A DNA stretch of 64,000 bases from Candidatus Woesearchaeota archaeon (GCA_965205335.1 OZ242164.1:576001-640000); one strand, 5' to 3'. Shown: positions 1-64,000, counted from the first letter of the stretch. A program made the numbers and translations. The notes: generated by a model not told the origin, from the letters alone.

Positions 1-92
1 TTTCTTGTCTCAAAGCCCGTAAAAATCTCTGCCATTTCCTTTATTTGCTTAACTATCAATTTATTATAAGGTATCTCCATACCCACTTTCAT
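1..92 (-). CDS. Partial hypothetical protein (runs off window start)
   Basis: ATG at 92; open frame MKVGMEIPYNKLIVKQIKEMAEIFTGFETR to position 1; TATA-like tract at ~103-110. Confidence 0.4.
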   Translation of the reverse strand, partial: MKVGMEIPYNKLIVKQIKEMAEIFTGFETR

Positions 93-151
93 AGAAGAAT
101 ATTTATAATAATTTTCTGTCACGATATAGTACATTACATTCCAAACACCAA

Positions 152-1135
152 TTAAAATTCTGATTCAATGTTCACATAAGCATTTGGTTTCAAATCATTA
201 ATATCAGTTCTTGCAGAGGCTCTGTCTAAATACCCCTGCCATGCAATCATAACACCATTATCCAAAGCATACTCCATACAAAAACTATCATACTTAGCCC
301 CTCTTTGCCGACACATCTCCCCTGCCATTTCTGTTAATCTCTTATTTGATGCAACCCCTCCAACAATTATCATCTCCTTTTTATTAGTATAAGCCATCGC
401 CCTCTCGCATATTTCCATAACCATTGCAAAGCAATTCTCCTGAAGAGAATAACACAAATCCTCTATTTCATACTTTTTAGAGTTCACCTTCTGCTTTAAA
501 TTAGAATAAATTCCTGCAAGAGATAAATTCATCCCCTTAACTGTATACGGCAATTCAACAAACTTTTCCGACTTCTTAGCCATTTCCTCAATCTTAGGAC
601 CTGCCGGAAAACCAAAACCAATAAACCTTCCAAACGAATCAAACAAATTCCCAAGTCCTATATCCTCACTCTCACCATATATCTTATACCTCCGCGTCTC
701 ATCCTTTGCAATAACCTGAGTATTCACACCAGAAACATACAAAAACATAGGCTCAGACATCCCCGTAAGCATCTTTCCAATTTCCAAATGAGCCTTTATA
801 TGATTTACTCCAACAACTGGAATATTATATTTTAAAGATAAAACCTTAGCGCAAAGAGAGCCAATCTTTAACGAATTACCAATGCCAGGTCCTCTTGAAA
901 AAGAAATCAAATCAATATCACAAAAACCTTTCCCAATAGATTTCAAGAATTTCTTTGCCTCCTTTAAAACACAATCAAAATTTGCAACATGAAAATCAGA
1001 AAGTTTTCTTAAATCCATTCCATCAGAAGAATCCTTAAACGAAGACTTCTCATTAAAAAGAATCTTCTTCTTAGAACAATCAACTATTCCAATTCCAAAA
1101 GTATGAGCAGTGCATTCAATCCCAAGAACTAACAT
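152..1135 (-). CDS. kae1: tRNA N6-adenosine threonylcarbamoyltransferase Kae1/TsaD
   Basis: MLVLGIECTAHTFG start, GPG, VNHxxAH, GGVASN and DNGVMIA motifs; start moved to ATG 1135. Confidence 0.93.
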   Translation of the reverse strand: MLVLGIECTAHTFGIGIVDCSKKKILFNEKSSFKDSSDGMDLRKLSDFHVANFDCVLKEAKKFLKSIGKGFCDIDLISFSRGPGIGNSLKIGSLCAKVLSLKYNIPVVGVNHIKAHLEIGKMLTGMSEPMFLYVSGVNTQVIAKDETRRYKIYGESEDIGLGNLFDSFGRFIGFGFPAGPKIEEMAKKSEKFVELPYTVKGMNLSLAGIYSNLKQKVNSKKYEIEDLCYSLQENCFAMVMEICERAMAYTNKKEMIIVGGVASNKRLTEMAGEMCRQRGAKYDSFCMEYALDNGVMIAWQGYLDRASARTDINDLKPNAYVNIESEF

Positions 1136-1305
1136 AAAAAAGATAAGAACAACTAACTTATAAAATATTCCAAAGAAGATGCACAGTAACAAAAGTGAAT
1201 ATGTTGTAGATATGGAAATTATGTAACTTTGGAAATTGTTTTTGGATGCTATACTAAAAATTAGTGTCTGGAAAAGTTTAAAAAAAGTTTTTTTTCTTAT
1301 GTTCT

Positions 1306-2433
1306 ATGGAAGAAAGAGAAAATATTTTAAAAGAGATTGAAAAAAGGGAAAAAGAGATAAAGAAATATCATGAGTTATTTTTTGGTTACCCTTGTAATGC
1401 TTGTTTTAATTATAAAAAACTTTTTGGTTTTATGAATTATCCTATTAATAATGTTGGGGATCCTTTTGTTCCTTCTTCGTATAAACTCTCTACAAAAGAC
1501 TTTGAACAAAAGGTTTTGAAATTCTTTGCAAAACTCTACAAAATTAAAGAGGATGTGTTTTGGGGATATGTTACTTCTGGAGGAACGGAAGGGAATATGT
1601 ACGGATTGTTTTTAGCAAGAGAGTTATATCCTAATGGAAGACTTTATTTTTCAGAGGATTCTCATTATTCCATTCTTAAAATTGCAAAGATATTAAAGCT
1701 AAAGTATTCTATTGTAAAGTCTCTAAACTCTAAAACTGAATGGGGAGAGATTGATGTTAAACATTTAGAGAAACTTCTAATTAAATATAAGAAATCCCCT
1801 CCAATATTAAGTTTGAATATAGGAACTACTATGAAGGGTGGGATTGATAATCTCAATGAAATTTGTGCTATTTTTAAAAGGCATAATATTAAAGAGCATT
1901 ATATTCATTGTGATGCCGCTCTTTTTGGAATGATTATTCCTTTCTTAAAGAAAACTCCTGTAATTGATTTTACTCAGCCTATTAAAAGTATTGCTATCTC
2001 AGGGCATAAGTTTATAGGCTCTCCTATTCCTTGTGGTATTGTTCTTACTAAAAAAGAGTTTGTTAAGAGAATAGAAACAAAGATAAGTTATATTGATACA
2101 TTAGATACTACTCTTTCAGGTTCAAGAAATGGAATAACTCCTCTTATTTTATGGTATGCTATTAAAACAAGAAAACTTACAGGGTTTAGAAAGGAGGTTA
2201 ATGCTTGTATAAAGAACTCTAAGTATCTTTATGCTTCTTTGAGGAAAATAAAATATCCTGTGAGGTTAAATGAGTTTTCAAATACTGTTGTTATTAAGAA
2301 ACCTGTTGATGAGAGATTTGTAAAGAGGTGGCAACTTGCAACTCAGGGGGATTATGCTCATATTGTTGTTATGCAACATATCACAAAACAAAAAATAGAT
2401 AGATTTATTTCCGAACTAAAAAAGACATTGTAG
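1306..2433 (+). CDS. PLP-dependent histidine/serine decarboxylase (group II)
   Basis: GYP, NNVGDPF, WGYVTSGGTEGN, HYS, HCDAAL, SGHK (PLP lysine), GSRNG. Confidence 0.88.
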   Translation: MEERENILKEIEKREKEIKKYHELFFGYPCNACFNYKKLFGFMNYPINNVGDPFVPSSYKLSTKDFEQKVLKFFAKLYKIKEDVFWGYVTSGGTEGNMYGLFLARELYPNGRLYFSEDSHYSILKIAKILKLKYSIVKSLNSKTEWGEIDVKHLEKLLIKYKKSPPILSLNIGTTMKGGIDNLNEICAIFKRHNIKEHYIHCDAALFGMIIPFLKKTPVIDFTQPIKSIAISGHKFIGSPIPCGIVLTKKEFVKRIETKISYIDTLDTTLSGSRNGITPLILWYAIKTRKLTGFRKEVNACIKNSKYLYASLRKIKYPVRLNEFSNTVVIKKPVDERFVKRWQLATQGDYAHIVVMQHITKQKIDRFISELKKTL

Positions 2434-2490
2434 AGTGGTAAGTATTAGTTTCTATGTGAGTGTTAGAATTAGGGACATAATTTTGAATTC

Positions 2491-2618
2491 GGCTCTGTCC
2501 GAAAATTCAAGAGAACTTAAAATATTGTATCAGTAAAGCAATTTTTGACAAATTATTTTTTTCTTTGACTGAATATAGTTAGCATAGATTTTGGAAAAAC
2601 CAATTTCCGGACAGATGG
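2491..2618. mobile_element. MITE family A, copy 1 (128 bp, right TIR degraded)
   Basis: Left TIR GGCTCTGTCCGAAAATT; body aligns with 28795-28922; ends CCGGACAGATGG. Confidence 0.85.
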
Positions 2619-2628
2619 ACGAATTCGT

Positions 2629-2756
2629 GGCTCTGTCCGGAAAGTCAAGAGAGCATAAAATATTATATAAATAAAACAATTTTTGACAAATAATTTCTTT
2701 CTTTGATTGAACATAACTAGCATAGATTTTGAAGAAAACAATTTCAGGACAGAGCC
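2629..2756. mobile_element. MITE family A, copy 2 (128 bp, tandem with copy 1)
   Basis: GGCTCTGTCCGGAAAGT ... ATTTCAGGACAGAGCC; both tandem copies are followed by ACGAATTC. Confidence 0.85.
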
Positions 2757-2805
2757 ACGAATTCCAAAGTTTTATAAACAACTTGCTGTTAAAACTTCTT
2801 ATTTA

Positions 2806-3882
2806 ATGGACCTAAAATTCGGGCTAATTAGTCTGGGGAGTACCTCCTCTAAGATGATTTTGGAAGAAGCAAAAGCTTACTTTGATGTAGTAGATAGTAT
2901 TGACCTAAAAAAGATTGAAATCAAAATTAACGATAGTATATCAGTATTATATGATGGAGAATCTCTCCCTGAATATGACTGTCTATACTTTAAGGGGAGT
3001 TTTAAATACTCTACACTTCTTTTCTCTCTCTCTGAGATCTTTAAGGATAAATGTTATATTCCTATCAGACCAAACGCTCATATAATTGCTCATAACAAAT
3101 TTATGACTCATCTTCTCTTATCTTCCGATAAATCCCTTAAAATGCCTTCAACTTACTTTACAGCAAAGATTTCCGAAACTAAAGCTTTCTTAAAAACTCT
3201 TAATTATCCTATTATTATGAAATTTCCTTCTGGAACTCATGGTAAAGGAGTTATCTTTACAGAAAGTTATTCAAGCGCCAGTTCTATGATTGATGCTTTA
3301 GATGTCTTCGATCAGCCTGTAATCATTCAGGACTACGTTAATATAAAGTCAGATCTAAGAATTATTGTTGCAGGAGATAAAGTCGTTGGAGCTATGAGGA
3401 GGATTGCAAAAGCCGATGATGTCCGTGCAAATGCTCATGCAGGAGGCAATGCTGAACCCTATTTACCAACTCCTGATGTCAAAAGAATGTCAATTAATGC
3501 TGCAAAAAAAATTGGAGCTGATATTTGCGGTGTAGATATTATAGAAACTGATTATGGACCTCAGATTCTTGAAGTAAATACTTCACCTGGGCTTCAGAAG
3601 ATTACAGAGGTTACAAAGAAAAACATAGCAAAGGAAATTGTTGAGTTCCTATATGAGAAAACAAAGGAAAGAAAAGAAAGAAAAGACAAAACCATTGCAA
3701 AATCAATGGTTGGAGAATTGGGAATTGATGAGATTGGAATTCGTGAACTTGAAGGAGATATTAGAATAGTTAACGGAAAAATTGTTCTGCCTGAATTTGT
3801 ATCAAAGATGAGTGATTTTAGTGATGGGGAAAGCGTTAACTTAAAAGTTTCAAAAGACAGTGTAACAATTGGCAAAAACTAA
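2806..3882 (+). CDS. RimK-family ATP-grasp ligase with short C-terminal AbrB-like extension
   Basis: NKF, GTHGKGV, DLRIIV, RANAHAGG, GVDII, EVNTSPG; start ATG 2806 behind TATA at 2771. Confidence 0.88.
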   Translation: MDLKFGLISLGSTSSKMILEEAKAYFDVVDSIDLKKIEIKINDSISVLYDGESLPEYDCLYFKGSFKYSTLLFSLSEIFKDKCYIPIRPNAHIIAHNKFMTHLLLSSDKSLKMPSTYFTAKISETKAFLKTLNYPIIMKFPSGTHGKGVIFTESYSSASSMIDALDVFDQPVIIQDYVNIKSDLRIIVAGDKVVGAMRRIAKADDVRANAHAGGNAEPYLPTPDVKRMSINAAKKIGADICGVDIIETDYGPQILEVNTSPGLQKITEVTKKNIAKEIVEFLYEKTKERKERKDKTIAKSMVGELGIDEIGIRELEGDIRIVNGKIVLPEFVSKMSDFSDGESVNLKVSKDSVTIGKN

Positions 3883-4250
3883 TCTTTCAGAACACCTTTA
3901 AGCGTTCCTGAAACTTTAATTATTTCTATTTTTGCTGGAGTTTTATCTATTCTCTGAATCAGAGAAAGAACTCCAATTAGTTTCTCCTTTGTTCTCGTAT
4001 CAACTTTTATAACTAATTCCTGATTTTTTTCATTAAACTTATCTCTAAGAATCCAAAACCCTGATTTTGATATCTCAATACTCCCTAAAAACATTATAAC
4101 CTGCGATAATATGCTCTCTGATAGTTCCTTAAATTCAAATTTCTTATCAGAAACTATTTTTGCTCTTATGAACCTCTTCTTTGTTCTAAGCGTTGGCGAG
4201 AGAGGTTTTAGTTTTGAATCATAAGAAGCATTCTTAGTTTTATTTAACAT
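3879..4250 (-). CDS. Ribonuclease P protein component, Pop5/Rpp14 family
   Basis: LKPLSPTLRTKKRFI N-terminus and VSGTLK C-terminal motif. Confidence 0.85.
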   Translation of the reverse strand: MLNKTKNASYDSKLKPLSPTLRTKKRFIRAKIVSDKKFEFKELSESILSQVIMFLGSIEISKSGFWILRDKFNEKNQELVIKVDTRTKEKLIGVLSLIQRIDKTPAKIEIIKVSGTLKGVLKD

Positions 4251-4381
4251 GTATTAATTCTTTATAACTGCTCTTTTATTAAAAAGCTTTGTTATATCAA
4301 AATAAGAAGACGAAAATAATTAACCTCCAAAAGTTAAACATAAATATTATAAAGCAAAGACACAAAGTTAAATTTAGCACA

Positions 4382-5296
4382 ATGGCTACAAATTCAAAGA
4401 AAAAAACAAAACCAAAGAAAGCAACAGAGAATATGAAGGCAACAATGCATAGTGAACAGTGTGATACAATGGCTAATGGAAGTTGTTCAAGTAACATAAA
4501 CACATTACTCATAGTTTTAGTAGTGTTGGCTGTTATACAACTTATTTTCTCTGTAATGATGTTGTACCCTCAAGGCAATGATACAGATATGAACATGATG
4601 GATAAAGGTATGAATTTAGATGATTCCTTAATGAAAAAAATTGACTCAATAGAGAGCAAAGTAAATTCAATTGATAATTTCTTTGCATCAAATGTCCAAG
4701 GCTACAATCCTGGTTCAGATAATGGACAACAAGTTGCTCCTACACCAAGTGCTCCTTCTCAACCTGTTGGAGAGCCAGATATAAATGGAGAGCCAACTCT
4801 TGGAGATGCTAATGCTCCTGTAACAATTGTTGAGTATAGTGACTATGAATGTCCTTTCTGTGCAAGATTCTACAGCCAAACTCTTGGACAGTTAAAAAAA
4901 GAATACATAGACACTGGGAAAGTTAAACTTGTATACAAAGATTTCCCATTAGATTTCCACCAGAATGCAAAACCTGCAGCAATTGCAGCAAACTGTGTAC
5001 ATAAAGAATTAGGAAATGTGAAATATTTCGAATATCACGATATGATCTTTGAGAACCAACAAAGTCTTAACACACAGAATCTTAAAAAATGGGCTCTTGA
5101 ATTAGGAGTATCTGAGAATGCTTACGATACTTGTATTAATGACCCACAAATGGCAGCAGAAGTTGAGGAAGACACGAGAGAAGGAAGTTCATTTGGTGTT
5201 AGCGGAACTCCATCATTTCTAATCAATGGAGAACTTATTGTTGGAGCTGTACCTTACAGCCAGATTAAAGCAACAATTGATAGCAAATTATCATAA
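4382..5296 (+). CDS. Membrane-anchored DsbA/thioredoxin-fold disulfide oxidoreductase
   Basis: TM helix, GDANAPVTIVEYSDYECPFC, GTPSF. Confidence 0.9.
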   Translation: MATNSKKKTKPKKATENMKATMHSEQCDTMANGSCSSNINTLLIVLVVLAVIQLIFSVMMLYPQGNDTDMNMMDKGMNLDDSLMKKIDSIESKVNSIDNFFASNVQGYNPGSDNGQQVAPTPSAPSQPVGEPDINGEPTLGDANAPVTIVEYSDYECPFCARFYSQTLGQLKKEYIDTGKVKLVYKDFPLDFHQNAKPAAIAANCVHKELGNVKYFEYHDMIFENQQSLNTQNLKKWALELGVSENAYDTCINDPQMAAEVEEDTREGSSFGVSGTPSFLINGELIVGAVPYSQIKATIDSKLS

Positions 5297-5390
5297 ATTC
5301 TTTTTCTTTTAACATTTAAAAGAACACATAAATATCTAATATTATAGATTATATGAAAAGTATTATAAACAACAAATTCTCAAACTAAAT

Positions 5391-5828
5391 ATGATGAAAA
5401 AACACAAATTCAAAGGAATAGAATATAAAAGCACAGGTGAGTATGAAATTGCTAAATTTCTAACAAGTCTTGATTTAGAATTTGAATATGAATTTCCAAT
5501 AGCTATAGTTGATAATAAAAAACCAAAATTATGGTACCCAGATTTCTATCTAAAAGAATACCAAGTAGTGATAGAATATTTTGGAATGTACAATTATAAC
5601 AAAGTGTATAAAGACAATGCAGAACATAAAAAAGAGATATACAAACAATGTGGAATTCAGTTTGTTGCAATATATCACATAAGTAAAAATTGGCAGGAAT
5701 ATCTACTAAAAACAATTCTTACGCATCAGGAAATAAAAGCCAAAAAGATGACATCCATCTTAGATAAATTTGAGAAGAAAAATAAAGGTTTTGCAAAAAA
5801 ATTCAGATGGGATTTCTGGAAGCATTAG
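5391..5828 (+). CDS. PD-(D/E)XK-like nuclease domain protein
   Basis: KSxGExxIA...EYE...YPDFYL...IEYFG; paralogous to 58012-58776. Confidence 0.6.
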   Translation: MMKKHKFKGIEYKSTGEYEIAKFLTSLDLEFEYEFPIAIVDNKKPKLWYPDFYLKEYQVVIEYFGMYNYNKVYKDNAEHKKEIYKQCGIQFVAIYHISKNWQEYLLKTILTHQEIKAKKMTSILDKFEKKNKGFAKKFRWDFWKH

Positions 5829-5829
5829 A

Positions 5830-6150
5830 ATGAAAGAAATTAAAACTGAAAATAAATTACATGTATTTGTTTGTGTAAATGAGAGAATTAACAAAGATTC
5901 CTGCTCACATACAATTTCTCAAAAAGATTTTTATGAATTAAAAAAATGGGCGAAAGAAGAAGGACTAATTCCCAATATATTCATAACAAAAACAGGCTGT
6001 CTTGGATTCTGTAACCCTATTGGAGGATGCATTGCAATATATCCTAATAAGAAATTCTACTCCGAAATAAAATCAATAGACGAAATAAAGGAAATAATTA
6101 GAAAATTTTCAAAAGAGAATTTAGAAAATACTTTGGAAATGAAAGTTTAA
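5830..6150 (+). CDS. Thioredoxin-like [2Fe-2S] ferredoxin
   Basis: HVFVCVNER...SC...TGCLGFC...IYP pattern; start ATG 5830. Confidence 0.8.
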   Translation: MKEIKTENKLHVFVCVNERINKDSCSHTISQKDFYELKKWAKEEGLIPNIFITKTGCLGFCNPIGGCIAIYPNKKFYSEIKSIDEIKEIIRKFSKENLENTLEMKV

Positions 6151-6240
6151 GGAATATTTGCATAAATGAATTTAAACAATTTTGATAATATTGATTTCAC
6201 AAAACCTTATAAATCAAAATTCATTACTAATTAGTTAAGA

Positions 6241-7233
6241 GTGGTGTCTTTGTTAAGGGAGAAAACTAACAGTTCAGAAAACCATAGACTGGAACAAAGA
6301 TTAGAAGGTTGGAGAAGATTAGACTATTTAGGAAGAGAATACGTTAGATTATACAAAGATTTAGTCCATGAAGATGAGCAAGGTAATCCATTACCATTTG
6401 AAGAAACCCCTAAAATGAGATCTACTAAAGACGAAATTCTCACAAAAATTCAGCGTTATTTACATTATCTAATGAGGGAAATTGTTTTCAAAGGCAAAAC
6501 AATAAATCTGAGAGGTAGAGAAGTTGGACTTTCCCTATTTGGTAATCCAGAATGGGTGAATAATAGAGAGTATCTTCTCAATGAAGTAATTCAGGATGCA
6601 AACTTAGCAATTCTTGAAAATTTACATAAATACAATCCAGAATTTGCCTTCTCACAATATGTTTCTCTTATGTTTGTAACAGGTGTTAAAAGATATATGA
6701 ATAAAAGAAGAGGTTTAATCAGAATCTCCATTCATAGACAATCACCTTTTTTTTGGAAATGTCTAAGCAAATCAAACGGATTAGAAGATTTTGTTAGATT
6801 AGTTAATAAAGAAACAGGATTGAAGGATAATGCATGCTGTGCTATTTACTTTGGATTAACAAATGAGTATGAACCTCTCTTTGAAGAACCCCAATATAAA
6901 CAAGAAGATGGGAGTACTGCCCCTCTATCTTATGAGGAAAGCCTTGCAGATGAATCCTTATCAGGAAGAGACCCTTTAAAAATATTTGAGAAATTTGAAC
7001 TTCGTGAAAATACCAGATATGTTTTAAGTGAGACACGACTAACCAAACGTGAACGAGATATAATCTCTCTTCATTTTGGATTAGACAATAATAAAGAGTT
7101 AACTTTAGAAGAAATTGGAAAAAGGTATGGTGTAACAAGAGAGGCAATCCGACAGATTGAAGCGGAAGCATTTAAAAAATTACGCAGAAGAACTCTTAAT
7201 ACCCCTCACCTTAAAGAATATCTTGGTTCTTAA
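6241..7233 (+). CDS. Sigma-70 family RNA polymerase sigma factor homologue
   Basis: Region 2-like IQDANLAILENLHKYNPEFAFSQY; region 4 LTKRERDIISLHFGL...TLEEIGKRYGVTREAIRQIEAEAFKKLR. Confidence 0.85.
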   Translation: MVSLLREKTNSSENHRLEQRLEGWRRLDYLGREYVRLYKDLVHEDEQGNPLPFEETPKMRSTKDEILTKIQRYLHYLMREIVFKGKTINLRGREVGLSLFGNPEWVNNREYLLNEVIQDANLAILENLHKYNPEFAFSQYVSLMFVTGVKRYMNKRRGLIRISIHRQSPFFWKCLSKSNGLEDFVRLVNKETGLKDNACCAIYFGLTNEYEPLFEEPQYKQEDGSTAPLSYEESLADESLSGRDPLKIFEKFELRENTRYVLSETRLTKRERDIISLHFGLDNNKELTLEEIGKRYGVTREAIRQIEAEAFKKLRRRTLNTPHLKEYLGS

Positions 7234-7351
7234 ACTTAATCTCTATACAACTTTAGAAGTTGGAACACAGTAAACAAAAAAGAAGTTTTAAATACATATT
7301 TAAAACAACACATATTCTAATATACAAAGAAAATCTATATGGTGATAAGTA

Positions 7352-8395
7352 ATGAAATTAGTAAAAACAATTCTTAGCATATTTATAGTTGCCCTCACTC
7401 TATTTCTTGTATTTATCCTATGGGCTTCATCTCAAAGTGGCATAGCACACCAGATAAATGGCGTACACACTACAACAAACACATCCTATAACTCTCCCTA
7501 TGAAAGTTTAGACAACAATAAAATAATAATAGCAACATATAATATTGGATATTTTTCATATCTTTCAAATATGGGTTTATATATTGATAAGAATATCAAT
7601 GAATCCTTCCAGAAATTTGACAAACGCCCATCCAAGAACATATATGATACCGCAGAGAAGACATTTCAAAAAATAATGAAAGACAAACAAATAGATATAC
7701 TTGCCACACAGGAAGTTGATTTTAAAGCATATCGCTCATACCATGCTAATCAGGGAGAGATAATTACATCACTCCTATCATTTCCTTATTCTGCATACAT
7801 AGTAACATGGGATAAAACTTTTGTACCATACCCCTATTCATTTGATTACGCAACACGTGATGTAGTTTCAGGACAGGGAGTATTTTCACGCCACCGTATT
7901 ATCTCGCAGGAAACCATTAGCCTCCCTCAATCAGGCGGAATCCTTCGCCGGCACTTTGATTTTAAAAAAAAGATACAAATAATAAGTATGGAAATTGACA
8001 AAGAAGTTGTATATATCATACACGCGCATCTTGATGCCTTTGATGCAGATACCAACTTTAAACAGGGACAGATACTTTTTGATACATATAAAAAAACTAA
8101 AGAGAAGGGTCCAACAATTGTACTTGGCGATTTCAACAATGATATAAAAACAGAAAAAGGGGAGAATGCTCTCTCAATATTTTTAAAATCTGATGAGATC
8201 GCACATATCTCGCAAGAGCCTCTTGATGAAAATTTCTATACATACCCATCAAATAACCCCATATTTCCTATTGATCACATACTATATGACCCAGATCATT
8301 TCTCTGTTGAAAAATGGGAAGTACTTAATATCTCAGGGGTATCTGATCACCTTCCAGTTATCGCAACACTGCATCTTATTAACAAATCACAATAA
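7352..8395 (+). CDS. Endonuclease/exonuclease/phosphatase (EEP) family protein, N-terminal membrane anchor
   Basis: TYNIG, QEVD, HLDA, GDFN, IDHI, SDHLPV. Confidence 0.88.
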   Translation: MKLVKTILSIFIVALTLFLVFILWASSQSGIAHQINGVHTTTNTSYNSPYESLDNNKIIIATYNIGYFSYLSNMGLYIDKNINESFQKFDKRPSKNIYDTAEKTFQKIMKDKQIDILATQEVDFKAYRSYHANQGEIITSLLSFPYSAYIVTWDKTFVPYPYSFDYATRDVVSGQGVFSRHRIISQETISLPQSGGILRRHFDFKKKIQIISMEIDKEVVYIIHAHLDAFDADTNFKQGQILFDTYKKTKEKGPTIVLGDFNNDIKTEKGENALSIFLKSDEIAHISQEPLDENFYTYPSNNPIFPIDHILYDPDHFSVEKWEVLNISGVSDHLPVIATLHLINKSQ

Positions 8396-8418
8396 CCAAA
8401 AGGAAAATCAAAAAATCT

Positions 8419-10551
8419 CTAAACTTTTTTAACCAAATCCTTATAATACATAAGTCCCAACTGAGGTCCTTTCTTTGTCACAACATTGGCGCTATTTCCC
8501 GCTGCATACTCCATTGCCTTTTTAATTGTACATCCCTTTGAATAAAAATACATAAAAGTTGCTCCAAAACAATCCCCTGCTCCTGTTGTATCAACAATCT
8601 TATCTGGCTTGAATGCAGCAGTAAAATACTCCATATTCCCATCATAAGCGTAAGAACCATTCGCTCCATCCGTTACAATAACCAACTCACACGCAAGTTT
8701 CTTCAAACCCCTAAGAACAGAACTAAAAGACTGCTCCTTTCCCAAAATCTCACAAGCCTCCTCATAATTCAAAATAATAACATCACAAATCCTAATTAAA
8801 TCCATTAACTTAGGTTCAGTGTGAATTAAAGAAGGACTTGCTCCATAAAAAATCTTTGCTCTCTTATTTCTCTTCTTTATAATCTTAGCAAGCTCTAACT
8901 GAGTCTTAAAACTCTCCCCACTAAGAGCTGTAAAATAATAAAAATTTGAAGAAAATTTATTATAATCAAAATTATCTAACTCTAAAAACTGATTTGAACC
9001 CCTATAAGTAATAATCAATCTGTCATTATCTTTTGTATCCAAAAGAATTGACTTGGCAATTGGTTTTTTTGTCTTCTTTGACTCAATTAATCTCACATTC
9101 TCTATATCAAGCCTCTCCTTTAAAAAATCAAACTCATTATATGAAATTTTTCCTAAATAGGCAACCCTTGCTCCCAACCTTGCAAGACAAACAGACATAT
9201 TAACTCCCCCCCCCCCAAGTTCTTTCTTAAAATCATCCTTAACCCTAACTTTCTCACCAATATACAAATTTGAGAACTTCTCATTAACACTAACCACTGT
9301 ATCCAAAACATTTGAACCCACTACTATAAAATCCTCTCTTCCTTCAAACTTAGAACATAACATCTCAAGAACTTCAATTCCAAAAAGTCTCTCATTTGAC
9401 AAAAACTTAACCAAAGCCCCTCCAGCAAGACTAACATACGAAAACTTATCCAAACACTTGAACTTCTCTGCAACAGTTACACTATGCCCTCCTCCCACAA
9501 AAGAAAACCCCTTTGAATTTACAATCTCTCTTAGAATGCTCTTAGTTCCAACATCACACCCTTTAAGCTCAAAATTCCCGCAAGGCCCCTTCAAATAAAT
9601 ACCTCCTGCCTGCCTTAACAATAACGAATACTTTCTTATAGTATCACTTCCTATATCATTTATCATATTCTTATCCAAAAACTTCCTATTACTACCCAAC
9701 CCACTTGCTTTTATCTCAACCCTTCTTCCATTCAAAACTAATGCAACATCACTTGGAAATAAAATCTTCTTTGGATACTTTCTAAGAAGTCCCCTTAAAT
9801 CCTTCTCAACTGATAAATAATTATTCTCTCTTAGAAAATCCAGTTTCTTCCCCAGATAAAAACCATTAACATGCAGTGCAATCTCCCCAATAACACCTGT
9901 TAGCAAAATACAATCAACTTCCTTTAACCTAAGAGACTTCTCAATCAAAGGAATTAAATCATCAGGCTTAGCTCCTCCAAAAACATATACTAATGGCCTA
10001 TGAACTAATGAAATACTATTTAACCCTCTAAGTTCTCTATCCATTAACCTTCCTGCAATTACTGGAATCTTTGAAAAACCAACAACAGACGTCTGCTTCC
10101 TATGACATACAGAAAACGCATCAAAAACATAATAATCGAAAACCCTCTCAAGCGACTTTATAATATTACCCTTCTTATTTACATCCAACTCATCATCATA
10201 GAACCTCAAATTCTCAAGCAAAAGAATCTCCCCACATTTTAGAGATAAAATCCTATCATCTCTTCTCTTATCATCCAAATCACAAAAACCAATCTTCCTA
10301 TTAATACACTTTGAAATCAGCTTAGAATGCTGCTTTAAAGAAATACAATCCACCTTCCCAGTCCTGCCCTGATGCGCCAAAATAACTACTCTTGCTCCCT
10401 TACTTACAAGTTCATCTATTGTCGAAGACGCCTTAACAATTCTCTCATTTAGAACCACCTTTGACTTAATAACAGGAGAATTAATATCAATCCTTAGCCC
10501 TACAATCCTATCCTTTAAATCAAAACTATCAAGAGTGAAATAATTATGCAT
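8419..10551 (-). CDS. pgk: Phosphoglycerate kinase fused to a PfkB-family carbohydrate kinase
   Basis: RIDINSP, AHQGR, LLENLRF, GGGH, SLAGGA (PGK) followed in frame by GGGGVN and DTTGAGD (PfkB). Confidence 0.88.
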   Translation of the reverse strand: MHNYFTLDSFDLKDRIVGLRIDINSPVIKSKVVLNERIVKASSTIDELVSKGARVVILAHQGRTGKVDCISLKQHSKLISKCINRKIGFCDLDDKRRDDRILSLKCGEILLLENLRFYDDELDVNKKGNIIKSLERVFDYYVFDAFSVCHRKQTSVVGFSKIPVIAGRLMDRELRGLNSISLVHRPLVYVFGGAKPDDLIPLIEKSLRLKEVDCILLTGVIGEIALHVNGFYLGKKLDFLRENNYLSVEKDLRGLLRKYPKKILFPSDVALVLNGRRVEIKASGLGSNRKFLDKNMINDIGSDTIRKYSLLLRQAGGIYLKGPCGNFELKGCDVGTKSILREIVNSKGFSFVGGGHSVTVAEKFKCLDKFSYVSLAGGALVKFLSNERLFGIEVLEMLCSKFEGREDFIVVGSNVLDTVVSVNEKFSNLYIGEKVRVKDDFKKELGGGGVNMSVCLARLGARVAYLGKISYNEFDFLKERLDIENVRLIESKKTKKPIAKSILLDTKDNDRLIITYRGSNQFLELDNFDYNKFSSNFYYFTALSGESFKTQLELAKIIKKRNKRAKIFYGASPSLIHTEPKLMDLIRICDVIILNYEEACEILGKEQSFSSVLRGLKKLACELVIVTDGANGSYAYDGNMEYFTAAFKPDKIVDTTGAGDCFGATFMYFYSKGCTIKKAMEYAAGNSANVVTKKGPQLGLMYYKDLVKKV

Positions 10552-10747
10552 AAACACACAACAATAAAAACCAATAAAAGAAATTATATAAACTCAATAG
10601 AGAAGACTACCCAAAATAAACCCAAAACATTCCCCTGTCGTTGTTGACTTTAGCCTTTCAAAAACTCTTATTTTCTAAAAGGAAACCAGAATTAACCCCC
10701 TTAAAATAATTAATAACTTATATAATACTCCTAATGATAATTCTATT

Positions 10748-13072
10748 ATGAATACAAAAACAAAAGCCGCCCAAAAAGTTGTCCAGAAAAAGTCCCAAGC
10801 AAAACGTACAAAAAAAGCAGAAACAGTTGTTACAAAAGAAGATGCAAAACTCTTAGATGATACTCTAAATATGGTTAAATCACTAAACCAAAAAATTAGT
10901 ACTGTCAGTAAAGCAAAAACAAAACTCCAAAAGGATGTATCAGAACTAAGCAGAAGAATTGACTCAAAGGATAAAAACCAAACAGATGATTCAAAGTTAA
11001 AAGACGAAATAATAGAAGAATTTAAACCAATCTTTAATAAACTAAATCCTCAGACATTAAAAACCCAGTTAAATAAAGAAATTAATTCATCCCTTAAACA
11101 GGAAATTGAAAAAGCAAAATCCCAAGTAAAATCAGATACGAAAAAAGGAGCAGAAGAAATCTCAAAGAAAGTAGCACATTTAGAGAAGGATTTAATGCAG
11201 TCAATAAAATCAAATGAAAAACTAAAAAATGAACTAAACAGATTAAGCAACTCAAAATTAGGTGAAGATATTTTTATAGGAGTTGAAAAGAAAATCCGTG
11301 AACATGTTGAAATCTCCCTAAGAAAAATTTCAAAGGAAATTTCAGAGTTAAGAGTTAATCCACAAGGACATCAGGACAAATCCTTAAACAATAAGATAAG
11401 TAACATTGAAAAGTCTTTAAACAAACTTGAAAAGGAATTGAAAAAAACAGAGGATAAAACATCTAAAAGCATTCAAAAAGAAGTAGAAAACATCAAAAAG
11501 AAGATTCTAAGCGATTTGAAATCAAAAGATTTAAACCATAAAAGAGAACTTGAAGTATTTAAGATTGAAGTATCAAAGCATATCAGGGCATTACTTGATG
11601 GATTACATGCAGAATACAACCTACTAAAAGAGAAGGCTCAGGAGTCCCAGATGGAAGAAGAGAAATTCTTAGAGGAAGTAGCGCAGGGAAATTTGGACAG
11701 ATATGAATTATTTTCACAAAGGGTTGATAAGGCAATAAAATCAAACAAAGAAACCGAAGAGAAACTTGTGGAATTAACTTATAACAATAAAGTTGAACTT
11801 GAAAACATATTTGCGCAGCAAATCAAAGAGGACTTAGCACAGAAAACAATTTCCAATAATGAGTTCTTATTAAATCTAAAAAAATTAGCAAAAGAGAAAC
11901 AGGAGGAATTGTCAGAGAATATTGATAACAAATTAGTTAATTCAGTTGCCCAATTTGAAGGAAAGTTTCATGAGTACATGCAGGATTTTGACAAGGCCTT
12001 AAAGGAGAAAGAAAAAGAGTTTTTAGAAAAGTTAAAAGTAGTTGAGAATGAACGTTATGAAGTTATCTCTCAAATGGAAGAATTTAAAGAAGAAATATCA
12101 AAATTAACAAAAGAATATATGGCAAACCTTCATGATGAACTTGAGAGAATTAAGAAAAAAGAAGTTAAATTAGGTAATGAGAAAAACCAGTTTCTTGTAC
12201 ATATCAATGAATCATCAAAGGCAAGAAAATTAGAAATTGAAGATCTTGCAAATCAAATGAAAGATAGAGTTAAGGGAGTTTTAGAGGAAGAGAGAGACGC
12301 ATTTGACAGACATGAAGAAACATTTAGAGGAGTGTTTTATGAAAAAGTCCAGAATCTGCATGATTTCTCAAAGAAAAAACTAGAAAATATTGAAAGAAAG
12401 TTTGTTGACAAGAATCTAAAATATGTTAGTGATAAAATTAATTCAATGCTTGAACCTCTAAGATTACTTGAAGAAAGTGTCAATGCAAAGGAAGGTGAAA
12501 TTTCAAAATTAGGTCAGGAAATCAACAGCAAACAGGAAGTCTTCTTAGAAGATTTTCATTCACATCAAAAGAATTTAAATCAGGATTTTACAAAACTTGA
12601 GAAAAAGTTAAATGAAAAACTTGAAGATTCAGACAAGCAAATTATAAAATCAAGAAGTGTTGTCAAAGCTATTCTTGAAGAAGTTGAATTCTCAATGACA
12701 AAAATGGATAATTTAATCAATTCAAAGATAGAGGAAATTAATGCAGGCTTAAACAGATTAAAATCCATAGAAAGTAGACTCGTGGGAATTTCACAAATAG
12801 ATTATAAGATTAATCAGATAGAATCAAATATGAACAATATGCATGGTAAAATCAATGAAATTGAAAATCTAAATCATACACATGGGTTTGAATCACTTAA
12901 TTTATTAGTTTCAACAATTGGAGAATACGAGCAAAATTTAATTGCCTTAGTAAAATCACTTAAATCAGAAGGAGTTTCAGAAGAGCACATTAAAACCATT
13001 CTAAGACAGAAAGGTCACCCTATGCTATATGTCTCAATGGTCTTGGAAAATCTGAACTTCTTAGAGCACTAA
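10748..13072 (+). CDS. Large coiled-coil protein, function unknown
   Basis: 774 aa, K/E/L-rich heptad-like sequence, no ATPase motif seen. Confidence 0.75.
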   Translation: MNTKTKAAQKVVQKKSQAKRTKKAETVVTKEDAKLLDDTLNMVKSLNQKISTVSKAKTKLQKDVSELSRRIDSKDKNQTDDSKLKDEIIEEFKPIFNKLNPQTLKTQLNKEINSSLKQEIEKAKSQVKSDTKKGAEEISKKVAHLEKDLMQSIKSNEKLKNELNRLSNSKLGEDIFIGVEKKIREHVEISLRKISKEISELRVNPQGHQDKSLNNKISNIEKSLNKLEKELKKTEDKTSKSIQKEVENIKKKILSDLKSKDLNHKRELEVFKIEVSKHIRALLDGLHAEYNLLKEKAQESQMEEEKFLEEVAQGNLDRYELFSQRVDKAIKSNKETEEKLVELTYNNKVELENIFAQQIKEDLAQKTISNNEFLLNLKKLAKEKQEELSENIDNKLVNSVAQFEGKFHEYMQDFDKALKEKEKEFLEKLKVVENERYEVISQMEEFKEEISKLTKEYMANLHDELERIKKKEVKLGNEKNQFLVHINESSKARKLEIEDLANQMKDRVKGVLEEERDAFDRHEETFRGVFYEKVQNLHDFSKKKLENIERKFVDKNLKYVSDKINSMLEPLRLLEESVNAKEGEISKLGQEINSKQEVFLEDFHSHQKNLNQDFTKLEKKLNEKLEDSDKQIIKSRSVVKAILEEVEFSMTKMDNLINSKIEEINAGLNRLKSIESRLVGISQIDYKINQIESNMNNMHGKINEIENLNHTHGFESLNLLVSTIGEYEQNLIALVKSLKSEGVSEEHIKTILRQKGHPMLYVSMVLENLNFLEH

Positions 13073-13086
13073 ATTTTTTAATGCTA

Positions 13087-14371
13087 TCAATTAATACTTT
13101 CTATTTCAACAGGCTTTGTACGATAAGTAACTAAAAACTCTGACTTATCGTACAACAGGTTAGCAGTAATTCCCAAGTTTTCCATTTCCATAATAAGAAC
13201 GCAAATATTATGGCATACAATTTTACATAACACTTCGTTTACCTGTGCTGTCCTGTTTTTAGATTTAACATTATCCCCAAACTTCTTTTTCACCATACTA
13301 AATGTAGTTTCAACATTACTTCGTTTATGATAATGTTCCATAAACTCATCCTGATTATAAAGGAAATAATGTAATGCTTTCTTCCAGATTATACCTCGTT
13401 TATGTTTGGATTTTTCATTTACATTATTTTTGAAAGGAATATAAGGAACTGCTCCTACTTCATTGATTGCTTCTAAGTTTTCCTTACTGATATACGCCTT
13501 ATCTCCTGAAAACTCCTCTATTGTGAAGACTTCATTAGTCTTATCCAGTAACTCTTTTAACTGTGGGCTGTCGTGGTCAAATTCAGACGTTATTTTAACT
13601 GCTGGAATGATGTTAGTATGAACTCCTGAAACTATGTGACATTTAACCCATTTCTTATATCTGTCCTGTGTGGAATGCTTATACTTATTCCAGTTCTGCA
13701 CTATTGACGTACCAAATCCCGAACTGTCTATTGCAAAATTGGTTTCAACTTCTTTCAATGGCTGTGATGTAATCTTAATCAGGTTGTGCAGAATCTCTGA
13801 AACCTCTTTTTTATTAAAGTAAACTTTAAGTGTTGTAAATGGAACTTCCTTAGTTATGTACTCAAAATCCTTGCTTAACTGCATATCACAGGTAAATCTA
13901 CGCCCAGAAACCCCTGAATACACTTTAAATATCATTGAGTTAAAATATCGTGTATAGGTGTTTTAGGTCGCCCAAACTTATAACCTTCCTCCTGTGAGTT
14001 CTTAACTAAATCGCTCAACAATTTCATAAACTTGTCCTTCTCTGTTTTCTGTGCCTCATCATAAGCACTCCAATTCTGTGTGTATATCTTCTTAGTTACT
14101 TCCTGTTTTAAAGTTCCGTCGGTATAAATTGTCTGAGTTACAGTATATTCTACTGCAAAGATATGCTTACATTTAGAGTGACGCTTCTTATAGTCCATAC
14201 AACTGCATTTAGCACCAAAACCATTACTCTTAACCACATAGCACATTTTAGTATTCGTTTGGCTCGTACTATCTACGTTGTATCATTCTCCTTCTTAATC
14301 TTGAAGTCCTTTGCAATTTCAAGACCTCTTTCTTGTCTTAAGTTTTGTTGTGGTTGTTTGTTTTGTACCAT
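13087..14371 (-). pseudogene. Frameshifted DDE transposase with N-terminal SWIM zinc finger
   Basis: ATG 14371; CSCxDY...CKH SWIM; AIDSSG, GDKAY and YHKRSNVETTFSMVK (YREK motif); frame breaks near 14280 and 13935. Confidence 0.85.
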
Positions 14372-14775
14372 AATAAGTAATAATTATTACTCTTAAAATA
14401 TTTATTAATACCTATACCTAATAATCCTGAAAAAATATCCTAAATTATTAAAGAGAATATAAAAATTGCTAAAAAGTCAAGAATAGAGGAATTAAAAGCA
14501 ATGTCCAAAATTAATGAAACTCCTATAATTTCAATTTTTGGTTCAATACAAAAAAACTAAGGACAAAAACATTTAAATATCTCTACCTTTTTATTGTATA
14601 AGAGATTTCGCTTAATTTCACTCGTGGTTGTTTGTTTTTAGGCGAAATCTCTCTTATTTTTAAATAATATATATAAATATTAAAGTTTAGTAAATTTTAT
14701 GACAAACCAAGTAATTTAAGACTTTTCGTACAGATTCCTTACTTTTCGTACAAAACACACTTTTCGTACAAAGCC
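13112..14775 (-). mobile_element. IS5-family (IS903-like ends) insertion sequence, 1664 bp
   Basis: TIRs GGCTTTGTACGATAAGT / ACTTTTCGTACAAAGCC; 9-bp TSD ATTTCAACA at 13103-13111 and 14776-14784; three ACTTTTCGTACA copies at 14721, 14741, 14759. Confidence 0.92.
14601..14660 (+). ncRNA. Candidate IS-encoded antisense hairpin RNA
   Basis: TTTAAATA at 14572-14579; stem 14601-14615/14638-14652; T-rich tail; 14624-14638 identical to 14350-14364, so antisense to transposase codons 3-8. Confidence 0.5.
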
Positions 14776-14820
14776 ATTTCAACAATAATCTTTATAAAAG
14801 AATTCCAATTATTTTCAAGT

Positions 14821-15012
14821 ATGATAATCCCAATAAGATGTTTTTCATGCGGTAAACCAGTAGGTCATTTATGGGAAGAATTTAAAACCCAAACTGAAAA
14901 AGGGAAACCAGTAAAAGAAGTTCTTGACTCTTTAGAATTAAAAAGATTCTGTTGCAGAACAGTTGTTATGTCCCATGTTGATTCAATAGATATTGTAGGA
15001 AAATACAAATAA
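14821..15012 (+). CDS. rpo10: DNA-directed RNA polymerase subunit N (Rpo10)
   Basis: MIIPIRCFSCGK...RFCCR. Confidence 0.97.
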   Translation: MIIPIRCFSCGKPVGHLWEEFKTQTEKGKPVKEVLDSLELKRFCCRTVVMSHVDSIDIVGKYK

Positions 15013-15101
15013 TTCTCTATTTCTGCTTAATCCATACCCTACCTCTTAGTTTTTTATTATATCTTACAAAGTTTTATATTATTGTAATTTAAAATATTTT
15101 T

Positions 15102-15752
15102 ATGGAAGTGAAAATAATCCCAAGTGTATTTGCAACAAGCATTCAGACTTTTAATTCAAAACTTGAGAAACTAAAGTTTTCAAATGAAATTCACCTAGAT
15201 TTCATGGATGGAAAATTCACGCCCAAAAAATCAGTTAAACTCTTAGATACGAATAAAATAAAGAACCACCCTAATATTAAGTTTGAAACTCATTTAATGG
15301 CATACAATCCAATAAAATATAAAAATAAACTAAAAGACATGGGAGTTAAAAAAATTCTAATACATTTTGAGGTATTTAACAAAAGAGAAAATCTCATTCA
15401 AACATTAGATGAATTCAAAAAAGAAAAATTTGAGGTATTTCTCGTATTAAACCCTAACACAAACATAGAGAGCATTCTAAACTATACAAGATTAATTGAT
15501 GGTATAATGCTAATGTCAGTAATCTCTGGTGCTGAAGGGCAGAACTTCATTGAGAAAACTTATAAGAGGATAGAATCTCTGAGAAAAAATGAGCCCAATG
15601 TAATAATTCAGATAGATGGGGGAATAAAAGATACAAATATAGAGAAAATGGTTAAGAAAGGAGCGAATATCCTAACTATTGGTTCTTATATTTCATCCTC
15701 AGAAACTCCAGAAGATAATTTTAAAAAACTAAACCATTTAATAGGAAATTAG
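15102..15752 (+). CDS. rpe: Ribulose-phosphate 3-epimerase
   Basis: IIPS, HLDFMDG, HLM, MSVxxGxxGQ, IDGG. Confidence 0.92.
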   Translation: MEVKIIPSVFATSIQTFNSKLEKLKFSNEIHLDFMDGKFTPKKSVKLLDTNKIKNHPNIKFETHLMAYNPIKYKNKLKDMGVKKILIHFEVFNKRENLIQTLDEFKKEKFEVFLVLNPNTNIESILNYTRLIDGIMLMSVISGAEGQNFIEKTYKRIESLRKNEPNVIIQIDGGIKDTNIEKMVKKGANILTIGSYISSSETPEDNFKKLNHLIGN

Positions 15753-15849
15753 AATCCTAATTACTCTTTTATTAAAAAATGTTAGCAATTTTTTCACGAC
15801 ATTTTTTAAAACATAAATAATATTAATGAGTTTTAAGAGATATTTTTAG

Positions 15850-16128
15850 ATGGAACTTAACATACTGCATAATTATGAATTTAAAGACGTGCTTAACACA
15901 TTCCCAGTATTAAAAGAAACATTGGATGAATTAGACATCAATTTAGAAGATATTCATGATGGTGAGACAATGGATAATTACTTTAGCAGAAAATCCCTAT
16001 CACAAGAAGAGGTTGATGTTATTATCAGAAAAATGAATCGTAAACTGCAAACACATTTTCACAGAACTGATGAAAAAAGAGAACCCTCCTCGTTTGAAAA
16101 GCTCACAATAAGAGAAGAGGAGGAATAA
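15850..16128 (+). CDS. Small acidic hypothetical protein
   Basis: 92-aa ORF in gene-sized gap. Confidence 0.6.
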   Translation: MELNILHNYEFKDVLNTFPVLKETLDELDINLEDIHDGETMDNYFSRKSLSQEEVDVIIRKMNRKLQTHFHRTDEKREPSSFEKLTIREEEE

Positions 16129-16339
16129 TCTTCTCCTTAAATCCTAATATTTTTAAATCATGTATCCTTTCCACTTCTTACAACAACAAAGTTAAATGTA
16201 AAGGCGCCAAGTTTTGAAGTTATAACATATCATAATAAACCCACATAAGAAATATATAATTTAGAGAGAACAATCCAAAGCAAACTTATGTAACTCTTTT
16301 GAGATAATTACAAATTCTTTTTAATAAAAAAAGGACAAA

Positions 16340-17152
16340 ATGAGCATGACAGATTATAGAAACATAAAGAAAGCAATGAAAAAACTTGAAACTGATGGGA
16401 AATCTTTCTTTTTAGCATATGATCATGGTCTTGAACATGGGCCAAGTGATTTAAGTGATGATAATGAGAATCCACAAGATTTATTTTATTGGGCTGAGAA
16501 GGGGGAATTTGATGGTTTCATCTGTCAGAAAGGAATTGCAGAAAAATATGGAGATTCTTATAAAACAAATATAATTCTTAAAGTTAATGGCAAGACAACT
16601 CTTGGCATAAAGGACGATCCTTATTCTCCTGTTATTTGTAGTGTGAAAAGAGCTGTCGAGTTAAACGCAAAATGTATTGGGTTTACTTTCTTCCCTGGCT
16701 CTTCATACCAGTCTAAGATGTACGAAGACTTTAGAAAGATTCAGGAAGATGCCCATGACTTTGGGCTTCCTGTTGCCGCTTGGATGTATCCAAGAGGTAA
16801 AGCAATTAAAAACGATATGGATGGAGAACTTTTGGCTTACTGCGCAAGAATTGGGCTTGAGATAGGTGCTGATATGGTTAAGATGAAATACAACGGAAAC
16901 AAAGATGATTTCGCAAAACAAGTTCAAACAGCAGGAAAAACTAAGGTTTTATTATCTGGAGGACCTAAACATAACTCAACAAAGGAGTTTTTACAAGATG
17001 TATGCGATGTTACAAGTGTTGGGGCACATGGGCTTGCAATCGGGAGAAATATATGGCAACACGAAAAACCAATTGAATTAAGCAAAGCAGTCAGAGATGT
17101 TCAGATAAGAGGCAAAGACATTTACACAGCCCTTAAAAGATTAGAAAATTGA
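16340..17152 (+). CDS. Class I fructose-bisphosphate aldolase (DhnA/FbaB type)
   Basis: AYDHGLEHGP, WMYPRG, GADMVK, SGG, AIGRNIWQ. Confidence 0.92.
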   Translation: MSMTDYRNIKKAMKKLETDGKSFFLAYDHGLEHGPSDLSDDNENPQDLFYWAEKGEFDGFICQKGIAEKYGDSYKTNIILKVNGKTTLGIKDDPYSPVICSVKRAVELNAKCIGFTFFPGSSYQSKMYEDFRKIQEDAHDFGLPVAAWMYPRGKAIKNDMDGELLAYCARIGLEIGADMVKMKYNGNKDDFAKQVQTAGKTKVLLSGGPKHNSTKEFLQDVCDVTSVGAHGLAIGRNIWQHEKPIELSKAVRDVQIRGKDIYTALKRLEN

Positions 17153-17181
17153 CTATATACAATCTCTCTTGTATTAAATTC

Positions 17182-17821
17182 CTAAAAAAAAATATTCCAT
17201 AAAGTATCATAATTATAAATAACAATAAAAGTAATAATATACCACAAAAGAACCACCCCAATTAATGGTAAATAATCTGTCTCAAACTCCTCTTTAAACA
17301 CATAAAGAGAAGTAAACATCTGCTTAAGCGAGTAATAACCAATAACAAATGATGCTAAAAGAGAAATACTATATACTAATAAAAGAGGAACTAAAGAAGA
17401 TGAGGCAAGAGTATATCCTATAGCTAAAGTAGTTAATCCCATATAAATTAAACTAAATAACACTATTCCAATATAAACAGGCAAATGCAAATAAGTTAGT
17501 ACTATATAAAATTGCGTTGCAGATAGATCTGTTTTAAAAAAGATTTTTGTATAATAATACCCTACAAAATAATGAAAAATAGAAATCCAACCAACCAAGA
17601 AGATAGTGAAATCAAAAAAGTAAAATAAGGATTACCTGTAATTGCTAGGAGAATTGGTACTGTGAGGATCAAAGTTGGTACTGAACTTACTAATCCTAAA
17701 AGCACATGAATAAGAAGCATATATTTCCATTTAAGTTTAGAAGACTTTTCTACAAACTTAGAAATCTTCTCATCATCTTTCTTCCAACTATAATATCTTA
17801 TGAATCAAAATAATTAACCAT
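17182..17821 (-). pseudogene. Multi-pass membrane protein, apparently frameshifted
   Basis: Track ORF 17182-17598 is preceded in another frame by a hydrophobic open stretch (KWKYMLLIHVLLGLVSSVPTLILTVPILLAITG); ATG at 17821 is in a further frame. Confidence 0.5.
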
Positions 17822-17972
17822 TATAATAACTTGATTTCTACGAATATATATATGCATTAACCAGAAAGTAATCATTTGTACAAAATTCTAATAGTAATAT
17901 AACATAAAACTTTATTACTAGACCTAAAAAACCAAAACATTAAGCACAATCAAAAGTAATAATTTGTTACAA

Positions 17973-20147
17973 TTACTGATTTTCGCTTAAACCTTTCCTA
18001 TCTCTTATTTGCTTGATAATATTATCCTGCAATTCTGTTGGCAGTCTCTCAAACTCTTGATATTTCACAAAAAATGAGCCCTTCCCATCTGTTGATGACC
18101 TTAAATCCCCTGTCATACCAAATGTTTCTGCCACCGGAACTTTCGCAATAACTGATAAATTATCCTCATCCATAATCATATCCTGAACCTGTCCACGCCT
18201 ATTATTAATAACTGCTGTTACATTACCCATCATATCCTGAGGACAATCAATCTGTATAGTCTGTATTGGTTCAAACAAAGAAGGACCCGCCCCCAATATC
18301 GCTTGTTTTAACCCATCACGAATTGCTGGGTACACCTGCCCTGGTCCCCTGTGAATTGCATCCTCATGAAGAGTTACATCAGTTAATTTAACCTTAAAAT
18401 TAATACATGTTTCCCTTGCCATAGGACCTGCATTCATAACCTGTACAAACCCCTCAAGCACAAGTTCAATCACTTCATTTAGAGCAACTATACCCCTTGT
18501 CATATCAACAAAAACATTACCTTTATAGATTTGCTTAACTCTCTCAGCCTCATCTTTTGGAAGTCCTTTCTCATGTAACAAATCCCATAACTCTCTGTCC
18601 TTCTTCTTAATCACACCCAGAGGAACTTCCTGATTTGCAAGTGCCTTTGAAAAAGACTCCTCAAGAGGTTCAATTGTCATATAGAACTTATTATGCTTAT
18701 TTGGAGACTTTCCCTCAACCTCAGGAGATAACTTTGTAACTGCTTCCCTATACACAACAATTGGAGGAGAAACTTTAATCTGCATACCTTTCTCATCTCT
18801 AATTCTGTTCGTTACAACCTCAAGATGCAACTCTCCCATTCCTGCAATAAGAAACTCCCCTGTCTCCTCATTAATCTTTACCTTTAACGATGGGTCTTCC
18901 TTACCTACAACCTTAAGAACTTCAAGAAGCTTAGGCAAATCAGCAGGTTTTGTGGGTTCAACTGCAACAGTTACAACAGGTTCAAATATGTGCTGTATGT
19001 CCTCAAACGGTGTAATTCCATTAACTGAAATTGTCTCACCAACATATATATCTCTAATCCCGGTAATTCCTATAATATTTCCAGCTACTGCTTTTTCAAT
19101 CTGAATTCTCGCAGAGCCCTTTGAAATAAATACCTGTTGAACTCTCCCCTTCTGTCCACCAGATGTTACAACCTCTACACCCTTGCTAACCGTCCCCGAA
19201 AACATACGCCCTGTACACACCTCTCCTGCATGTTTATCCTGAGTAATCTTCGTTACAACAAACGCTAACTCTCCATTAGGATTACACTCAGCAAGATCCC
19301 TTCCTTCGTTTGACTCTGCATCTCCAGGCCAAATTAACGGAATTCTGTACTTTTGGGCATCAATCGGATTTGGTAAATGATCAACCACTGAATTTAATAA
19401 AACCTCATGTAACGGGGCTTCCTTTGCTAACTTTTTAATCTCTTCTCCATCATCTTCTTTCTCATAAGCCTCTATTACTTTGCTAAAAGTAACCCCTTTC
19501 CTCTTCATATAAGGAACTGACAGAGCCCAATTTGAATAAGCCGAACCAAAACACACCGAACCATCAGACACATTAACCTGCCACTTGATCTTAAACTCAG
19601 GAGGAGCAATCTTTTTTATCAGAACATTCAATTCATTAATAATCTTAATAAACCTCTCCTGCATCATCTCAGGGGTTAATTTCAACTCCTTAATCAACCT
19701 GTCAGCCTTATTAATAAAAAGAATAGGTTTAACCTTCTCTTTTAGAGACTGCCTTAAAACAGTTTCGGTCTGAGGCATAATCCCCTCAACGGCACATGAC
19801 AAAACCACCGCGCCATCTACTGCTCTCATAGCTCTTGTTACATCCCCTCCAAAATCCACATGCCCAGGGGTATCTATAAGATTAATTAGAAAATCTGTTC
19901 CTTCCACCTCATGAATCATTGAAACATTAGCAGCATCAATAGTAATTCCTCTCTGAGCCTCATCCTCATGAAAGTCCATAAACCTCTGCTTCCCAGCAAG
20001 CTCTTCACTTATCATCCCTGCACCTGACAATAAATTATCAGAAAGAGTTGTTTTTCCGTGATCAATATGAGCAGCAATTGCAATATTTCTAATCAAAGTA
20101 GGTCTTCTCATTGCCTCAACTACTGCCTGTCCTAAATCCTTTGCCAT
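17973..20147 (-). CDS. fusA: Archaeal translation elongation factor 2
   Basis: AHIDHGKTT, RGITI, DTPGHVDF, diphthamide loop HEDAIHRGPGQ. Confidence 0.98.
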   Translation of the reverse strand: MAKDLGQAVVEAMRRPTLIRNIAIAAHIDHGKTTLSDNLLSGAGMISEELAGKQRFMDFHEDEAQRGITIDAANVSMIHEVEGTDFLINLIDTPGHVDFGGDVTRAMRAVDGAVVLSCAVEGIMPQTETVLRQSLKEKVKPILFINKADRLIKELKLTPEMMQERFIKIINELNVLIKKIAPPEFKIKWQVNVSDGSVCFGSAYSNWALSVPYMKRKGVTFSKVIEAYEKEDDGEEIKKLAKEAPLHEVLLNSVVDHLPNPIDAQKYRIPLIWPGDAESNEGRDLAECNPNGELAFVVTKITQDKHAGEVCTGRMFSGTVSKGVEVVTSGGQKGRVQQVFISKGSARIQIEKAVAGNIIGITGIRDIYVGETISVNGITPFEDIQHIFEPVVTVAVEPTKPADLPKLLEVLKVVGKEDPSLKVKINEETGEFLIAGMGELHLEVVTNRIRDEKGMQIKVSPPIVVYREAVTKLSPEVEGKSPNKHNKFYMTIEPLEESFSKALANQEVPLGVIKKKDRELWDLLHEKGLPKDEAERVKQIYKGNVFVDMTRGIVALNEVIELVLEGFVQVMNAGPMARETCINFKVKLTDVTLHEDAIHRGPGQVYPAIRDGLKQAILGAGPSLFEPIQTIQIDCPQDMMGNVTAVINNRRGQVQDMIMDEDNLSVIAKVPVAETFGMTGDLRSSTDGKGSFFVKYQEFERLPTELQDNIIKQIRDRKGLSENQ

Positions 20148-20272
20148 TTTTTATCTAATATACTCTAAAAGAACTATAATACCTTTATAAAAGTTTTTAG
20201 TATTCAAAAGAGTTAAAACAATTCGCAAACAAAATTAAAACAGAATAAACAAATGAAAATCCTATAAAAATA

Positions 20273-20345
20273 TAGTCCCGCCCAGATTCGAACTGGGGTC
20301 TGCAGATCCAGAGTCCACAATGATAGTCCACTACACTACGGGACT
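20273..20345 (-). tRNA. tRNA-Gln(CUG)
   Basis: Cloverleaf AGTCCCG...CTCTGGA...GTTCGAATC...CGGGACT A; A1-U72; no encoded CCA. Confidence 0.95.
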
Positions 20346-20492
20346 GCAACAAATAAATCAAGTCAATTAGGTTTTATAAATTTTATTTCCATCATCCTCT
20401 CAATCATAACCCAGTCAGCACAAAAAAACACTCAAAAACTTAAAAAATCCTACGCCAATAACATATAACACTCAGCAAGAACCAATTAAACC

Positions 20493-22487
20493 CTAAAAAT
20501 AAATTTCCTTCTTCTCTCTCTCTTCTGTAATCCTTTGAATGAACTCCTTTAAAGTTGTAGTAAACTCTTCATTCTTACCATTTTCAAACTTGCGGGTTCT
20601 AACTGAGATTGTTTTATTCTTCTCATCCTTATCTCCAATAATTAAAGTATAATTTGGCTTCTCCTCATCACGAGACATTGCAATCTTTTTGCTAACCCCT
20701 TCATTCTCATACCCGCTTGAAACCCTAAAATCCAACTTCTCAAGTTCCGATTTAATCTTCTCACAATACTTAACATGCCTGTCTGCAACATTTATAATCT
20801 TAATCTGAGTTGGGGACAACCACAAAGGAAACTTGCCTGCAAAATGCTCAATCAGAACTCCAATGCTTCTCTCAAGACTTCCTGCAATTGCCCTGTGTAT
20901 TACAATAGGTCTTTGCTTCTTTGCATCCTCATCAATATAAAACAACTCAAACTTATCAGGAAGATTAAAATCTAATTGAATAGTAGACAACTGATGCTCT
21001 CTCCCGATAGCATCCTTAAACATAAAATCCAATTTAGGCCCATAAAATGCCGCCTCACCTTCAACTTTTTTGTAATCAACTCCAAGTTCCTTTGCAATCT
21101 CTTCTAAAACACTCTCTGCAATATCCCAGACATCATCAGAACCCACATAATCCTTCTTATTTCCTTTATCTCTAACTGACAGACTTACCCAGTAATCCTC
21201 TGCCATCCCCATAACTTCATAGAACTCTTTAATTATTTCAACAATTACCTCAACCTCTTTTTTTATCTGATCTTTTCTGCAAAACAAATGCCCATCATCC
21301 TGCGTAACTGCCCTGACTCTCGTTAAACCGCTAAGAGTCCCGGACAACTCATCCCTGTAAACCGTTGCAGGTTCAAAATACCTAACAGGCATATCCTTAT
21401 ACGAAAAATAATTATCCGCAAAAATCTGCATATGATGAGGACAATTCATGGGCTTTAGCATAAACTCCTCTTTGTCCTTTCCCATTGCCTTAAAATTCTC
21501 TTTATAATGTTCATAATGTCCCGACTGCTTATACAACTCGGACTTTGCAATATGAGGTGTCCACACTCTTGTATACCCTCTCTTTTTATGCAAACTCCAG
21601 AGAAAATCTTCAATCTCCTTTCTTAAAACAGTTCCTTTCGGTCCAAATAACGGCAATCCCGCTCCAACCATTTCCGAAATTGTAAATAACTTCATCCTTG
21701 AGCCTAAAATCCTATGATCTCTCTTCTTAGCTTCCTCTAACATCTCAAAATACTCATCCATTTGAGACTTCTTCCAAAAAGCAGTTCCATACACCCTAAA
21801 CAACTGCTTATTCTTTGAATCCGCTCTCCAGTATGCTCTTGTTATCTTCTCTAACTTAAACGCCTTGACTAATCCAGTTCTTGGAAGATGCGGACCTGTG
21901 CAAATATCTTCAAACTCTCCTTGCTTATAGAACTTAAACTTACCACTTCGAATTGAACCTTCCTTCTTCTCCTCATCACTAAGACTTCCAGAAGCGATAG
22001 AATCAATTATCTCCTGCTTATATTGATTATTATAAAAATGCTTTTTGGCTTCATCAAGAGACTTATAATTTACTGTAATCTCTAAATCTTCATATATTAT
22101 TTTTTGCATTTCCTTCTCTATTGCTTCAAGTTTATCCTCTGTTAAATCATCATAATCAACATCATAATAAAATCCATTATCTATTGACGGTCCTATTGTG
22201 ATTTTTGCTTCTGGGAATAACCTCAAGACTGCTTGAGCAAATACATGAGCAGTCGTATGTCTTAATATCTCAACAGACTCTTCACTTTTTGGAGTAATTA
22301 CTTCAACCTTAGAACCCTTCGTAATTACTTGGGTCAAATCAGAAAGTTCGCCATTTATCTTTATAGCAACAGCACTCTTCAAAAGTCCTTGCGATATGGA
22401 TTTTGCAATCTCCAAGCCATTTGTTTCCTTCTCAAACTCTCTTATGCTCCCATCTGGCAAAGTAATCTCTATCATAGTACTATCCAA
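20493..22487 (-). CDS. thrS: Threonine--tRNA ligase, bacterial-type architecture
   Basis: TGS (ITLPDGS), editing HTTAH and DICTGPH, KPMNCP, FYGPKLD, IHRA. Confidence 0.96.
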   Translation of the reverse strand: MDSTMIEITLPDGSIREFEKETNGLEIAKSISQGLLKSAVAIKINGELSDLTQVITKGSKVEVITPKSEESVEILRHTTAHVFAQAVLRLFPEAKITIGPSIDNGFYYDVDYDDLTEDKLEAIEKEMQKIIYEDLEITVNYKSLDEAKKHFYNNQYKQEIIDSIASGSLSDEEKKEGSIRSGKFKFYKQGEFEDICTGPHLPRTGLVKAFKLEKITRAYWRADSKNKQLFRVYGTAFWKKSQMDEYFEMLEEAKKRDHRILGSRMKLFTISEMVGAGLPLFGPKGTVLRKEIEDFLWSLHKKRGYTRVWTPHIAKSELYKQSGHYEHYKENFKAMGKDKEEFMLKPMNCPHHMQIFADNYFSYKDMPVRYFEPATVYRDELSGTLSGLTRVRAVTQDDGHLFCRKDQIKKEVEVIVEIIKEFYEVMGMAEDYWVSLSVRDKGNKKDYVGSDDVWDIAESVLEEIAKELGVDYKKVEGEAAFYGPKLDFMFKDAIGREHQLSTIQLDFNLPDKFELFYIDEDAKKQRPIVIHRAIAGSLERSIGVLIEHFAGKFPLWLSPTQIKIINVADRHVKYCEKIKSELEKLDFRVSSGYENEGVSKKIAMSRDEEKPNYTLIIGDKDEKNKTISVRTRKFENGKNEEFTTTLKEFIQRITEEREKKEIYF

Positions 22488-22670
22488 ACCTTATACTTTA
22501 TAAATATTATCTCTTGGATTCTCTTTAAATTAAGTTTTCATGCAAAAATATCTTGCAAAATAATAGAATATCCTGCTTAGTTCAAACTTTAAAAAAGCCA
22601 AAAATTCAAAAATATCCTTACACCTTAATAATACCAAATTTATTTAAAGCATTAAATCAAGTCTTAGATA

Positions 22671-23132
22671 ATGTTTAATAATAAAAAAGGCTCTCTTCCA
22701 GTACTTGAACTTATATTCATACTTCTTCTATCTACAATAATATTAGTTTTATGGGTATTAGTTCTTCTAAATGCCCAGAATTTCTATATCGATGAAAGAA
22801 AAATTCAAACTCAATTAGTAATAAATAATATACTCTCAAATGATTGTTTTGGTAATGGTTACGCGGTATTTAATCTTGATGAATTCACTCAGAATTCTCT
22901 TGATACCTGTTTAAGCGGACTTAATGACTCATCAGCATTAGTTAGAATAAAATTAGAGTCAAAAAGGTTTGTCGCATTCAAAAGAGATAAAGATTTCCAA
23001 GAAAAAGCAGTTTTGTGTACAAGATCCAGTTCTATACTCTGCACTGAAATGAGGTATCCTGTAAGAATACTGTCTCAAAACAACGAAGAAATGGATATAT
23101 TAACTCTTCAAAGTATAGCCACTGTATCATAA
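22671..23132 (+). CDS. Putative type IV pilin-like protein (class III signal peptide)
   Basis: MFNNKKG followed by a hydrophobic helix. Confidence 0.6.
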   Translation: MFNNKKGSLPVLELIFILLLSTIILVLWVLVLLNAQNFYIDERKIQTQLVINNILSNDCFGNGYAVFNLDEFTQNSLDTCLSGLNDSSALVRIKLESKRFVAFKRDKDFQEKAVLCTRSSSILCTEMRYPVRILSQNNEEMDILTLQSIATVS

Positions 23133-23330
23133 TCATTCACATTTATCACTTTTTAATTATAAGACAAAACTTTATAAATATGTAGGTTTCCTCTTTAGTA
23201 TCAATTAAGTAGTTAATTGAAGTCCTTTTAACTGGATACTAAATAGTTTGTATTATTTCACGGTCAAAACTATTGGTAAGTTTTATAAATAAGGGAGTAT
23301 TAATAATACTATTAATAAGTATGATAAAAA

Positions 23331-24128
23331 ATGATTGTTAAGGAAGAATTTCTAAATATGCTAAGGCAGTATTTTAGTCTAAATCTTTATGAAGTTAAGA
23401 TTTGGACTGCCCTTTTATCACGAAAAGTAGCAACTGCTGGCGAACTAAGTGACTTAGCTGTAGTACCTAGATCAAGAACATATGATGTTTTGGAATCTCT
23501 TGAGAAGAAAGGATTTGTAATGGTTAAGTTAGGCAAACCAATTAAATACATTGCCATATCTCCAGCCGATGTTATCGACAGAGTAAAGAAAAGATTTACA
23601 GAAAAGTCTAAAGAGAAATTGGATAAGTTAGAGGCCTTAAGGGATTCTGACGTTTTAAAGGATTTAGAGCAATTACATGAACAAGGAATTCAATTAGTTG
23701 AACCCTCTGATTTAAGTGGTGCTCTAAAAGGAAGATATAACCTATACAATCATTTAGAAGCAATGGTTAAGTCAGCTGAATCTGAAGTAATCATAATGAC
23801 TACTTCAACTGGATTTCTAAGAAAGGTTGAAGCTCTTAGAGGAGTATTTGAAGAATTACAAGACAGAGGAGTTTCCATTAAGATTGCATGCCCTAAAACT
23901 GATAAAACAAAAGATTTAAGCAGTACCCTAAAAGACTTAGCAGAAGTAAGGTTCACAAATGAAATTGAAGCAAGATTCTGCATCATTGATGGAGAAGAAG
24001 TATTATTTATGACACTTCATGACAAAGATATTTACCCAGCATATGACATTGGAGTATGGGTTAACACACCATTTTTCGCCCAGGCTCTTCAGCAATTATT
24101 TGAAATCGCTTGGAAAGAGATGAAATAA
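23331..24128 (+). CDS. TrmB-family transcriptional regulator
   Basis: LNLYEVKIWTALL...VPRSRTYDVLESLEKKGFV...GKPIKY HTH plus C-terminal effector domain. Confidence 0.93.
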   Translation: MIVKEEFLNMLRQYFSLNLYEVKIWTALLSRKVATAGELSDLAVVPRSRTYDVLESLEKKGFVMVKLGKPIKYIAISPADVIDRVKKRFTEKSKEKLDKLEALRDSDVLKDLEQLHEQGIQLVEPSDLSGALKGRYNLYNHLEAMVKSAESEVIIMTTSTGFLRKVEALRGVFEELQDRGVSIKIACPKTDKTKDLSSTLKDLAEVRFTNEIEARFCIIDGEEVLFMTLHDKDIYPAYDIGVWVNTPFFAQALQQLFEIAWKEMK

Positions 24129-24278
24129 TTCCTTAATTCTCATATATTATTATACTAAATAAATATTAACTCATTCTAATTAGAACAAAAAACTTCACAC
24201 ATTTCTCACACCAAACAAATCATACAGTAGATTTTATAAATTAATTATAGTTAATTTTAATTATTTCTCATATTTCAA

Positions 24279-24352
24279 GCCGATTTAGCTCAGCTGGTTA
24301 GAGTGCCAGACTCATAATCTGGAGGTCCCGTGTTCAAGTCATGGAATCGGCA
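24279..24352 (+). tRNA. tRNA-Met(CAU), elongator type (Ile2 not excluded)
   Basis: GCCGATT acceptor stem, CCAGA-CTCATAA-TCTGG anticodon arm, GTTCAAGTC T-loop. Confidence 0.9.
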
Positions 24353-24506
24353 TTTAAGATTTCAGTAATACCATAATTTGAAACCCTAAACCCTCTTTCA
24401 ACAACTCTCTTAATCAAGATATGCATATACGAAAAATCAAACCTACTTAATCTCACTGAAACTTCTAAACACAAAATTTATAATATATCATTAATGCTCC
24501 ATAACT

Positions 24507-24971
24507 ATGGCTGAAAAAATTACAGCAAGATTTGTAATACAAATTGCAGGAAAACCTGTTGAAAATGTATCAAAAGTACTTGAAAAAATTGAAGAGAGTA
24601 TAAAAGAAGATGAAAGATTTAAAGTTCTTGATTCAGAAATAATTGAACCAGAATTAGATAAAGAAACAACAATGTATTCAGGACTAATTGAATTGGGAAT
24701 TAAATTTGAAAATAGTGAAAAACTAATGGAATTCATTGTAGACTACACACCAAATTCAGTTGAAATTGAAGACCCAAGCACTCTTAAATTTGATTCTGTT
24801 TCATTTACCGCAATTCTAAACGATATGAGTTCTCATCTATTAAGAAACAGTATTAATCTCAGACAGGCATTAATTAGAATCCAAATACTTGAAAAAGAAC
24901 TAAGAGAATTACAGGAAAAATCTAAAAAAGAACCAACTTCTAAACCTAAAAATTCCAAAAAGAAAAAATAA
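24507..24971 (+). CDS. Hypothetical protein
   Basis: 154-aa ORF with upstream TATA-like box. Confidence 0.7.
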   Translation: MAEKITARFVIQIAGKPVENVSKVLEKIEESIKEDERFKVLDSEIIEPELDKETTMYSGLIELGIKFENSEKLMEFIVDYTPNSVEIEDPSTLKFDSVSFTAILNDMSSHLLRNSINLRQALIRIQILEKELRELQEKSKKEPTSKPKNSKKKK

Positions 24972-25063
24972 GCCTAATGCTTCCTCTATTTATTCAGAAT
25001 TTCACCACTGTTTAAACACAAAAACCTAAGTTTTATAAATACAATATAATTCACTATTATAAT

Positions 25064-25477
25064 ATGCGAGAAATTGCTAAAGCTGACAAGAAATCAAACA
25101 AGTTACTATCACAAATCAGAAAAAACATAACTCATTTGATAGAACTAAACGACTCAAATCACAAAGACGCAAAAAAACTTAAGGAAGTTATAGATGAAAT
25201 TCACTATGGATTAAATAAATATGAATCAACTGAAGAAGACAAAAATAACCAAACCCTGCCAGATGAATCTTTCAAAAAGCACAAAGAAGAAAAAAATTTG
25301 AAGTCAAATATAGACTTAAAAAATCTAATGACACAAAGCAAAACTGAAATGGATAATGTGAGAGAATCCCAAAAAGAAGAACTAAAATATTTAGATGTGC
25401 CAAGCAAAATTGTAGTAAAAAGAATATCAAGAAGAAGATCTTTTTCAGGGTGGCTGTTTAATAATATGGACATATAA
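25064..25477 (+). CDS. Hypothetical protein
   Basis: 137-aa ORF; TTTATAAA at 25032. Confidence 0.65.
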   Translation: MREIAKADKKSNKLLSQIRKNITHLIELNDSNHKDAKKLKEVIDEIHYGLNKYESTEEDKNNQTLPDESFKKHKEEKNLKSNIDLKNLMTQSKTEMDNVRESQKEELKYLDVPSKIVVKRISRRRSFSGWLFNNMDI

Positions 25478-25482
25478 GAAAA

Positions 25483-25908
25483 ATGATGATAGGTAAACTA
25501 ATAACACTAAACATATTGGGGCTTTTAGCAATGCTAAATACTTTCTATACTTTCTTTAATAATGGAATTCTTCCTTTCTCACTAAGTAACGATTATTTTT
25601 CACATATAGCTCAAGGTGGTTTTTTAATCCTTCTTATATGGCTTTTAATACTAATATCCACTCTAAATTCTGCAGCAAATAGAGCATTACATAAAAAAAA
25701 CATGCTTAGAGTTCCATTAGTATTTTTTGTAGTATTATTACTAATTAGTATCTCCTTAAGAATTAACGAAGCGTTAAACGGAACTTACTGTATACCATGC
25801 TATATCCAGACAGTATTATACTTACTTATTATAATTGTTTTATATCTAATGCTAAAAAACCTGCATATAACTATAGATACATTACTTAGCGAAAAAAAAC
25901 AAGTTTAA
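25483..25908 (+). CDS. Hypothetical membrane protein (about 4 TM)
   Basis: Four hydrophobic segments. Confidence 0.65.
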   Translation: MMIGKLITLNILGLLAMLNTFYTFFNNGILPFSLSNDYFSHIAQGGFLILLIWLLILISTLNSAANRALHKKNMLRVPLVFFVVLLLISISLRINEALNGTYCIPCYIQTVLYLLIIIVLYLMLKNLHITIDTLLSEKKQV

Positions 25909-25933
25909 TAAGTAAACAGTTTCTTTAAATTTT

Positions 25934-26536
25934 ATGACTAAATCAAGAAAGAATTTCTCATATAAAAAAAACAAGGAAATTTTTTACAAAGATGCAAAAA
26001 ACAAAGATATCAGAGCCCGTTCCTATTTTAAACTGCAACAGATAAACGAAAAATTTAACCTAATAAAAGACAACCAGAACATAATTGACTTGGGAGCATC
26101 CCCTGGAGGCTGGCTTCAATATATTGATGAGAATATAAAAAAAGGAAATATAATTGGAATTGATATCTTGGAAATAAGAAATACTCACAAATTTAGCAAT
26201 AATATCTCTATAATAGAAGATGACTTTAATAACATTGAAAATTACAACCTAGGCAAATTTGATTTGATTCTATCAGATATGGCTCCTGAATTTAGCGGAG
26301 ATTCAAAAGCCGATAGGGGAAGAACCCATAAACTTAATATTTCAGTTATTGAATTTTGTAAAAAGCATCTAAAAAAAGGTGGAAACTGTATATTCAAATC
26401 CTTTGAAGGAGAAGACTTACAATATGTAACAAACACTGCAAGAAACCTATTTCAAGAAATCAAACATTTCAAACCAAAATCTTCTATGAAAAAAAGTTCT
26501 GAGGTGTTCATAATCTGTCTAAACAAAAAATTATGA
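25934..26536 (+). CDS. rlmE: 23S rRNA 2'-O-methyltransferase RlmE/FtsJ
   Basis: RARSYFKL, DLGASPGGW, SDMAP, KPKSS...SSE. Confidence 0.93.
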   Translation: MTKSRKNFSYKKNKEIFYKDAKNKDIRARSYFKLQQINEKFNLIKDNQNIIDLGASPGGWLQYIDENIKKGNIIGIDILEIRNTHKFSNNISIIEDDFNNIENYNLGKFDLILSDMAPEFSGDSKADRGRTHKLNISVIEFCKKHLKKGGNCIFKSFEGEDLQYVTNTARNLFQEIKHFKPKSSMKKSSEVFIICLNKKL

Positions 26537-26584
26537 TTAATTAGATAATCTGTTATTCAATTAATATCTAAAACTCAATATCTA

Positions 26585-27558
26585 TTATGGAGTACATATA
26601 CTAAAAGTCGGTTGGTTGGTAGAGTTCCATGCACTAGCTCCTCTACTAAAATTACCACAATCTATTACTCTATTTGTATTCCATAAACTTATATCTCCAT
26701 TAAATGAAGTTGCACCATCAAACATACTTCCCATATCTGTAGTACCTGTCAAATTCAATACATCGGTAGCAGACACATCTAAATTAGAACACCCTTGAAA
26801 ATAACCTCTATAACCGCCAAGTCTTAATGAACCCCAATTCTTAATATCAATGATTTTATTCTTATCTCCCGAATCACTGAATCTAAAACCTATTATATCC
26901 CCTTTAATTCTTATTTTATATTCTCCCTCATGCGGATATGAATGCATTACTTCTGACTGATTCCATTGAGTGATTCTATAATGAGTTCCATCCCCCCCAA
27001 AAAACCGTAAAATCATATCTTCCTGAAGGAGATAAAGGTAATTTAATTGAATGACGATTTGAACTTCCCAAACTTGTTTCATTTGTTCTCCAGACTGAAA
27101 CAAACGAACCCTTAAAATCCCTAATAGGTCCTTAAAGAAATTCCCTCAAATCTATTCTTGTGCGGCTTTGAAAAATTAATCTCTACATCTCCATTTGCAC
27201 GCTCTGAAAAATTTATTCTGACATTTTCAGGGATATTATAATGATAAACATCTGCTCTATCTCTGGCATAATGAAAATATTCAAACGAAAGAGAACTTCC
27301 ATTAATACTTAAATTAAAACTCTCAGTATGTGAAGACGGAATGACAATCTGTCTTGAATATCCCTCATCAACCTCTTGGAGAATCTCAAACTCAATAAAA
27401 ATTCTCTCTGCAAAATCATCACTAATCTTTCTGGCTTCATTATCTTTTAAATCAATAACAATCCTCCCAGAAATTGCAATTATAGTAGTTACAATGATAA
27501 TAACGAAAACAAAAATAGAAAGAAATTCAAATGCTATCTGAGTTTTCCTATTTCCCAT
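26585..27558 (-). pseudogene. Pilin-like N-terminus + BspA/DUF285-type surface protein split by two +1 frameshifts
   Basis: MGNRKTQIAFEF class III signal; hidden middle frame FVSVWRTN...IKLPL...YDFTVFWG; then DGT...WG...MGSMFDGATSFNGDISLWNT. Confidence 0.7.
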
Positions 27559-27700
27559 AACAAAAAACCAAATCTATAATTTATAAATTTGTTTATTCTC
27601 TAAATAAAATAAATTAATAACAAAAACTTGAATTTGCTTTATTAATCAAACAATCCATTTAATTAAAGTCATTTTATAAAGTATTAACTTAAAATATTAT

Positions 27701-28693
27701 TTAATAATTAAATTCCTTTCTAAATATTCTAATAAGAGTTGTAAACAAAGAAATAATCAAAGGTCCAATTAGAATACCAATAAATCCAAAAAAACTAAGC
27801 CCCATAAAAACCCCTAAAAACGTTTCAAGAGGGTGAATATTTGCAAATTTATTTACAAGTTTTGGACGAATGAAATTATCAACCTGAGACACAACAAGAA
27901 CTCCCCATACAAGAACAAAAATTCCTTGCCATATCTGTCCGCTAATTAAAAGAAAAATTCCAGCTGGAAGCCAGATCAAAAACGCTCCTACAACAGGAAT
28001 AATAGATAAAATAGTCATGATAATTCCCCAGAAGAAAAAACCTGAAATCCCCACAATAATAAACGAAAACATTCCAAGAGCACCTTGAATAATTGCAGTT
28101 AAAACCTGCCCAATCAATACTGCCTTTATTACTCGTGAACTATTACTTAACAATTCCTTTGTATTATTCTTAGAAAAAGTGGAAATACGGTAACATTCAT
28201 TAATAAAAAAATCCTTTGAAACAAGCAGATAAAATAGAATAAAAAATACTATGAAAATTTCAAGCAGGAAATTAGATGTATATGAAAAAAAAGATGGTAG
28301 ACTTTCTTTAGCTGTGCTTTGAATCCATTCCTGCCCCCTCGCCATTAATTCAAAGAAATTAATTTCAACTCCAATTTTATTTGCAAAAAAATACTCAATT
28401 CTCTCAACCTTTTCTTCATCAATCTCAAAGTTGTCAATCTGTTCAAATAACACCGCCGCAACAGTACTAATAGGTATAATTATAATCAAGAAAAGCCCAA
28501 CCAAAACAATTGATGCCGCTGTAACATCACTCCTAAATTTGCTCCTAATCCACTTATACGAAGGATACAAAAGAGGAGCAATAACAATCGCACTTAAAAT
28601 TGGAGTAATAAATCTCCCAAGCATATAAAGAATTGCAATCCCTAAAACAATTATTACAAAAAATGAAACATACTTCCTTACAAGTTTTTCCAT
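27701..28693 (-). CDS. AI-2E family transporter
   Basis: Multi-TM; IPVVG, DNFIRP, GFIGILIGP. Confidence 0.92.
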   Translation of the reverse strand: MEKLVRKYVSFFVIIVLGIAILYMLGRFITPILSAIVIAPLLYPSYKWIRSKFRSDVTAASIVLVGLFLIIIIPISTVAAVLFEQIDNFEIDEEKVERIEYFFANKIGVEINFFELMARGQEWIQSTAKESLPSFFSYTSNFLLEIFIVFFILFYLLVSKDFFINECYRISTFSKNNTKELLSNSSRVIKAVLIGQVLTAIIQGALGMFSFIIVGISGFFFWGIIMTILSIIPVVGAFLIWLPAGIFLLISGQIWQGIFVLVWGVLVVSQVDNFIRPKLVNKFANIHPLETFLGVFMGLSFFGFIGILIGPLIISLFTTLIRIFRKEFNY

Positions 28694-28794
28694 ACGAAAA
28701 GATATTTTTATTAATTTATAAACTCTCCTATATCCGAACTAAGAATATAATATTGGGGCTTTACTTTCTAACCTCACACATAAATTCTATTAGT

Positions 28795-28922
28795 GGCTCT
28801 GTCCGAAAATTCAAGAGAACTTAAAATATTGTATTAATAAAACAATTTTTGACAAATAATTTTTTTCTTTGATTGAAGATAGTTAGCATAGATTTTGGAA
28901 AAAACAATTTTCGGACAGAGCC
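28795..28922. mobile_element. MITE family A, intact copy (128 bp)
   Basis: Perfect 17-bp TIR GGCTCTGTCCGAAAATT; 8-bp TSD CTATTAGT at 28787-28794 and 28923-28930. Confidence 0.93.
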
Positions 28923-28965
28923 CTATTAGTAAAAGTTTTATAAATAAGAACTTTTTAAATGTACT

Positions 28966-29805
28966 ATGGAAAAAATTATAGACGCTCTTCTAAAAAAAAT
29001 AAAATCAAAACCACAAATTAAGCATTTAGAAGACAAATTTATACTAGAGAGAATTAGAAAGTTTCTCAAAACAAACGGTGATATTAGAGTAAAACTTGAA
29101 AAAGAATTTAAGTTAAAACAAGATAAAATAACTAAATCAAAAGTTTTCAAGGAAATTGTAAAAGCAATCAGATGGGAAATAGGAGTAATCTATGGAAGTT
29201 TTCTGACAAAGAGCTTTCCAAAAAAAAATAAATTAATTGAAAGCAATTACAAAGACTTACTAAAACTTCACAAATCAACAAAAGAGAGAATTGAACTATA
29301 TGAAAAAATTTACAGACAGATACTCAGATGGTATAAACCAAAAAAAATAGGGGACTTAGGATGCGGATTAAATCCTATCTCTTATGAAATAATTGAAAAA
29401 ATTCTAAAATACAAACCAGAATACTTTGCATCAGATTTAAACTCTGAGGACATAGAATTTTTAAATAACTACTTTGAATCAAACGACATTAAGGGAAAAG
29501 CCAAAGTATATAACATAACAAACCTTGAAATATTAAAAGATGAAGATTTTAAAGAGTGTGATTTAATATTCTTATTTAAGGTTCTTGACAGTTTTGAATT
29601 CATTAAAAAAAATATCTCAAAGAAATTGCTTGATGAAATAAAATCAAAACATATAGTTGTTTCATTTCCAATGAAATCCCTTATTTCAAAGAAGACTTTT
29701 GATTTCAGTAAAAGAAACTGGTTTAAGAATTACATAAATAAAATGAATTGGGATTACAAAGCATTTGAAGTTGAAAACGAAATATTTTATTTAATTAAAA
29801 AATAG
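28966..29805 (+). CDS. ArmA/Rmt/Sgm (FmrO)-like rRNA methyltransferase
   Basis: LHKSTKERI, DLGCGLNPIS, FLFKVL, VVSFPMKSL match the HxSTxER / DxxCGxNP / LLK / VSFPxxSL family pattern. Confidence 0.78.
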   Translation: MEKIIDALLKKIKSKPQIKHLEDKFILERIRKFLKTNGDIRVKLEKEFKLKQDKITKSKVFKEIVKAIRWEIGVIYGSFLTKSFPKKNKLIESNYKDLLKLHKSTKERIELYEKIYRQILRWYKPKKIGDLGCGLNPISYEIIEKILKYKPEYFASDLNSEDIEFLNNYFESNDIKGKAKVYNITNLEILKDEDFKECDLIFLFKVLDSFEFIKKNISKKLLDEIKSKHIVVSFPMKSLISKKTFDFSKRNWFKNYINKMNWDYKAFEVENEIFYLIKK

Positions 29806-30060
29806 ACAATGCATAAGCCACGTTCTGTAATTTCTGTAGCACCTAAACATTTAGGCAACGAAATTCGTATAATTCATCTAAGCGAGCATTAAACTCTTGC
29901 ACCAGTCAGTTTGTTTCAACTTTGAAGGATTTATAACGCTCAACTAATATCATCGCTAAATCAACCAAAGGGATTTTCTGTATAGGCTGTTTCCATCCTC
30001 TGACTATAACTAAGGGTGCGTGGACTTTCCTCCCAAAAGGGTTTATACTAATTGCCTATT
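29801..30060 (-). ncRNA. rnpB: RNase P RNA (compact, ~260 nt)
   Basis: GAGGAAAGUCCAC and ACAGAACGUGGCUUAU (P4); P1 AAUAGGCAAU/AUUGUCUAUU; P2 GUAUAA/UUAUAC; P5 GCACC/GGUGC; TATA at 30084-30091. Confidence 0.9.
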
Positions 30061-30106
30061 GCAATAAAACATACGAGATTTTATTTATAAAACTATCTCC
30101 ACTTGG

Positions 30107-30223
30107 GGCTTTGTACGAAAAGTAACAATTGCTTTAAAAAAGATTAAAACATTATATTATATATTGATAATTTTAATTATTTCTAATTTATTGTTAATTC
30201 TTAATGACTTTTCGTACAAAGCC
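30107..30223. mobile_element. MITE family B (117 bp), shares ends with the IS5-type element
   Basis: Perfect 17-bp TIR GGCTTTGTACGAAAAGT; 9-bp TSD TCCACTTGG at 30098-30106 and 30224-30232. Confidence 0.93.
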
Positions 30224-30288
30224 TCCACTTGGAAATTCTACAACCCTCACTAAAAAAATTTTATAAAAGGATGTCAATTAAACAATTT

Positions 30289-31209
30289 ATGAGAAAAGCT
30301 ATTTCCATTAAAAACTTGAAAAAAACATATGACAACAATTTTCAGGCTCTTAAAGGAATTAACTTGGAAATTGAAGAAGGAGACTTCTTTGCACTCTTAG
30401 GCCCAAACGGTGCAGGCAAATCCACAACCATAGGAATACTAACATCCTTGGTTAGAAAAACGTCAGGACAAGTTAAAATTTTTGGAATAGACATAGATGA
30501 AGATTTTGATAAAGCAAAAACATACATTGGGGTAGTTCCTCAGGAATTCAACCTTGGAATCTTTGAAAAAGTAGAAGAAATAATAACAACACAGGCAGGA
30601 TATTATGGAATCCCGTACAAAGAAGCAAAAAAAAGAGCAGAAAAATACCTTAAAGAATTAGGACTCTGGAATAAAAAAGACCATAAAGCAATGCTTCTCT
30701 CAAGCGGAATGAAAAGAAGATTAATAATTGCAAGAGCCTTAGTTCACGAACCAAAACTATTAATTCTTGACGAGCCAACTGCAGGCGTTGACATTGAAAT
30801 AAGAGCAACCATTTGGAAACTCCTTAAAAAAATAAACAAAGAAGGAGTAACCATTGTTCTTACAACCCATTACTTAGAAGAAGCAGAAGCCATGTGCAAA
30901 AACATAGCAATAATTGACAAAGGAGAAATTGTAGTAAACACATCCATCAAATCACTATTAAGAAAAGCAAACACTCAGACAATTTTAGTTGATACAAAAA
31001 ATCCAGTTCATAAAATCCCAAAACTAAAAGACTGCAAATATGAATTAATTGACGAGCATACAATTAAAATAAGTTTTTCAAACAAAGTAACACTTAATGA
31101 TGTATTTAACTGCCTGAACAAATATGAAATTCAAATCATTTCAATGAGAAATCAAAGAAACAGATTAGAGGGATTATTCTTAGAACTAACAAGAGGTACA
31201 TTAAGATGA
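30289..31209 (+). CDS. ABC-2 type transporter ATP-binding protein (YadG-like)
   Basis: GPNGAGKST, LSSGMKRR, LDEPTAGVD, TTHY. Confidence 0.93.
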   Translation: MRKAISIKNLKKTYDNNFQALKGINLEIEEGDFFALLGPNGAGKSTTIGILTSLVRKTSGQVKIFGIDIDEDFDKAKTYIGVVPQEFNLGIFEKVEEIITTQAGYYGIPYKEAKKRAEKYLKELGLWNKKDHKAMLLSSGMKRRLIIARALVHEPKLLILDEPTAGVDIEIRATIWKLLKKINKEGVTIVLTTHYLEEAEAMCKNIAIIDKGEIVVNTSIKSLLRKANTQTILVDTKNPVHKIPKLKDCKYELIDEHTIKISFSNKVTLNDVFNCLNKYEIQIISMRNQRNRLEGLFLELTRGTLR

Positions 31210-31982
31210 GAATCTCATACACAAAAAGAATTGCATTTTACACAATCGCAAGAAAAGAAATTAATAGAATCCTAAGAATATGGACTCAAACACTTTTCCC
31301 ATCAGTTATAACCTCAATACTATATTTTGTAATCTTTGGTGGTTTAATAGGTTCTCATATTGGAGAAATGGATGGAATTGAGTATATATCGTTTATTATC
31401 CCTGGCTTTATTATGATGGCTGTAATCAATAACTCATATATAAACACAGCATCATCATTTTTTATGAACAAATTCCATAAATCAATTGAAGAGATAATAG
31501 TTAGTCCAACTCCAAGTTGGGTTATCGCAACAGGTTATGCTATTGGTGGAATGTTCAGAGGACTTGTCGTGGGTTTTTTAGTGATATTAGTATCTTTATT
31601 TTTTGTGGAACTAGAAATCTTCAACATTGCAATTCTTATATCAAGCATTGTTTTAACATCAGCACTGTTCTCATTTGCAGGATTAATCAATGGGATTTAT
31701 GCTAAAAAATTTGATGATGTCGGAATTATCCCCATATTTATATTAACTCCCTTAACCTACTTTGGAGGAGTTTTCTATTCAATAACACTTCTTCCTCAAT
31801 TCTGGCAGAATCTTTCACTAATTAACCCTATTCTTTATATGGTAAACATTTTCAGATATGGATTCTTTGGAGTATCAGATGTAAACATTATATTCGCCAT
31901 TTCAATGATTATAATCTTACTTGTAATATTTTACGTATGGGTAATTTATCTTCTAAGCAAAGGCCATAGCATGCGCTCATAG
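31206..31982 (+). CDS. ABC-2 type transporter permease (YadH-like)
   Basis: KEINRILRIWTQTL, PLTYFGGVFY, NPILYMVN. Confidence 0.92.
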   Translation: MRISYTKRIAFYTIARKEINRILRIWTQTLFPSVITSILYFVIFGGLIGSHIGEMDGIEYISFIIPGFIMMAVINNSYINTASSFFMNKFHKSIEEIIVSPTPSWVIATGYAIGGMFRGLVVGFLVILVSLFFVELEIFNIAILISSIVLTSALFSFAGLINGIYAKKFDDVGIIPIFILTPLTYFGGVFYSITLLPQFWQNLSLINPILYMVNIFRYGFFGVSDVNIIFAISMIIILLVIFYVWVIYLLSKGHSMRS

Positions 31983-32028
31983 AACCAAATCAACTCAGGA
32001 TTTAAGCAAAGCCATTATCTCTGACAAA

Positions 32029-32970
32029 CTAAATTTTTGAAATGCAATTATTTCCCCCTTTAAGACAGCATACAAAAAAACCCTGAGTGTGTGATTTATA
32101 CGGCATAAATCTAATAGATTTCTGACTCTTAATTACTGGTTGAGTTGGAAAAGGGAATTTTAATTTAGGTCTGAAATCTATTAAGGAAAAATTTTCCTTG
32201 AAATATTCAACATTCTCCTCATTTTCACAAACTTCAATAGAACAAGTGGAATAAATCAAAATTCCATCTTTATTTAACATACCAGATATATTAGAAACAA
32301 TATTTCTTTGAATTTTAGCCATTTTCAAAATTCCATTTAAATCTCTTTTTTTAAGCCAGTCCTCATCAGAAATCAAATTTCCACTGCACGGAACATCTGC
32401 TAATATAATATCAAACCTGATATTTGTTTTGAAATCCTCTGCTTTGGATTCAATGACTTTAACATTTCTAAAACCCTGCTTCTGAACATTATTAATTAAA
32501 CTTCTATGCCTCTTAATCTGAGGTTCAAGAGCAATTATTTCATATTCTATCTCATGATAATTTAACAAATCCGCAAGCTGAGTTGTTTTAGAACCAGGAG
32601 AAGCGCAAGAATCAAGAATATTTATTTTTCTATCTTTTCTTTTCAGACTTTCAAAATCAATACAATTAACTGGAACTAATGAAGTTAAGTCCTGTGAATA
32701 GATTTTTCCTGATAGTGCATTAACAGATGAATTAATCTTAAAGAAAGTTTTTTCAATTTTAAGACAATTATATATAAAAGTTTGTGAAAACTCGGCTCTG
32801 TTATTTTTAAGAAAATTTTCAATCTCATATTTCTTAGTTTTAGACAAATTAATTCTTATATATTCATCACTTGAATATTTCCTTCTAGAATCAAGTAAAT
32901 TTTTAAATGTGCCCACTCCAAATGTTTCATCATACATCTTTCTGAAATCCGTCTTAGGCTCTCTCATCAT
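32029..32970 (-). CDS. RsmB/NOP2-family RNA m5C methyltransferase
   Basis: LDSCASPGSKT, DVPCSG, YSTCS...ENE. Confidence 0.92.
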   Translation of the reverse strand: MMREPKTDFRKMYDETFGVGTFKNLLDSRRKYSSDEYIRINLSKTKKYEIENFLKNNRAEFSQTFIYNCLKIEKTFFKINSSVNALSGKIYSQDLTSLVPVNCIDFESLKRKDRKINILDSCASPGSKTTQLADLLNYHEIEYEIIALEPQIKRHRSLINNVQKQGFRNVKVIESKAEDFKTNIRFDIILADVPCSGNLISDEDWLKKRDLNGILKMAKIQRNIVSNISGMLNKDGILIYSTCSIEVCENEENVEYFKENFSLIDFRPKLKFPFPTQPVIKSQKSIRFMPYKSHTQGFFVCCLKGGNNCISKI

Positions 32971-33071
32971 ATTTATCTGAAATAAAACACCAATTATAAA
33001 GTTTTAGTTCAAAAATCAAATACAATATTTATAGAAATACACTTACTAAGAGTTCATATACTATTCATTAA

Positions 33072-33122
33072 ATTGAAGATAGTTAGCATAGATTTTGGAA
33101 AAAACAATTTTCGGACAGAGCC
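33072..33122. mobile_element. MITE family A, right-end remnant (51 bp)
   Basis: Identical to 28872-28922 including right TIR AATTTTCGGACAGAGCC. Confidence 0.88.
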
Positions 33123-33166
33123 TTTTAAATAAAAGTTTTATAAATCAAAGTTTCTTAGTTTTACTT

Positions 33167-33634
33167 ATGACAGATTTAAAAGAAAAAATTATTGAAGTTC
33201 TAAGAGATGTATATGACCCAGAAATTCCCGTTAATGTGTACGATTTAGGTTTAATCTATGAAATAAATATAAAAGAGGATTCATCTGTTCACATCCTAAT
33301 GACTTTAACATCCCCTACATGTCCAACAGCAGAATATATTCAGACTATGATTGAGGATGCAATTAAAACAATTTCTGATGTCAAGGATGTAGAAATTGAA
33401 CTAACATTTACGCCTGCATGGACTCCTGATAGAGTTTCTATGGATGCGAAAGAAGAATTAGGACTTGGAGATGTTCAATCACAGGACAATTTAGCAGTTC
33501 AGTCAGTATACGGAGATGATAGTGTTTGTTCAAAGTGCAATATTTCAAGTGATAAGAAAATTCTTCTAAAAGCAGTTTGTGACAATAAAGAGATTTTGAT
33601 TTGTAATGATTGTCTTGTTAAACAAGAGAAGTAA
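33167..33634 (+). CDS. DUF59/SufT/MIP18 Fe-S assembly protein with C-terminal CxxC...CxxC
   Basis: VYDPEIPVNVYDLGLIY, MTLTSPTCP, PAWTPD. Confidence 0.9.
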   Translation: MTDLKEKIIEVLRDVYDPEIPVNVYDLGLIYEINIKEDSSVHILMTLTSPTCPTAEYIQTMIEDAIKTISDVKDVEIELTFTPAWTPDRVSMDAKEELGLGDVQSQDNLAVQSVYGDDSVCSKCNISSDKKILLKAVCDNKEILICNDCLVKQEK

Positions 33635-33701
33635 CTTATTTAGGAACGATAAATTTATAAATATCAAAGCATATATATTATTATCTACTTTAATACTAAA
33701 A

Positions 33702-34289
33702 ATGAATATTGACATAACTAAAATTAATATTGGTGAAATATCTCAGGTAATAAAAAGAGGAATATCGTCATATTATTTATGTGAGGAAGGTAATATTGAG
33801 AATTTTGTAAATATTAAAGATATTCAAAATGGAGTTATAAATATGGAATTCGTTGAAAGAGTTAAGATTAAAATTACAAATTCAACTAAAAATTCACAAT
33901 TAGAAGTTGGAGATTTGGTTTTAGCAGTCAAAGGCTCTAATTATAAGTGTGGTTTAGTTGATGAAAATTCAGAAGGTTCATATATTAGCAGTAATTTAAT
34001 TGCAATTAAACTTAAACATCAATACAATTCTGAACTCGTTTTGGAATATTTGAACAGTTCTTTTGGTCAAAAGGAATTAAATATAAGAGCAAGTGGCAAC
34101 TTTCAAAAATCATTATCTATTAAGTCCATCTTAGATATTGAGATACCTATTTTTCCTAAAGATAAGGAAAATGTATTAGTTAAGTTTTTTGAGTTAAGTA
34201 AGAAGTTAGTTAAATTAAATATGCAAGAGTTAAAGTTAAGAAGCAAGTTAAATAATGAGATAATTGGAGAGGTTTTAAAAAATGATTGA
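33702..34289 (+). CDS. Half-size Type I R-M specificity subunit (single TRD)
   Basis: One TRD-like unit (IKRG...GDLVL...YLNS...IEIPI) plus helical tail; overlaps hsdM start. Confidence 0.75.
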   Translation: MNIDITKINIGEISQVIKRGISSYYLCEEGNIENFVNIKDIQNGVINMEFVERVKIKITNSTKNSQLEVGDLVLAVKGSNYKCGLVDENSEGSYISSNLIAIKLKHQYNSELVLEYLNSSFGQKELNIRASGNFQKSLSIKSILDIEIPIFPKDKENVLVKFFELSKKLVKLNMQELKLRSKLNNEIIGEVLKND

Positions 34290-35781
34290 AAATACACTAA
34301 CAGATGAACAGTTAAAAAGCAAAGTATGGCAGGCGGCAGATATATTAAGAGGTTCTATTGATTCATCAGATTATAAGAACTATATTTTCGGATTTTTATT
34401 CTTAAAAAGGTTGTCTGATGTTTTTGAAGAGAAAGTGCAGAAGATTTTAGATGAAGGAGAGAGTAAAGGTGTTGCATATGATCCTGATGAACACAAATTC
34501 TTTGTTCCCGAAAAAGCAAGATGGAAAAATATTAAGAAACAGCCTTCACAAATTGGTGATTATCTAAACAAAGTTGCAGCAGAGTTGGAGGATGAAAACA
34601 AATCATTGGACGGAGTTCTCAAAACTATTGATTTTAACAGCGAGCAGTTAGGAGATGTAAAGCAGAGAGATTCTACTTTATTGCAGTTAGTTCAGCACTT
34701 TTCAGCAATTCCTTTGAGAAATTCTGATATACACAGAGCTGACGCTTTAGGAGATGTATATGAGTATTTAATTGAGAAATTCGCTGATGATTCCGGAAAG
34801 AAAGGTGGAGAGTTTTATACACCAAAGGAAGTCGTTAAATTGATAGTTGAATTGTTAGACCCAAAAGAAGGAATGAGAATTTGCGACCCCACCTGCGGTT
34901 CTGGTGGTATGCTAATTGAAAGTGCTCATCATATTAAGGAAAGCAAAGGTAACGAACATAATATTTCTTTGTTTGGACAGGAAAAGAATGTCGGAACTTG
35001 GAGTATATGCAAGATGAATATGCTTTTGCATAATCTTCCCGATGCAGATATTAGAAAAGGAGATACTATTCGTGAGCCTAAATTATTATCTGACGGGCAG
35101 TTAGTATTGTTTGATAGAGTAATCGCCAATCCTCCTTTCTCCTTGGACAGATGGGGTATTGAAACCGCTCAAAATGATGGCTTTGGAAGGTTCATTTATG
35201 GAATACCTCCCAAGTCCAAAGGGGACTTTGCGTTTATTGAGCATATGATTGCAACAACTAATCAGGATGGAATGGTTGGAGTTGTAGTTCCTCACGGAGT
35301 TTTATTTAGAGGAGCATCTGAAGGAAGAATAAGGACTAATTTTATTGAAAAAGATTTAATTGAGGCTGTTGTTGGATTGCCTTCAAATCTGTTTTATGGC
35401 ACAGGCATTCCTGCCGCAATTTTAGTGTTTAACAAATCCAAGTCTGCAGACAGAAGAAATAAGGTATTGTTCATTGATTCATCGCAGAATTTTGAAAGCG
35501 GAAAAAATCAGAATAAGTTAAGAAGCAGTGATATTTCTAAAATTGTTAATGCATTTAAGGATTATAAGACTATTGATAAGTATTCAAGAGTTGTAGAGAT
35601 TAAAGAGATTAAAGAGAATGATTACAATTTGAATATTTCAAGATATGTTGATACAACGCCAGAGGAAGAGCCCATTGACATTAAGGCGACTATAAAGGAG
35701 TTGAATGATATTGAGAAAGAGAAAGCAGAAGTAGAAAAAGAGATGAACAAATATTTAGAAGAGTTGGGATTTAAGAGGTGA
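34282..35781 (+). CDS. hsdM: Type I R-M methyltransferase subunit
   Basis: WQAADILRG, GEFYTP, DPTCGSGG, NPPF, LFYGTGI, YNLNI. Confidence 0.97.
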   Translation: MIENTLTDEQLKSKVWQAADILRGSIDSSDYKNYIFGFLFLKRLSDVFEEKVQKILDEGESKGVAYDPDEHKFFVPEKARWKNIKKQPSQIGDYLNKVAAELEDENKSLDGVLKTIDFNSEQLGDVKQRDSTLLQLVQHFSAIPLRNSDIHRADALGDVYEYLIEKFADDSGKKGGEFYTPKEVVKLIVELLDPKEGMRICDPTCGSGGMLIESAHHIKESKGNEHNISLFGQEKNVGTWSICKMNMLLHNLPDADIRKGDTIREPKLLSDGQLVLFDRVIANPPFSLDRWGIETAQNDGFGRFIYGIPPKSKGDFAFIEHMIATTNQDGMVGVVVPHGVLFRGASEGRIRTNFIEKDLIEAVVGLPSNLFYGTGIPAAILVFNKSKSADRRNKVLFIDSSQNFESGKNQNKLRSSDISKIVNAFKDYKTIDKYSRVVEIKEIKENDYNLNISRYVDTTPEEEPIDIKATIKELNDIEKEKAEVEKEMNKYLEELGFKR

Positions 35782-35785
35782 TAAT

Positions 35786-37129
35786 ATGAGAAAGAAAGAT
35801 ATTCTTAAATTAATTGAAACTGGAGAAGGTTATAAATTGGAGTTTAAGGAGACTTTTAGTAGTTCTATCGGAAAGGAAGTTTGCGCTTTTGCAAATGCAT
35901 CAGGAGGTAAGATTATTCTGGGAGTTAGAGATGATAATACAATTAGAGGTTGCTCATTAAATAATTCAGAATTTTCACGAATACAAGATATTGCACGAAA
36001 TATAGAACCTTCTTTTAATGTTAGCATTGAACAGGTTGATGATTTAGTTGTTATTGATGTTTCAGAGGGCAAAGAGAAACCTTATTCTGTTAATGGGCAT
36101 TTTTATATTCGTCAGGGGGCAAACTCCCAGAAGTTAAGAAGAGACGAAGTAAGAGGTTTTTTTCAAAGAGAGAATTTAATCAGGTTTGATAATAAAGCAA
36201 ATCCTGATTTTGATATTAGAAATGATTTTGACAGGGAAAAATTTAAAGCATTTGTTCAGAAATTAGGAGTTGATAAATCATTACCACAGAAGAATTTGTT
36301 GCAGAATTTAGGTTTAGTAACCGATGGAAAATTAAATAATACAGGGGTTTTGTTTTTTTCGCATAGAATTTCAAAGTTCTTTCTTAATTCTGTTATTTGT
36401 TGCGTTTTGTATGATGGCAGAACAAAGACAAAGATTTTAGACAAGAAAGAATATGATGGGGATTTTGTTTCAAACTTTAATGATGCTGTGCTTTTTGTTC
36501 TGAGAAACCTCAGAACTGAATTTGTCATTGAGAAGATTGAGCGGGAGGAAAAAGAAGAGATTCCAGAAAATGCTTTAAGGGAGTTGATTATTAATGCAAT
36601 GGCACACAGGGATTATTTTTCAGAAGGACGCATATTAATTGAGATTTTTTCAGATAATGTTAAAATATCAAATCCCGGCAGTTTGTTGTTTGATAAAAAA
36701 GATTTTGGGAAAAGGAGTCTTTCAAGAAATCCCTTAATTGTTGATATAGCCCACAGATTAAAATTTGTTGAGCGTTTAGGTTCAGGTATTGAGAGAGTCA
36801 GAGAGATTTTAAAAGACAGAGTTAAATTTGAGATAAGTTCAGATTGGTTTGAGGTTATAATTAAGAGAAGGCAGATAAGAATTATTGCAGAAGAAACAGA
36901 GAATTACAGAAAGAGTTCACCAAAAGTTCATCAAAAAAGTTCACCAAAAATAATTGAGTTAATGAGAGAAAATCCTAATATAACAATAACAGAACTTTCC
37001 CTGATTATTGGAATAACAGAGAGGGGAATAAAGAAGAATATTGCTAAATTAAAACAGGAAGGAATAATAAAAAGAGTTGGTTCATACAGGGCTGGTTATT
37101 GGAAAGTATTGGGGGATAATAAAAAATGA
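35786..37129 (+). CDS. Schlafen/AlbA_2 + HATPase-like + winged-helix protein
   Basis: ExxxLEFKE...CAFANASGGKIILGV; RELIINAMAHRDY; SRNPLI; ERLGSG; C-terminal wHTH ...GYW. Confidence 0.88.
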   Translation: MRKKDILKLIETGEGYKLEFKETFSSSIGKEVCAFANASGGKIILGVRDDNTIRGCSLNNSEFSRIQDIARNIEPSFNVSIEQVDDLVVIDVSEGKEKPYSVNGHFYIRQGANSQKLRRDEVRGFFQRENLIRFDNKANPDFDIRNDFDREKFKAFVQKLGVDKSLPQKNLLQNLGLVTDGKLNNTGVLFFSHRISKFFLNSVICCVLYDGRTKTKILDKKEYDGDFVSNFNDAVLFVLRNLRTEFVIEKIEREEKEEIPENALRELIINAMAHRDYFSEGRILIEIFSDNVKISNPGSLLFDKKDFGKRSLSRNPLIVDIAHRLKFVERLGSGIERVREILKDRVKFEISSDWFEVIIKRRQIRIIAEETENYRKSSPKVHQKSSPKIIELMRENPNITITELSLIIGITERGIKKNIAKLKQEGIIKRVGSYRAGYWKVLGDNKK

Positions 37130-37914
37130 TAGAGTACATAAAGTTATTTTTTGGGAAGCATTGGAAATTGGTTTTGGTTTTTGTAATTGGAGTTATCATT
37201 ACTTTCAGTATAATGTCTCATTTTCATCAAAAAGATATTGACATAAAGGATAGTACCATAGAAATAAAAGATAGCACTATAGAAAATTTGAAAGAACAAC
37301 ATCAGAAAGATATAGATATAAAAGATAGCACCATAAAAAGTCTGGAAGTTCAGAATAATAATTTATCTTATCAAATTGGATATGTAAAAGAAGAAAGTTT
37401 AGAATGTAAAATTGAATTCGGAGACTTTGATTTATCAAATAACAACATAATAAATTTTTCCACTCAAAAAGATTTAAATTTCAGTTGTATAGAGAAAGAT
37501 GTTGTAATTGATAAACTAATTGATAAAACTAATTCACAAGATGAAAGTTTGAGGATTTCAGAAAATAAGAATCAAGTTCTTGAAGAAGAAAATAACCAAT
37601 TATCAAACGAGAACTCAGATTTAAAAAGTAAAATTGGAATTGAGAAGAATTTCTTAAATAGTACAATCACGATTAATAATCTTAAAACATATGAAGCAGA
37701 AAATGGAAAATTCGCAATTACTGTAACAGGTATATTTAATGGGCAAACATCATTGAAAATTAATGGCAAGGACTTTAATAACTTAGGCAGAGGAACTCAA
37801 ATAAATTTCACTTACAAAAACCAAGAATACATTTTGAGAATAAACGAGATTTATGGTGAGTCAGCATATCATAATCAAAATTACATAATTATTAGGATTA
37901 TTAAAAATGACTAA
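37126..37914 (+). CDS. Membrane-anchored coiled-coil protein with beta-rich C-terminus
   Basis: N-terminal TM helix, repeated (HQKDID)IKDSTI units, ATGA overlap with upstream gene. Confidence 0.7.
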   Translation: MIEYIKLFFGKHWKLVLVFVIGVIITFSIMSHFHQKDIDIKDSTIEIKDSTIENLKEQHQKDIDIKDSTIKSLEVQNNNLSYQIGYVKEESLECKIEFGDFDLSNNNIINFSTQKDLNFSCIEKDVVIDKLIDKTNSQDESLRISENKNQVLEEENNQLSNENSDLKSKIGIEKNFLNSTITINNLKTYEAENGKFAITVTGIFNGQTSLKINGKDFNNLGRGTQINFTYKNQEYILRINEIYGESAYHNQNYIIIRIIKND

Positions 37915-37941
37915 AACAAATGAAAACACTATTCCAAACTG

Positions 37942-39066
37942 TTGGCAAAAAGCAAAATCAAGATAAAAGAGAAAATGGCAAGCACAACAAATAAACTGCA
38001 AACTAAGGATTTGATAAGATTTAAGCATATGTTTAAATTATTAGACATCTTTAGTTTTGTAATTACTAATTTTATTTTTTTTATAATTATTCTTTACTTT
38101 TACGATTTGAATATAAATCCCTTGCATCTTGCATTCTTGATAAACCTTTTAATTTTTATCATGATTTTAATCCTCAATTTTATCTTGCTAAAACCAGAAC
38201 ATATCTTGTTATGGAAAAATTCTAAAAAGTATTTCGGTTTTATTCCATCATTAAATAAATTAGAAAGAAAAAACAGAAAATTTTTAAGCAGTTTCCATAT
38301 TATCACATTGTTAATAATTATCACTAGAACTCTTTTCTTTGAAATCTTAAGAAATTTTTTTATAATTACAATAATTTGGAGTTCTATCCTATTGCTATTG
38401 TACTTTTTGGGAATTTATGTAATAAATCAAAATATAGGATATGAAGCCTTCATATATCTAATCACTGCAATTGGGATTTTTTCTGGAATATTCCAATTTT
38501 ATTTTAAAGATTATAAAAACGAAGAGAAAAACAGAGTTCTTTTAATTATTCAAAATTATTTGAAAGAGAAAATTAAATTGGTTTCACAAGAAGAATTCTT
38601 AGAATATCTTAGTGAGAAAAACTCAAAATTGCACAACACTTTCAAAGATAAATGTAGAGATAATGTCGCTTATAATCAGAATAGAAACAATACTCTTTAT
38701 CTTTCATTTCCCAATTATAAAAACTTTAATATTGTGATGAAAGAAATGGAAAATGGCGATAAAGAGGAATTTACTAATCATTTAAACAATTTTTTTGAAG
38801 AAAGATTTAATGAGGTTAAGGGAGACTTAGAAAAAGATTTTAAAACTGAGGAACTTATGGAATTAAGAGTACGTATCCTCACAATAATAACATTTTTAGA
38901 TGACGCATTAGTTACTTTTCTAAATACAGAATTCAACTTGACAAAAAATCAGGAGAAAAACGAGAAATATGAGGACTATTTAAGCACTTTTATTACAGAA
39001 ATATATGAGTGCCTCTTTGATTATTTCTTACTTGGAGAAAACACAAATAAAGAGGAGAAAAAATAA
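37942..39066 (+). CDS. Multi-TM protein with soluble C-terminal domain
   Basis: About 5 hydrophobic segments then ~190 aa charged region; start codon uncertain. Confidence 0.7.
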   Translation: MAKSKIKIKEKMASTTNKLQTKDLIRFKHMFKLLDIFSFVITNFIFFIIILYFYDLNINPLHLAFLINLLIFIMILILNFILLKPEHILLWKNSKKYFGFIPSLNKLERKNRKFLSSFHIITLLIIITRTLFFEILRNFFIITIIWSSILLLLYFLGIYVINQNIGYEAFIYLITAIGIFSGIFQFYFKDYKNEEKNRVLLIIQNYLKEKIKLVSQEEFLEYLSEKNSKLHNTFKDKCRDNVAYNQNRNNTLYLSFPNYKNFNIVMKEMENGDKEEFTNHLNNFFEERFNEVKGDLEKDFKTEELMELRVRILTIITFLDDALVTFLNTEFNLTKNQEKNEKYEDYLSTFITEIYECLFDYFLLGENTNKEEKK

Positions 39067-39067
39067 A

Positions 39068-39811
39068 ATGAGTTCTGAGAATAAATTGAAGGAGAAGAAG
39101 AAGAAGGAATGTGGAAATTATTATGATTGGTTATGTGGTGATGAAGATTTAGAAAGGGTAAAATTCTCTGAAAATATATCTGAAGAAGATATTGAAAAAA
39201 TCAAATTTTTATTTAGAAACTGTTGTTATAATAAAAACAGATTTGAGGAAGAATTTAATAGAGATGAAGGCTGGAAGTTTGACAAAGGATTTTTTAAACA
39301 TAACAATCTTAAACTTAAAGCACAAATTCCATTTACAATGTGGGCAGATATTCACGTTTTTGAGTTTAATTCTTTCTTGTTTAATGTTTCAAGATTAATA
39401 AATTTTTTAGTTAAAGTAGAATTGGAAATGGAAAGCATAGATACTAAGAGAACTCCCACAATTAATGAACTCTTAAATGAGAAAAGGAAAGCGAAATTCA
39501 AATCATTCAAACTTTATGATTTTTTTAAGGAAGAAAATGAGAAATGGGTAAGATTTCTAAACAATTTGAGGAATGAAATTACTCATAAGGAAATAGAGAG
39601 AAAATTAGAAGGTTATTACAAATTAGATGTTAGGATGGACAAGAAAAGTGATGAATTGGTAGTTAAGCAAGAAAAAATCTTTGAAGTAAAGAAATACAAC
39701 ATAGACAATTTGAAAGTTTATATAAATATGAGTTTGAATAATCTTACATATTTAATAAATGAATTTATGAACAGGATAGAAGTAAATTATCAAATCAAAA
39801 ATAAGAAATGA
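39068..39811 (+). CDS. Putative HEPN-domain protein (Cthe_2314-like)
   Basis: FEFNSFL helix and LRNEITH (R-X4-H) motif. Confidence 0.6.
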   Translation: MSSENKLKEKKKKECGNYYDWLCGDEDLERVKFSENISEEDIEKIKFLFRNCCYNKNRFEEEFNRDEGWKFDKGFFKHNNLKLKAQIPFTMWADIHVFEFNSFLFNVSRLINFLVKVELEMESIDTKRTPTINELLNEKRKAKFKSFKLYDFFKEENEKWVRFLNNLRNEITHKEIERKLEGYYKLDVRMDKKSDELVVKQEKIFEVKKYNIDNLKVYINMSLNNLTYLINEFMNRIEVNYQIKNKK

Positions 39812-41022
39812 CTCAAACAAATGAAAACACTATCCCAGAAGATTGGCAAGAAGTTAAATTGAACGAAATAATAAAGATTAAAAAGGGGAAAACCCAAAGT
39901 CCTCTTTTTGATAATAAGGTTGATAGTTCATTACCTCATATTTTAGTTGAATCTTTTGATGGAAATTATAAAAGATTTACAACTTCAAAAAATGGAGTCT
40001 TATGTTCAAAAAATGAAATATTAACTATCTGGGATGGTTCAAGATTTGGCTTAGTCGCAAAAAATTTAGAAGGGTATGTAGGTTCAACTATTGGAATCTT
40101 AACACCCATTAATAACTTAAATAAAGACTATCTTTACTATTTTTTAGAGGAAAATTATAATAATATTAGAAAGACCACAGCTGGAAGTGGAATTCCGCAT
40201 ATAGATAAAAATTACTTATTAAGTTTAAAGATTTGTTTGTTTTCCATAAAAAAACAGCAAAAGATAGCGTCTATATTAACAAGTGTTGATGATTTAATAG
40301 AACAAACACAAAGAACACTTGAAAACAATCAAGTTTTAAAAAAAGGATTAATGAATGAATTATTAACAAAAGGAATAGGACACAAAGAATTTAAAAAAAT
40401 AAAATTAGGATTAAAGGAAATTGAAACACCCATTGATTGGGGAATTATGAATTTCGGAGAATTTACAAAAATGATTTCTAAAAAAAATACAGATAAACAA
40501 ATAACTAATGTTGTTTCTGTGACTAAATATGATGGTATTGTTGATTCATTAGAATATTTTAAGAAACAAGTTTATAGTAAAGAACTAGGAGTATATAAAA
40601 TAATTAAAAAATATCAATTTGCTTATGCAACAATTCATCTTGAAGAGGGTTCAATAGGTTATTTAGATATTTATGATGAAGCAGTTTTAAGTCCTATGTA
40701 TACTGTTTTTGAATTAGATAAATCTAAGGTAAATAGAAATTTTTTCTTTGCATTATCAAAATCAAATACTTTAATGCGTATCTATAATAGAATTGGTGAA
40801 GGGACAGTTGACAGAAGAAAATCAATACCTTTTGAATTATATAGTAAAATAGAAATTCCAATCCCACCAATTAAAGAACAAAAACAAATTTCACAAATCC
40901 TTCAAACAATAGATAATAAAATAGAATTGGAACAAAAAAAGAAACAATACTTACAAAGACTAAAAAAAGGATTAATGCAACAATTATTAACAGGTAAAAT
41001 AAGAGTGGAGGTGAAAGAATGA
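39808..41022 (+). CDS. hsdS: Type I R-M specificity subunit (two TRDs)
   Basis: IPEDWQ; QQKIASIL...LKKGLMNELLT; PPIKEQKQI...LKKGLMQQLLTG. Confidence 0.95.
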   Translation: MTQTNENTIPEDWQEVKLNEIIKIKKGKTQSPLFDNKVDSSLPHILVESFDGNYKRFTTSKNGVLCSKNEILTIWDGSRFGLVAKNLEGYVGSTIGILTPINNLNKDYLYYFLEENYNNIRKTTAGSGIPHIDKNYLLSLKICLFSIKKQQKIASILTSVDDLIEQTQRTLENNQVLKKGLMNELLTKGIGHKEFKKIKLGLKEIETPIDWGIMNFGEFTKMISKKNTDKQITNVVSVTKYDGIVDSLEYFKKQVYSKELGVYKIIKKYQFAYATIHLEEGSIGYLDIYDEAVLSPMYTVFELDKSKVNRNFFFALSKSNTLMRIYNRIGEGTVDRRKSIPFELYSKIEIPIPPIKEQKQISQILQTIDNKIELEQKKKQYLQRLKKGLMQQLLTGKIRVEVKE

Positions 41023-41180
41023 ACAAAGAACCCTACATAGTCATCCCATACTCTATCCAGAGAAATCATATAACTTATAGGACTTACTCCTTATCTATTA
41101 TAAACATCTATTTAATAATAAGTCTATGGACAAGACTTATAGAAGAAGAAAGTTTAGAAATTATAAAGAGGTTAAAATAA
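41019..41180 (+). CDS. 53-aa ORF coupled between hsdS and hsdR
   Basis: ATGA overlap with hsdS stop, GGAGGTG upstream, TAA ends 1 nt before hsdR ATG. Confidence 0.45.
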   Translation: MNKEPYIVIPYSIQRNHITYRTYSLSIINIYLIISLWTRLIEEESLEIIKRLK

Positions 41181-41181
41181 A

Positions 41182-44145
41182 ATGGACAGCAAAGAACTAT
41201 TAGAAGTAGAAGACCCAATAATTGAAGTATTAACAAAATACTTAGGTTATAACGAAATCCTGCCAAAAGATGCAGAATTAGAAAGAGAATCCATCAAAGA
41301 CATAACACTAAAAAAAACACTAACAAAAAAACTAAAAGAACTAAACCCTTGGATTAACGAAGAAAACATAAAAAGAGTAATCCAGAAAATAGAAAACCCC
41401 AAAGCAATATCAACATTAGAAGCAAACGAAAAAATACAGGCAATACTTGAAAAAGGAACAACAATAAGACAAAACAACCAAAGCTTAGACGTTAAAATCA
41501 TAGACTACAAAAACCCTCAAAACAATGAATTCACAGTATCAAGACAATTCAGAATAAAACACCACAAAGAAAACAAACCTGATGTAGTCCTCTTCATAAA
41601 CGGCATCCCGATTGTAGTAATAGAATGCAAAAGTCCAACACTAACCAACCCAATGGATGATGCGTTAGAACAACTATACAGATACCAAGAACAAGAAGAC
41701 AGATTCAGAAACTTAGGCTGTCCAAAACTCTTCAACACCACTCAGATAATTGTAGGAACACACAAAGACAAAACAAAATACGCAACAAACTTCACTCAAA
41801 AGAGACACTGGTCTGAATGGAAAGAACCATTTCCCAAAACATTTGAAGAACTAACCAAAACTCTCCCCCAAACTCCAACCTCTCAGGATATATTCTTATT
41901 TGGAGTATGTGAAAAAAACAACCTCCTAAACCTAATCCAGAACTTCATCGTCTATGAAAGAGAAGACAGCAAAATAACAAAGAAAATTGCAAAATACCAG
42001 CAATACAGAGCAGTAAACAAATTAGTTCATAAATGCTTAAAGAAAAAAACATCAAAAGGTGGAGTAATATGGCACACGCAGGGCTCAGGCAAAAGTCTTA
42101 CAATGCTATGGACTGCTGTAAAACTAAGAAGAGAAGAAAAACTTGAAAACCCTACAATGATAATCATTACAGACAGAAACGACTTAGACGACCAAATATC
42201 AGGAACATTCACAAGATGTGGATTTACAAACCCAATACAAACCAAATCTGCAAGAAACCTCAAAGAATTACTAACAAACCCAACAGGTCAGACAATTATG
42301 ACAACAATACAAAAATTTCAGGACTCTGCTCAAACATATCCAATATTAACAGAAAACGAAAACATCTTTGCCCTAATAGATGAAGCTCACAGAACACAAT
42401 ACAAATCACTTGGTGCAAACCTAAGAAAAGCCCTGCCAAATGCAACATTCATAGGATTTACAGGAACACCAATCTCAAAAAAGAACAGAAGTACATTAGA
42501 CACATTCGGAAACTACATAGACATATACGACCACAAACAGGCAGAAAAAGACGGTGCAACAGTTCCAATTTACTACGAAAGCAGAATGCCCAACCTCTCA
42601 ATAACAGGAAACTCCTTAGACGCTTTATTTGACAGACTATTTAAAGACTACTCCAAAGAACAAAGAGAACAAATCAAAAACAAATATGCTACACCCCAAT
42701 CAATAGCCATATCCACAAACCGAATAAGAGAAATTTGCTTGGACATAATAAAACACTACGAAGAACACATTGAACCAAACGGATTCAAAGCCCAGATTGC
42801 AACATTCAACAGAGTCTCCGCAATAAAATACAAAGAAACATTAGACGAACTAAACGCCCCAAGCAGTGAAGTATTAATCTCTTCGCAACATAATGATGAA
42901 GAGCAACTTGCAAAATATCACAAAAGCAAAACTGAAGAAAAAGCAGTAATCAAAAAATTCAAAGAAAAAAAAGAACCTAAAATAATCATAGTATGTGACA
43001 AACTATTAACAGGATTTGATGCCCCAATAGAACAGGTAATGTATCTTGACAGTCCACTTAAAGAACACACACTGCTTCAGGCAGTTGCAAGAGTAAACAG
43101 AACTTACGACAAAAAACCATACGGCTTAATTGTAGATTACTGGGGAGTATCTGCTAACTTACAAGAAGCACTAAACATGTTCTCAAAAAATGAAAGAGAG
43201 GGAATGATACACACAAACTACAAAAACGAAATTCTTCCAAAACTTGAAAGTGCACATAACGTTGCAATTAACTTCTTTAACCCAAACAACATAAACAACA
43301 TAGAAAAATGCGTAATGTGCTTAGAGCCAGAAGATAGAAAAATAACATTTAACCAAAGATTCAGAACCTTCACAAATTACTTGGATATGTTATACCCTGA
43401 CCCAAAAGCCCTTAAATTTACAAAAGACTTAAAGACACTTGCAGAAATTAAAATCAAAGCCAAAAACAAATTTGAAAGACAAAAAGAAACATTTAAAGAA
43501 TGCAGTGCTAAAGTCTTAGCCCTAATTGAAGAACACATAAAAGTAGAAAGCATTGAAAAACTAACAGAACCCACATCCATATTTAGCGAAAAATTTGACG
43601 AAGAAATTGAAAAATTAGGCTCTGCAAAATCAAAAGCAAGTGAAATTGAACATGCAGTAAAACACCAGATAAACATTAAATTAGAAGAAGATCCGATTTA
43701 CTACAAATCTCTAAGAGACAAATTAAAACAAATAATTGAAAACTACAAAGAGGGCAGAATAAATGATGCAGAGCAACTAAAACTACTCAAAAAAGTTCTA
43801 AACAACATAAGAAATCCTCAGACAGAATCAGAGAAATTAGGAGTTGAACCAGAAGTTTCACCATTTTTTAAATTACTAAAAGAAAAAAACAATTCAGACT
43901 ATACCCTAAAAGAAGACAATCCAAATTATAACAATAAACAGAAACTATCAGACAAAGATGCCGCAAATGAGATTTACAAGATATTAGAAGAATACACACA
44001 AATAATTGACTGGTACATAAAAGAAGACACTAAAAGAAAAATGAGAAGCAAAATCAAAAGAATTCTAAGGCAGACAGACTGTGAAAACATTGAGCACAAA
44101 ACCATAGAAATCTTAGATGTAGCAAGAGCAAGATTTAGCAAATGA
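41182..44145 (+). CDS. hsdR: Type I R-M restriction subunit
   Basis: PDVVLFINGIP...IECK, WHTQGSGKS, DEAHR, FTGTP, LLTGFDAP, QAVARVNR. Confidence 0.97.
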   Translation: MDSKELLEVEDPIIEVLTKYLGYNEILPKDAELERESIKDITLKKTLTKKLKELNPWINEENIKRVIQKIENPKAISTLEANEKIQAILEKGTTIRQNNQSLDVKIIDYKNPQNNEFTVSRQFRIKHHKENKPDVVLFINGIPIVVIECKSPTLTNPMDDALEQLYRYQEQEDRFRNLGCPKLFNTTQIIVGTHKDKTKYATNFTQKRHWSEWKEPFPKTFEELTKTLPQTPTSQDIFLFGVCEKNNLLNLIQNFIVYEREDSKITKKIAKYQQYRAVNKLVHKCLKKKTSKGGVIWHTQGSGKSLTMLWTAVKLRREEKLENPTMIIITDRNDLDDQISGTFTRCGFTNPIQTKSARNLKELLTNPTGQTIMTTIQKFQDSAQTYPILTENENIFALIDEAHRTQYKSLGANLRKALPNATFIGFTGTPISKKNRSTLDTFGNYIDIYDHKQAEKDGATVPIYYESRMPNLSITGNSLDALFDRLFKDYSKEQREQIKNKYATPQSIAISTNRIREICLDIIKHYEEHIEPNGFKAQIATFNRVSAIKYKETLDELNAPSSEVLISSQHNDEEQLAKYHKSKTEEKAVIKKFKEKKEPKIIIVCDKLLTGFDAPIEQVMYLDSPLKEHTLLQAVARVNRTYDKKPYGLIVDYWGVSANLQEALNMFSKNEREGMIHTNYKNEILPKLESAHNVAINFFNPNNINNIEKCVMCLEPEDRKITFNQRFRTFTNYLDMLYPDPKALKFTKDLKTLAEIKIKAKNKFERQKETFKECSAKVLALIEEHIKVESIEKLTEPTSIFSEKFDEEIEKLGSAKSKASEIEHAVKHQINIKLEEDPIYYKSLRDKLKQIIENYKEGRINDAEQLKLLKKVLNNIRNPQTESEKLGVEPEVSPFFKLLKEKNNSDYTLKEDNPNYNNKQKLSDKDAANEIYKILEEYTQIIDWYIKEDTKRKMRSKIKRILRQTDCENIEHKTIEILDVARARFSK

Positions 44146-44873
44146 TTAAGAAATATCATATTATGTGCGGAACTTCAAAAATAGAATTTTCTATACTTTA
44201 TTCCAAAAGAAAAACTGCAACAATAAGCGTATATCCATACAAAGACGTTGAAATTATTGTTCCGCAAAACACAACCTCAGAAGAAACAAAAAAAATAATC
44301 AAAAAAAAAGTTGCATGGATTATTAAAAAAATAGACTTCTTCAATCAAATCTCCAAATATAACGCAACTAAAGAATACATTAATGGAGAAACAATCCTTT
44401 ATTTAGGAAGACAGTACAGAATTGAAATAATAAAATCAAAAAACAAACCCAATGTAAAACTAAAAGGAAGATATTTAGAAATTGAACTTAACAAAAACTT
44501 CAGAACCAAATCAGAACAAAGAAAATACATTAAAACCCTTGTCATAGACTGGTATAGAAAACAAGCCAAAAAAAACATAAAAAAGGCTTTGATCATATAC
44601 TCCAAAAAATTAGGAGTTGAGATTCTAAAATTTAAAATAAAAAACCAAATTAAAAAATGGGGAAGTTGCACTCCAAAGAACACATTAAACTTTAATCTAA
44701 GAATTATAATGGCTTCAAAGTACCAATTTGATTATGTAATTGTTCATGAACTCTGCCATATTAAAATTAAAAATCATTCCGCTAAATTCTGGAAATTAGT
44801 AGAAAGCATTTTAAACGACTATGAACTAAGAAAAACTCAACTTAGAGAAAACGGCAATATGTATGATTTCTAA
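44142..44873 (+). CDS. YgjP/DUF45 (M48-like) metal-dependent hydrolase
   Basis: WGSC, YVIVHELCH, HSAKFW; common hsdR neighbour. Confidence 0.9.
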   Translation: MIKKYHIMCGTSKIEFSILYSKRKTATISVYPYKDVEIIVPQNTTSEETKKIIKKKVAWIIKKIDFFNQISKYNATKEYINGETILYLGRQYRIEIIKSKNKPNVKLKGRYLEIELNKNFRTKSEQRKYIKTLVIDWYRKQAKKNIKKALIIYSKKLGVEILKFKIKNQIKKWGSCTPKNTLNFNLRIIMASKYQFDYVIVHELCHIKIKNHSAKFWKLVESILNDYELRKTQLRENGNMYDF

Positions 44874-44944
44874 TTAAAATAAAAATCAATTTCTCAAAAT
44901 AATCTATACTTTAAGAACTAAATTGCTTACCAAAACCAAACTTT

Positions 44945-46570
44945 CTAATCCCTTGCTTTCTTTAATGCCGCACTTACAAGTCCGTAGAAAAGAGGGGCAG
45001 GATTTTCCAACCTTGACTTTAACTCTGGATGTGATTGCGTTGCAACAAAATAAGGATGTATCTTTTGCGGAAGTTCAATAAACTCAACTAAATCCCTTTT
45101 CACAGACTTTCCGCTAATTACCAATCCGTTTTTCTCTAAAACCTTTATATAGTTGGGATTTACCTCATACCTATGCCTGTGCCTTTCTGATACCACAAAA
45201 CTATCTTCTCTCTCCGTCATATTCCTCTCTTTGTACAAAGAACTAATTATACCTTTCTTTAACTTTGCCCTGCAATCTCCAAGTCTCATAGTCCCTCCTA
45301 ACTTAACAATATTTTTCTGCTCATCAAGTAAAGTTATCACGGGATTTTTAGTTTTAGAATCAATCTCTGTTGAATTTGCATCTTTTACACCGCAGACATC
45401 TCTAAGAAACTCAACAACTGCAAGTTGCAATCCATAGCAAATTCCCAAAAAAGGAATCTTGTTTTCTCTTGCATACTTTATTATCTTCAATTTTCCTAAA
45501 ACTCCTCTCTCTCCAAAACCACCAGGAACAATTATCCCAGAAACCTCCTTCAATATTTCTTCCCCATAACTCTCCGCAGTATCTATCCATAACTTCTCTA
45601 TCTTAACTCCCAAATTGAACTCACAGTGTAACAAACTCTCAACTATACTTGCATACGAATCCTCAAGTTGCATGTACTTCCCTGCAATTGCAATTTTAAT
45701 CCTCCTTTCCTTTTTTCTTGATAAAAAATTTTCCCATACCTGAAGTTTTTCTAACTTTGGAGGTTTTAATAAAAGTTCCTTTGACAATTTCTCAATCATA
45801 TTCTGGGAATTGAAAATCTGAGGTAAAGTGTATATGCAATCAACATCTGGTGCTGAGAGGACATTTGATGCATCCACATTTGAAAAAAGAACAACCTTTT
45901 TCTTTGCATTATCTGTTAAATAATTTGAAGTTCTTGCAATTATCATCTTTGGCCATATTCCCCTTTGACGCAGAAGATTTATACTTTGCTGAGAAGGTTT
46001 TGTTTTCTGCTCATTTACCCCATATAGAACAGGAACATACGTTAAATGAACATAAATTATATTCTCTTTCCCAACATTTCTCTCAAGTTGCCTTAATGCC
46101 TCAATAAACAACTCACTTTCCATATCCCCAATAGTTCCTCCAACTTCAATTAAAACCAAATCCACATCCTCATTATCTGCAACAGTTATAATCTCGTCTT
46201 GGATAAGATCCGTTACATGCGGTATCATCTGCACAGTCCTGCCAAGATACTTACCTTCCCTTTCCAACTGCCTTATTTTGTGGAATATCTTTCCCATAGT
46301 TATGCTATGCTCCTCTTTAGCATTATAGTCTAAAAACCTCTCATAATGTCCGAAATCCATATCAACTTCACATCCATCCTCCAAGACAAAAACTTCTCCA
46401 TGTTCTATAGGGTTCATCGTACCAGGATCTGAGTTTAGATAGCCATCAAGTTTAATTGGTAAAACCTTATATGTTCCAGAAAATAAAAACCCTATACTTG
46501 CTGTACATACTCCCTTGCCAAGTCCTGATAACACTCCTCCTGTAATTATAATATATTTTCTGGATTTCAT
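44945..46570 (-). CDS. pyrG: CTP synthase
   Basis: TGGVLSGLGKG, GTMNPIEHGEVFV, PGGFG, GICYG, ERHRHRYE, HPE. Confidence 0.97.
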   Translation of the reverse strand: MKSRKYIIITGGVLSGLGKGVCTASIGFLFSGTYKVLPIKLDGYLNSDPGTMNPIEHGEVFVLEDGCEVDMDFGHYERFLDYNAKEEHSITMGKIFHKIRQLEREGKYLGRTVQMIPHVTDLIQDEIITVADNEDVDLVLIEVGGTIGDMESELFIEALRQLERNVGKENIIYVHLTYVPVLYGVNEQKTKPSQQSINLLRQRGIWPKMIIARTSNYLTDNAKKKVVLFSNVDASNVLSAPDVDCIYTLPQIFNSQNMIEKLSKELLLKPPKLEKLQVWENFLSRKKERRIKIAIAGKYMQLEDSYASIVESLLHCEFNLGVKIEKLWIDTAESYGEEILKEVSGIIVPGGFGERGVLGKLKIIKYARENKIPFLGICYGLQLAVVEFLRDVCGVKDANSTEIDSKTKNPVITLLDEQKNIVKLGGTMRLGDCRAKLKKGIISSLYKERNMTEREDSFVVSERHRHRYEVNPNYIKVLEKNGLVISGKSVKRDLVEFIELPQKIHPYFVATQSHPELKSRLENPAPLFYGLVSAALKKARD

Positions 46571-46805
46571 TTTAACCTAAACTCCTCACCCTCTATTCAT
46601 ACAAACTCTTTATCCAAATCTGAATTACATCGGATTTACTTTGAAAAATAAGGATTATTCTCATTTATAATATTATGTTACTATATCGCAAGATATGAAA
46701 TCTAAAACCTTACCATACAACCATGGTATTACCATAATACTATTTAAAATTTACTATCTCCAAATGAAAAGGAACTAAGTTAATATGAAAACCTACAAAC
46801 TACTT

Positions 46806-47692
46806 ATGCTTGAAACATTGCACTAACTGACTTTGAAACACTTGACGGATTTAAATTAAGGGCTCTTTACTCCAAATCAAAAAGCAATATCGTAATTATT
46901 CATGTGCATGGCATGACAAGTTCAATGGCATCAAATACAGGCTCTAATATTTGTAAAATTGCTCAAGACTTAAACATCGGATGCTTGCTCTTGGACACAA
47001 GGGGTAGCGGAATTGTAAACTCCTTAAAAAAAAAAGACATCTTGGGAAACAATATATATCAAATGTGCGGCACTGCATACGAAATTTTTGAAGACTGTTT
47101 AATTGATATTGAATCCTCCATCAACTATCTCAAAGCACTTGGACATACAAAATACATTCTATGCGGGCATTCAACAGGATGCCAAAAATCCCTTTACTAC
47201 GCCCTTGAAAAAGAAAATGATAATATAATAGGACTAATTCTCTTAGCTCCTTGTGATGACATAGCAATTTACAAAAACAAATTAAAAGATGACTTTGAAC
47301 GAACCCTAAAACTTGCAAGACGAAAATATGAATCCGAAACATTTCAGGAAGTTCCCGAATTTGACTTATTATGTGCCAGAAGATTCTATGACTTGCTAAA
47401 CGATGACTCAATTGAAGGAAACCTATTTAATTACGAAAATGAACTTGATCATATCAAAAAAATAAAATGTCCCATTTTAGCTCTTTTCGGAAGTGAAGAA
47501 GAATTTGCCATAAACTGCTCACCAAAGGAAATGCTTGAAAAAATAAAAAAACATTATTCAAACCCAAATTCCCAAACTCAATTAATAAAAGGAGATCATA
47601 GTTTCTATGAGCATGAAGAAGAATTACAAAATGCTGTTTGCAAATTTGTAAAAAAATTATATAACAAACATAAGAACAAACCCGAGAAATAA
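46806..47692 (+). CDS. Alpha/beta hydrolase, probable frameshift near start
   Basis: HGM, GHSTG nucleophile elbow, GDH; main frame open from 46814, nearest ATG (46806) is out of frame. Confidence 0.75.
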
Positions 47693-49051
47693 CGCAGGAA
47701 GAAACGCGATCCCATCCTTAACTAAAAGTTCTCTTAATTTGGGATGTCTCTGTGAAAGTTTTTTGATTTGTTCCAACTGGGTTTTGTCAACTCCTGTTTT
47801 GAAATCCTCTTTATGATAAATTATTTTATGCTTTATTACAATATCTTGCACAATCCAATCTCCCAAAGTTATCTCATCCAATTTTTTCTTCTTTATGAAC
47901 ACAAACTCCTCAACAGACTTGGCAATCTTAATAATAAAATACAAAGGAATTAAAACTGCTATAAGTAAAAACCTTATATCTTCATACGTAAGTAAAACTA
48001 AGGATACGATAACTAAAAGAGAGATTATAGCTTCCCTTCTTGTTATGTGAAATCTTACCTTTGAATAATTTTTAAAATAATGAAAAAATAAAATTACAAT
48101 AGCCAAAACTCCTCCTGCAATAAATGAGAAAAACAAAAACTTGAACATAAACAAAAGAATTTCTACATTGCTTCTCTCAAGTGAAATTACTTTAAGCATA
48201 TACATTACATAATTCAAACCAACAAGCATTCCATAAGGAAGAGATTTTCTGACATACACATCCATTAACTTATTTGACTCATTAATATTATCTCTTATCT
48301 TATGAACTTCATGCTTTGAAAGTCCCAACTTCCCATTCTCATAATCTATGATTTTTTTATTCGATATTACTAAATCAACATCTAATTTATCACCTGCTTT
48401 TAAATCCTCCAAATGCTTTTTCCACTTAAAATATACACTGTCAAAAATTCCATCCCTTGATACAAATATCAATAAAAATGCAATAAATCCTAACCCAATT
48501 AAAACAGCAGGATTGTAATCAAGATAAAGACCTGCAAACAGCACAAGCAATATAGCCATAAGAAGTATCAAATCTTTTCTTTCATCTGACCTTTTAGACA
48601 AGAAGAATTGCACTAAAACAAAAACAAAAAATACAATATCTATAATTATTATATATTTTAGAAATAAATCCAAAAAGACTGGAAGAAAATTAGATAACAA
48701 ATACACTCCCTTTTCATACATTAATCCCATATTTGTTTGAGACAACTGCGTAAACTCTATTAAATAATAAGATGCCGCTCCAAATCCAAGAATGAATTTC
48801 GCATCACCACCTCCCCATATTCCAAAGTAAAATAAGATAACTCCCAAAGCAAAACCTATGAGCAATCCAAATCCTGCGTGTTTTATCGGTTCTGTTGATT
48901 CAATTATTAATGAATGAAATATAGCACAGACTAAAATAAAAAATGCAAGCGAAAAATTAACATAATCATAAACCTCTCTTTTTTTAATATCCTCTATTGA
49001 TGCTATTGTAAAATATGTAAGCACTGTTAGAAGAACTAAATATCCTATCAT
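47657..49051 (-). CDS. A24 prepilin/prearchaellin peptidase, extended
   Basis: EDIKKREV and GGGDAK catalytic aspartates, multi-TM, C-terminal AFLPALF. Confidence 0.88.
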   Translation of the reverse strand: MIGYLVLLTVLTYFTIASIEDIKKREVYDYVNFSLAFFILVCAIFHSLIIESTEPIKHAGFGLLIGFALGVILFYFGIWGGGDAKFILGFGAASYYLIEFTQLSQTNMGLMYEKGVYLLSNFLPVFLDLFLKYIIIIDIVFFVFVLVQFFLSKRSDERKDLILLMAILLVLFAGLYLDYNPAVLIGLGFIAFLLIFVSRDGIFDSVYFKWKKHLEDLKAGDKLDVDLVISNKKIIDYENGKLGLSKHEVHKIRDNINESNKLMDVYVRKSLPYGMLVGLNYVMYMLKVISLERSNVEILLFMFKFLFFSFIAGGVLAIVILFFHYFKNYSKVRFHITRREAIISLLVIVSLVLLTYEDIRFLLIAVLIPLYFIIKIAKSVEEFVFIKKKKLDEITLGDWIVQDIVIKHKIIYHKEDFKTGVDKTQLEQIKKLSQRHPKLRELLVKDGIAFLPALFLGFVLMFVI

Positions 49052-49135
49052 TTTGAAATTTTATGTAATAAAAATATAATCCATTAAAATAATTTTAAGG
49101 GTTGTGTAACACTTCAAAGTGAAATTAAACAACAT

Positions 49136-49209
49136 TTATGTGAATAAGCTTAAAAAAAGATTTGGGACTGCTTGAAGGGTGGGGACAAATTGTTCATACC
49201 CTTGAAGTT
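49136..49209 (+). repeat. Degenerate copy of an internal segment (49381-49456) of the Bro-N gene
   Basis: Shares TTGAAGG.TGGGGACAAATTGT..ATACCCTTGAAGTT; many differences at codon third positions. Confidence 0.75.
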
Positions 49210-49255
49210 AAAAAATTAAGATAATTTTATATAATAGTATAAAATTTAATTTATA

Positions 49256-50080
49256 ATGAGAGAAAGTAGGATCATTGTTTTTGAAGACAAGAGAATACGA
49301 AGAACTTGGTTTAATAATGAGTGGTTTTATGTTATTGAAGATATTGTTTATGCAGTAACAGAGTCTAAAAATCCAAAAGATTACTTAAATAAACTTAAAA
49401 AAAGAGACTTAGGAATCTTTGAAGGATGGGGACAAATTGTCTATACCCTTGAAGTTGAAACATCTGGTGGTGTCCAGAAAATGAATTGTTCTAATACAAA
49501 GGGAATTTTTAGAATAATTCAATCAATACCTTCAAAAAGAGCAGAACCATTTAAGTTATGGCTTGCTCAATTAGGACAGGAAAGAATAGATGAAATAGAA
49601 AACCCTGAATTAGCACAAAATAGAGTAAAGGAATACTATGAGTTAAAAGGTTACCCAAGAAATTGGATTGATAAAAGGTTAAGAGGAATAAGTATAAGAC
49701 AAAAATTAACAGATGAATGGAGAAAAAGAGGAGTTAAAGAAAAAAAAGATTTTGCTATACTAACTAATGAGATACATAAAGCAGTTTTTGATAAGTCAGT
49801 AAAAGAACATAAAGACTTTAAGAATATTCCAAAACAATCCAAGATTAATTTAAGAGATCATTTAACAGATTTGGAGTTAATTCTTTCAATGCTTGGGGAA
49901 GTTTCAACAACAGAACTTGAAAAGCAGAAAGAACCAAAGACACTTAAAGAACATAAAAACATAGCAAACAAAGGTGGCAGTATATCAAAAAAAGCGAGAT
50001 TAGAGCTTGAAAAAGAGACAAAGAAAAAAGTTATTTCTAAAAGAAATTCCTTAAAAAGTAAAAAGAGGTTGGAGAAATGA
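49256..50080 (+). CDS. Bro-N domain protein (antirepressor-like)
   Basis: IRRTW...WFY...DIV, RIIQSIPSKRAEPFKLWLA, NLRDH. Confidence 0.88.
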   Translation: MRESRIIVFEDKRIRRTWFNNEWFYVIEDIVYAVTESKNPKDYLNKLKKRDLGIFEGWGQIVYTLEVETSGGVQKMNCSNTKGIFRIIQSIPSKRAEPFKLWLAQLGQERIDEIENPELAQNRVKEYYELKGYPRNWIDKRLRGISIRQKLTDEWRKRGVKEKKDFAILTNEIHKAVFDKSVKEHKDFKNIPKQSKINLRDHLTDLELILSMLGEVSTTELEKQKEPKTLKEHKNIANKGGSISKKARLELEKETKKKVISKRNSLKSKKRLEK

Positions 50081-50298
50081 ATATGGTACAAAAACACAAG
50101 AAAATAAAAATAAGAAAAGAAATCAGAAGGGAGTTAAATGATGATAGATTTTTAACAGATTACACTAAAAAGGAATTAGAGGAGGCAAGAAAAACTCCAA
50201 AAGCCAAATACATAAAAATCAAAGATATATGGCCTCTTTATTCAAAAAAATTCTCAATTTCTAATCTATTATCTTGGGCAACCTTTAATTTCCAATGA
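50077..50298 (+). CDS. Small basic protein, possibly antitoxin-like
   Basis: ATGA overlap with Bro-N gene; LTDYTKKELEEAR; tail overlaps convergent helicase gene. Confidence 0.4.
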   Translation: MNMVQKHKKIKIRKEIRRELNDDRFLTDYTKKELEEARKTPKAKYIKIKDIWPLYSKKFSISNLLSWATFNFQ

Positions 50299-52148
50299 TT
50301 TGGAAAACTCTTGGCATAAATAGGAAACAAAAACCTTGAATCCATTAAAACAATTACTCCTTTGTCCTCCTCTGTTCTAATGCACCTTCCTGCCGCCTGA
50401 ATAATCTTAGACATTGCAGGATAAACATACCCATACATCTGCCCCTTTCCATACCTCTTATCAAAATGCTTTATTATTGCAGACGTTGTAACATCAGGAA
50501 CTCCAAGAGGCAAACCAACAACAATTACTATCTCCAAGGCTTCCTTTGGCAAATCCAACCCCTCAGCAAAAGAACCAGAAGTTACCGCAAATAAAACTTT
50601 TGACTTAAAACTCAAAGAACTATTATCACGAAATGCTAACACAAACTTCTCCTTATCTTCCTTTGACATATACCTCTTCTCTCTTAGAACTTTCCTGTCA
50701 AGAGAAAAAACATTAATATTAGATACAACCTTCTCCATCATATCATAACTCGGGAAAAAAACAATTGCATTTTTATCCTGAGCACAATCCAAAATCTCAG
50801 AAACCTTCTCAGCCATTAAACGAAACATCCTAGGACTTCTCGCTGTAAACTTTGTTGTAACCTCATTCTCAACAAGAGTTAATTGATTCTCTGATGAAAA
50901 CGGACTGTCAAGTTCAAGAAGTTCACAATCACAAACCCCTAAAATATCACGATACATCTCAATAGGTGATAGCGTCCCCGACATTAAAACAGAAGAAACA
51001 GAATTATTCAAAATCTCCTTTGCAATATCACAAGGATCAATACACTTAATTCTCAAATTCAATACAGTTTTGCCCTCCCGAACATCCTTATCAAGAACTC
51101 TTAAAAAACTCTCTTCATCATAACTATTCCATCTCTCAAGAAAATTAGCAATTCTCTCAACCTGTGAAACAATCTTATCCTCTTTAATTAACGCTGCGGC
51201 TTCATACAAATCCTTTGCAATAAACTCTACATCCAGACCAACTTTTCCAAACTTGGAATTTAACTTAGTCAGAAACTCATCCTTTGAAACAAGATAACTA
51301 TCACGTCCATCCTCCAATTTATCAAAAAACAATTCTCTAATCACTTCTCCAATATTTTTTACAACAGAATCATACTTAGACGATTTTATAGTATCATTCA
51401 ATTCCCTTAATCCAAAATTTATCAAATCAGACGATAAATTAAACGAAAATCCCATACGAATTCTGTCAGGCAGATTATGAGCCTCATCAACAATTAAAAT
51501 GCACTCATCAAGGGGCTTCCCAACTCTTCCCAAAAACCTCTCAGAAATTCCTGTCTGAAAAAGATAATTATAATCACATATAACAACATCAGAACTCTGG
51601 GCTTTTAGCCCTGCCACTTCATACGGACAAAGCTTGCAACCCGCTGAAAACTCAACAAATTCCTCAACATTCATGCCTGATTTATTTGCCCTACCAATCA
51701 CTCCCAAAACCTGATCCTCATTATCGTTATCCTTGAAATTTTTATAATAAACACACTTCCCCGTTTCACGAACCTTTTTGCAAAACTCATTAAAATCCTG
51801 TGCTGAATACTGCCCCCTATCACTATGAGCACACATATTCCTCTTCCCTATAAATGCAGTATACCTTATCCTCTCACCTGATATCTTGGAATTAATATCA
51901 ATAATTGTCTTTATAACCTGATTTGCCTGAGTCTGTCTTGAAGTCAAAACAATTACTTTATGCCCTCTCTCTCTTGCAATTGAAATTGCAGGAGCAAGAG
52001 CAGAAATTGTCTTTCCAAGTCCTGTTGGAGCATTTACTAAAATATTTTTATTCTCTTCTATTGTAGAATAAACCTGTCTAATAAATTCATCTTGCCCTCG
52101 GCGAACTTTTTCATAAGGGAAGTTTACTTTTTCAAGAAGAGAATCCAT
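50238..52148 (-). CDS. XPD/Rad3/DinG-family Fe-S DNA helicase
   Basis: FPY...R.GQ, APTGLGKT, Cys cluster to CPYE, DEAHNL, SGTL, QAAGRCIR. Confidence 0.94.
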   Translation of the reverse strand: MDSLLEKVNFPYEKVRRGQDEFIRQVYSTIEENKNILVNAPTGLGKTISALAPAISIARERGHKVIVLTSRQTQANQVIKTIIDINSKISGERIRYTAFIGKRNMCAHSDRGQYSAQDFNEFCKKVRETGKCVYYKNFKDNDNEDQVLGVIGRANKSGMNVEEFVEFSAGCKLCPYEVAGLKAQSSDVVICDYNYLFQTGISERFLGRVGKPLDECILIVDEAHNLPDRIRMGFSFNLSSDLINFGLRELNDTIKSSKYDSVVKNIGEVIRELFFDKLEDGRDSYLVSKDEFLTKLNSKFGKVGLDVEFIAKDLYEAAALIKEDKIVSQVERIANFLERWNSYDEESFLRVLDKDVREGKTVLNLRIKCIDPCDIAKEILNNSVSSVLMSGTLSPIEMYRDILGVCDCELLELDSPFSSENQLTLVENEVTTKFTARSPRMFRLMAEKVSEILDCAQDKNAIVFFPSYDMMEKVVSNINVFSLDRKVLREKRYMSKEDKEKFVLAFRDNSSLSFKSKVLFAVTSGSFAEGLDLPKEALEIVIVVGLPLGVPDVTTSAIIKHFDKRYGKGQMYGYVYPAMSKIIQAAGRCIRTEEDKGVIVLMDSRFLFPIYAKSFPNHWKLKVAQDNRLEIENFFE

Positions 52149-52256
52149 AATAAAGTTAAGAGAGATATGTTATAAATCTTTTGTGTTCTTGGAAAATCAC
52201 ATTAACGAGAATACAGAATTTAATCCTGAATTAAAGAATTCCAATGTTTTCGCCAA

Positions 52257-52790
52257 TTACTTTTTCCAATCTTTTTTTAAATCTTCCAATCTGGTTTTAA
52301 TACCCAATTTCTCTAAGTAATTAACTGTTTTTTCAGGTACAAAATTCTTCCATTTTGAATCATTTCTTAAAATCATCTCTCTTATATCCGAACCTGAAAT
52401 GTCAGGAATCTCTCTAAGCAAATCATGAGGTGTCTTGACCTCATTTCCTAACTTTTCAAAAATTCTCTTAACCGCAGAACTTCCTGATACAATTAGTGTC
52501 TTCCTATTTACATTGCAGTTTTCTAATATGAAATCCAATCTGTCCTTTGATTCTTTAAAATACGGCATATGAATAAATTCAATCTTTTCAATATCTTCTT
52601 TACTTAGAACTTCTTTTATGAACTTTTCTCTTTCCAATCCTGTTAGGGGATTTTTAAAGTCAGTTTTATTGCTTTGATAAATTACAAGAATCAGATTGTC
52701 CGTTTGTTTCAATGCTTTTCTAAGCAATTTATAATGTCCCAAATGCATTGGCTGAAATCTTACAGGCATTAAAATATTTTCATACCTCAT
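52257..52790 (-). CDS. Nicotinamide-nucleotide adenylyltransferase-like nucleotidyltransferase
   Basis: RFQPMHLGH, NPLTGLER, ISGSDIRE...W...VP. Confidence 0.85.
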   Translation of the reverse strand: MRYENILMPVRFQPMHLGHYKLLRKALKQTDNLILVIYQSNKTDFKNPLTGLEREKFIKEVLSKEDIEKIEFIHMPYFKESKDRLDFILENCNVNRKTLIVSGSSAVKRIFEKLGNEVKTPHDLLREIPDISGSDIREMILRNDSKWKNFVPEKTVNYLEKLGIKTRLEDLKKDWKK

Positions 52791-52840
52791 ACGAAATGAT
52801 ATTAAGTAAAATATATAAATTTATGTCTGCACAATATAAT

Positions 52841-53398
52841 ATGACTAAACAGATTCCAAAACATGCTAAGAAAGTTTTCAACGGCGTTTTATTTAATGTG
52901 TACCAATGGGAACAGGAATTATTTGACGGAAGCAAAACAACATTTGAGGGAGTAGTACACAGACCATCTGTTCAGGTTATCGCACTAACACAGGACAAAA
53001 AAATAGTTCTGCTAAAAGAAAAACAACCAAGCAGAGGCTCTTTCACATCCTTAGTTGGTGGAGGGGTTGATTCAGGAGAAGACTATGAAACTGCCGCAAG
53101 ACGTGAACTCTTAGAGGAAACAGGAATGAAATGCTCACAATTAGAATTATTTAAGATAGACAGAGAAGCAGGGCACATGATATGGAACACACAATATTAC
53201 TTTGCAAAAGGTTGCAAAAAAGTTCAAGAACCGCAAGTTGATTCTGGGGAGAAAATAAGTATCAGCCTTCTTGATTTTGACGAGTTCATTTGTGAAGTTG
53301 CAAAACCTCATTTTAGAAACAAGGGATTTAGTTTAATGGTTCTTCAGATGCATTACGAAAAAACATTAAACGAATTTAAAAAAAGATTACTTAGTTAA
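52841..53398 (+). CDS. NUDIX hydrolase
   Basis: GGGVDSGEDYETAARRELLEETG Nudix box. Confidence 0.93.
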   Translation: MTKQIPKHAKKVFNGVLFNVYQWEQELFDGSKTTFEGVVHRPSVQVIALTQDKKIVLLKEKQPSRGSFTSLVGGGVDSGEDYETAARRELLEETGMKCSQLELFKIDREAGHMIWNTQYYFAKGCKKVQEPQVDSGEKISISLLDFDEFICEVAKPHFRNKGFSLMVLQMHYEKTLNEFKKRLLS

Positions 53399-53436
53399 AC
53401 TGCTCATTTCTCAAATAAATTTCCCTTAAATAAAAC

Positions 53437-54066
53437 TTATTTCATACCTTCAATTGTTTTATGCAATAAATTCAGAACCTTCGTTCTTTCATGATAACTT
53501 AGAATTACATTTCTAACTCTTGGGTTTAAAATTTCCTCTGTATTGTGAACTAATTTTTTTCTCTTCAATTCTTTTAACGTTGTGGGATGAGAAGTCGCCA
53601 AGATTTTTCCCTCATCCATTCTTTCATCCTCTATTAAATGAAGTGTTGATGTAATTTCTTTGTACTTCAAAAATTCTTTTATCTCTGAGTTCAGTCCTTT
53701 CATATCCTCTCCTTTATTCAAGTCAGCATTGTGAATATTTATTATTTTAAGATTAGGATTTCTAAATTTCCCAAACTCAATAAATGACTTGGGAAGAAGT
53801 TTTGTGAAATTATTTGTGATTATAAAATCAGGTTCAAACTGTTCTATGAATACTGATAAATTATCAAAATACTGTTCTGGATTTTTCTCAAACAATTTCT
53901 GGTTCGCAAAAGTGTATGTATAAAAATTATCCAAATCATAAATATCAAAAGGAAATTTTCTATCAAAAATAAGAAAAATATCATATTCTCTATATTTCTG
54001 GGCAAAATTACATGCTAAATTTACATAAGATGATGACAAAAATACAATTCTTTTTCTCTCTTTCAT
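53437..54066 (-). CDS. Divergent formyltransferase-fold protein (PurN-like)
   Basis: FTKLLP..F, IINIH, STLHLIEDERMDEGKIL. Confidence 0.65.
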   Translation of the reverse strand: MKERKRIVFLSSSYVNLACNFAQKYREYDIFLIFDRKFPFDIYDLDNFYTYTFANQKLFEKNPEQYFDNLSVFIEQFEPDFIITNNFTKLLPKSFIEFGKFRNPNLKIINIHNADLNKGEDMKGLNSEIKEFLKYKEITSTLHLIEDERMDEGKILATSHPTTLKELKRKKLVHNTEEILNPRVRNVILSYHERTKVLNLLHKTIEGMK

Positions 54067-54112
54067 AGAGTTAGATAAGAAACCTCAGTTTAAAAATTCA
54101 TTGTATTTGAAG

Positions 54113-54284
54113 GGCTTTGTAGAAAATAGATTTGGGCAGGCTTTCTATCTTTACCTGAGTTCCTAATTCTAAACAAATTTTGACAAAAAACCTTATGAAA
54201 GAGAGACTTTTGAGTCAATGTGAGATTGGGATTTATCTTAAATCGAAACTCAATCTCCAACTTTATCTTATTTTCTACAAAGCC
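54113..54284. mobile_element. MITE family C (172 bp), IS903-like ends
   Basis: Perfect 16-bp TIR GGCTTTGTAGAAAATA; flanks TATTTGAAG/AATTTAAGG match only 6/9. Confidence 0.75.
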
Positions 54285-54451
54285 AATTTAAGGATAAATT
54301 ATTTAAGGCTCAAAAAAGAGAGAAGATTGCCTAATCAACATAGCCATAAGTGACTTAGTGTTGCAGCACTATGGGCTTGAATTGAGAAGGGTTGGTTAAA
54401 GTGTTGAAGATAGAAAGAAAAATTAGAGTTTGGTTTTACCAAAACTAGACT

Positions 54452-55273
54452 CTATAAACTAGATCTAATTTTTTGAGTTTCTTTGTCATAGGTTGCTAAA
54501 CCTAATTGACATAATTTAAATGAGATAGAAACAGGACTTCTACCAAGTTTTTTAGCAATATCTTCTAATGAATGTTTATCTTTATACATCGTTTCAACTT
54601 TTTGACCTTCTTCTTGAGTCCAATTCTTACCATGATTAGGATATCTCTCCAATAATTCTTCTGTAGTTGTTGAAGTATGTCTCTTATTTTTAATATCTGC
54701 AATTGAGAATTTTCTTTTATCTGTATTGATATATTTCTTATTTTCTCTTTCTAATAGTTTCTTGGGCTTTTCCCAATTTATTTCTTCAATTGGCATGAAA
54801 AATCCTGTCTCTTTCTTTAACCTCAAATGTTCTTTGTAATGACATCTATTACATAAAACTCTTATCATATCAATATTTTGTTGAAATTCATTAGGATATT
54901 TTTTAAACATTGCTGGCCAAATACTTTCATTCCTTATGTCGATATATTCATTAGGAATTTTAAGATCGTAAGAGAAATGATGTAAAGTTATATCTTTATC
55001 AGTTCCACAATGTTCACAATTCTTCCCCCTAACTTCAAAAACTTTCTCTCTAAAAAATTTACTTTTTAATTGTTTTCTAGCAAGATTAGAACTTCCAAAT
55101 AAAGTTAAATATTCTTTAGGGAATTTCAAAAAGTCCAAGACATTATCTTGCATAGTTTTTAGATCTTGTAATTGATTGTAACATTCTAATGAGCAATATA
55201 AAAATCCTTCTTTATCTGTGAAAGAATCATTTGGTAATTCATCTCTGCAAGAATTACAAGTAGGTACTTTCAT
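54452..55273 (-). CDS. HNH-like endonuclease with N-terminal Cys4 finger and C-terminal HTH
   Basis: CNSC...YCSLEC; CEHCG...LHH...LCNRCH...H; HGKNWTQEE...IAKKLGRS. Confidence 0.75.
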   Translation of the reverse strand: MKVPTCNSCRDELPNDSFTDKEGFLYCSLECYNQLQDLKTMQDNVLDFLKFPKEYLTLFGSSNLARKQLKSKFFREKVFEVRGKNCEHCGTDKDITLHHFSYDLKIPNEYIDIRNESIWPAMFKKYPNEFQQNIDMIRVLCNRCHYKEHLRLKKETGFFMPIEEINWEKPKKLLERENKKYINTDKRKFSIADIKNKRHTSTTTEELLERYPNHGKNWTQEEGQKVETMYKDKHSLEDIAKKLGRSPVSISFKLCQLGLATYDKETQKIRSSL

Positions 55274-55573
55274 TTTTCTTCTTTGATAGGACTCTTTTCT
55301 TTAATACTTAATTTGAATTTTTAAGTAAACTAATTCCCTTTATCATTTGTCTATCCATACACTTAATACTACATAGTTTTATATATATTTAGCCACACAT
55401 AATACACAAACTAAACACATATTTAAAGTTTTTGAACCACAACGTGTTAGTAATACCTCAAAAGGCTTGATAAAAATTATAATATTCAAATACAAAAGTG
55501 CTAAATCCCTAATTTACAAAGTAAATTTTTTAAAAGATTATATAAATCCTAAGTCATTCTTAATTGTATTAAA

Positions 55574-56570
55574 ATGATTAACCCTAAGCACAAAACAGAT
55601 ATTCATAAGTTTTTAGAATCATTTATTGGTTCTATTGAATTTGAGGAATTCCCTTTCTCCAAAAATGTCCTAAATAGGATTCTTGATTACTCCTTAAATG
55701 GAAAATCCATCAGAGGTTCTCTTGTTCTTGAGACTTACAAATCTGTATGGGGGCAATGATTTTGAAAAGGCTCTAAGGGTTGCAACTGGCGTTGAACTAT
55801 TTCACAGTTCAATTTTAATAATAGATGATATTATGGATTGCGATGATATAAGACGAGGCAAACCGTCAATACACAAGCAGTTTGAGAACTTTAATCTTAA
55901 CAGAATATCCAAAAAAGACGGAGAGAGTTACGCTATTTGTGTCTCGACAATTACAAGTTATCTTGGGTTTAAATTATTAAAAGATGTAGATTCTAAAATC
56001 ATTGATTTAATATTAAACAATTACTCTTTGACATATCTTGCCCAGATGCGAGAACTTCAAATTTCAGCAGATATAAGTATTTCAAGAGATGACATTGAAA
56101 AGGTTTACAGAACGAAAACAGGAATATACACCTTCTCGTGTCCTATATCAATTGGTATTTTGCTCTCAGGCAATGAATTTGATAACATGATTTCTGATTT
56201 AGGTGAAGAATTAGGATTATTGTTTCAAATAAAAGATGATTTGCTTGAAATTGAGAGTTCAACTGACGAAATAGGAAAACCCATCGCATCAGACATAGTA
56301 GCAAACAGAATGACTTTGCCAAGATTTCTTTTAAGAAGTGAAATCGATGACTCTGATGAATTGGAAAGATTTGATTCCATTTTTGGCAATGAAGTGAATG
56401 CAGATGATTTGGAGTTTCTAAGGTCAATATGTAAGAAATACAATCTAATTTTCAAATTGTATTCTTACATGGATGAAATTGAAGCAAGTATAAAATCCAA
56501 GTTAGGCAAACACAAATTAAAAGAAATGATAATTCGTTTTATGGATTATAACAGAGATAGAAAGAGATAG
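55574..56570 (+). CDS. Polyprenyl diphosphate synthase, split by a frameshift near 55745
   Basis: GKSIRG in first frame; DDIMD..RRGKP, KTG, FQIKDD in second frame. Confidence 0.85.
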
Positions 56571-56617
56571 GTTTGATAGGATTGTAATCAAATTAGGTTG
56601 TTTTCTTATATTGATAT

Positions 56618-57358
56618 TCATTTCAGATTAATTAAATCATTAGCATTTGTTATATTTACTTTGTCAACTTCTCCTGAATGAGTCCAGAAGATCTTACAAA
56701 TTATTTCTTTTCCAATTTCTCCTTCTCTGTGACCCTTTGCATTCCTATGAAACAAAAAAATTCCTCTGAATACATGAAAAAAACCTTCTTCTTCAGCAGG
56801 TGTAACACAAAAGGGAATTTTTAATTTTCCTGTATCTTTATTAAATGCTTTATTAACCAAATCAACACCAATATCACTTTGACTTAAATTTGCTTTCTCT
56901 CTTATTCTAACTTCTAAATGCCTACACGCATTCAAGACTAAATTCCGCCAGTCTTCAGAATCATAAGTCCTTTGACATGCTTCAATTAAGTTTTTATCAT
57001 GAATCCCTAAAGGAGAACTAACTTGAATTGAAGAATTCATAGATAATAACTTTTCTTGAGATAATTGTTTTAATTTAGAAATTCCTTCCCTTAAATCTGT
57101 CACTATTGAATCTGAACGTGAAATTTGTGAAGGAGGGATATAACTCCCATCATCAGACCTATACTTATTATAAAATCCGTCAATTTTCTCAATAAAAAAA
57201 TCAATTTTCCCTACATCAATTTCTTTAGAATTAACAGGATTATTCAATTCATAAACAAATGAGATAATTGATGAGAAAAATTTGTTATCGGATTCTACAT
57301 GGTCAAGTAATGCCTTCACATTATACTTTAATTTCTTTAACTCATCCATACAAATCAC
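56618..57358 (-). CDS. TIGR02391-like protein
   Basis: LEVRIR...GVDLVNKAF...EEEG...G...RNAKGH. Confidence 0.7.
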   Translation of the reverse strand: MICMDELKKLKYNVKALLDHVESDNKFFSSIISFVYELNNPVNSKEIDVGKIDFFIEKIDGFYNKYRSDDGSYIPPSQISRSDSIVTDLREGISKLKQLSQEKLLSMNSSIQVSSPLGIHDKNLIEACQRTYDSEDWRNLVLNACRHLEVRIREKANLSQSDIGVDLVNKAFNKDTGKLKIPFCVTPAEEEGFFHVFRGIFLFHRNAKGHREGEIGKEIICKIFWTHSGEVDKVNITNANDLINLK

Positions 57359-57413
57359 CTACAGGTATCTATTTAGAGTACCTAACAATTCATAGATATT
57401 TTCTTTTGAAAAG

Positions 57414-57488
57414 TAGCGAAGAGTGGATTTGAACCACTGACCTCCGGGTTATGAGCCCGACGGGCACTCCTAACTGCCCCACTTCGCT
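57414..57488 (-). tRNA. Initiator tRNA-Met(CAU)
   Basis: A1-U72, GGG/CCC anticodon stem around CTCATAA, GTTCAAATC. Confidence 0.96.
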
Positions 57489-57511
57489 ATAATAAAAAAT
57501 ATTTAAAAAAT

Positions 57512-57880
57512 TCAGCCAATAATTCTTGGTTTATCCTTTGGATTCCTTGAAATATAATCAGAAATTCTAAAAAACTTACCGCCTGACTTCTCAATCTTTT
57601 CAAGTGCACTATAAGATGCATTAAACCCAATAACTGTAACCTTCTTCGTTAAATTGCCATCACCAAGCACCTTGCCGCAAACAATAACACTCTCGCCATC
57701 CTTTGCATGCCTGTCAATCTTTGATAAATTCACTTGGGATCTCTGACTCGCAGAACCTGCTAACTTAGCAGCAACTGCTCTCCAAGTGCCAACACCTGAC
57801 TTATTTGAAAACTTCTTCAAACCAGAAATTACATCAAACAATTCCTTATCAGTTGTCTTAGTCTTAGGAAAACTCGCCAT
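57512..57880 (-). CDS. rpl18e: 50S ribosomal protein L18e (eL18)
   Basis: W..VA..L, VNLSKI, GKVLGDG, A.EKIEKSGG. Confidence 0.93.
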   Translation of the reverse strand: MASFPKTKTTDKELFDVISGLKKFSNKSGVGTWRAVAAKLAGSASQRSQVNLSKIDRHAKDGESVIVCGKVLGDGNLTKKVTVIGFNASYSALEKIEKSGGKFFRISDYISRNPKDKPRIIG

Positions 57881-58011
57881 TGCAATTAAAATAAATCCCA
57901 ATTACTTTATAAAGACTTTGATTTAGAGCCTAAAATTAAAAAAAATGCTTCTCAAAAAACCTCCTAACATCCCAATTCATCTAACACAAATCAGACACCA
58001 GAAAATAAATA

Positions 58012-58776
58012 TTACGAATAACTCACATTACTCAATGGATAACAATATTCAAAAATACCAAACTTACTCCCAAAACTGCAAACGCAAAACCAATTACTCA
58101 TATTATAACCCTCTTCTAAATCAGCATGTCTTTGAACATAACTACTATTCACCACTAAAACCACATCACCTTCTCCACAAAAATCCATGCAATCAGGCTT
58201 AGACTCAAAAACTGAAACATTAGTATGAACATAATACTCACCATCAATAACCAATTTACTTAAACTATCAGAACATATAACCCCAACCTGCTCAACATCA
58301 GAACCGCTAATCAAACCATCCCAATCATGCAAATCAATATCAAACAAATAAAAAGTTAAAAGTAATAAAACAGAAACAAAAACCATAACCTTAAACAAGA
58401 AAAATATAAACCTAAACAGCCAGCTATAAAAAATTCCTTTTGCTTTTCTTAACACTTCCCTCTGCCATACAGAACTTGGAGTATCCGGATACACAGATAT
58501 AAGCCCATAACTATTATGCCTGTAAATTTCCTTCTTACCTTTCGAAATACTATCATAATTAGAATCGCCCACCATCCCAAAATATTCAATGATCAACTTC
58601 CTCTTAGGAATATAAAAATCAGGATAAAATATACTCTCCTTACCCTTATCATAAGGCCTCTTTAAAATTAACCTCTTCTCATACACAAACTTAATTCTCT
58701 TCTCCGTAAGAAACTTGGCAATCCTTAACTCGCCCCTGCTCTTATACTTCACCTCATTAAACTTATAACTCTTCAT
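58012..58776 (-). CDS. PD-(D/E)XK-like domain + TM + Cys-rich C-terminus
   Basis: KSRGELRIA...YE...YPDFYI...IEYFG then hydrophobic helix. Confidence 0.65.
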   Translation of the reverse strand: MKSYKFNEVKYKSRGELRIAKFLTEKRIKFVYEKRLILKRPYDKGKESIFYPDFYIPKRKLIIEYFGMVGDSNYDSISKGKKEIYRHNSYGLISVYPDTPSSVWQREVLRKAKGIFYSWLFRFIFFLFKVMVFVSVLLLLTFYLFDIDLHDWDGLISGSDVEQVGVICSDSLSKLVIDGEYYVHTNVSVFESKPDCMDFCGEGDVVLVVNSSYVQRHADLEEGYNMSNWFCVCSFGSKFGIFEYCYPLSNVSYS

Positions 58777-58997
58777 CTTCTCTTAAACAAAACCAAATAA
58801 AGCAAATATGCCACAACCAATATCAACACAACCTTTCCTGCAACAATAAGAAACTCAGCAACCTCTTCCCTAAACTTATACACAACAAAACAGACAATCA
58901 ATAACAAAAGTGCAAACACTAAAAAAATAAAACTTAATTTGGAGAACCTCTTAAACAAAGATTTCCTGCGGCTTGAACGCCTAAAAAACTTACCCAT
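58773..58997 (-). CDS. Small 2-TM membrane protein
   Basis: Basic N-terminus, two hydrophobic helices, overlap with next gene. Confidence 0.6.
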   Translation of the reverse strand: MGKFFRRSSRRKSLFKRFSKLSFIFLVFALLLLIVCFVVYKFREEVAEFLIVAGKVVLILVVAYLLYLVLFKRR

Positions 58998-59183
58998 ATG
59001 AATTTTCTTACTTTCCCATTTATATAATTAATCAAGTAAAAAACAAAAGATACCAAAAAATCCTAAACCTCACTAACCTTTCTACAAAATAACAAACTCC
59101 ATCAACCAACCATAAACCTTACAAAACTAACAAACTCCACTAAGTATTACAAAAATTACACACACTAAAGAACTATAAAAAAA

Positions 59184-60431
59184 TTACAAATCACTAAAAT
59201 CAAGAGTTGCAAACAAATCATCATACATCTCAGATCTTCTAATTTGCTTAACACTACCATCCTCTTTTAACAACAACTCAGAAGACCTTAACTTCCCATT
59301 ATAATTAAAACCCATTGAATGTCCATGTGCTCCAGCATCATGAATTACAATAATATCACCTATCTCAACTTTGGGAAGTTTCCTATCAACTGCAAACTTA
59401 TCATTATTCTCACACAAAGACCCAACAATATCATAAACATCAGTTAGTTCTTCATCCTCTTTGCCAAGAACACTTATATGATGATAAGCCCCATACATTC
59501 CCGGTCTCATAAGATTTGCCATGCACGCGTCAACACCAATATAATTCTTATAAATATCCTTCATATGAATAACCTTCGTAATTAAATAACCATAAGGACC
59601 TGTAATCATTCTTCCTGATTCCAAATATATCTTTAACTCACTCATACCCTCACTAACTGCTTTTTCATACTCATCCTTAATCCCCAAACCTAAATCCATC
59701 AAATCAATTGCTTTCTGGGAAGGCTCATATGGAATTCCAATTCCACCTCCTAAATTCACAAACTCAAACTCAATCCCAACCTCTTTTGAAATTTCAATAA
59801 CAAGTTCAAACATCATCTTAGCAGAATGAACAAAATAATTAACATCAAGTTCATTTGATACTACCATAATATGAATTCCAAACCTCTTAACACCCTTCTC
59901 CTTGCATATCCTATATGCTCTAAAAATCTGTTCTCGGGTTAAACCATATTTTGCTTCCTCTGGCTTTCCTATAATAATATTACCCCCTTTCAAAGGACCT
60001 GGATTATATCTAAAACAAATCAACTCAGGCAGTCTAACATTATCCTCAAGAAATTTAATGTGGTTAATATCATCCAAATTAATTACTGCTCCCATCTTAA
60101 TAGCCTTCTCATATTCCTCTACCATAGTATTATTCGAAGTAAACATAACATTCTCACCAGTAATTCCAACCTTCTCACATAAAAGAAGTTCGGCAATAGA
60201 TGAACAATCCACACCAAAACCAACTCTCTGTATTATTTTCAGAAGATGGGGATTAGGTGATGCTTTAAGTGCATAATACTCCCTAAATCCCTTATTCCAC
60301 GAAAAAGCCTTACTTAGTTTCTCTGCATTAGCGACAATTCCCTTCTCATCATAAATATAAAAAGGTGTGGGATACTTCTTCATAACCTCAATAATCTTCT
60401 CTTTTGTAAAAGGCAAAACTTTCTTAACCAT
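59184..60431 (-). CDS. lysA: Diaminopimelate decarboxylase
   Basis: PTPFYIYDE, YALKA, NLGGG, ESGR, RPGMYG, GSLCENND, YNG. Confidence 0.92.
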   Translation of the reverse strand: MVKKVLPFTKEKIIEVMKKYPTPFYIYDEKGIVANAEKLSKAFSWNKGFREYYALKASPNPHLLKIIQRVGFGVDCSSIAELLLCEKVGITGENVMFTSNNTMVEEYEKAIKMGAVINLDDINHIKFLEDNVRLPELICFRYNPGPLKGGNIIIGKPEEAKYGLTREQIFRAYRICKEKGVKRFGIHIMVVSNELDVNYFVHSAKMMFELVIEISKEVGIEFEFVNLGGGIGIPYEPSQKAIDLMDLGLGIKDEYEKAVSEGMSELKIYLESGRMITGPYGYLITKVIHMKDIYKNYIGVDACMANLMRPGMYGAYHHISVLGKEDEELTDVYDIVGSLCENNDKFAVDRKLPKVEIGDIIVIHDAGAHGHSMGFNYNGKLRSSELLLKEDGSVKQIRRSEMYDDLFATLDFSDL

Positions 60432-60536
60432 AACAAAAGCCAAAAACACCTCTTTTAAAAATATTGCGATTATGAAATAATTATGTACATTCTTAGAATA
60501 TCAAAAGCCTCATAATTTAATAAGATGTTTTACAAG

Positions 60537-61478
60537 TGTGTAGTCGGGTGACATATGTCACCAGTTAAAAAATTCTTTATTTTCCCAATTTCATGAAGAA
60601 ATATGAAATCCGCAAAGAATTTGTTAAGTTAAGAGTGAAGCAATTTTCTTATTCAAAATGTCAGAAAATTTTGAAGAGTAAATTTGATTATAATATTACT
60701 ATTCGTACTTTAAAACGTTGGCAACGCTGTTTTAATAAAGAATCCAATTGGGATTTTTGTGACAACTCTCAAAGACCAAATAAAATCTGGTATAAAGTAA
60801 CCTTGGACATTGAATCTAAAATTATCAATTTAAGAACTGCAACAGGATGGGGAGCTAAAAAGCTCCGTGATTCTTTACATTTAGACTTACATCCAGCCAC
60901 TGTGAATGAAGTTTTGAAACGCAACAATTTAACTAGAAAAGAACATAACAGAGGTCAACGTAAGAAATATGTTCGTTTTCAAAGAAAACATGCAAATTCG
61001 CTTTGGCACATAGATGATAGCGAATTTGGAAAAAAAAGCAAAATAATTGCTGTAGTTGATGATGCTACAAGATATTGTTTAGGAATCTTACAGGTTCCTA
61101 CTGTAACAACTATGGTTGTTACTGAATTTCTTGATAATTTAACTAAGGAGTTTGGAACTCCAACTCAAATAATTAGTGACAATGGTGCTCCCTATGGATT
61201 AAATAGCAAACATTCTAAGTTTGATGTTTGGTGTCGGAGAAGAAAGATTGAACATATTCGGACTAGAGTAAAGAGACCTCAAACAAATGGAAAAGTCGAA
61301 AGACTTTTCGGAACAATTGAGAGAGAAATTAAATATTGTAATGAGGATTTAGAGAAATTTAGAATGAGATATAATCATTTTAGACCTCATGAGAGCTTGT
61401 TTTTACAAACTCCAGCAAATGAATTTTATTCATTTGAAAGAATTTTTTAACTGGTGACATATGTCACCCGACTACACA
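60537..61478 (+). mobile_element. IS481-family insertion sequence, 942 bp
   Basis: Perfect 42-bp TIRs starting TGT; 15-bp TSD AAGATGTTTTACAAG at 60522-60536 and 61479-61493. Confidence 0.93.
60593..61450 (+). CDS. IS481-type DDE transposase (rve core)
   Basis: WHID, VDDATR, SDNG, PQTNGKVER, YNHFRPH; stop codon lies inside right TIR. Confidence 0.93.
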   Translation: MKKYEIRKEFVKLRVKQFSYSKCQKILKSKFDYNITIRTLKRWQRCFNKESNWDFCDNSQRPNKIWYKVTLDIESKIINLRTATGWGAKKLRDSLHLDLHPATVNEVLKRNNLTRKEHNRGQRKKYVRFQRKHANSLWHIDDSEFGKKSKIIAVVDDATRYCLGILQVPTVTTMVVTEFLDNLTKEFGTPTQIISDNGAPYGLNSKHSKFDVWCRRRKIEHIRTRVKRPQTNGKVERLFGTIEREIKYCNEDLEKFRMRYNHFRPHESLFLQTPANEFYSFERIF

Positions 61479-61528
61479 AAGATGTTTTACAAGTTATGTT
61501 TATAAATACTTAAATTTGGATTTATAAC

Positions 61529-64000
61529 ATGCATGATGTTAAGAATTTAATTCTAAATTTAGAATCCGATTTAGATGAATTGGAAAAAATAGTCAAGGAG
61601 AAATTAAACCTTTTAACTCAAGTATTCAACACTGATGACTCGGATGTTTTTCTGTCTCTGATAACCAAAGTAAGAGAAATTACAAGCAAAAGAGAATTTG
61701 AAGTTATAAAAGATGGTATAACAGATTTTAATACATTAAAGAATTATTTAACTGCCGACGTTTCATCTAAGCATCTGAAATTAATCAAAGTTCTTCAAAC
61801 AAGGCTCTCAGAATTAAAAGAACTTTTTGAGAATGAAGTATCTCATGAAAATGCTGAACAAAACAAACAAGTAATCATTAGGGAAGTGAGAATCTTAAGA
61901 AATGAATTAGACTTAATACATGATGAAAAAGGCAATCTGAATGAATTAGTTAAATATTTCAATCTACCAACTTCACAAAGAGGAGAAATTTCTGAGGCAG
62001 AACTCAAAGAAAGAGAGTCTTATTTAATAAAATTAGAACTGCCATTAGATAAACTCACTAAATCTCAAATAAATTTTCTGTGTAAGAATGTTTTTGACGT
62101 ATATGCATTAGGGAAGCAAGCAGGAAAAAATGCAGAGGATTTCTATGGATACAGTATTCCTGCAATAGTGAGTTGCATAGAGAAATATCCTGATTTATGG
62201 CCTAAAATAGGGTATGAATTGGTGGAAATGGGGGAAAAGGCAAGAAAAAATGCAAGGTATTTGTATAGAGAAGGAATTCCTGCAATAATGAGTTGTATAG
62301 AAAAATATCCTGATTTATGGCCTAAAATAGGGTATGAATTGGTGGATATGGGAAAAAGGGCAAGAAAAAATGCAAGGTATTTGTATAGAGAAGGAATTCC
62401 TGCAATAGTGAGTTACATAGAAAAACATCCTGATTTATGGCCTAAAATTAGATATGAATTGGTGAAAGTAGGAAAGAAAGCAGGAAAAAATGCAGAGGAT
62501 TTTTATGGATACGGTATTCCCGCAATAATGAGTTGCATAGAAAAATATCCTGATTCATGGCCTAAAATAGGATATGAATTGATGGAAATGGGAAAACAGG
62601 CAGGAAAAAATGCATGGGATTTTTATAAATATGGAGTTCCCGCAATAATGAGTTGCATAGAAAAATATCCTGATTCATGGCCTAAAATTAGATATGAATT
62701 GGTGGAAGTAGGAAAGAAAGTAGGAAAAAATGCAGAGGATTTTTATGGATACGGTATTCCCGCAATAATGAGTTGCATAGAAAAATATCCAGATTTATGG
62801 CCTAAAATAGGGTATGAATTGGTGGATATGGGAAAAAGGGCAAGAAAAAATGCAAGGTATTTTTATGAACATGGAATTTCTGCAATAGTGAGTTACATAG
62901 AAAAATATCCTGATTCATGGCCTAAAATTAGATATGAATTGGTGGATATGGGAAAAAATGCAGAGGATTTTTATGGATACGGTATTCCCGCAATAATGAG
63001 TTGCATGGAAAAATATCCTGATTTATGGCCTAAAATAGGGTATGAATTGGTGGATATGGGAAAACAGACAGGAAAAAATGTAAGGGATTTTTATGAACAT
63101 AGAGTTCCCGCAATAATGAGTTGCATGGAAAAATATCCTGATTTATGGCCCAAAATAGGGTATGAATTGGTGGATATGGGAAAACAGGCAGGAAAAAATG
63201 TAAGGGATTTTTATGAACATGGAGTTCCCGCAATAATGAGTTGCATGGAAAAATATCCTGATTTATGGCCTAAAATAGGGTATGAATTAGTGGATGTGGG
63301 AAAACCGGCAGGAAAAAATGTAAGGGATTTGTATAAATATGGAATTCCTGCAATATTTCCATTTACTAATATAGAAAACCTTAGTTTGATTTTTAGATTC
63401 ATAAAAAACCAAATCCAAGGCTCAAGGAAGAAAATAAAGATTTTATCAAATCTGTCTAAATTCTCTAACTCAGAAGATATAAAATATGTAATCTGGCACT
63501 ATTTAGAATACAAACAAAAATCCCTTTTAGATTTCATATCCAATATCAACTTAGTTACTGAAATAAACTTAATAATAGACTTAAACTGGATATCTTCAAT
63601 TGCAAAGCCACTTAAGTATATGTCTCAAGAAGAAAGAGACTTTATATTCTCAGAAAATCCGAAAACAGGCAATAAATTAATTGAAGATTATTACCTCAAA
63701 CTCTTAGAATTAAATAATAGTTATCCTGATAAGAAAAGAGCCTCCTTTACACGAGCACTATCACAAATTAAAGATATAAAAAACATACCTACTGGTTCTC
63801 TTAACAATTTACAAGAAGTATTCGCAAAAGAACTCATAAATTATTTTGATAATATGCTAAACAGAAAAATTAAAATTAAAATTGGAAATGAATTTGGAAA
63901 AATTGAAATAGACGAAGAAGAACTAAGATCCGAAATTTTCATTGAGGTATATAAGATGTATTTCTCAACGAGCAAAAATAGAGATTATGCTAAGGAACTT
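61529..64000 (+). CDS. Large tandem-repeat protein (>824 aa, runs off window; absent from ORF track)
   Basis: ATG 61529 behind TTTATAAA at 61499; I read the frame open to 64000. Confidence 0.88.
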   Translation, partial: MHDVKNLILNLESDLDELEKIVKEKLNLLTQVFNTDDSDVFLSLITKVREITSKREFEVIKDGITDFNTLKNYLTADVSSKHLKLIKVLQTRLSELKELFENEVSHENAEQNKQVIIREVRILRNELDLIHDEKGNLNELVKYFNLPTSQRGEISEAELKERESYLIKLELPLDKLTKSQINFLCKNVFDVYALGKQAGKNAEDFYGYSIPAIVSCIEKYPDLWPKIGYELVEMGEKARKNARYLYREGIPAIMSCIEKYPDLWPKIGYELVDMGKRARKNARYLYREGIPAIVSYIEKHPDLWPKIRYELVKVGKKAGKNAEDFYGYGIPAIMSCIEKYPDSWPKIGYELMEMGKQAGKNAWDFYKYGVPAIMSCIEKYPDSWPKIRYELVEVGKKVGKNAEDFYGYGIPAIMSCIEKYPDLWPKIGYELVDMGKRARKNARYFYEHGISAIVSYIEKYPDSWPKIRYELVDMGKNAEDFYGYGIPAIMSCMEKYPDLWPKIGYELVDMGKQTGKNVRDFYEHRVPAIMSCMEKYPDLWPKIGYELVDMGKQAGKNVRDFYEHGVPAIMSCMEKYPDLWPKIGYELVDVGKPAGKNVRDLYKYGIPAIFPFTNIENLSLIFRFIKNQIQGSRKKIKILSNLSKFSNSEDIKYVIWHYLEYKQKSLLDFISNINLVTEINLIIDLNWISSIAKPLKYMSQEERDFIFSENPKTGNKLIEDYYLKLLELNNSYPDKKRASFTRALSQIKDIKNIPTGSLNNLQEVFAKELINYFDNMLNRKIKIKIGNEFGKIEIDEEELRSEIFIEVYKMYFSTSKNRDYAKEL
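62111..63355 (+). repeat. 10.5 tandem 120-bp (40-aa) coding repeats
   Basis: Units start 62111, 62231, 62351, 62471, 62591, 62711, 62831, 62951 (12 bp shorter), 63059, 63179, 63299 (half). Confidence 0.96.

Follow-up and report, generated by a model that had tools for sequence, protein, structure and literature searches.

Transposons of two superfamilies insert in a fixed register upstream of archaeal TATA boxes

Elements and boxes in the window

The window, a 64,000-nucleotide stretch of DNA, comes from the 1.2-Mb, one-contig genome of a small, AT-rich, DPANN-type archaeon. It contains insertion sequences and miniature elements (MITEs) that each lie close to a TTTATAAA box:

2491..2618, plus strand: MITE-A copy 1, the distal member (older position) of a tandem pair; right end degenerate; identified by BLAST with the MITE-A reference (query 1-125) and by reading the sequence
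2629..2756, plus strand: MITE-A copy 2, the promoter-proximal member of the pair; flanks GAATTCGT and ACGAATTC
2771..2778, plus strand: TTTATAAA box, 14 nt past the MITE-A end (ACGAATTC + CAAAGT); first T of the box to ATG, 35 nt
13112..14775, minus strand: IS-B, IS5-type, 1664 bp; inverted repeats GGCTTTGTACGA(T/A)AAG; 9-bp TSD ATTTCAACA at 13103-13111 and 14776-14784
13087-13935: IS-B ORF with DDE_Tnp_1; the frame extends 25 nt beyond the left end at 13112
13932-14246: second IS-B ORF, SWIM
14791..14798, plus strand: TTTATAAA box, 15 nt past the IS-B end (TSD of 9 + ATAATC); first T to the ATG of ORF 14821-15012, 30 nt
28795..28922, plus strand: MITE-A reference copy, 128 bp; inverted repeats GGCTCTGTCCGAAAAT; perfect 8-bp TSD CTATTAGT at 28787-28794 and 28923-28930
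28937..28944, plus strand: TTTATAAA box, 14 nt past the MITE-A end (TSD + AAAAGT); first T to ATG, 29 nt
29802-30059, minus strand: RNase P RNA candidate (matches Rfam RF00373 over the full length of the model with E = 3e-16; 59.6 bits, short of the gathering score, 84)
30084..30091, minus strand: TTTATAAA box, 15 nt from the left end of MITE-B, facing the RNase P RNA candidate
30107..30223, plus strand: MITE-B, 117 bp; IS-B inverted repeats; perfect 9-bp TSD TCCACTTGG at 30098-30106 and 30224-30232
33072..33122, plus strand: truncated MITE-A, right 51 nt only; owing to the truncation no TSD is visible
33137..33144, plus strand: TTTATAAA box, 14 nt past the truncated MITE-A end (TTTTAAAT + AAAAGT); first T to ATG, 30 nt
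60537..61478, plus strand: IS-C, IS481-type, 942 bp; 42-nt perfect inverted repeats starting TGTGTAGTCGGG; 15-bp TSD AAGATGTTTTACAAG at 60522-60536 and 61479-61493
60593-61450: IS-C transposase ORF, rve
61499..61506, plus strand: TTTATAAA box, 20 nt past the IS-C end (TSD of 15 + TTATG); first T to ATG, 30 nt

The preliminary description had all seven of its insertion sites abutting a promoter. Direct reading verified six of the seven; the other, "MITE-C," given without coordinates as lying 16 nt from TTTTTAAA, was looked for and not found. The distances it listed for the located elements are correct: 14 nt from the three MITE-A ends (2756, 28922, and 33122) to the boxes starting at 2771, 28937, and 33137; 15 nt for IS-B (14775 to 14791) and MITE-B (30107 to 30091); and, for IS-C, a 15-bp TSD plus 5 bp. 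TSDs are visible on direct reading at the elements starting at 28795, 13112, 30107, and 60537.

MITE-A, MITE-B, and the window IS-B are all of IS5-type and have similar inverted repeats (GGCTCTGTCC / GGCTTTGTAC). The MITE-A reference is 100% identical to two further genomic copies; its length, its 55 BLAST hits in the genome, and inverted repeats identical to those of IS-A, a 1030-bp IS5-type insertion sequence, mark it as a MITE, and together with IS-A it makes up family A. MITE-B is likewise a MITE by its length and its sharing of the IS-B inverted repeats. The TSD is 8 bp in family A, with at most one mismatch in 27 of 43 paired elements, and 9 bp in family B, in which inverted repeats are also present. 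PF01609 (DDE_Tnp_1) matches IS-A and IS-B with E = 8.9e-22 and 1.9e-24, and their top NCBIfam model is NF033579 (IS5_2), which they match with 109.1 and 131.6 bits, below its cut-off of 140. IS-C matches PF00665 (rve, E = 8.9e-11), a domain with 19 above-cut-off matches across the genome; its top model is NF033577 (IS481), with a score of 187.6 bits, short of the cut-off (224), IS-C being the one scanned among families C, D, and E. The Pfam matches of the transposases are to DDE_Tnp_1 and rve only, with no Mutator-type domain among them. With MITE-A, MITE-B, and IS-B all of IS5-type, the window holds two transposase superfamilies (DDE_Tnp_1 and rve) rather than four independent families. Of the earlier proposal that different transposase families behave alike, what stands is that the unrelated DDE_Tnp_1 and rve types share the register described below.

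The register across the genome

We counted as a box any TTTATAAA match with at most one mismatch and took all 153,809 intergenic positions, in both directions, as background, which puts the chance of a box at any given offset at 0.0064-0.0083. The register proposed from the window recurs genome-wide as a single spike when compared with these intergenic positions. A box lies at exactly 14 nt (8-bp TSD + 6) from 57 of 122 family-A ends, where 0.98 are expected (P = 6.6e-85); one end has its box at 15 nt, and every other offset below 40 has at most two. Among paired family-A elements, 40 of 43 have a box on at least one side. The box is at 15 nt for nine of 25 ends in the IS5-type family B (P = 2.5e-13), at 20 nt (15 + 5) for eight of 30 in the IS481-type family C (P = 8e-11) and three of 12 in the IS481-type family D, and at 20-23 nt in a third rve family, E. 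A family-blind test starting from 640 promoter-like boxes gives the same distances: repeated DNA starts 14 nt upstream at 32 sites, 15 nt at four, and 20 nt at 10. The promoter-proximal cut always falls 5-7 bp from the TATA box, regardless of TSD length (8, 9, or 15 bp, with a range of 14-16 bp in the IS481-type elements). Elements always lie to the side of the BRE, in mixed orientation (16 left, 11 right), with the start codon of the leaderless gene about 37-44 bp downstream of IS5-type and 35-50 bp downstream of IS481-type insertions.

TTTATAAA is the most frequent AT-only octamer of intergenic DNA (299 fully intergenic occurrences). An ORF of 30 codons or more has its start codon 26-45 nt downstream of 41 of the 57 occupied boxes (mode, 29-30 nt), compared with 21% (1572/7528) of all TATA-like sites in both orientations; at 310 of the 640 promoter-like sites the box begins 29-30 nt ahead of the start codon. 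These counts identify the occupied boxes as genuine promoters, and from the spacing we infer that the transcripts are leaderless.

The same order of TSD, spacer, and TATA-like box is found in relatives of both types in other genomes. IS5-type relatives in two of them have a 9-bp TSD, 6 bp, and TTTTTAAA or TTTTTATA; for IS481-type relatives, seven of 11 evaluable loci, judged by eye, have a TSD of 15-16 bp followed after 5-7 bp by a TATA-like box. Among 53 deduplicated ends from metagenomes, there are 24 TATA-like matches at offsets 18-22, against 0.89 per offset outside 19-23.

Could survival alone produce such a register? Insertion might be random or AT-biased, with purifying selection keeping the copies that spare the upstream gene and the promoter. 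With 87% of the genome coding (ORF-based gene calls), insertions within genes or between box and start codon would be lost, and selection probably does explain the constant upstream side and a spacer that is never shorter than the BRE. It does not predict a spike at a single offset, as the preliminary description had already argued. Moreover, 20 of 27 reconstructed empty sites have at least 30 bp of extra non-coding DNA past the insertion point (median, 78), room that random insertion could have used. The youngest, identical copies are already in register (three of three IS-A and two of three 100%-identical MITE-A), and the very same 8-15 bp are re-used across families: at seven of the 27 clean insertions, a terminus of another family lies 0-8 nt beyond the distal TSD. 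As the whole explanation, purifying selection is already contradicted, and we consider it very improbable. An empty site may also be seen in a single contig of another study (run X1; depth 2.7, shorter side 37 letters), which joins 28786 to 28923 and skips 136 nt (128 + 8), as would be expected of DNA lacking the window MITE-A.

The counts would also be inflated if element, TSD, and box had been copied as a unit by duplication or recombination. Two pairs of sites do share their flanks (genome positions 147223/520859 and 31786/54456). However, 55 of the 57 occupied flanks are distinct once deduplicated, no two of the 27 clean insertions share a TSD or a downstream gene, and flank comparison found no paralogy of most flanks beyond the box; such copying is the least probable of the explanations weighed here. 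Because the youngest copies are in register, sites are re-used across families, and relatives elsewhere have the same register, the fixed register reflects aimed insertion rather than survival bias.

Promoter DNA or bound factors as the landmark

In the target logo, only the BRE and the TATA box are informative: information is confined to non-T at -7, A at -3, and the box, with none within or beyond the TSD. The 6-bp spacer, in which the preliminary description had placed the BRE, indeed has its A-rich pattern: of 27 reconstructed sites, 26 have A at -3, and so do 52 of the 55 occupied sites, compared with 72% among the remaining promoter-like sites. The signal is exactly what TFB and TBP read, and it fits direct reading of the DNA and factor-guided docking alike.

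The elements are active insertion sequences and miniature derivatives of these, and their landing sites are chosen rather than random: the promoter-proximal edge of the staggered cut is set 5-7 bp upstream of a consensus BRE-TATA core promoter (TTTATAAA) that serves a leaderless gene, which leaves the element just outside the promoter, and gene and promoter undamaged. As to how the site is chosen, the reading that we prefer by a small margin, at a little under an even chance, is that the transposase reads BRE/TATA DNA directly. Within the transpososome, it would recognize the sequence or shape of the BRE and TATA DNA, which lie to one side of the target, roughly a helical turn away from the cut. 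The IS5-type and IS481-type families would have acquired this ability independently, we propose, since a host with 87% of its genome coding would stay viable only after insertion at a promoter edge.

Direct reading agrees with the lack of jitter in the register and with the positions at which occupied boxes differ: positions 1, 2, 3, 5, and 6 never vary at occupied genes (0/100), and positions 4, 7, and 8 do (10/113). One young copy, at genome position 502957, is intergenic and lies beside AAAAGT + TTTAACTA, ~100 bp from the real box. Family-A occupancy falls with mismatches to the box, from 20/155 (exact) to 10/218 (one) and 0/201 (two), a drop that is not clean evidence since the denominators for several-mismatch boxes include promoterless operon-internal genes. 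A weak hint is that positions 10-16 of the family A and B inverted repeats (CGAAAAT and CGAAAAG) resemble A-rich spacers such as AAAAGT. Against direct reading, the logo is confined to what TFB and TBP read, and the landmark is one-sided, whereas DDE transposases with an intrinsic target consensus usually have a symmetric one. Furthermore, the proximal boundary is common to two unrelated superfamilies, although their TSDs measure 8, 9, and 15 bp.

These last features are what one would expect if, along the lines of the preliminary description, the transpososome instead docked on, or were stopped by, the TBP-TFB-DNA complex or its DNA bend and attacked where free DNA begins, at the BRE's upstream edge. 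Archaea would then have a counterpart to the Ty3 integration that TFIIIB directs. Limitation of the target information to BRE and TATA box, enrichment of A at -3, a landmark on one side, and a 5-7-bp proximal spacer common to IS5-type (TSD 8 or 9 bp) and IS481-type (TSD 14-16 bp) elements would all follow. The genome has a single TBP and a single TFB, the latter the archaeal homologue of the TFIIB/Brf family, which would provide one uniform landmark. There are precedents in Ty3 integrase with Brf1/TBP (PMC4600332) and, as the same hypothesis, in TnGBS (PMC3942029). Docking does not readily account for the absence of family A from called-gene promoters with common one-mismatch boxes such as TATATAAA (0/30) and CTTATAAA (0/24) or the two-mismatch box TATTTAAA (0/25), all of which presumably bind TBP, nor for the young copy adjoining a look-alike that is not a gene promoter. 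We regard it as a serious possibility that falls somewhat short of even. Convergence between the families does not favor docking over direct reading, since protein docking, too, must evolve separately in each family.

Significance and known systems

Well over a hundred transposon copies and fragments are present in this 1.2-Mb genome, 87% of it coding, a load made tolerable by aimed insertion, which parks them all just outside core promoters. Of the 155 called genes with an exact box, 20 have family A, three family B, and up to 10 a TGT-type end (loose pattern), so that about one in five consensus-box genes has an element at its box. The question raised is whether an archaeal transposase reads promoter DNA or a TBP-TFB complex homologous to the eukaryotic one. 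If docking is true, factor-directed, base-pair-precise integration of the Ty3/TFIIIB kind would exist in archaea and be widespread in DPANN, perhaps also in Asgard; that unrelated archaeal transposases use the TBP-TFB complex or its bent DNA as a docking site and integrate at its upstream edge is, on the sequence evidence, conceivable but not the likelier outcome. The register marks promoters in uncultured archaea, and such transposases might become safe-site insertion tools.

Promoter-directed transposition was known from bacterial TnGBS/ISLre2 and yeast Ty3, the nearest parallels in print. The present results add archaeal BRE-TATA promoters to its targets and two more superfamilies to the transposases that perform it; our literature searches found no published report of promoter-aimed insertion in archaea.

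We know of no promoter-register targeting in the ISH1 and IS903 groups of the IS5 family. These groups make 8-9-bp TSDs (ISfinder group properties), and the IS5-type elements described here resemble them in a DDE_Tnp_1 transposase of ~300 aa, short inverted repeats starting GG, a TSD of 8 or 9 bp, and MITE derivatives; they differ in the extra SWIM zinc-finger ORF of IS-B and in IS5_2 scores below the cut-off. The IS481-type elements share with the IS481 family an rve-type transposase of ~290 aa, inverted repeats starting TGT, and a long TSD. They stand apart in having a TSD of 14-16 bp with a TATA box 5-7 bp past it, an arrangement for which a literature search found nothing in print for this family, and in an NF033577 score below the cut-off.

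For the archaeal ISH6 (p-MULT 2), target choice has been tentatively tied to AT-rich promoter-like DNA (PMC3942029). As described there, ISH6 duplicates the AT-rich motif itself (AANATNTT), whereas here the box is left intact, a constant distance beyond the TSD.

TnGBS ICEs, the ISLre2 family, and the ISKra4 group have prokaryotic Mutator-like DDE transposases (Brochet 2009; Guerillot 2014; PMC3942029), and TnGBS and the ISLre2 family insert 15-17 bp upstream of sigma-A promoters (PMC3942029). In that account the targeting is seen as gene avoidance, and interaction with the initiation complex is proposed, not demonstrated. The likeness to our elements is functional, not one of membership: all are prokaryotic DDE elements that insert a constant distance ahead of a core promoter element. 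Those elements, as that source presents them, are bacterial and Mutator-like (p-MULT), use the -35 box of sigma-A promoters, and, in the p-MULT 3 members, have one orientation; ours combine DDE_Tnp_1 (IS5-type) and rve (IS481-type) transposases with archaeal BRE-TATA promoters and mixed orientation.

In Saccharomyces cerevisiae, Ty3 integration is directed by TFIIIB, with Brf1 and TBP (PMC4600332). According to the same source, Ty3, an LTR retrotransposon, integrates no more than a few base pairs from Pol III start sites, whereas the archaeal elements are DNA transposons upstream of leaderless genes. The two are alike in base-pair-precise integration beside what would be a TBP-containing initiation complex, and in the same safe-haven logic.

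Insertion sites and elements

Six of the seven transposon sites that the preliminary description had placed at a fixed distance upstream of a TATA box are borne out by base-by-base reading of the window. Offsets are the nucleotides between element end and box, TTTATAAA is the consensus box, and TSD denotes a target-site duplication.

MITE-A ends at 2756, 28922 and 33122: TTTATAAA from 2771, 28937 and 33137; gap 14 nt (8-bp TSD + 6)
IS-B, 13112-14775, 1664 bp: 9-bp TSD ATTTCAACA; box 15 nt away
MITE-B, 30107-30223: 9-bp TSD TCCACTTGG; box 15 nt away
IS-C, 60537-61478, 942 bp: 15-bp TSD, then TTATG, then TTTATAAA

The seventh, "MITE-C", for which no coordinates had been given, was not located in the window by a search for inverted repeats with TSDs, inspection of every repeated segment and a listing of all TTTTTAAA and TTTAAAAA. 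The box beside MITE-B faces an RNase P RNA candidate on the minus strand (29802-30059), which matches the full-length archaeal model RF00373 at 59.6 bits against a gathering score of 84 (E = 3e-16) and was missed in a gathering-threshold scan. Elsewhere in the window, 41024-41093 (minus strand) matches the Rfam DUF3800-X RNA (40.2; gathering score, 38.2), and 62003-63370 is an array of tandem repeats (about ten units of 120 nt, 65-89% alike), probably within a gene for a repetitive protein.

The genome is one contig of 1,199,749 bp, of which the window covers positions 576,001-640,000, with 30.9% G+C, one TBP gene, one TFB gene and one TnpB-like gene. ORF-based gene calls, which are crude and served for controls only, put the gene count at 1185 and the coding fraction at 87%. 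We treat the host archaeon as DPANN-type; its order comprises well over a hundred families, with genome sizes of 0.6-2.3 Mb.

The 128-bp MITE-A has inverted repeats in common with the 1030-bp IS-A (together, family A), which encodes a 304-aa DDE_Tnp_1 transposase and is present in three identical copies (genome 819885, 923042, and 927606), the others being diverged or broken. IS-B, from which MITE-B derives (family B), has ORFs for DDE_Tnp_1 and a SWIM zinc-finger: At window 13087-14246 (minus strand), a 104-aa SWIM zinc-finger ORF and a 282-aa DDE_Tnp_1 ORF overlap by 4 nt, which may reflect a two-gene IS or a programmed frameshift. The best NCBIfam model is IS5_2 for both the IS-A and IS-B transposases and IS481 for the rve transposase of IS-C (family C), with all scores under the cut-off. 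The genome holds two further rve families:

Family D, ~924 bp: inverted repeats start TGTGCAGTAAAG
Family E, 984 bp: inverted repeats start TGTATTGTCCGC; transposase 326-335 aa

The claim that different families share the register (the fixed end-to-box distance) holds insofar as two unrelated transposase superfamilies, with several lineages each, are involved, but the window families are not all independent. The inverted repeats of IS-B and of MITE-A/IS-A are alike (GGCTTTGTAC versus GGCTCTGTCC). Positions 10-16 of the repeats in families A and B (CGAAAAT, CGAAAAG; e.g., window 28795-28810 and 30107-30122) also resemble the A-rich spacers by the boxes (for example, AAAAGT, at 28931-28936 and 33131-33136 of the window). 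Such a likeness could arise by chance where DNA is AT-rich, or it may hint that the repeat-binding domain reads the target as well. IS481-type elements form nested piles at genome 541410-542890 and 988542-990464 (E, a C derivative, and D at one promoter; E inside D). Genome-wide, unclassified short termini also adjoin boxes at 14 nt (GGTWCTGTTMAGAAT..., GAGTTGTTAAGTTAAAGGGG) or 13 nt (GGTGTAGAAC...CCCCACC), for example at genome 24183, 794925, 896169, and 990993.

Register across genomes

The 122 ends of family A belong to 43 paired elements or, in 36 cases, stand alone. In 57 of them, offset 14 is where a box with no more than one mismatch begins, and the genome-wide histogram shows no other offset <40 with more than two ends; at 39 of the 122, an exact TTTATAAA at offset 14 is the first box met. 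The preliminary description had considered that random positions in AT-rich intergenic DNA might give the same spike. Across 153,809 intergenic positions, taken in both reading directions, the chance of a box is 0.0064-0.0083 per offset, so that 0.98 ends are expected at offset 14 against the 57 seen (P = 6.6e-85). After deduplication, 55 of the 57 flanks are distinct. Counted by hand, 40 of the 43 pairs are flanked by a box on one side or both, three of them on both. TATA-N20-TATA double sites are neither preferred nor enriched (16 are unoccupied, as for other spacings) and give no sign of symmetric two-box recognition.

The other families keep registers of their own: offset 15 at nine of 25 ends in family B (P = 2.5e-13), offset 20 at eight of 30 in family C (P = 8e-11), and offset 20 at three of 12, with one more at 18, in family D. 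The five left ends of family E have boxes at 20, 22, 22, and 23; one family-E copy, nested in another IS, is without a box. A family-blind test, in which the onset of repeated DNA upstream of 640 promoter-like boxes was scored, has peaks at 14 nt (32 sites), 15 nt (four), and 20 nt (10); 14 further sites at 0 are boxes inside repeats.

When 30 relatives were searched for MITE-A DNA, full-length copies turned up in the window's own genome alone, besides one copy of 72% identity in another (G011). This comparison provided no orthologous empty sites, and a contig search with the IS-A transposase gave three loci only, with both ends at none. In this set of 31 genomes, MITE-A itself is private to the present one; the register behavior is not. 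Among 15 IS5-type loci of other genomes, an inverted-repeat finder gave one element cut by a contig end (L036) and two convincing elements, the latter both in other families of the order, with a 9-bp TSD, 6 bp, and then TTTTTAAA (L053) or TTTTTATA (L047). Of 18 IS481-type loci, 11 have inverted repeats and a TSD no shorter than 12 bp (the ends of two corrected by eye). By eye, a TATA-like box lies 5-7 nt past the TSD in seven of the 11 (L065, L068, L070, L072, L074, L082, and L084) and is absent there in four (L071, L076, L079, and L089).

Metagenomes yielded 38 relatives, mostly of 47-68% identity, and element ends were sought in 37 of them. A first automatic finder gave four loci; with the looser finder then used, TATA-like boxes at 53 deduplicated ends are concentrated at offsets 18-22 (7, 3, 7, 4, and 3) versus 0.89 per offset outside 19-23, a peak rather than a single offset because end positions jitter by ~2 nt. 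A box at 19-23 is present on at least one side in 16 of 35 metagenome loci. The original observation is confirmed and extends well beyond the window.

Promoters, survival and aimed insertion

TTTATAAA outnumbers every other octamer of A and T alone in intergenic DNA (299 copies lie entirely between genes, 108 in coding DNA). At 310 of the 640 promoter-like sites, a start codon follows 29-30 nt after its first T (e.g., window 28937-28968), a spacing as expected for leaderless transcripts, which suggests that mRNAs here are mostly leaderless. On the side away from the element, 41 of the 57 occupied boxes have a start codon opening an ORF of at least 30 codons at 26-45 nt (23 at 29-30 nt), compared with 21% among all TATA-like sites in both orientations. 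Since the start codons lie on that side, the elements sit upstream of the 6 bp adjoining the box; reviews place the A-rich element read by TFB (BRE) directly upstream of the TATA box (PMC7289017). The logo of 27 reconstructed empty sites has information only in the box, in A at -3 (26 of 27), and in non-T at -7, with none in the TSD or distal flank. The 582 unoccupied promoter-like sites show the same pattern, weaker, and the elements lie in both orientations (16 left, 11 right).

Such a register could in principle be left by survival bias, insertions elsewhere having been lost, but we regard selection alone as very improbable. At 20 of 27 reconstructed sites, at least 30 bp more non-coding DNA lies beyond the insertion point (median, 78). 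The youngest copies are already in register: all three identical copies of IS-A and two of three 100%-identical copies of MITE-A. The same sites are also re-used: In seven of 27 clean family-A insertions, the terminus of another family lies 0-8 nt past the distal TSD, and the window has a tandem MITE-A pair (2491-2756).

At genome 664537-665624, outside the window, an ~830-bp element with ends GGTTCTGTTCAA... and ...CAACCAGTACC has MITE-A on both sides, with the same 8 bp, GTGTTCAA, at all four junctions. The arrangement fits a site with a box on each side (TTTATAAA and TTAATATT, 20 bp apart) that the older element entered first, MITE-A later inserting at both of the TSD copies. A contig of another study joins window 28786 to 28923, skipping 136 nt (128 + 8) as an empty site would; as a single case, with a depth of 2.7 and 37 letters on the shorter side, this is only a hint. 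A joint at MITE-B in another run (X2), with 20 letters on the shorter side, was set aside, as were loose-end junctions, several of which match, by eye, family-A flanks tabulated for this genome.

What these data establish is that insertion is aimed, with the BRE-TATA core promoter as its key. This part of the preliminary interpretation is supported, and its choice of the TBP-TFB complex as landmark is one of two readings: The promoter may be read by the transposase itself or by TBP-TFB. We give nearly an even chance to direct reading of promoter DNA by the transposase, which suits the rigid register. At called genes, occupancy by family A declines with mismatches, from 20 of 155 boxes that are exact to 10 of 218 with one mismatch and 0 of 201 with two, although the totals for mismatched boxes also count genes inside operons. 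Boxes varied at positions 4, 7, or 8 are used (10 of 113) and those varied at positions 1, 2, 3, 5, or 6 are not (0 of 100), yet the latter front many genes. One young insertion is at a non-promoter look-alike: The third identical MITE-A copy (genome 502957) is intergenic, beside AAAAGT and TTTAACTA, with the real box ~100 bp off.

Guidance by TBP-TFB is also a real possibility, which we put somewhat short of even. The target information is exactly and only where TBP and TFB read, the landmark is one-sided, and the proximal spacer stays at 5-7 bp whether the TSD measures 8, 9, or 15 bp; Ty3 offers a described precedent (PMC4600332). Convergence between families does not separate the two models, since either targeting must evolve in each family. 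A predicted complex of TBP, the TFB core (residues 105-305), and the IS-A transposase scored 0.00 in a run without controls and weighs neither way.

Comparison with known systems

In the literature searched, supplements and subscription journals excepted, we found no report of insertion in a BRE/TATA register in archaea. A Woesearchaea genome is listed among the most MITE-dense archaea (PMC11602168), and the term "TATA" is absent from the searchable text of this and a second MITE survey (PMC10969869). For the archaeal ISH6, PMC3942029 notes only duplication of an AT-rich motif. The nearest published prokaryotic case of promoter-directed insertion is that of TnGBS, the ISLre2 family, and the ISKra4 group, whose Mutator-like transposases insert 15-17 bp upstream of the sigma-A -35 box; for these elements, contact with the initiation complex was proposed by analogy with Ty3 (PMC3942029). 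Promoter-directed transposition is a known behavior, and the variant described here extends it to archaea and to elements of the IS5 and IS481 types.
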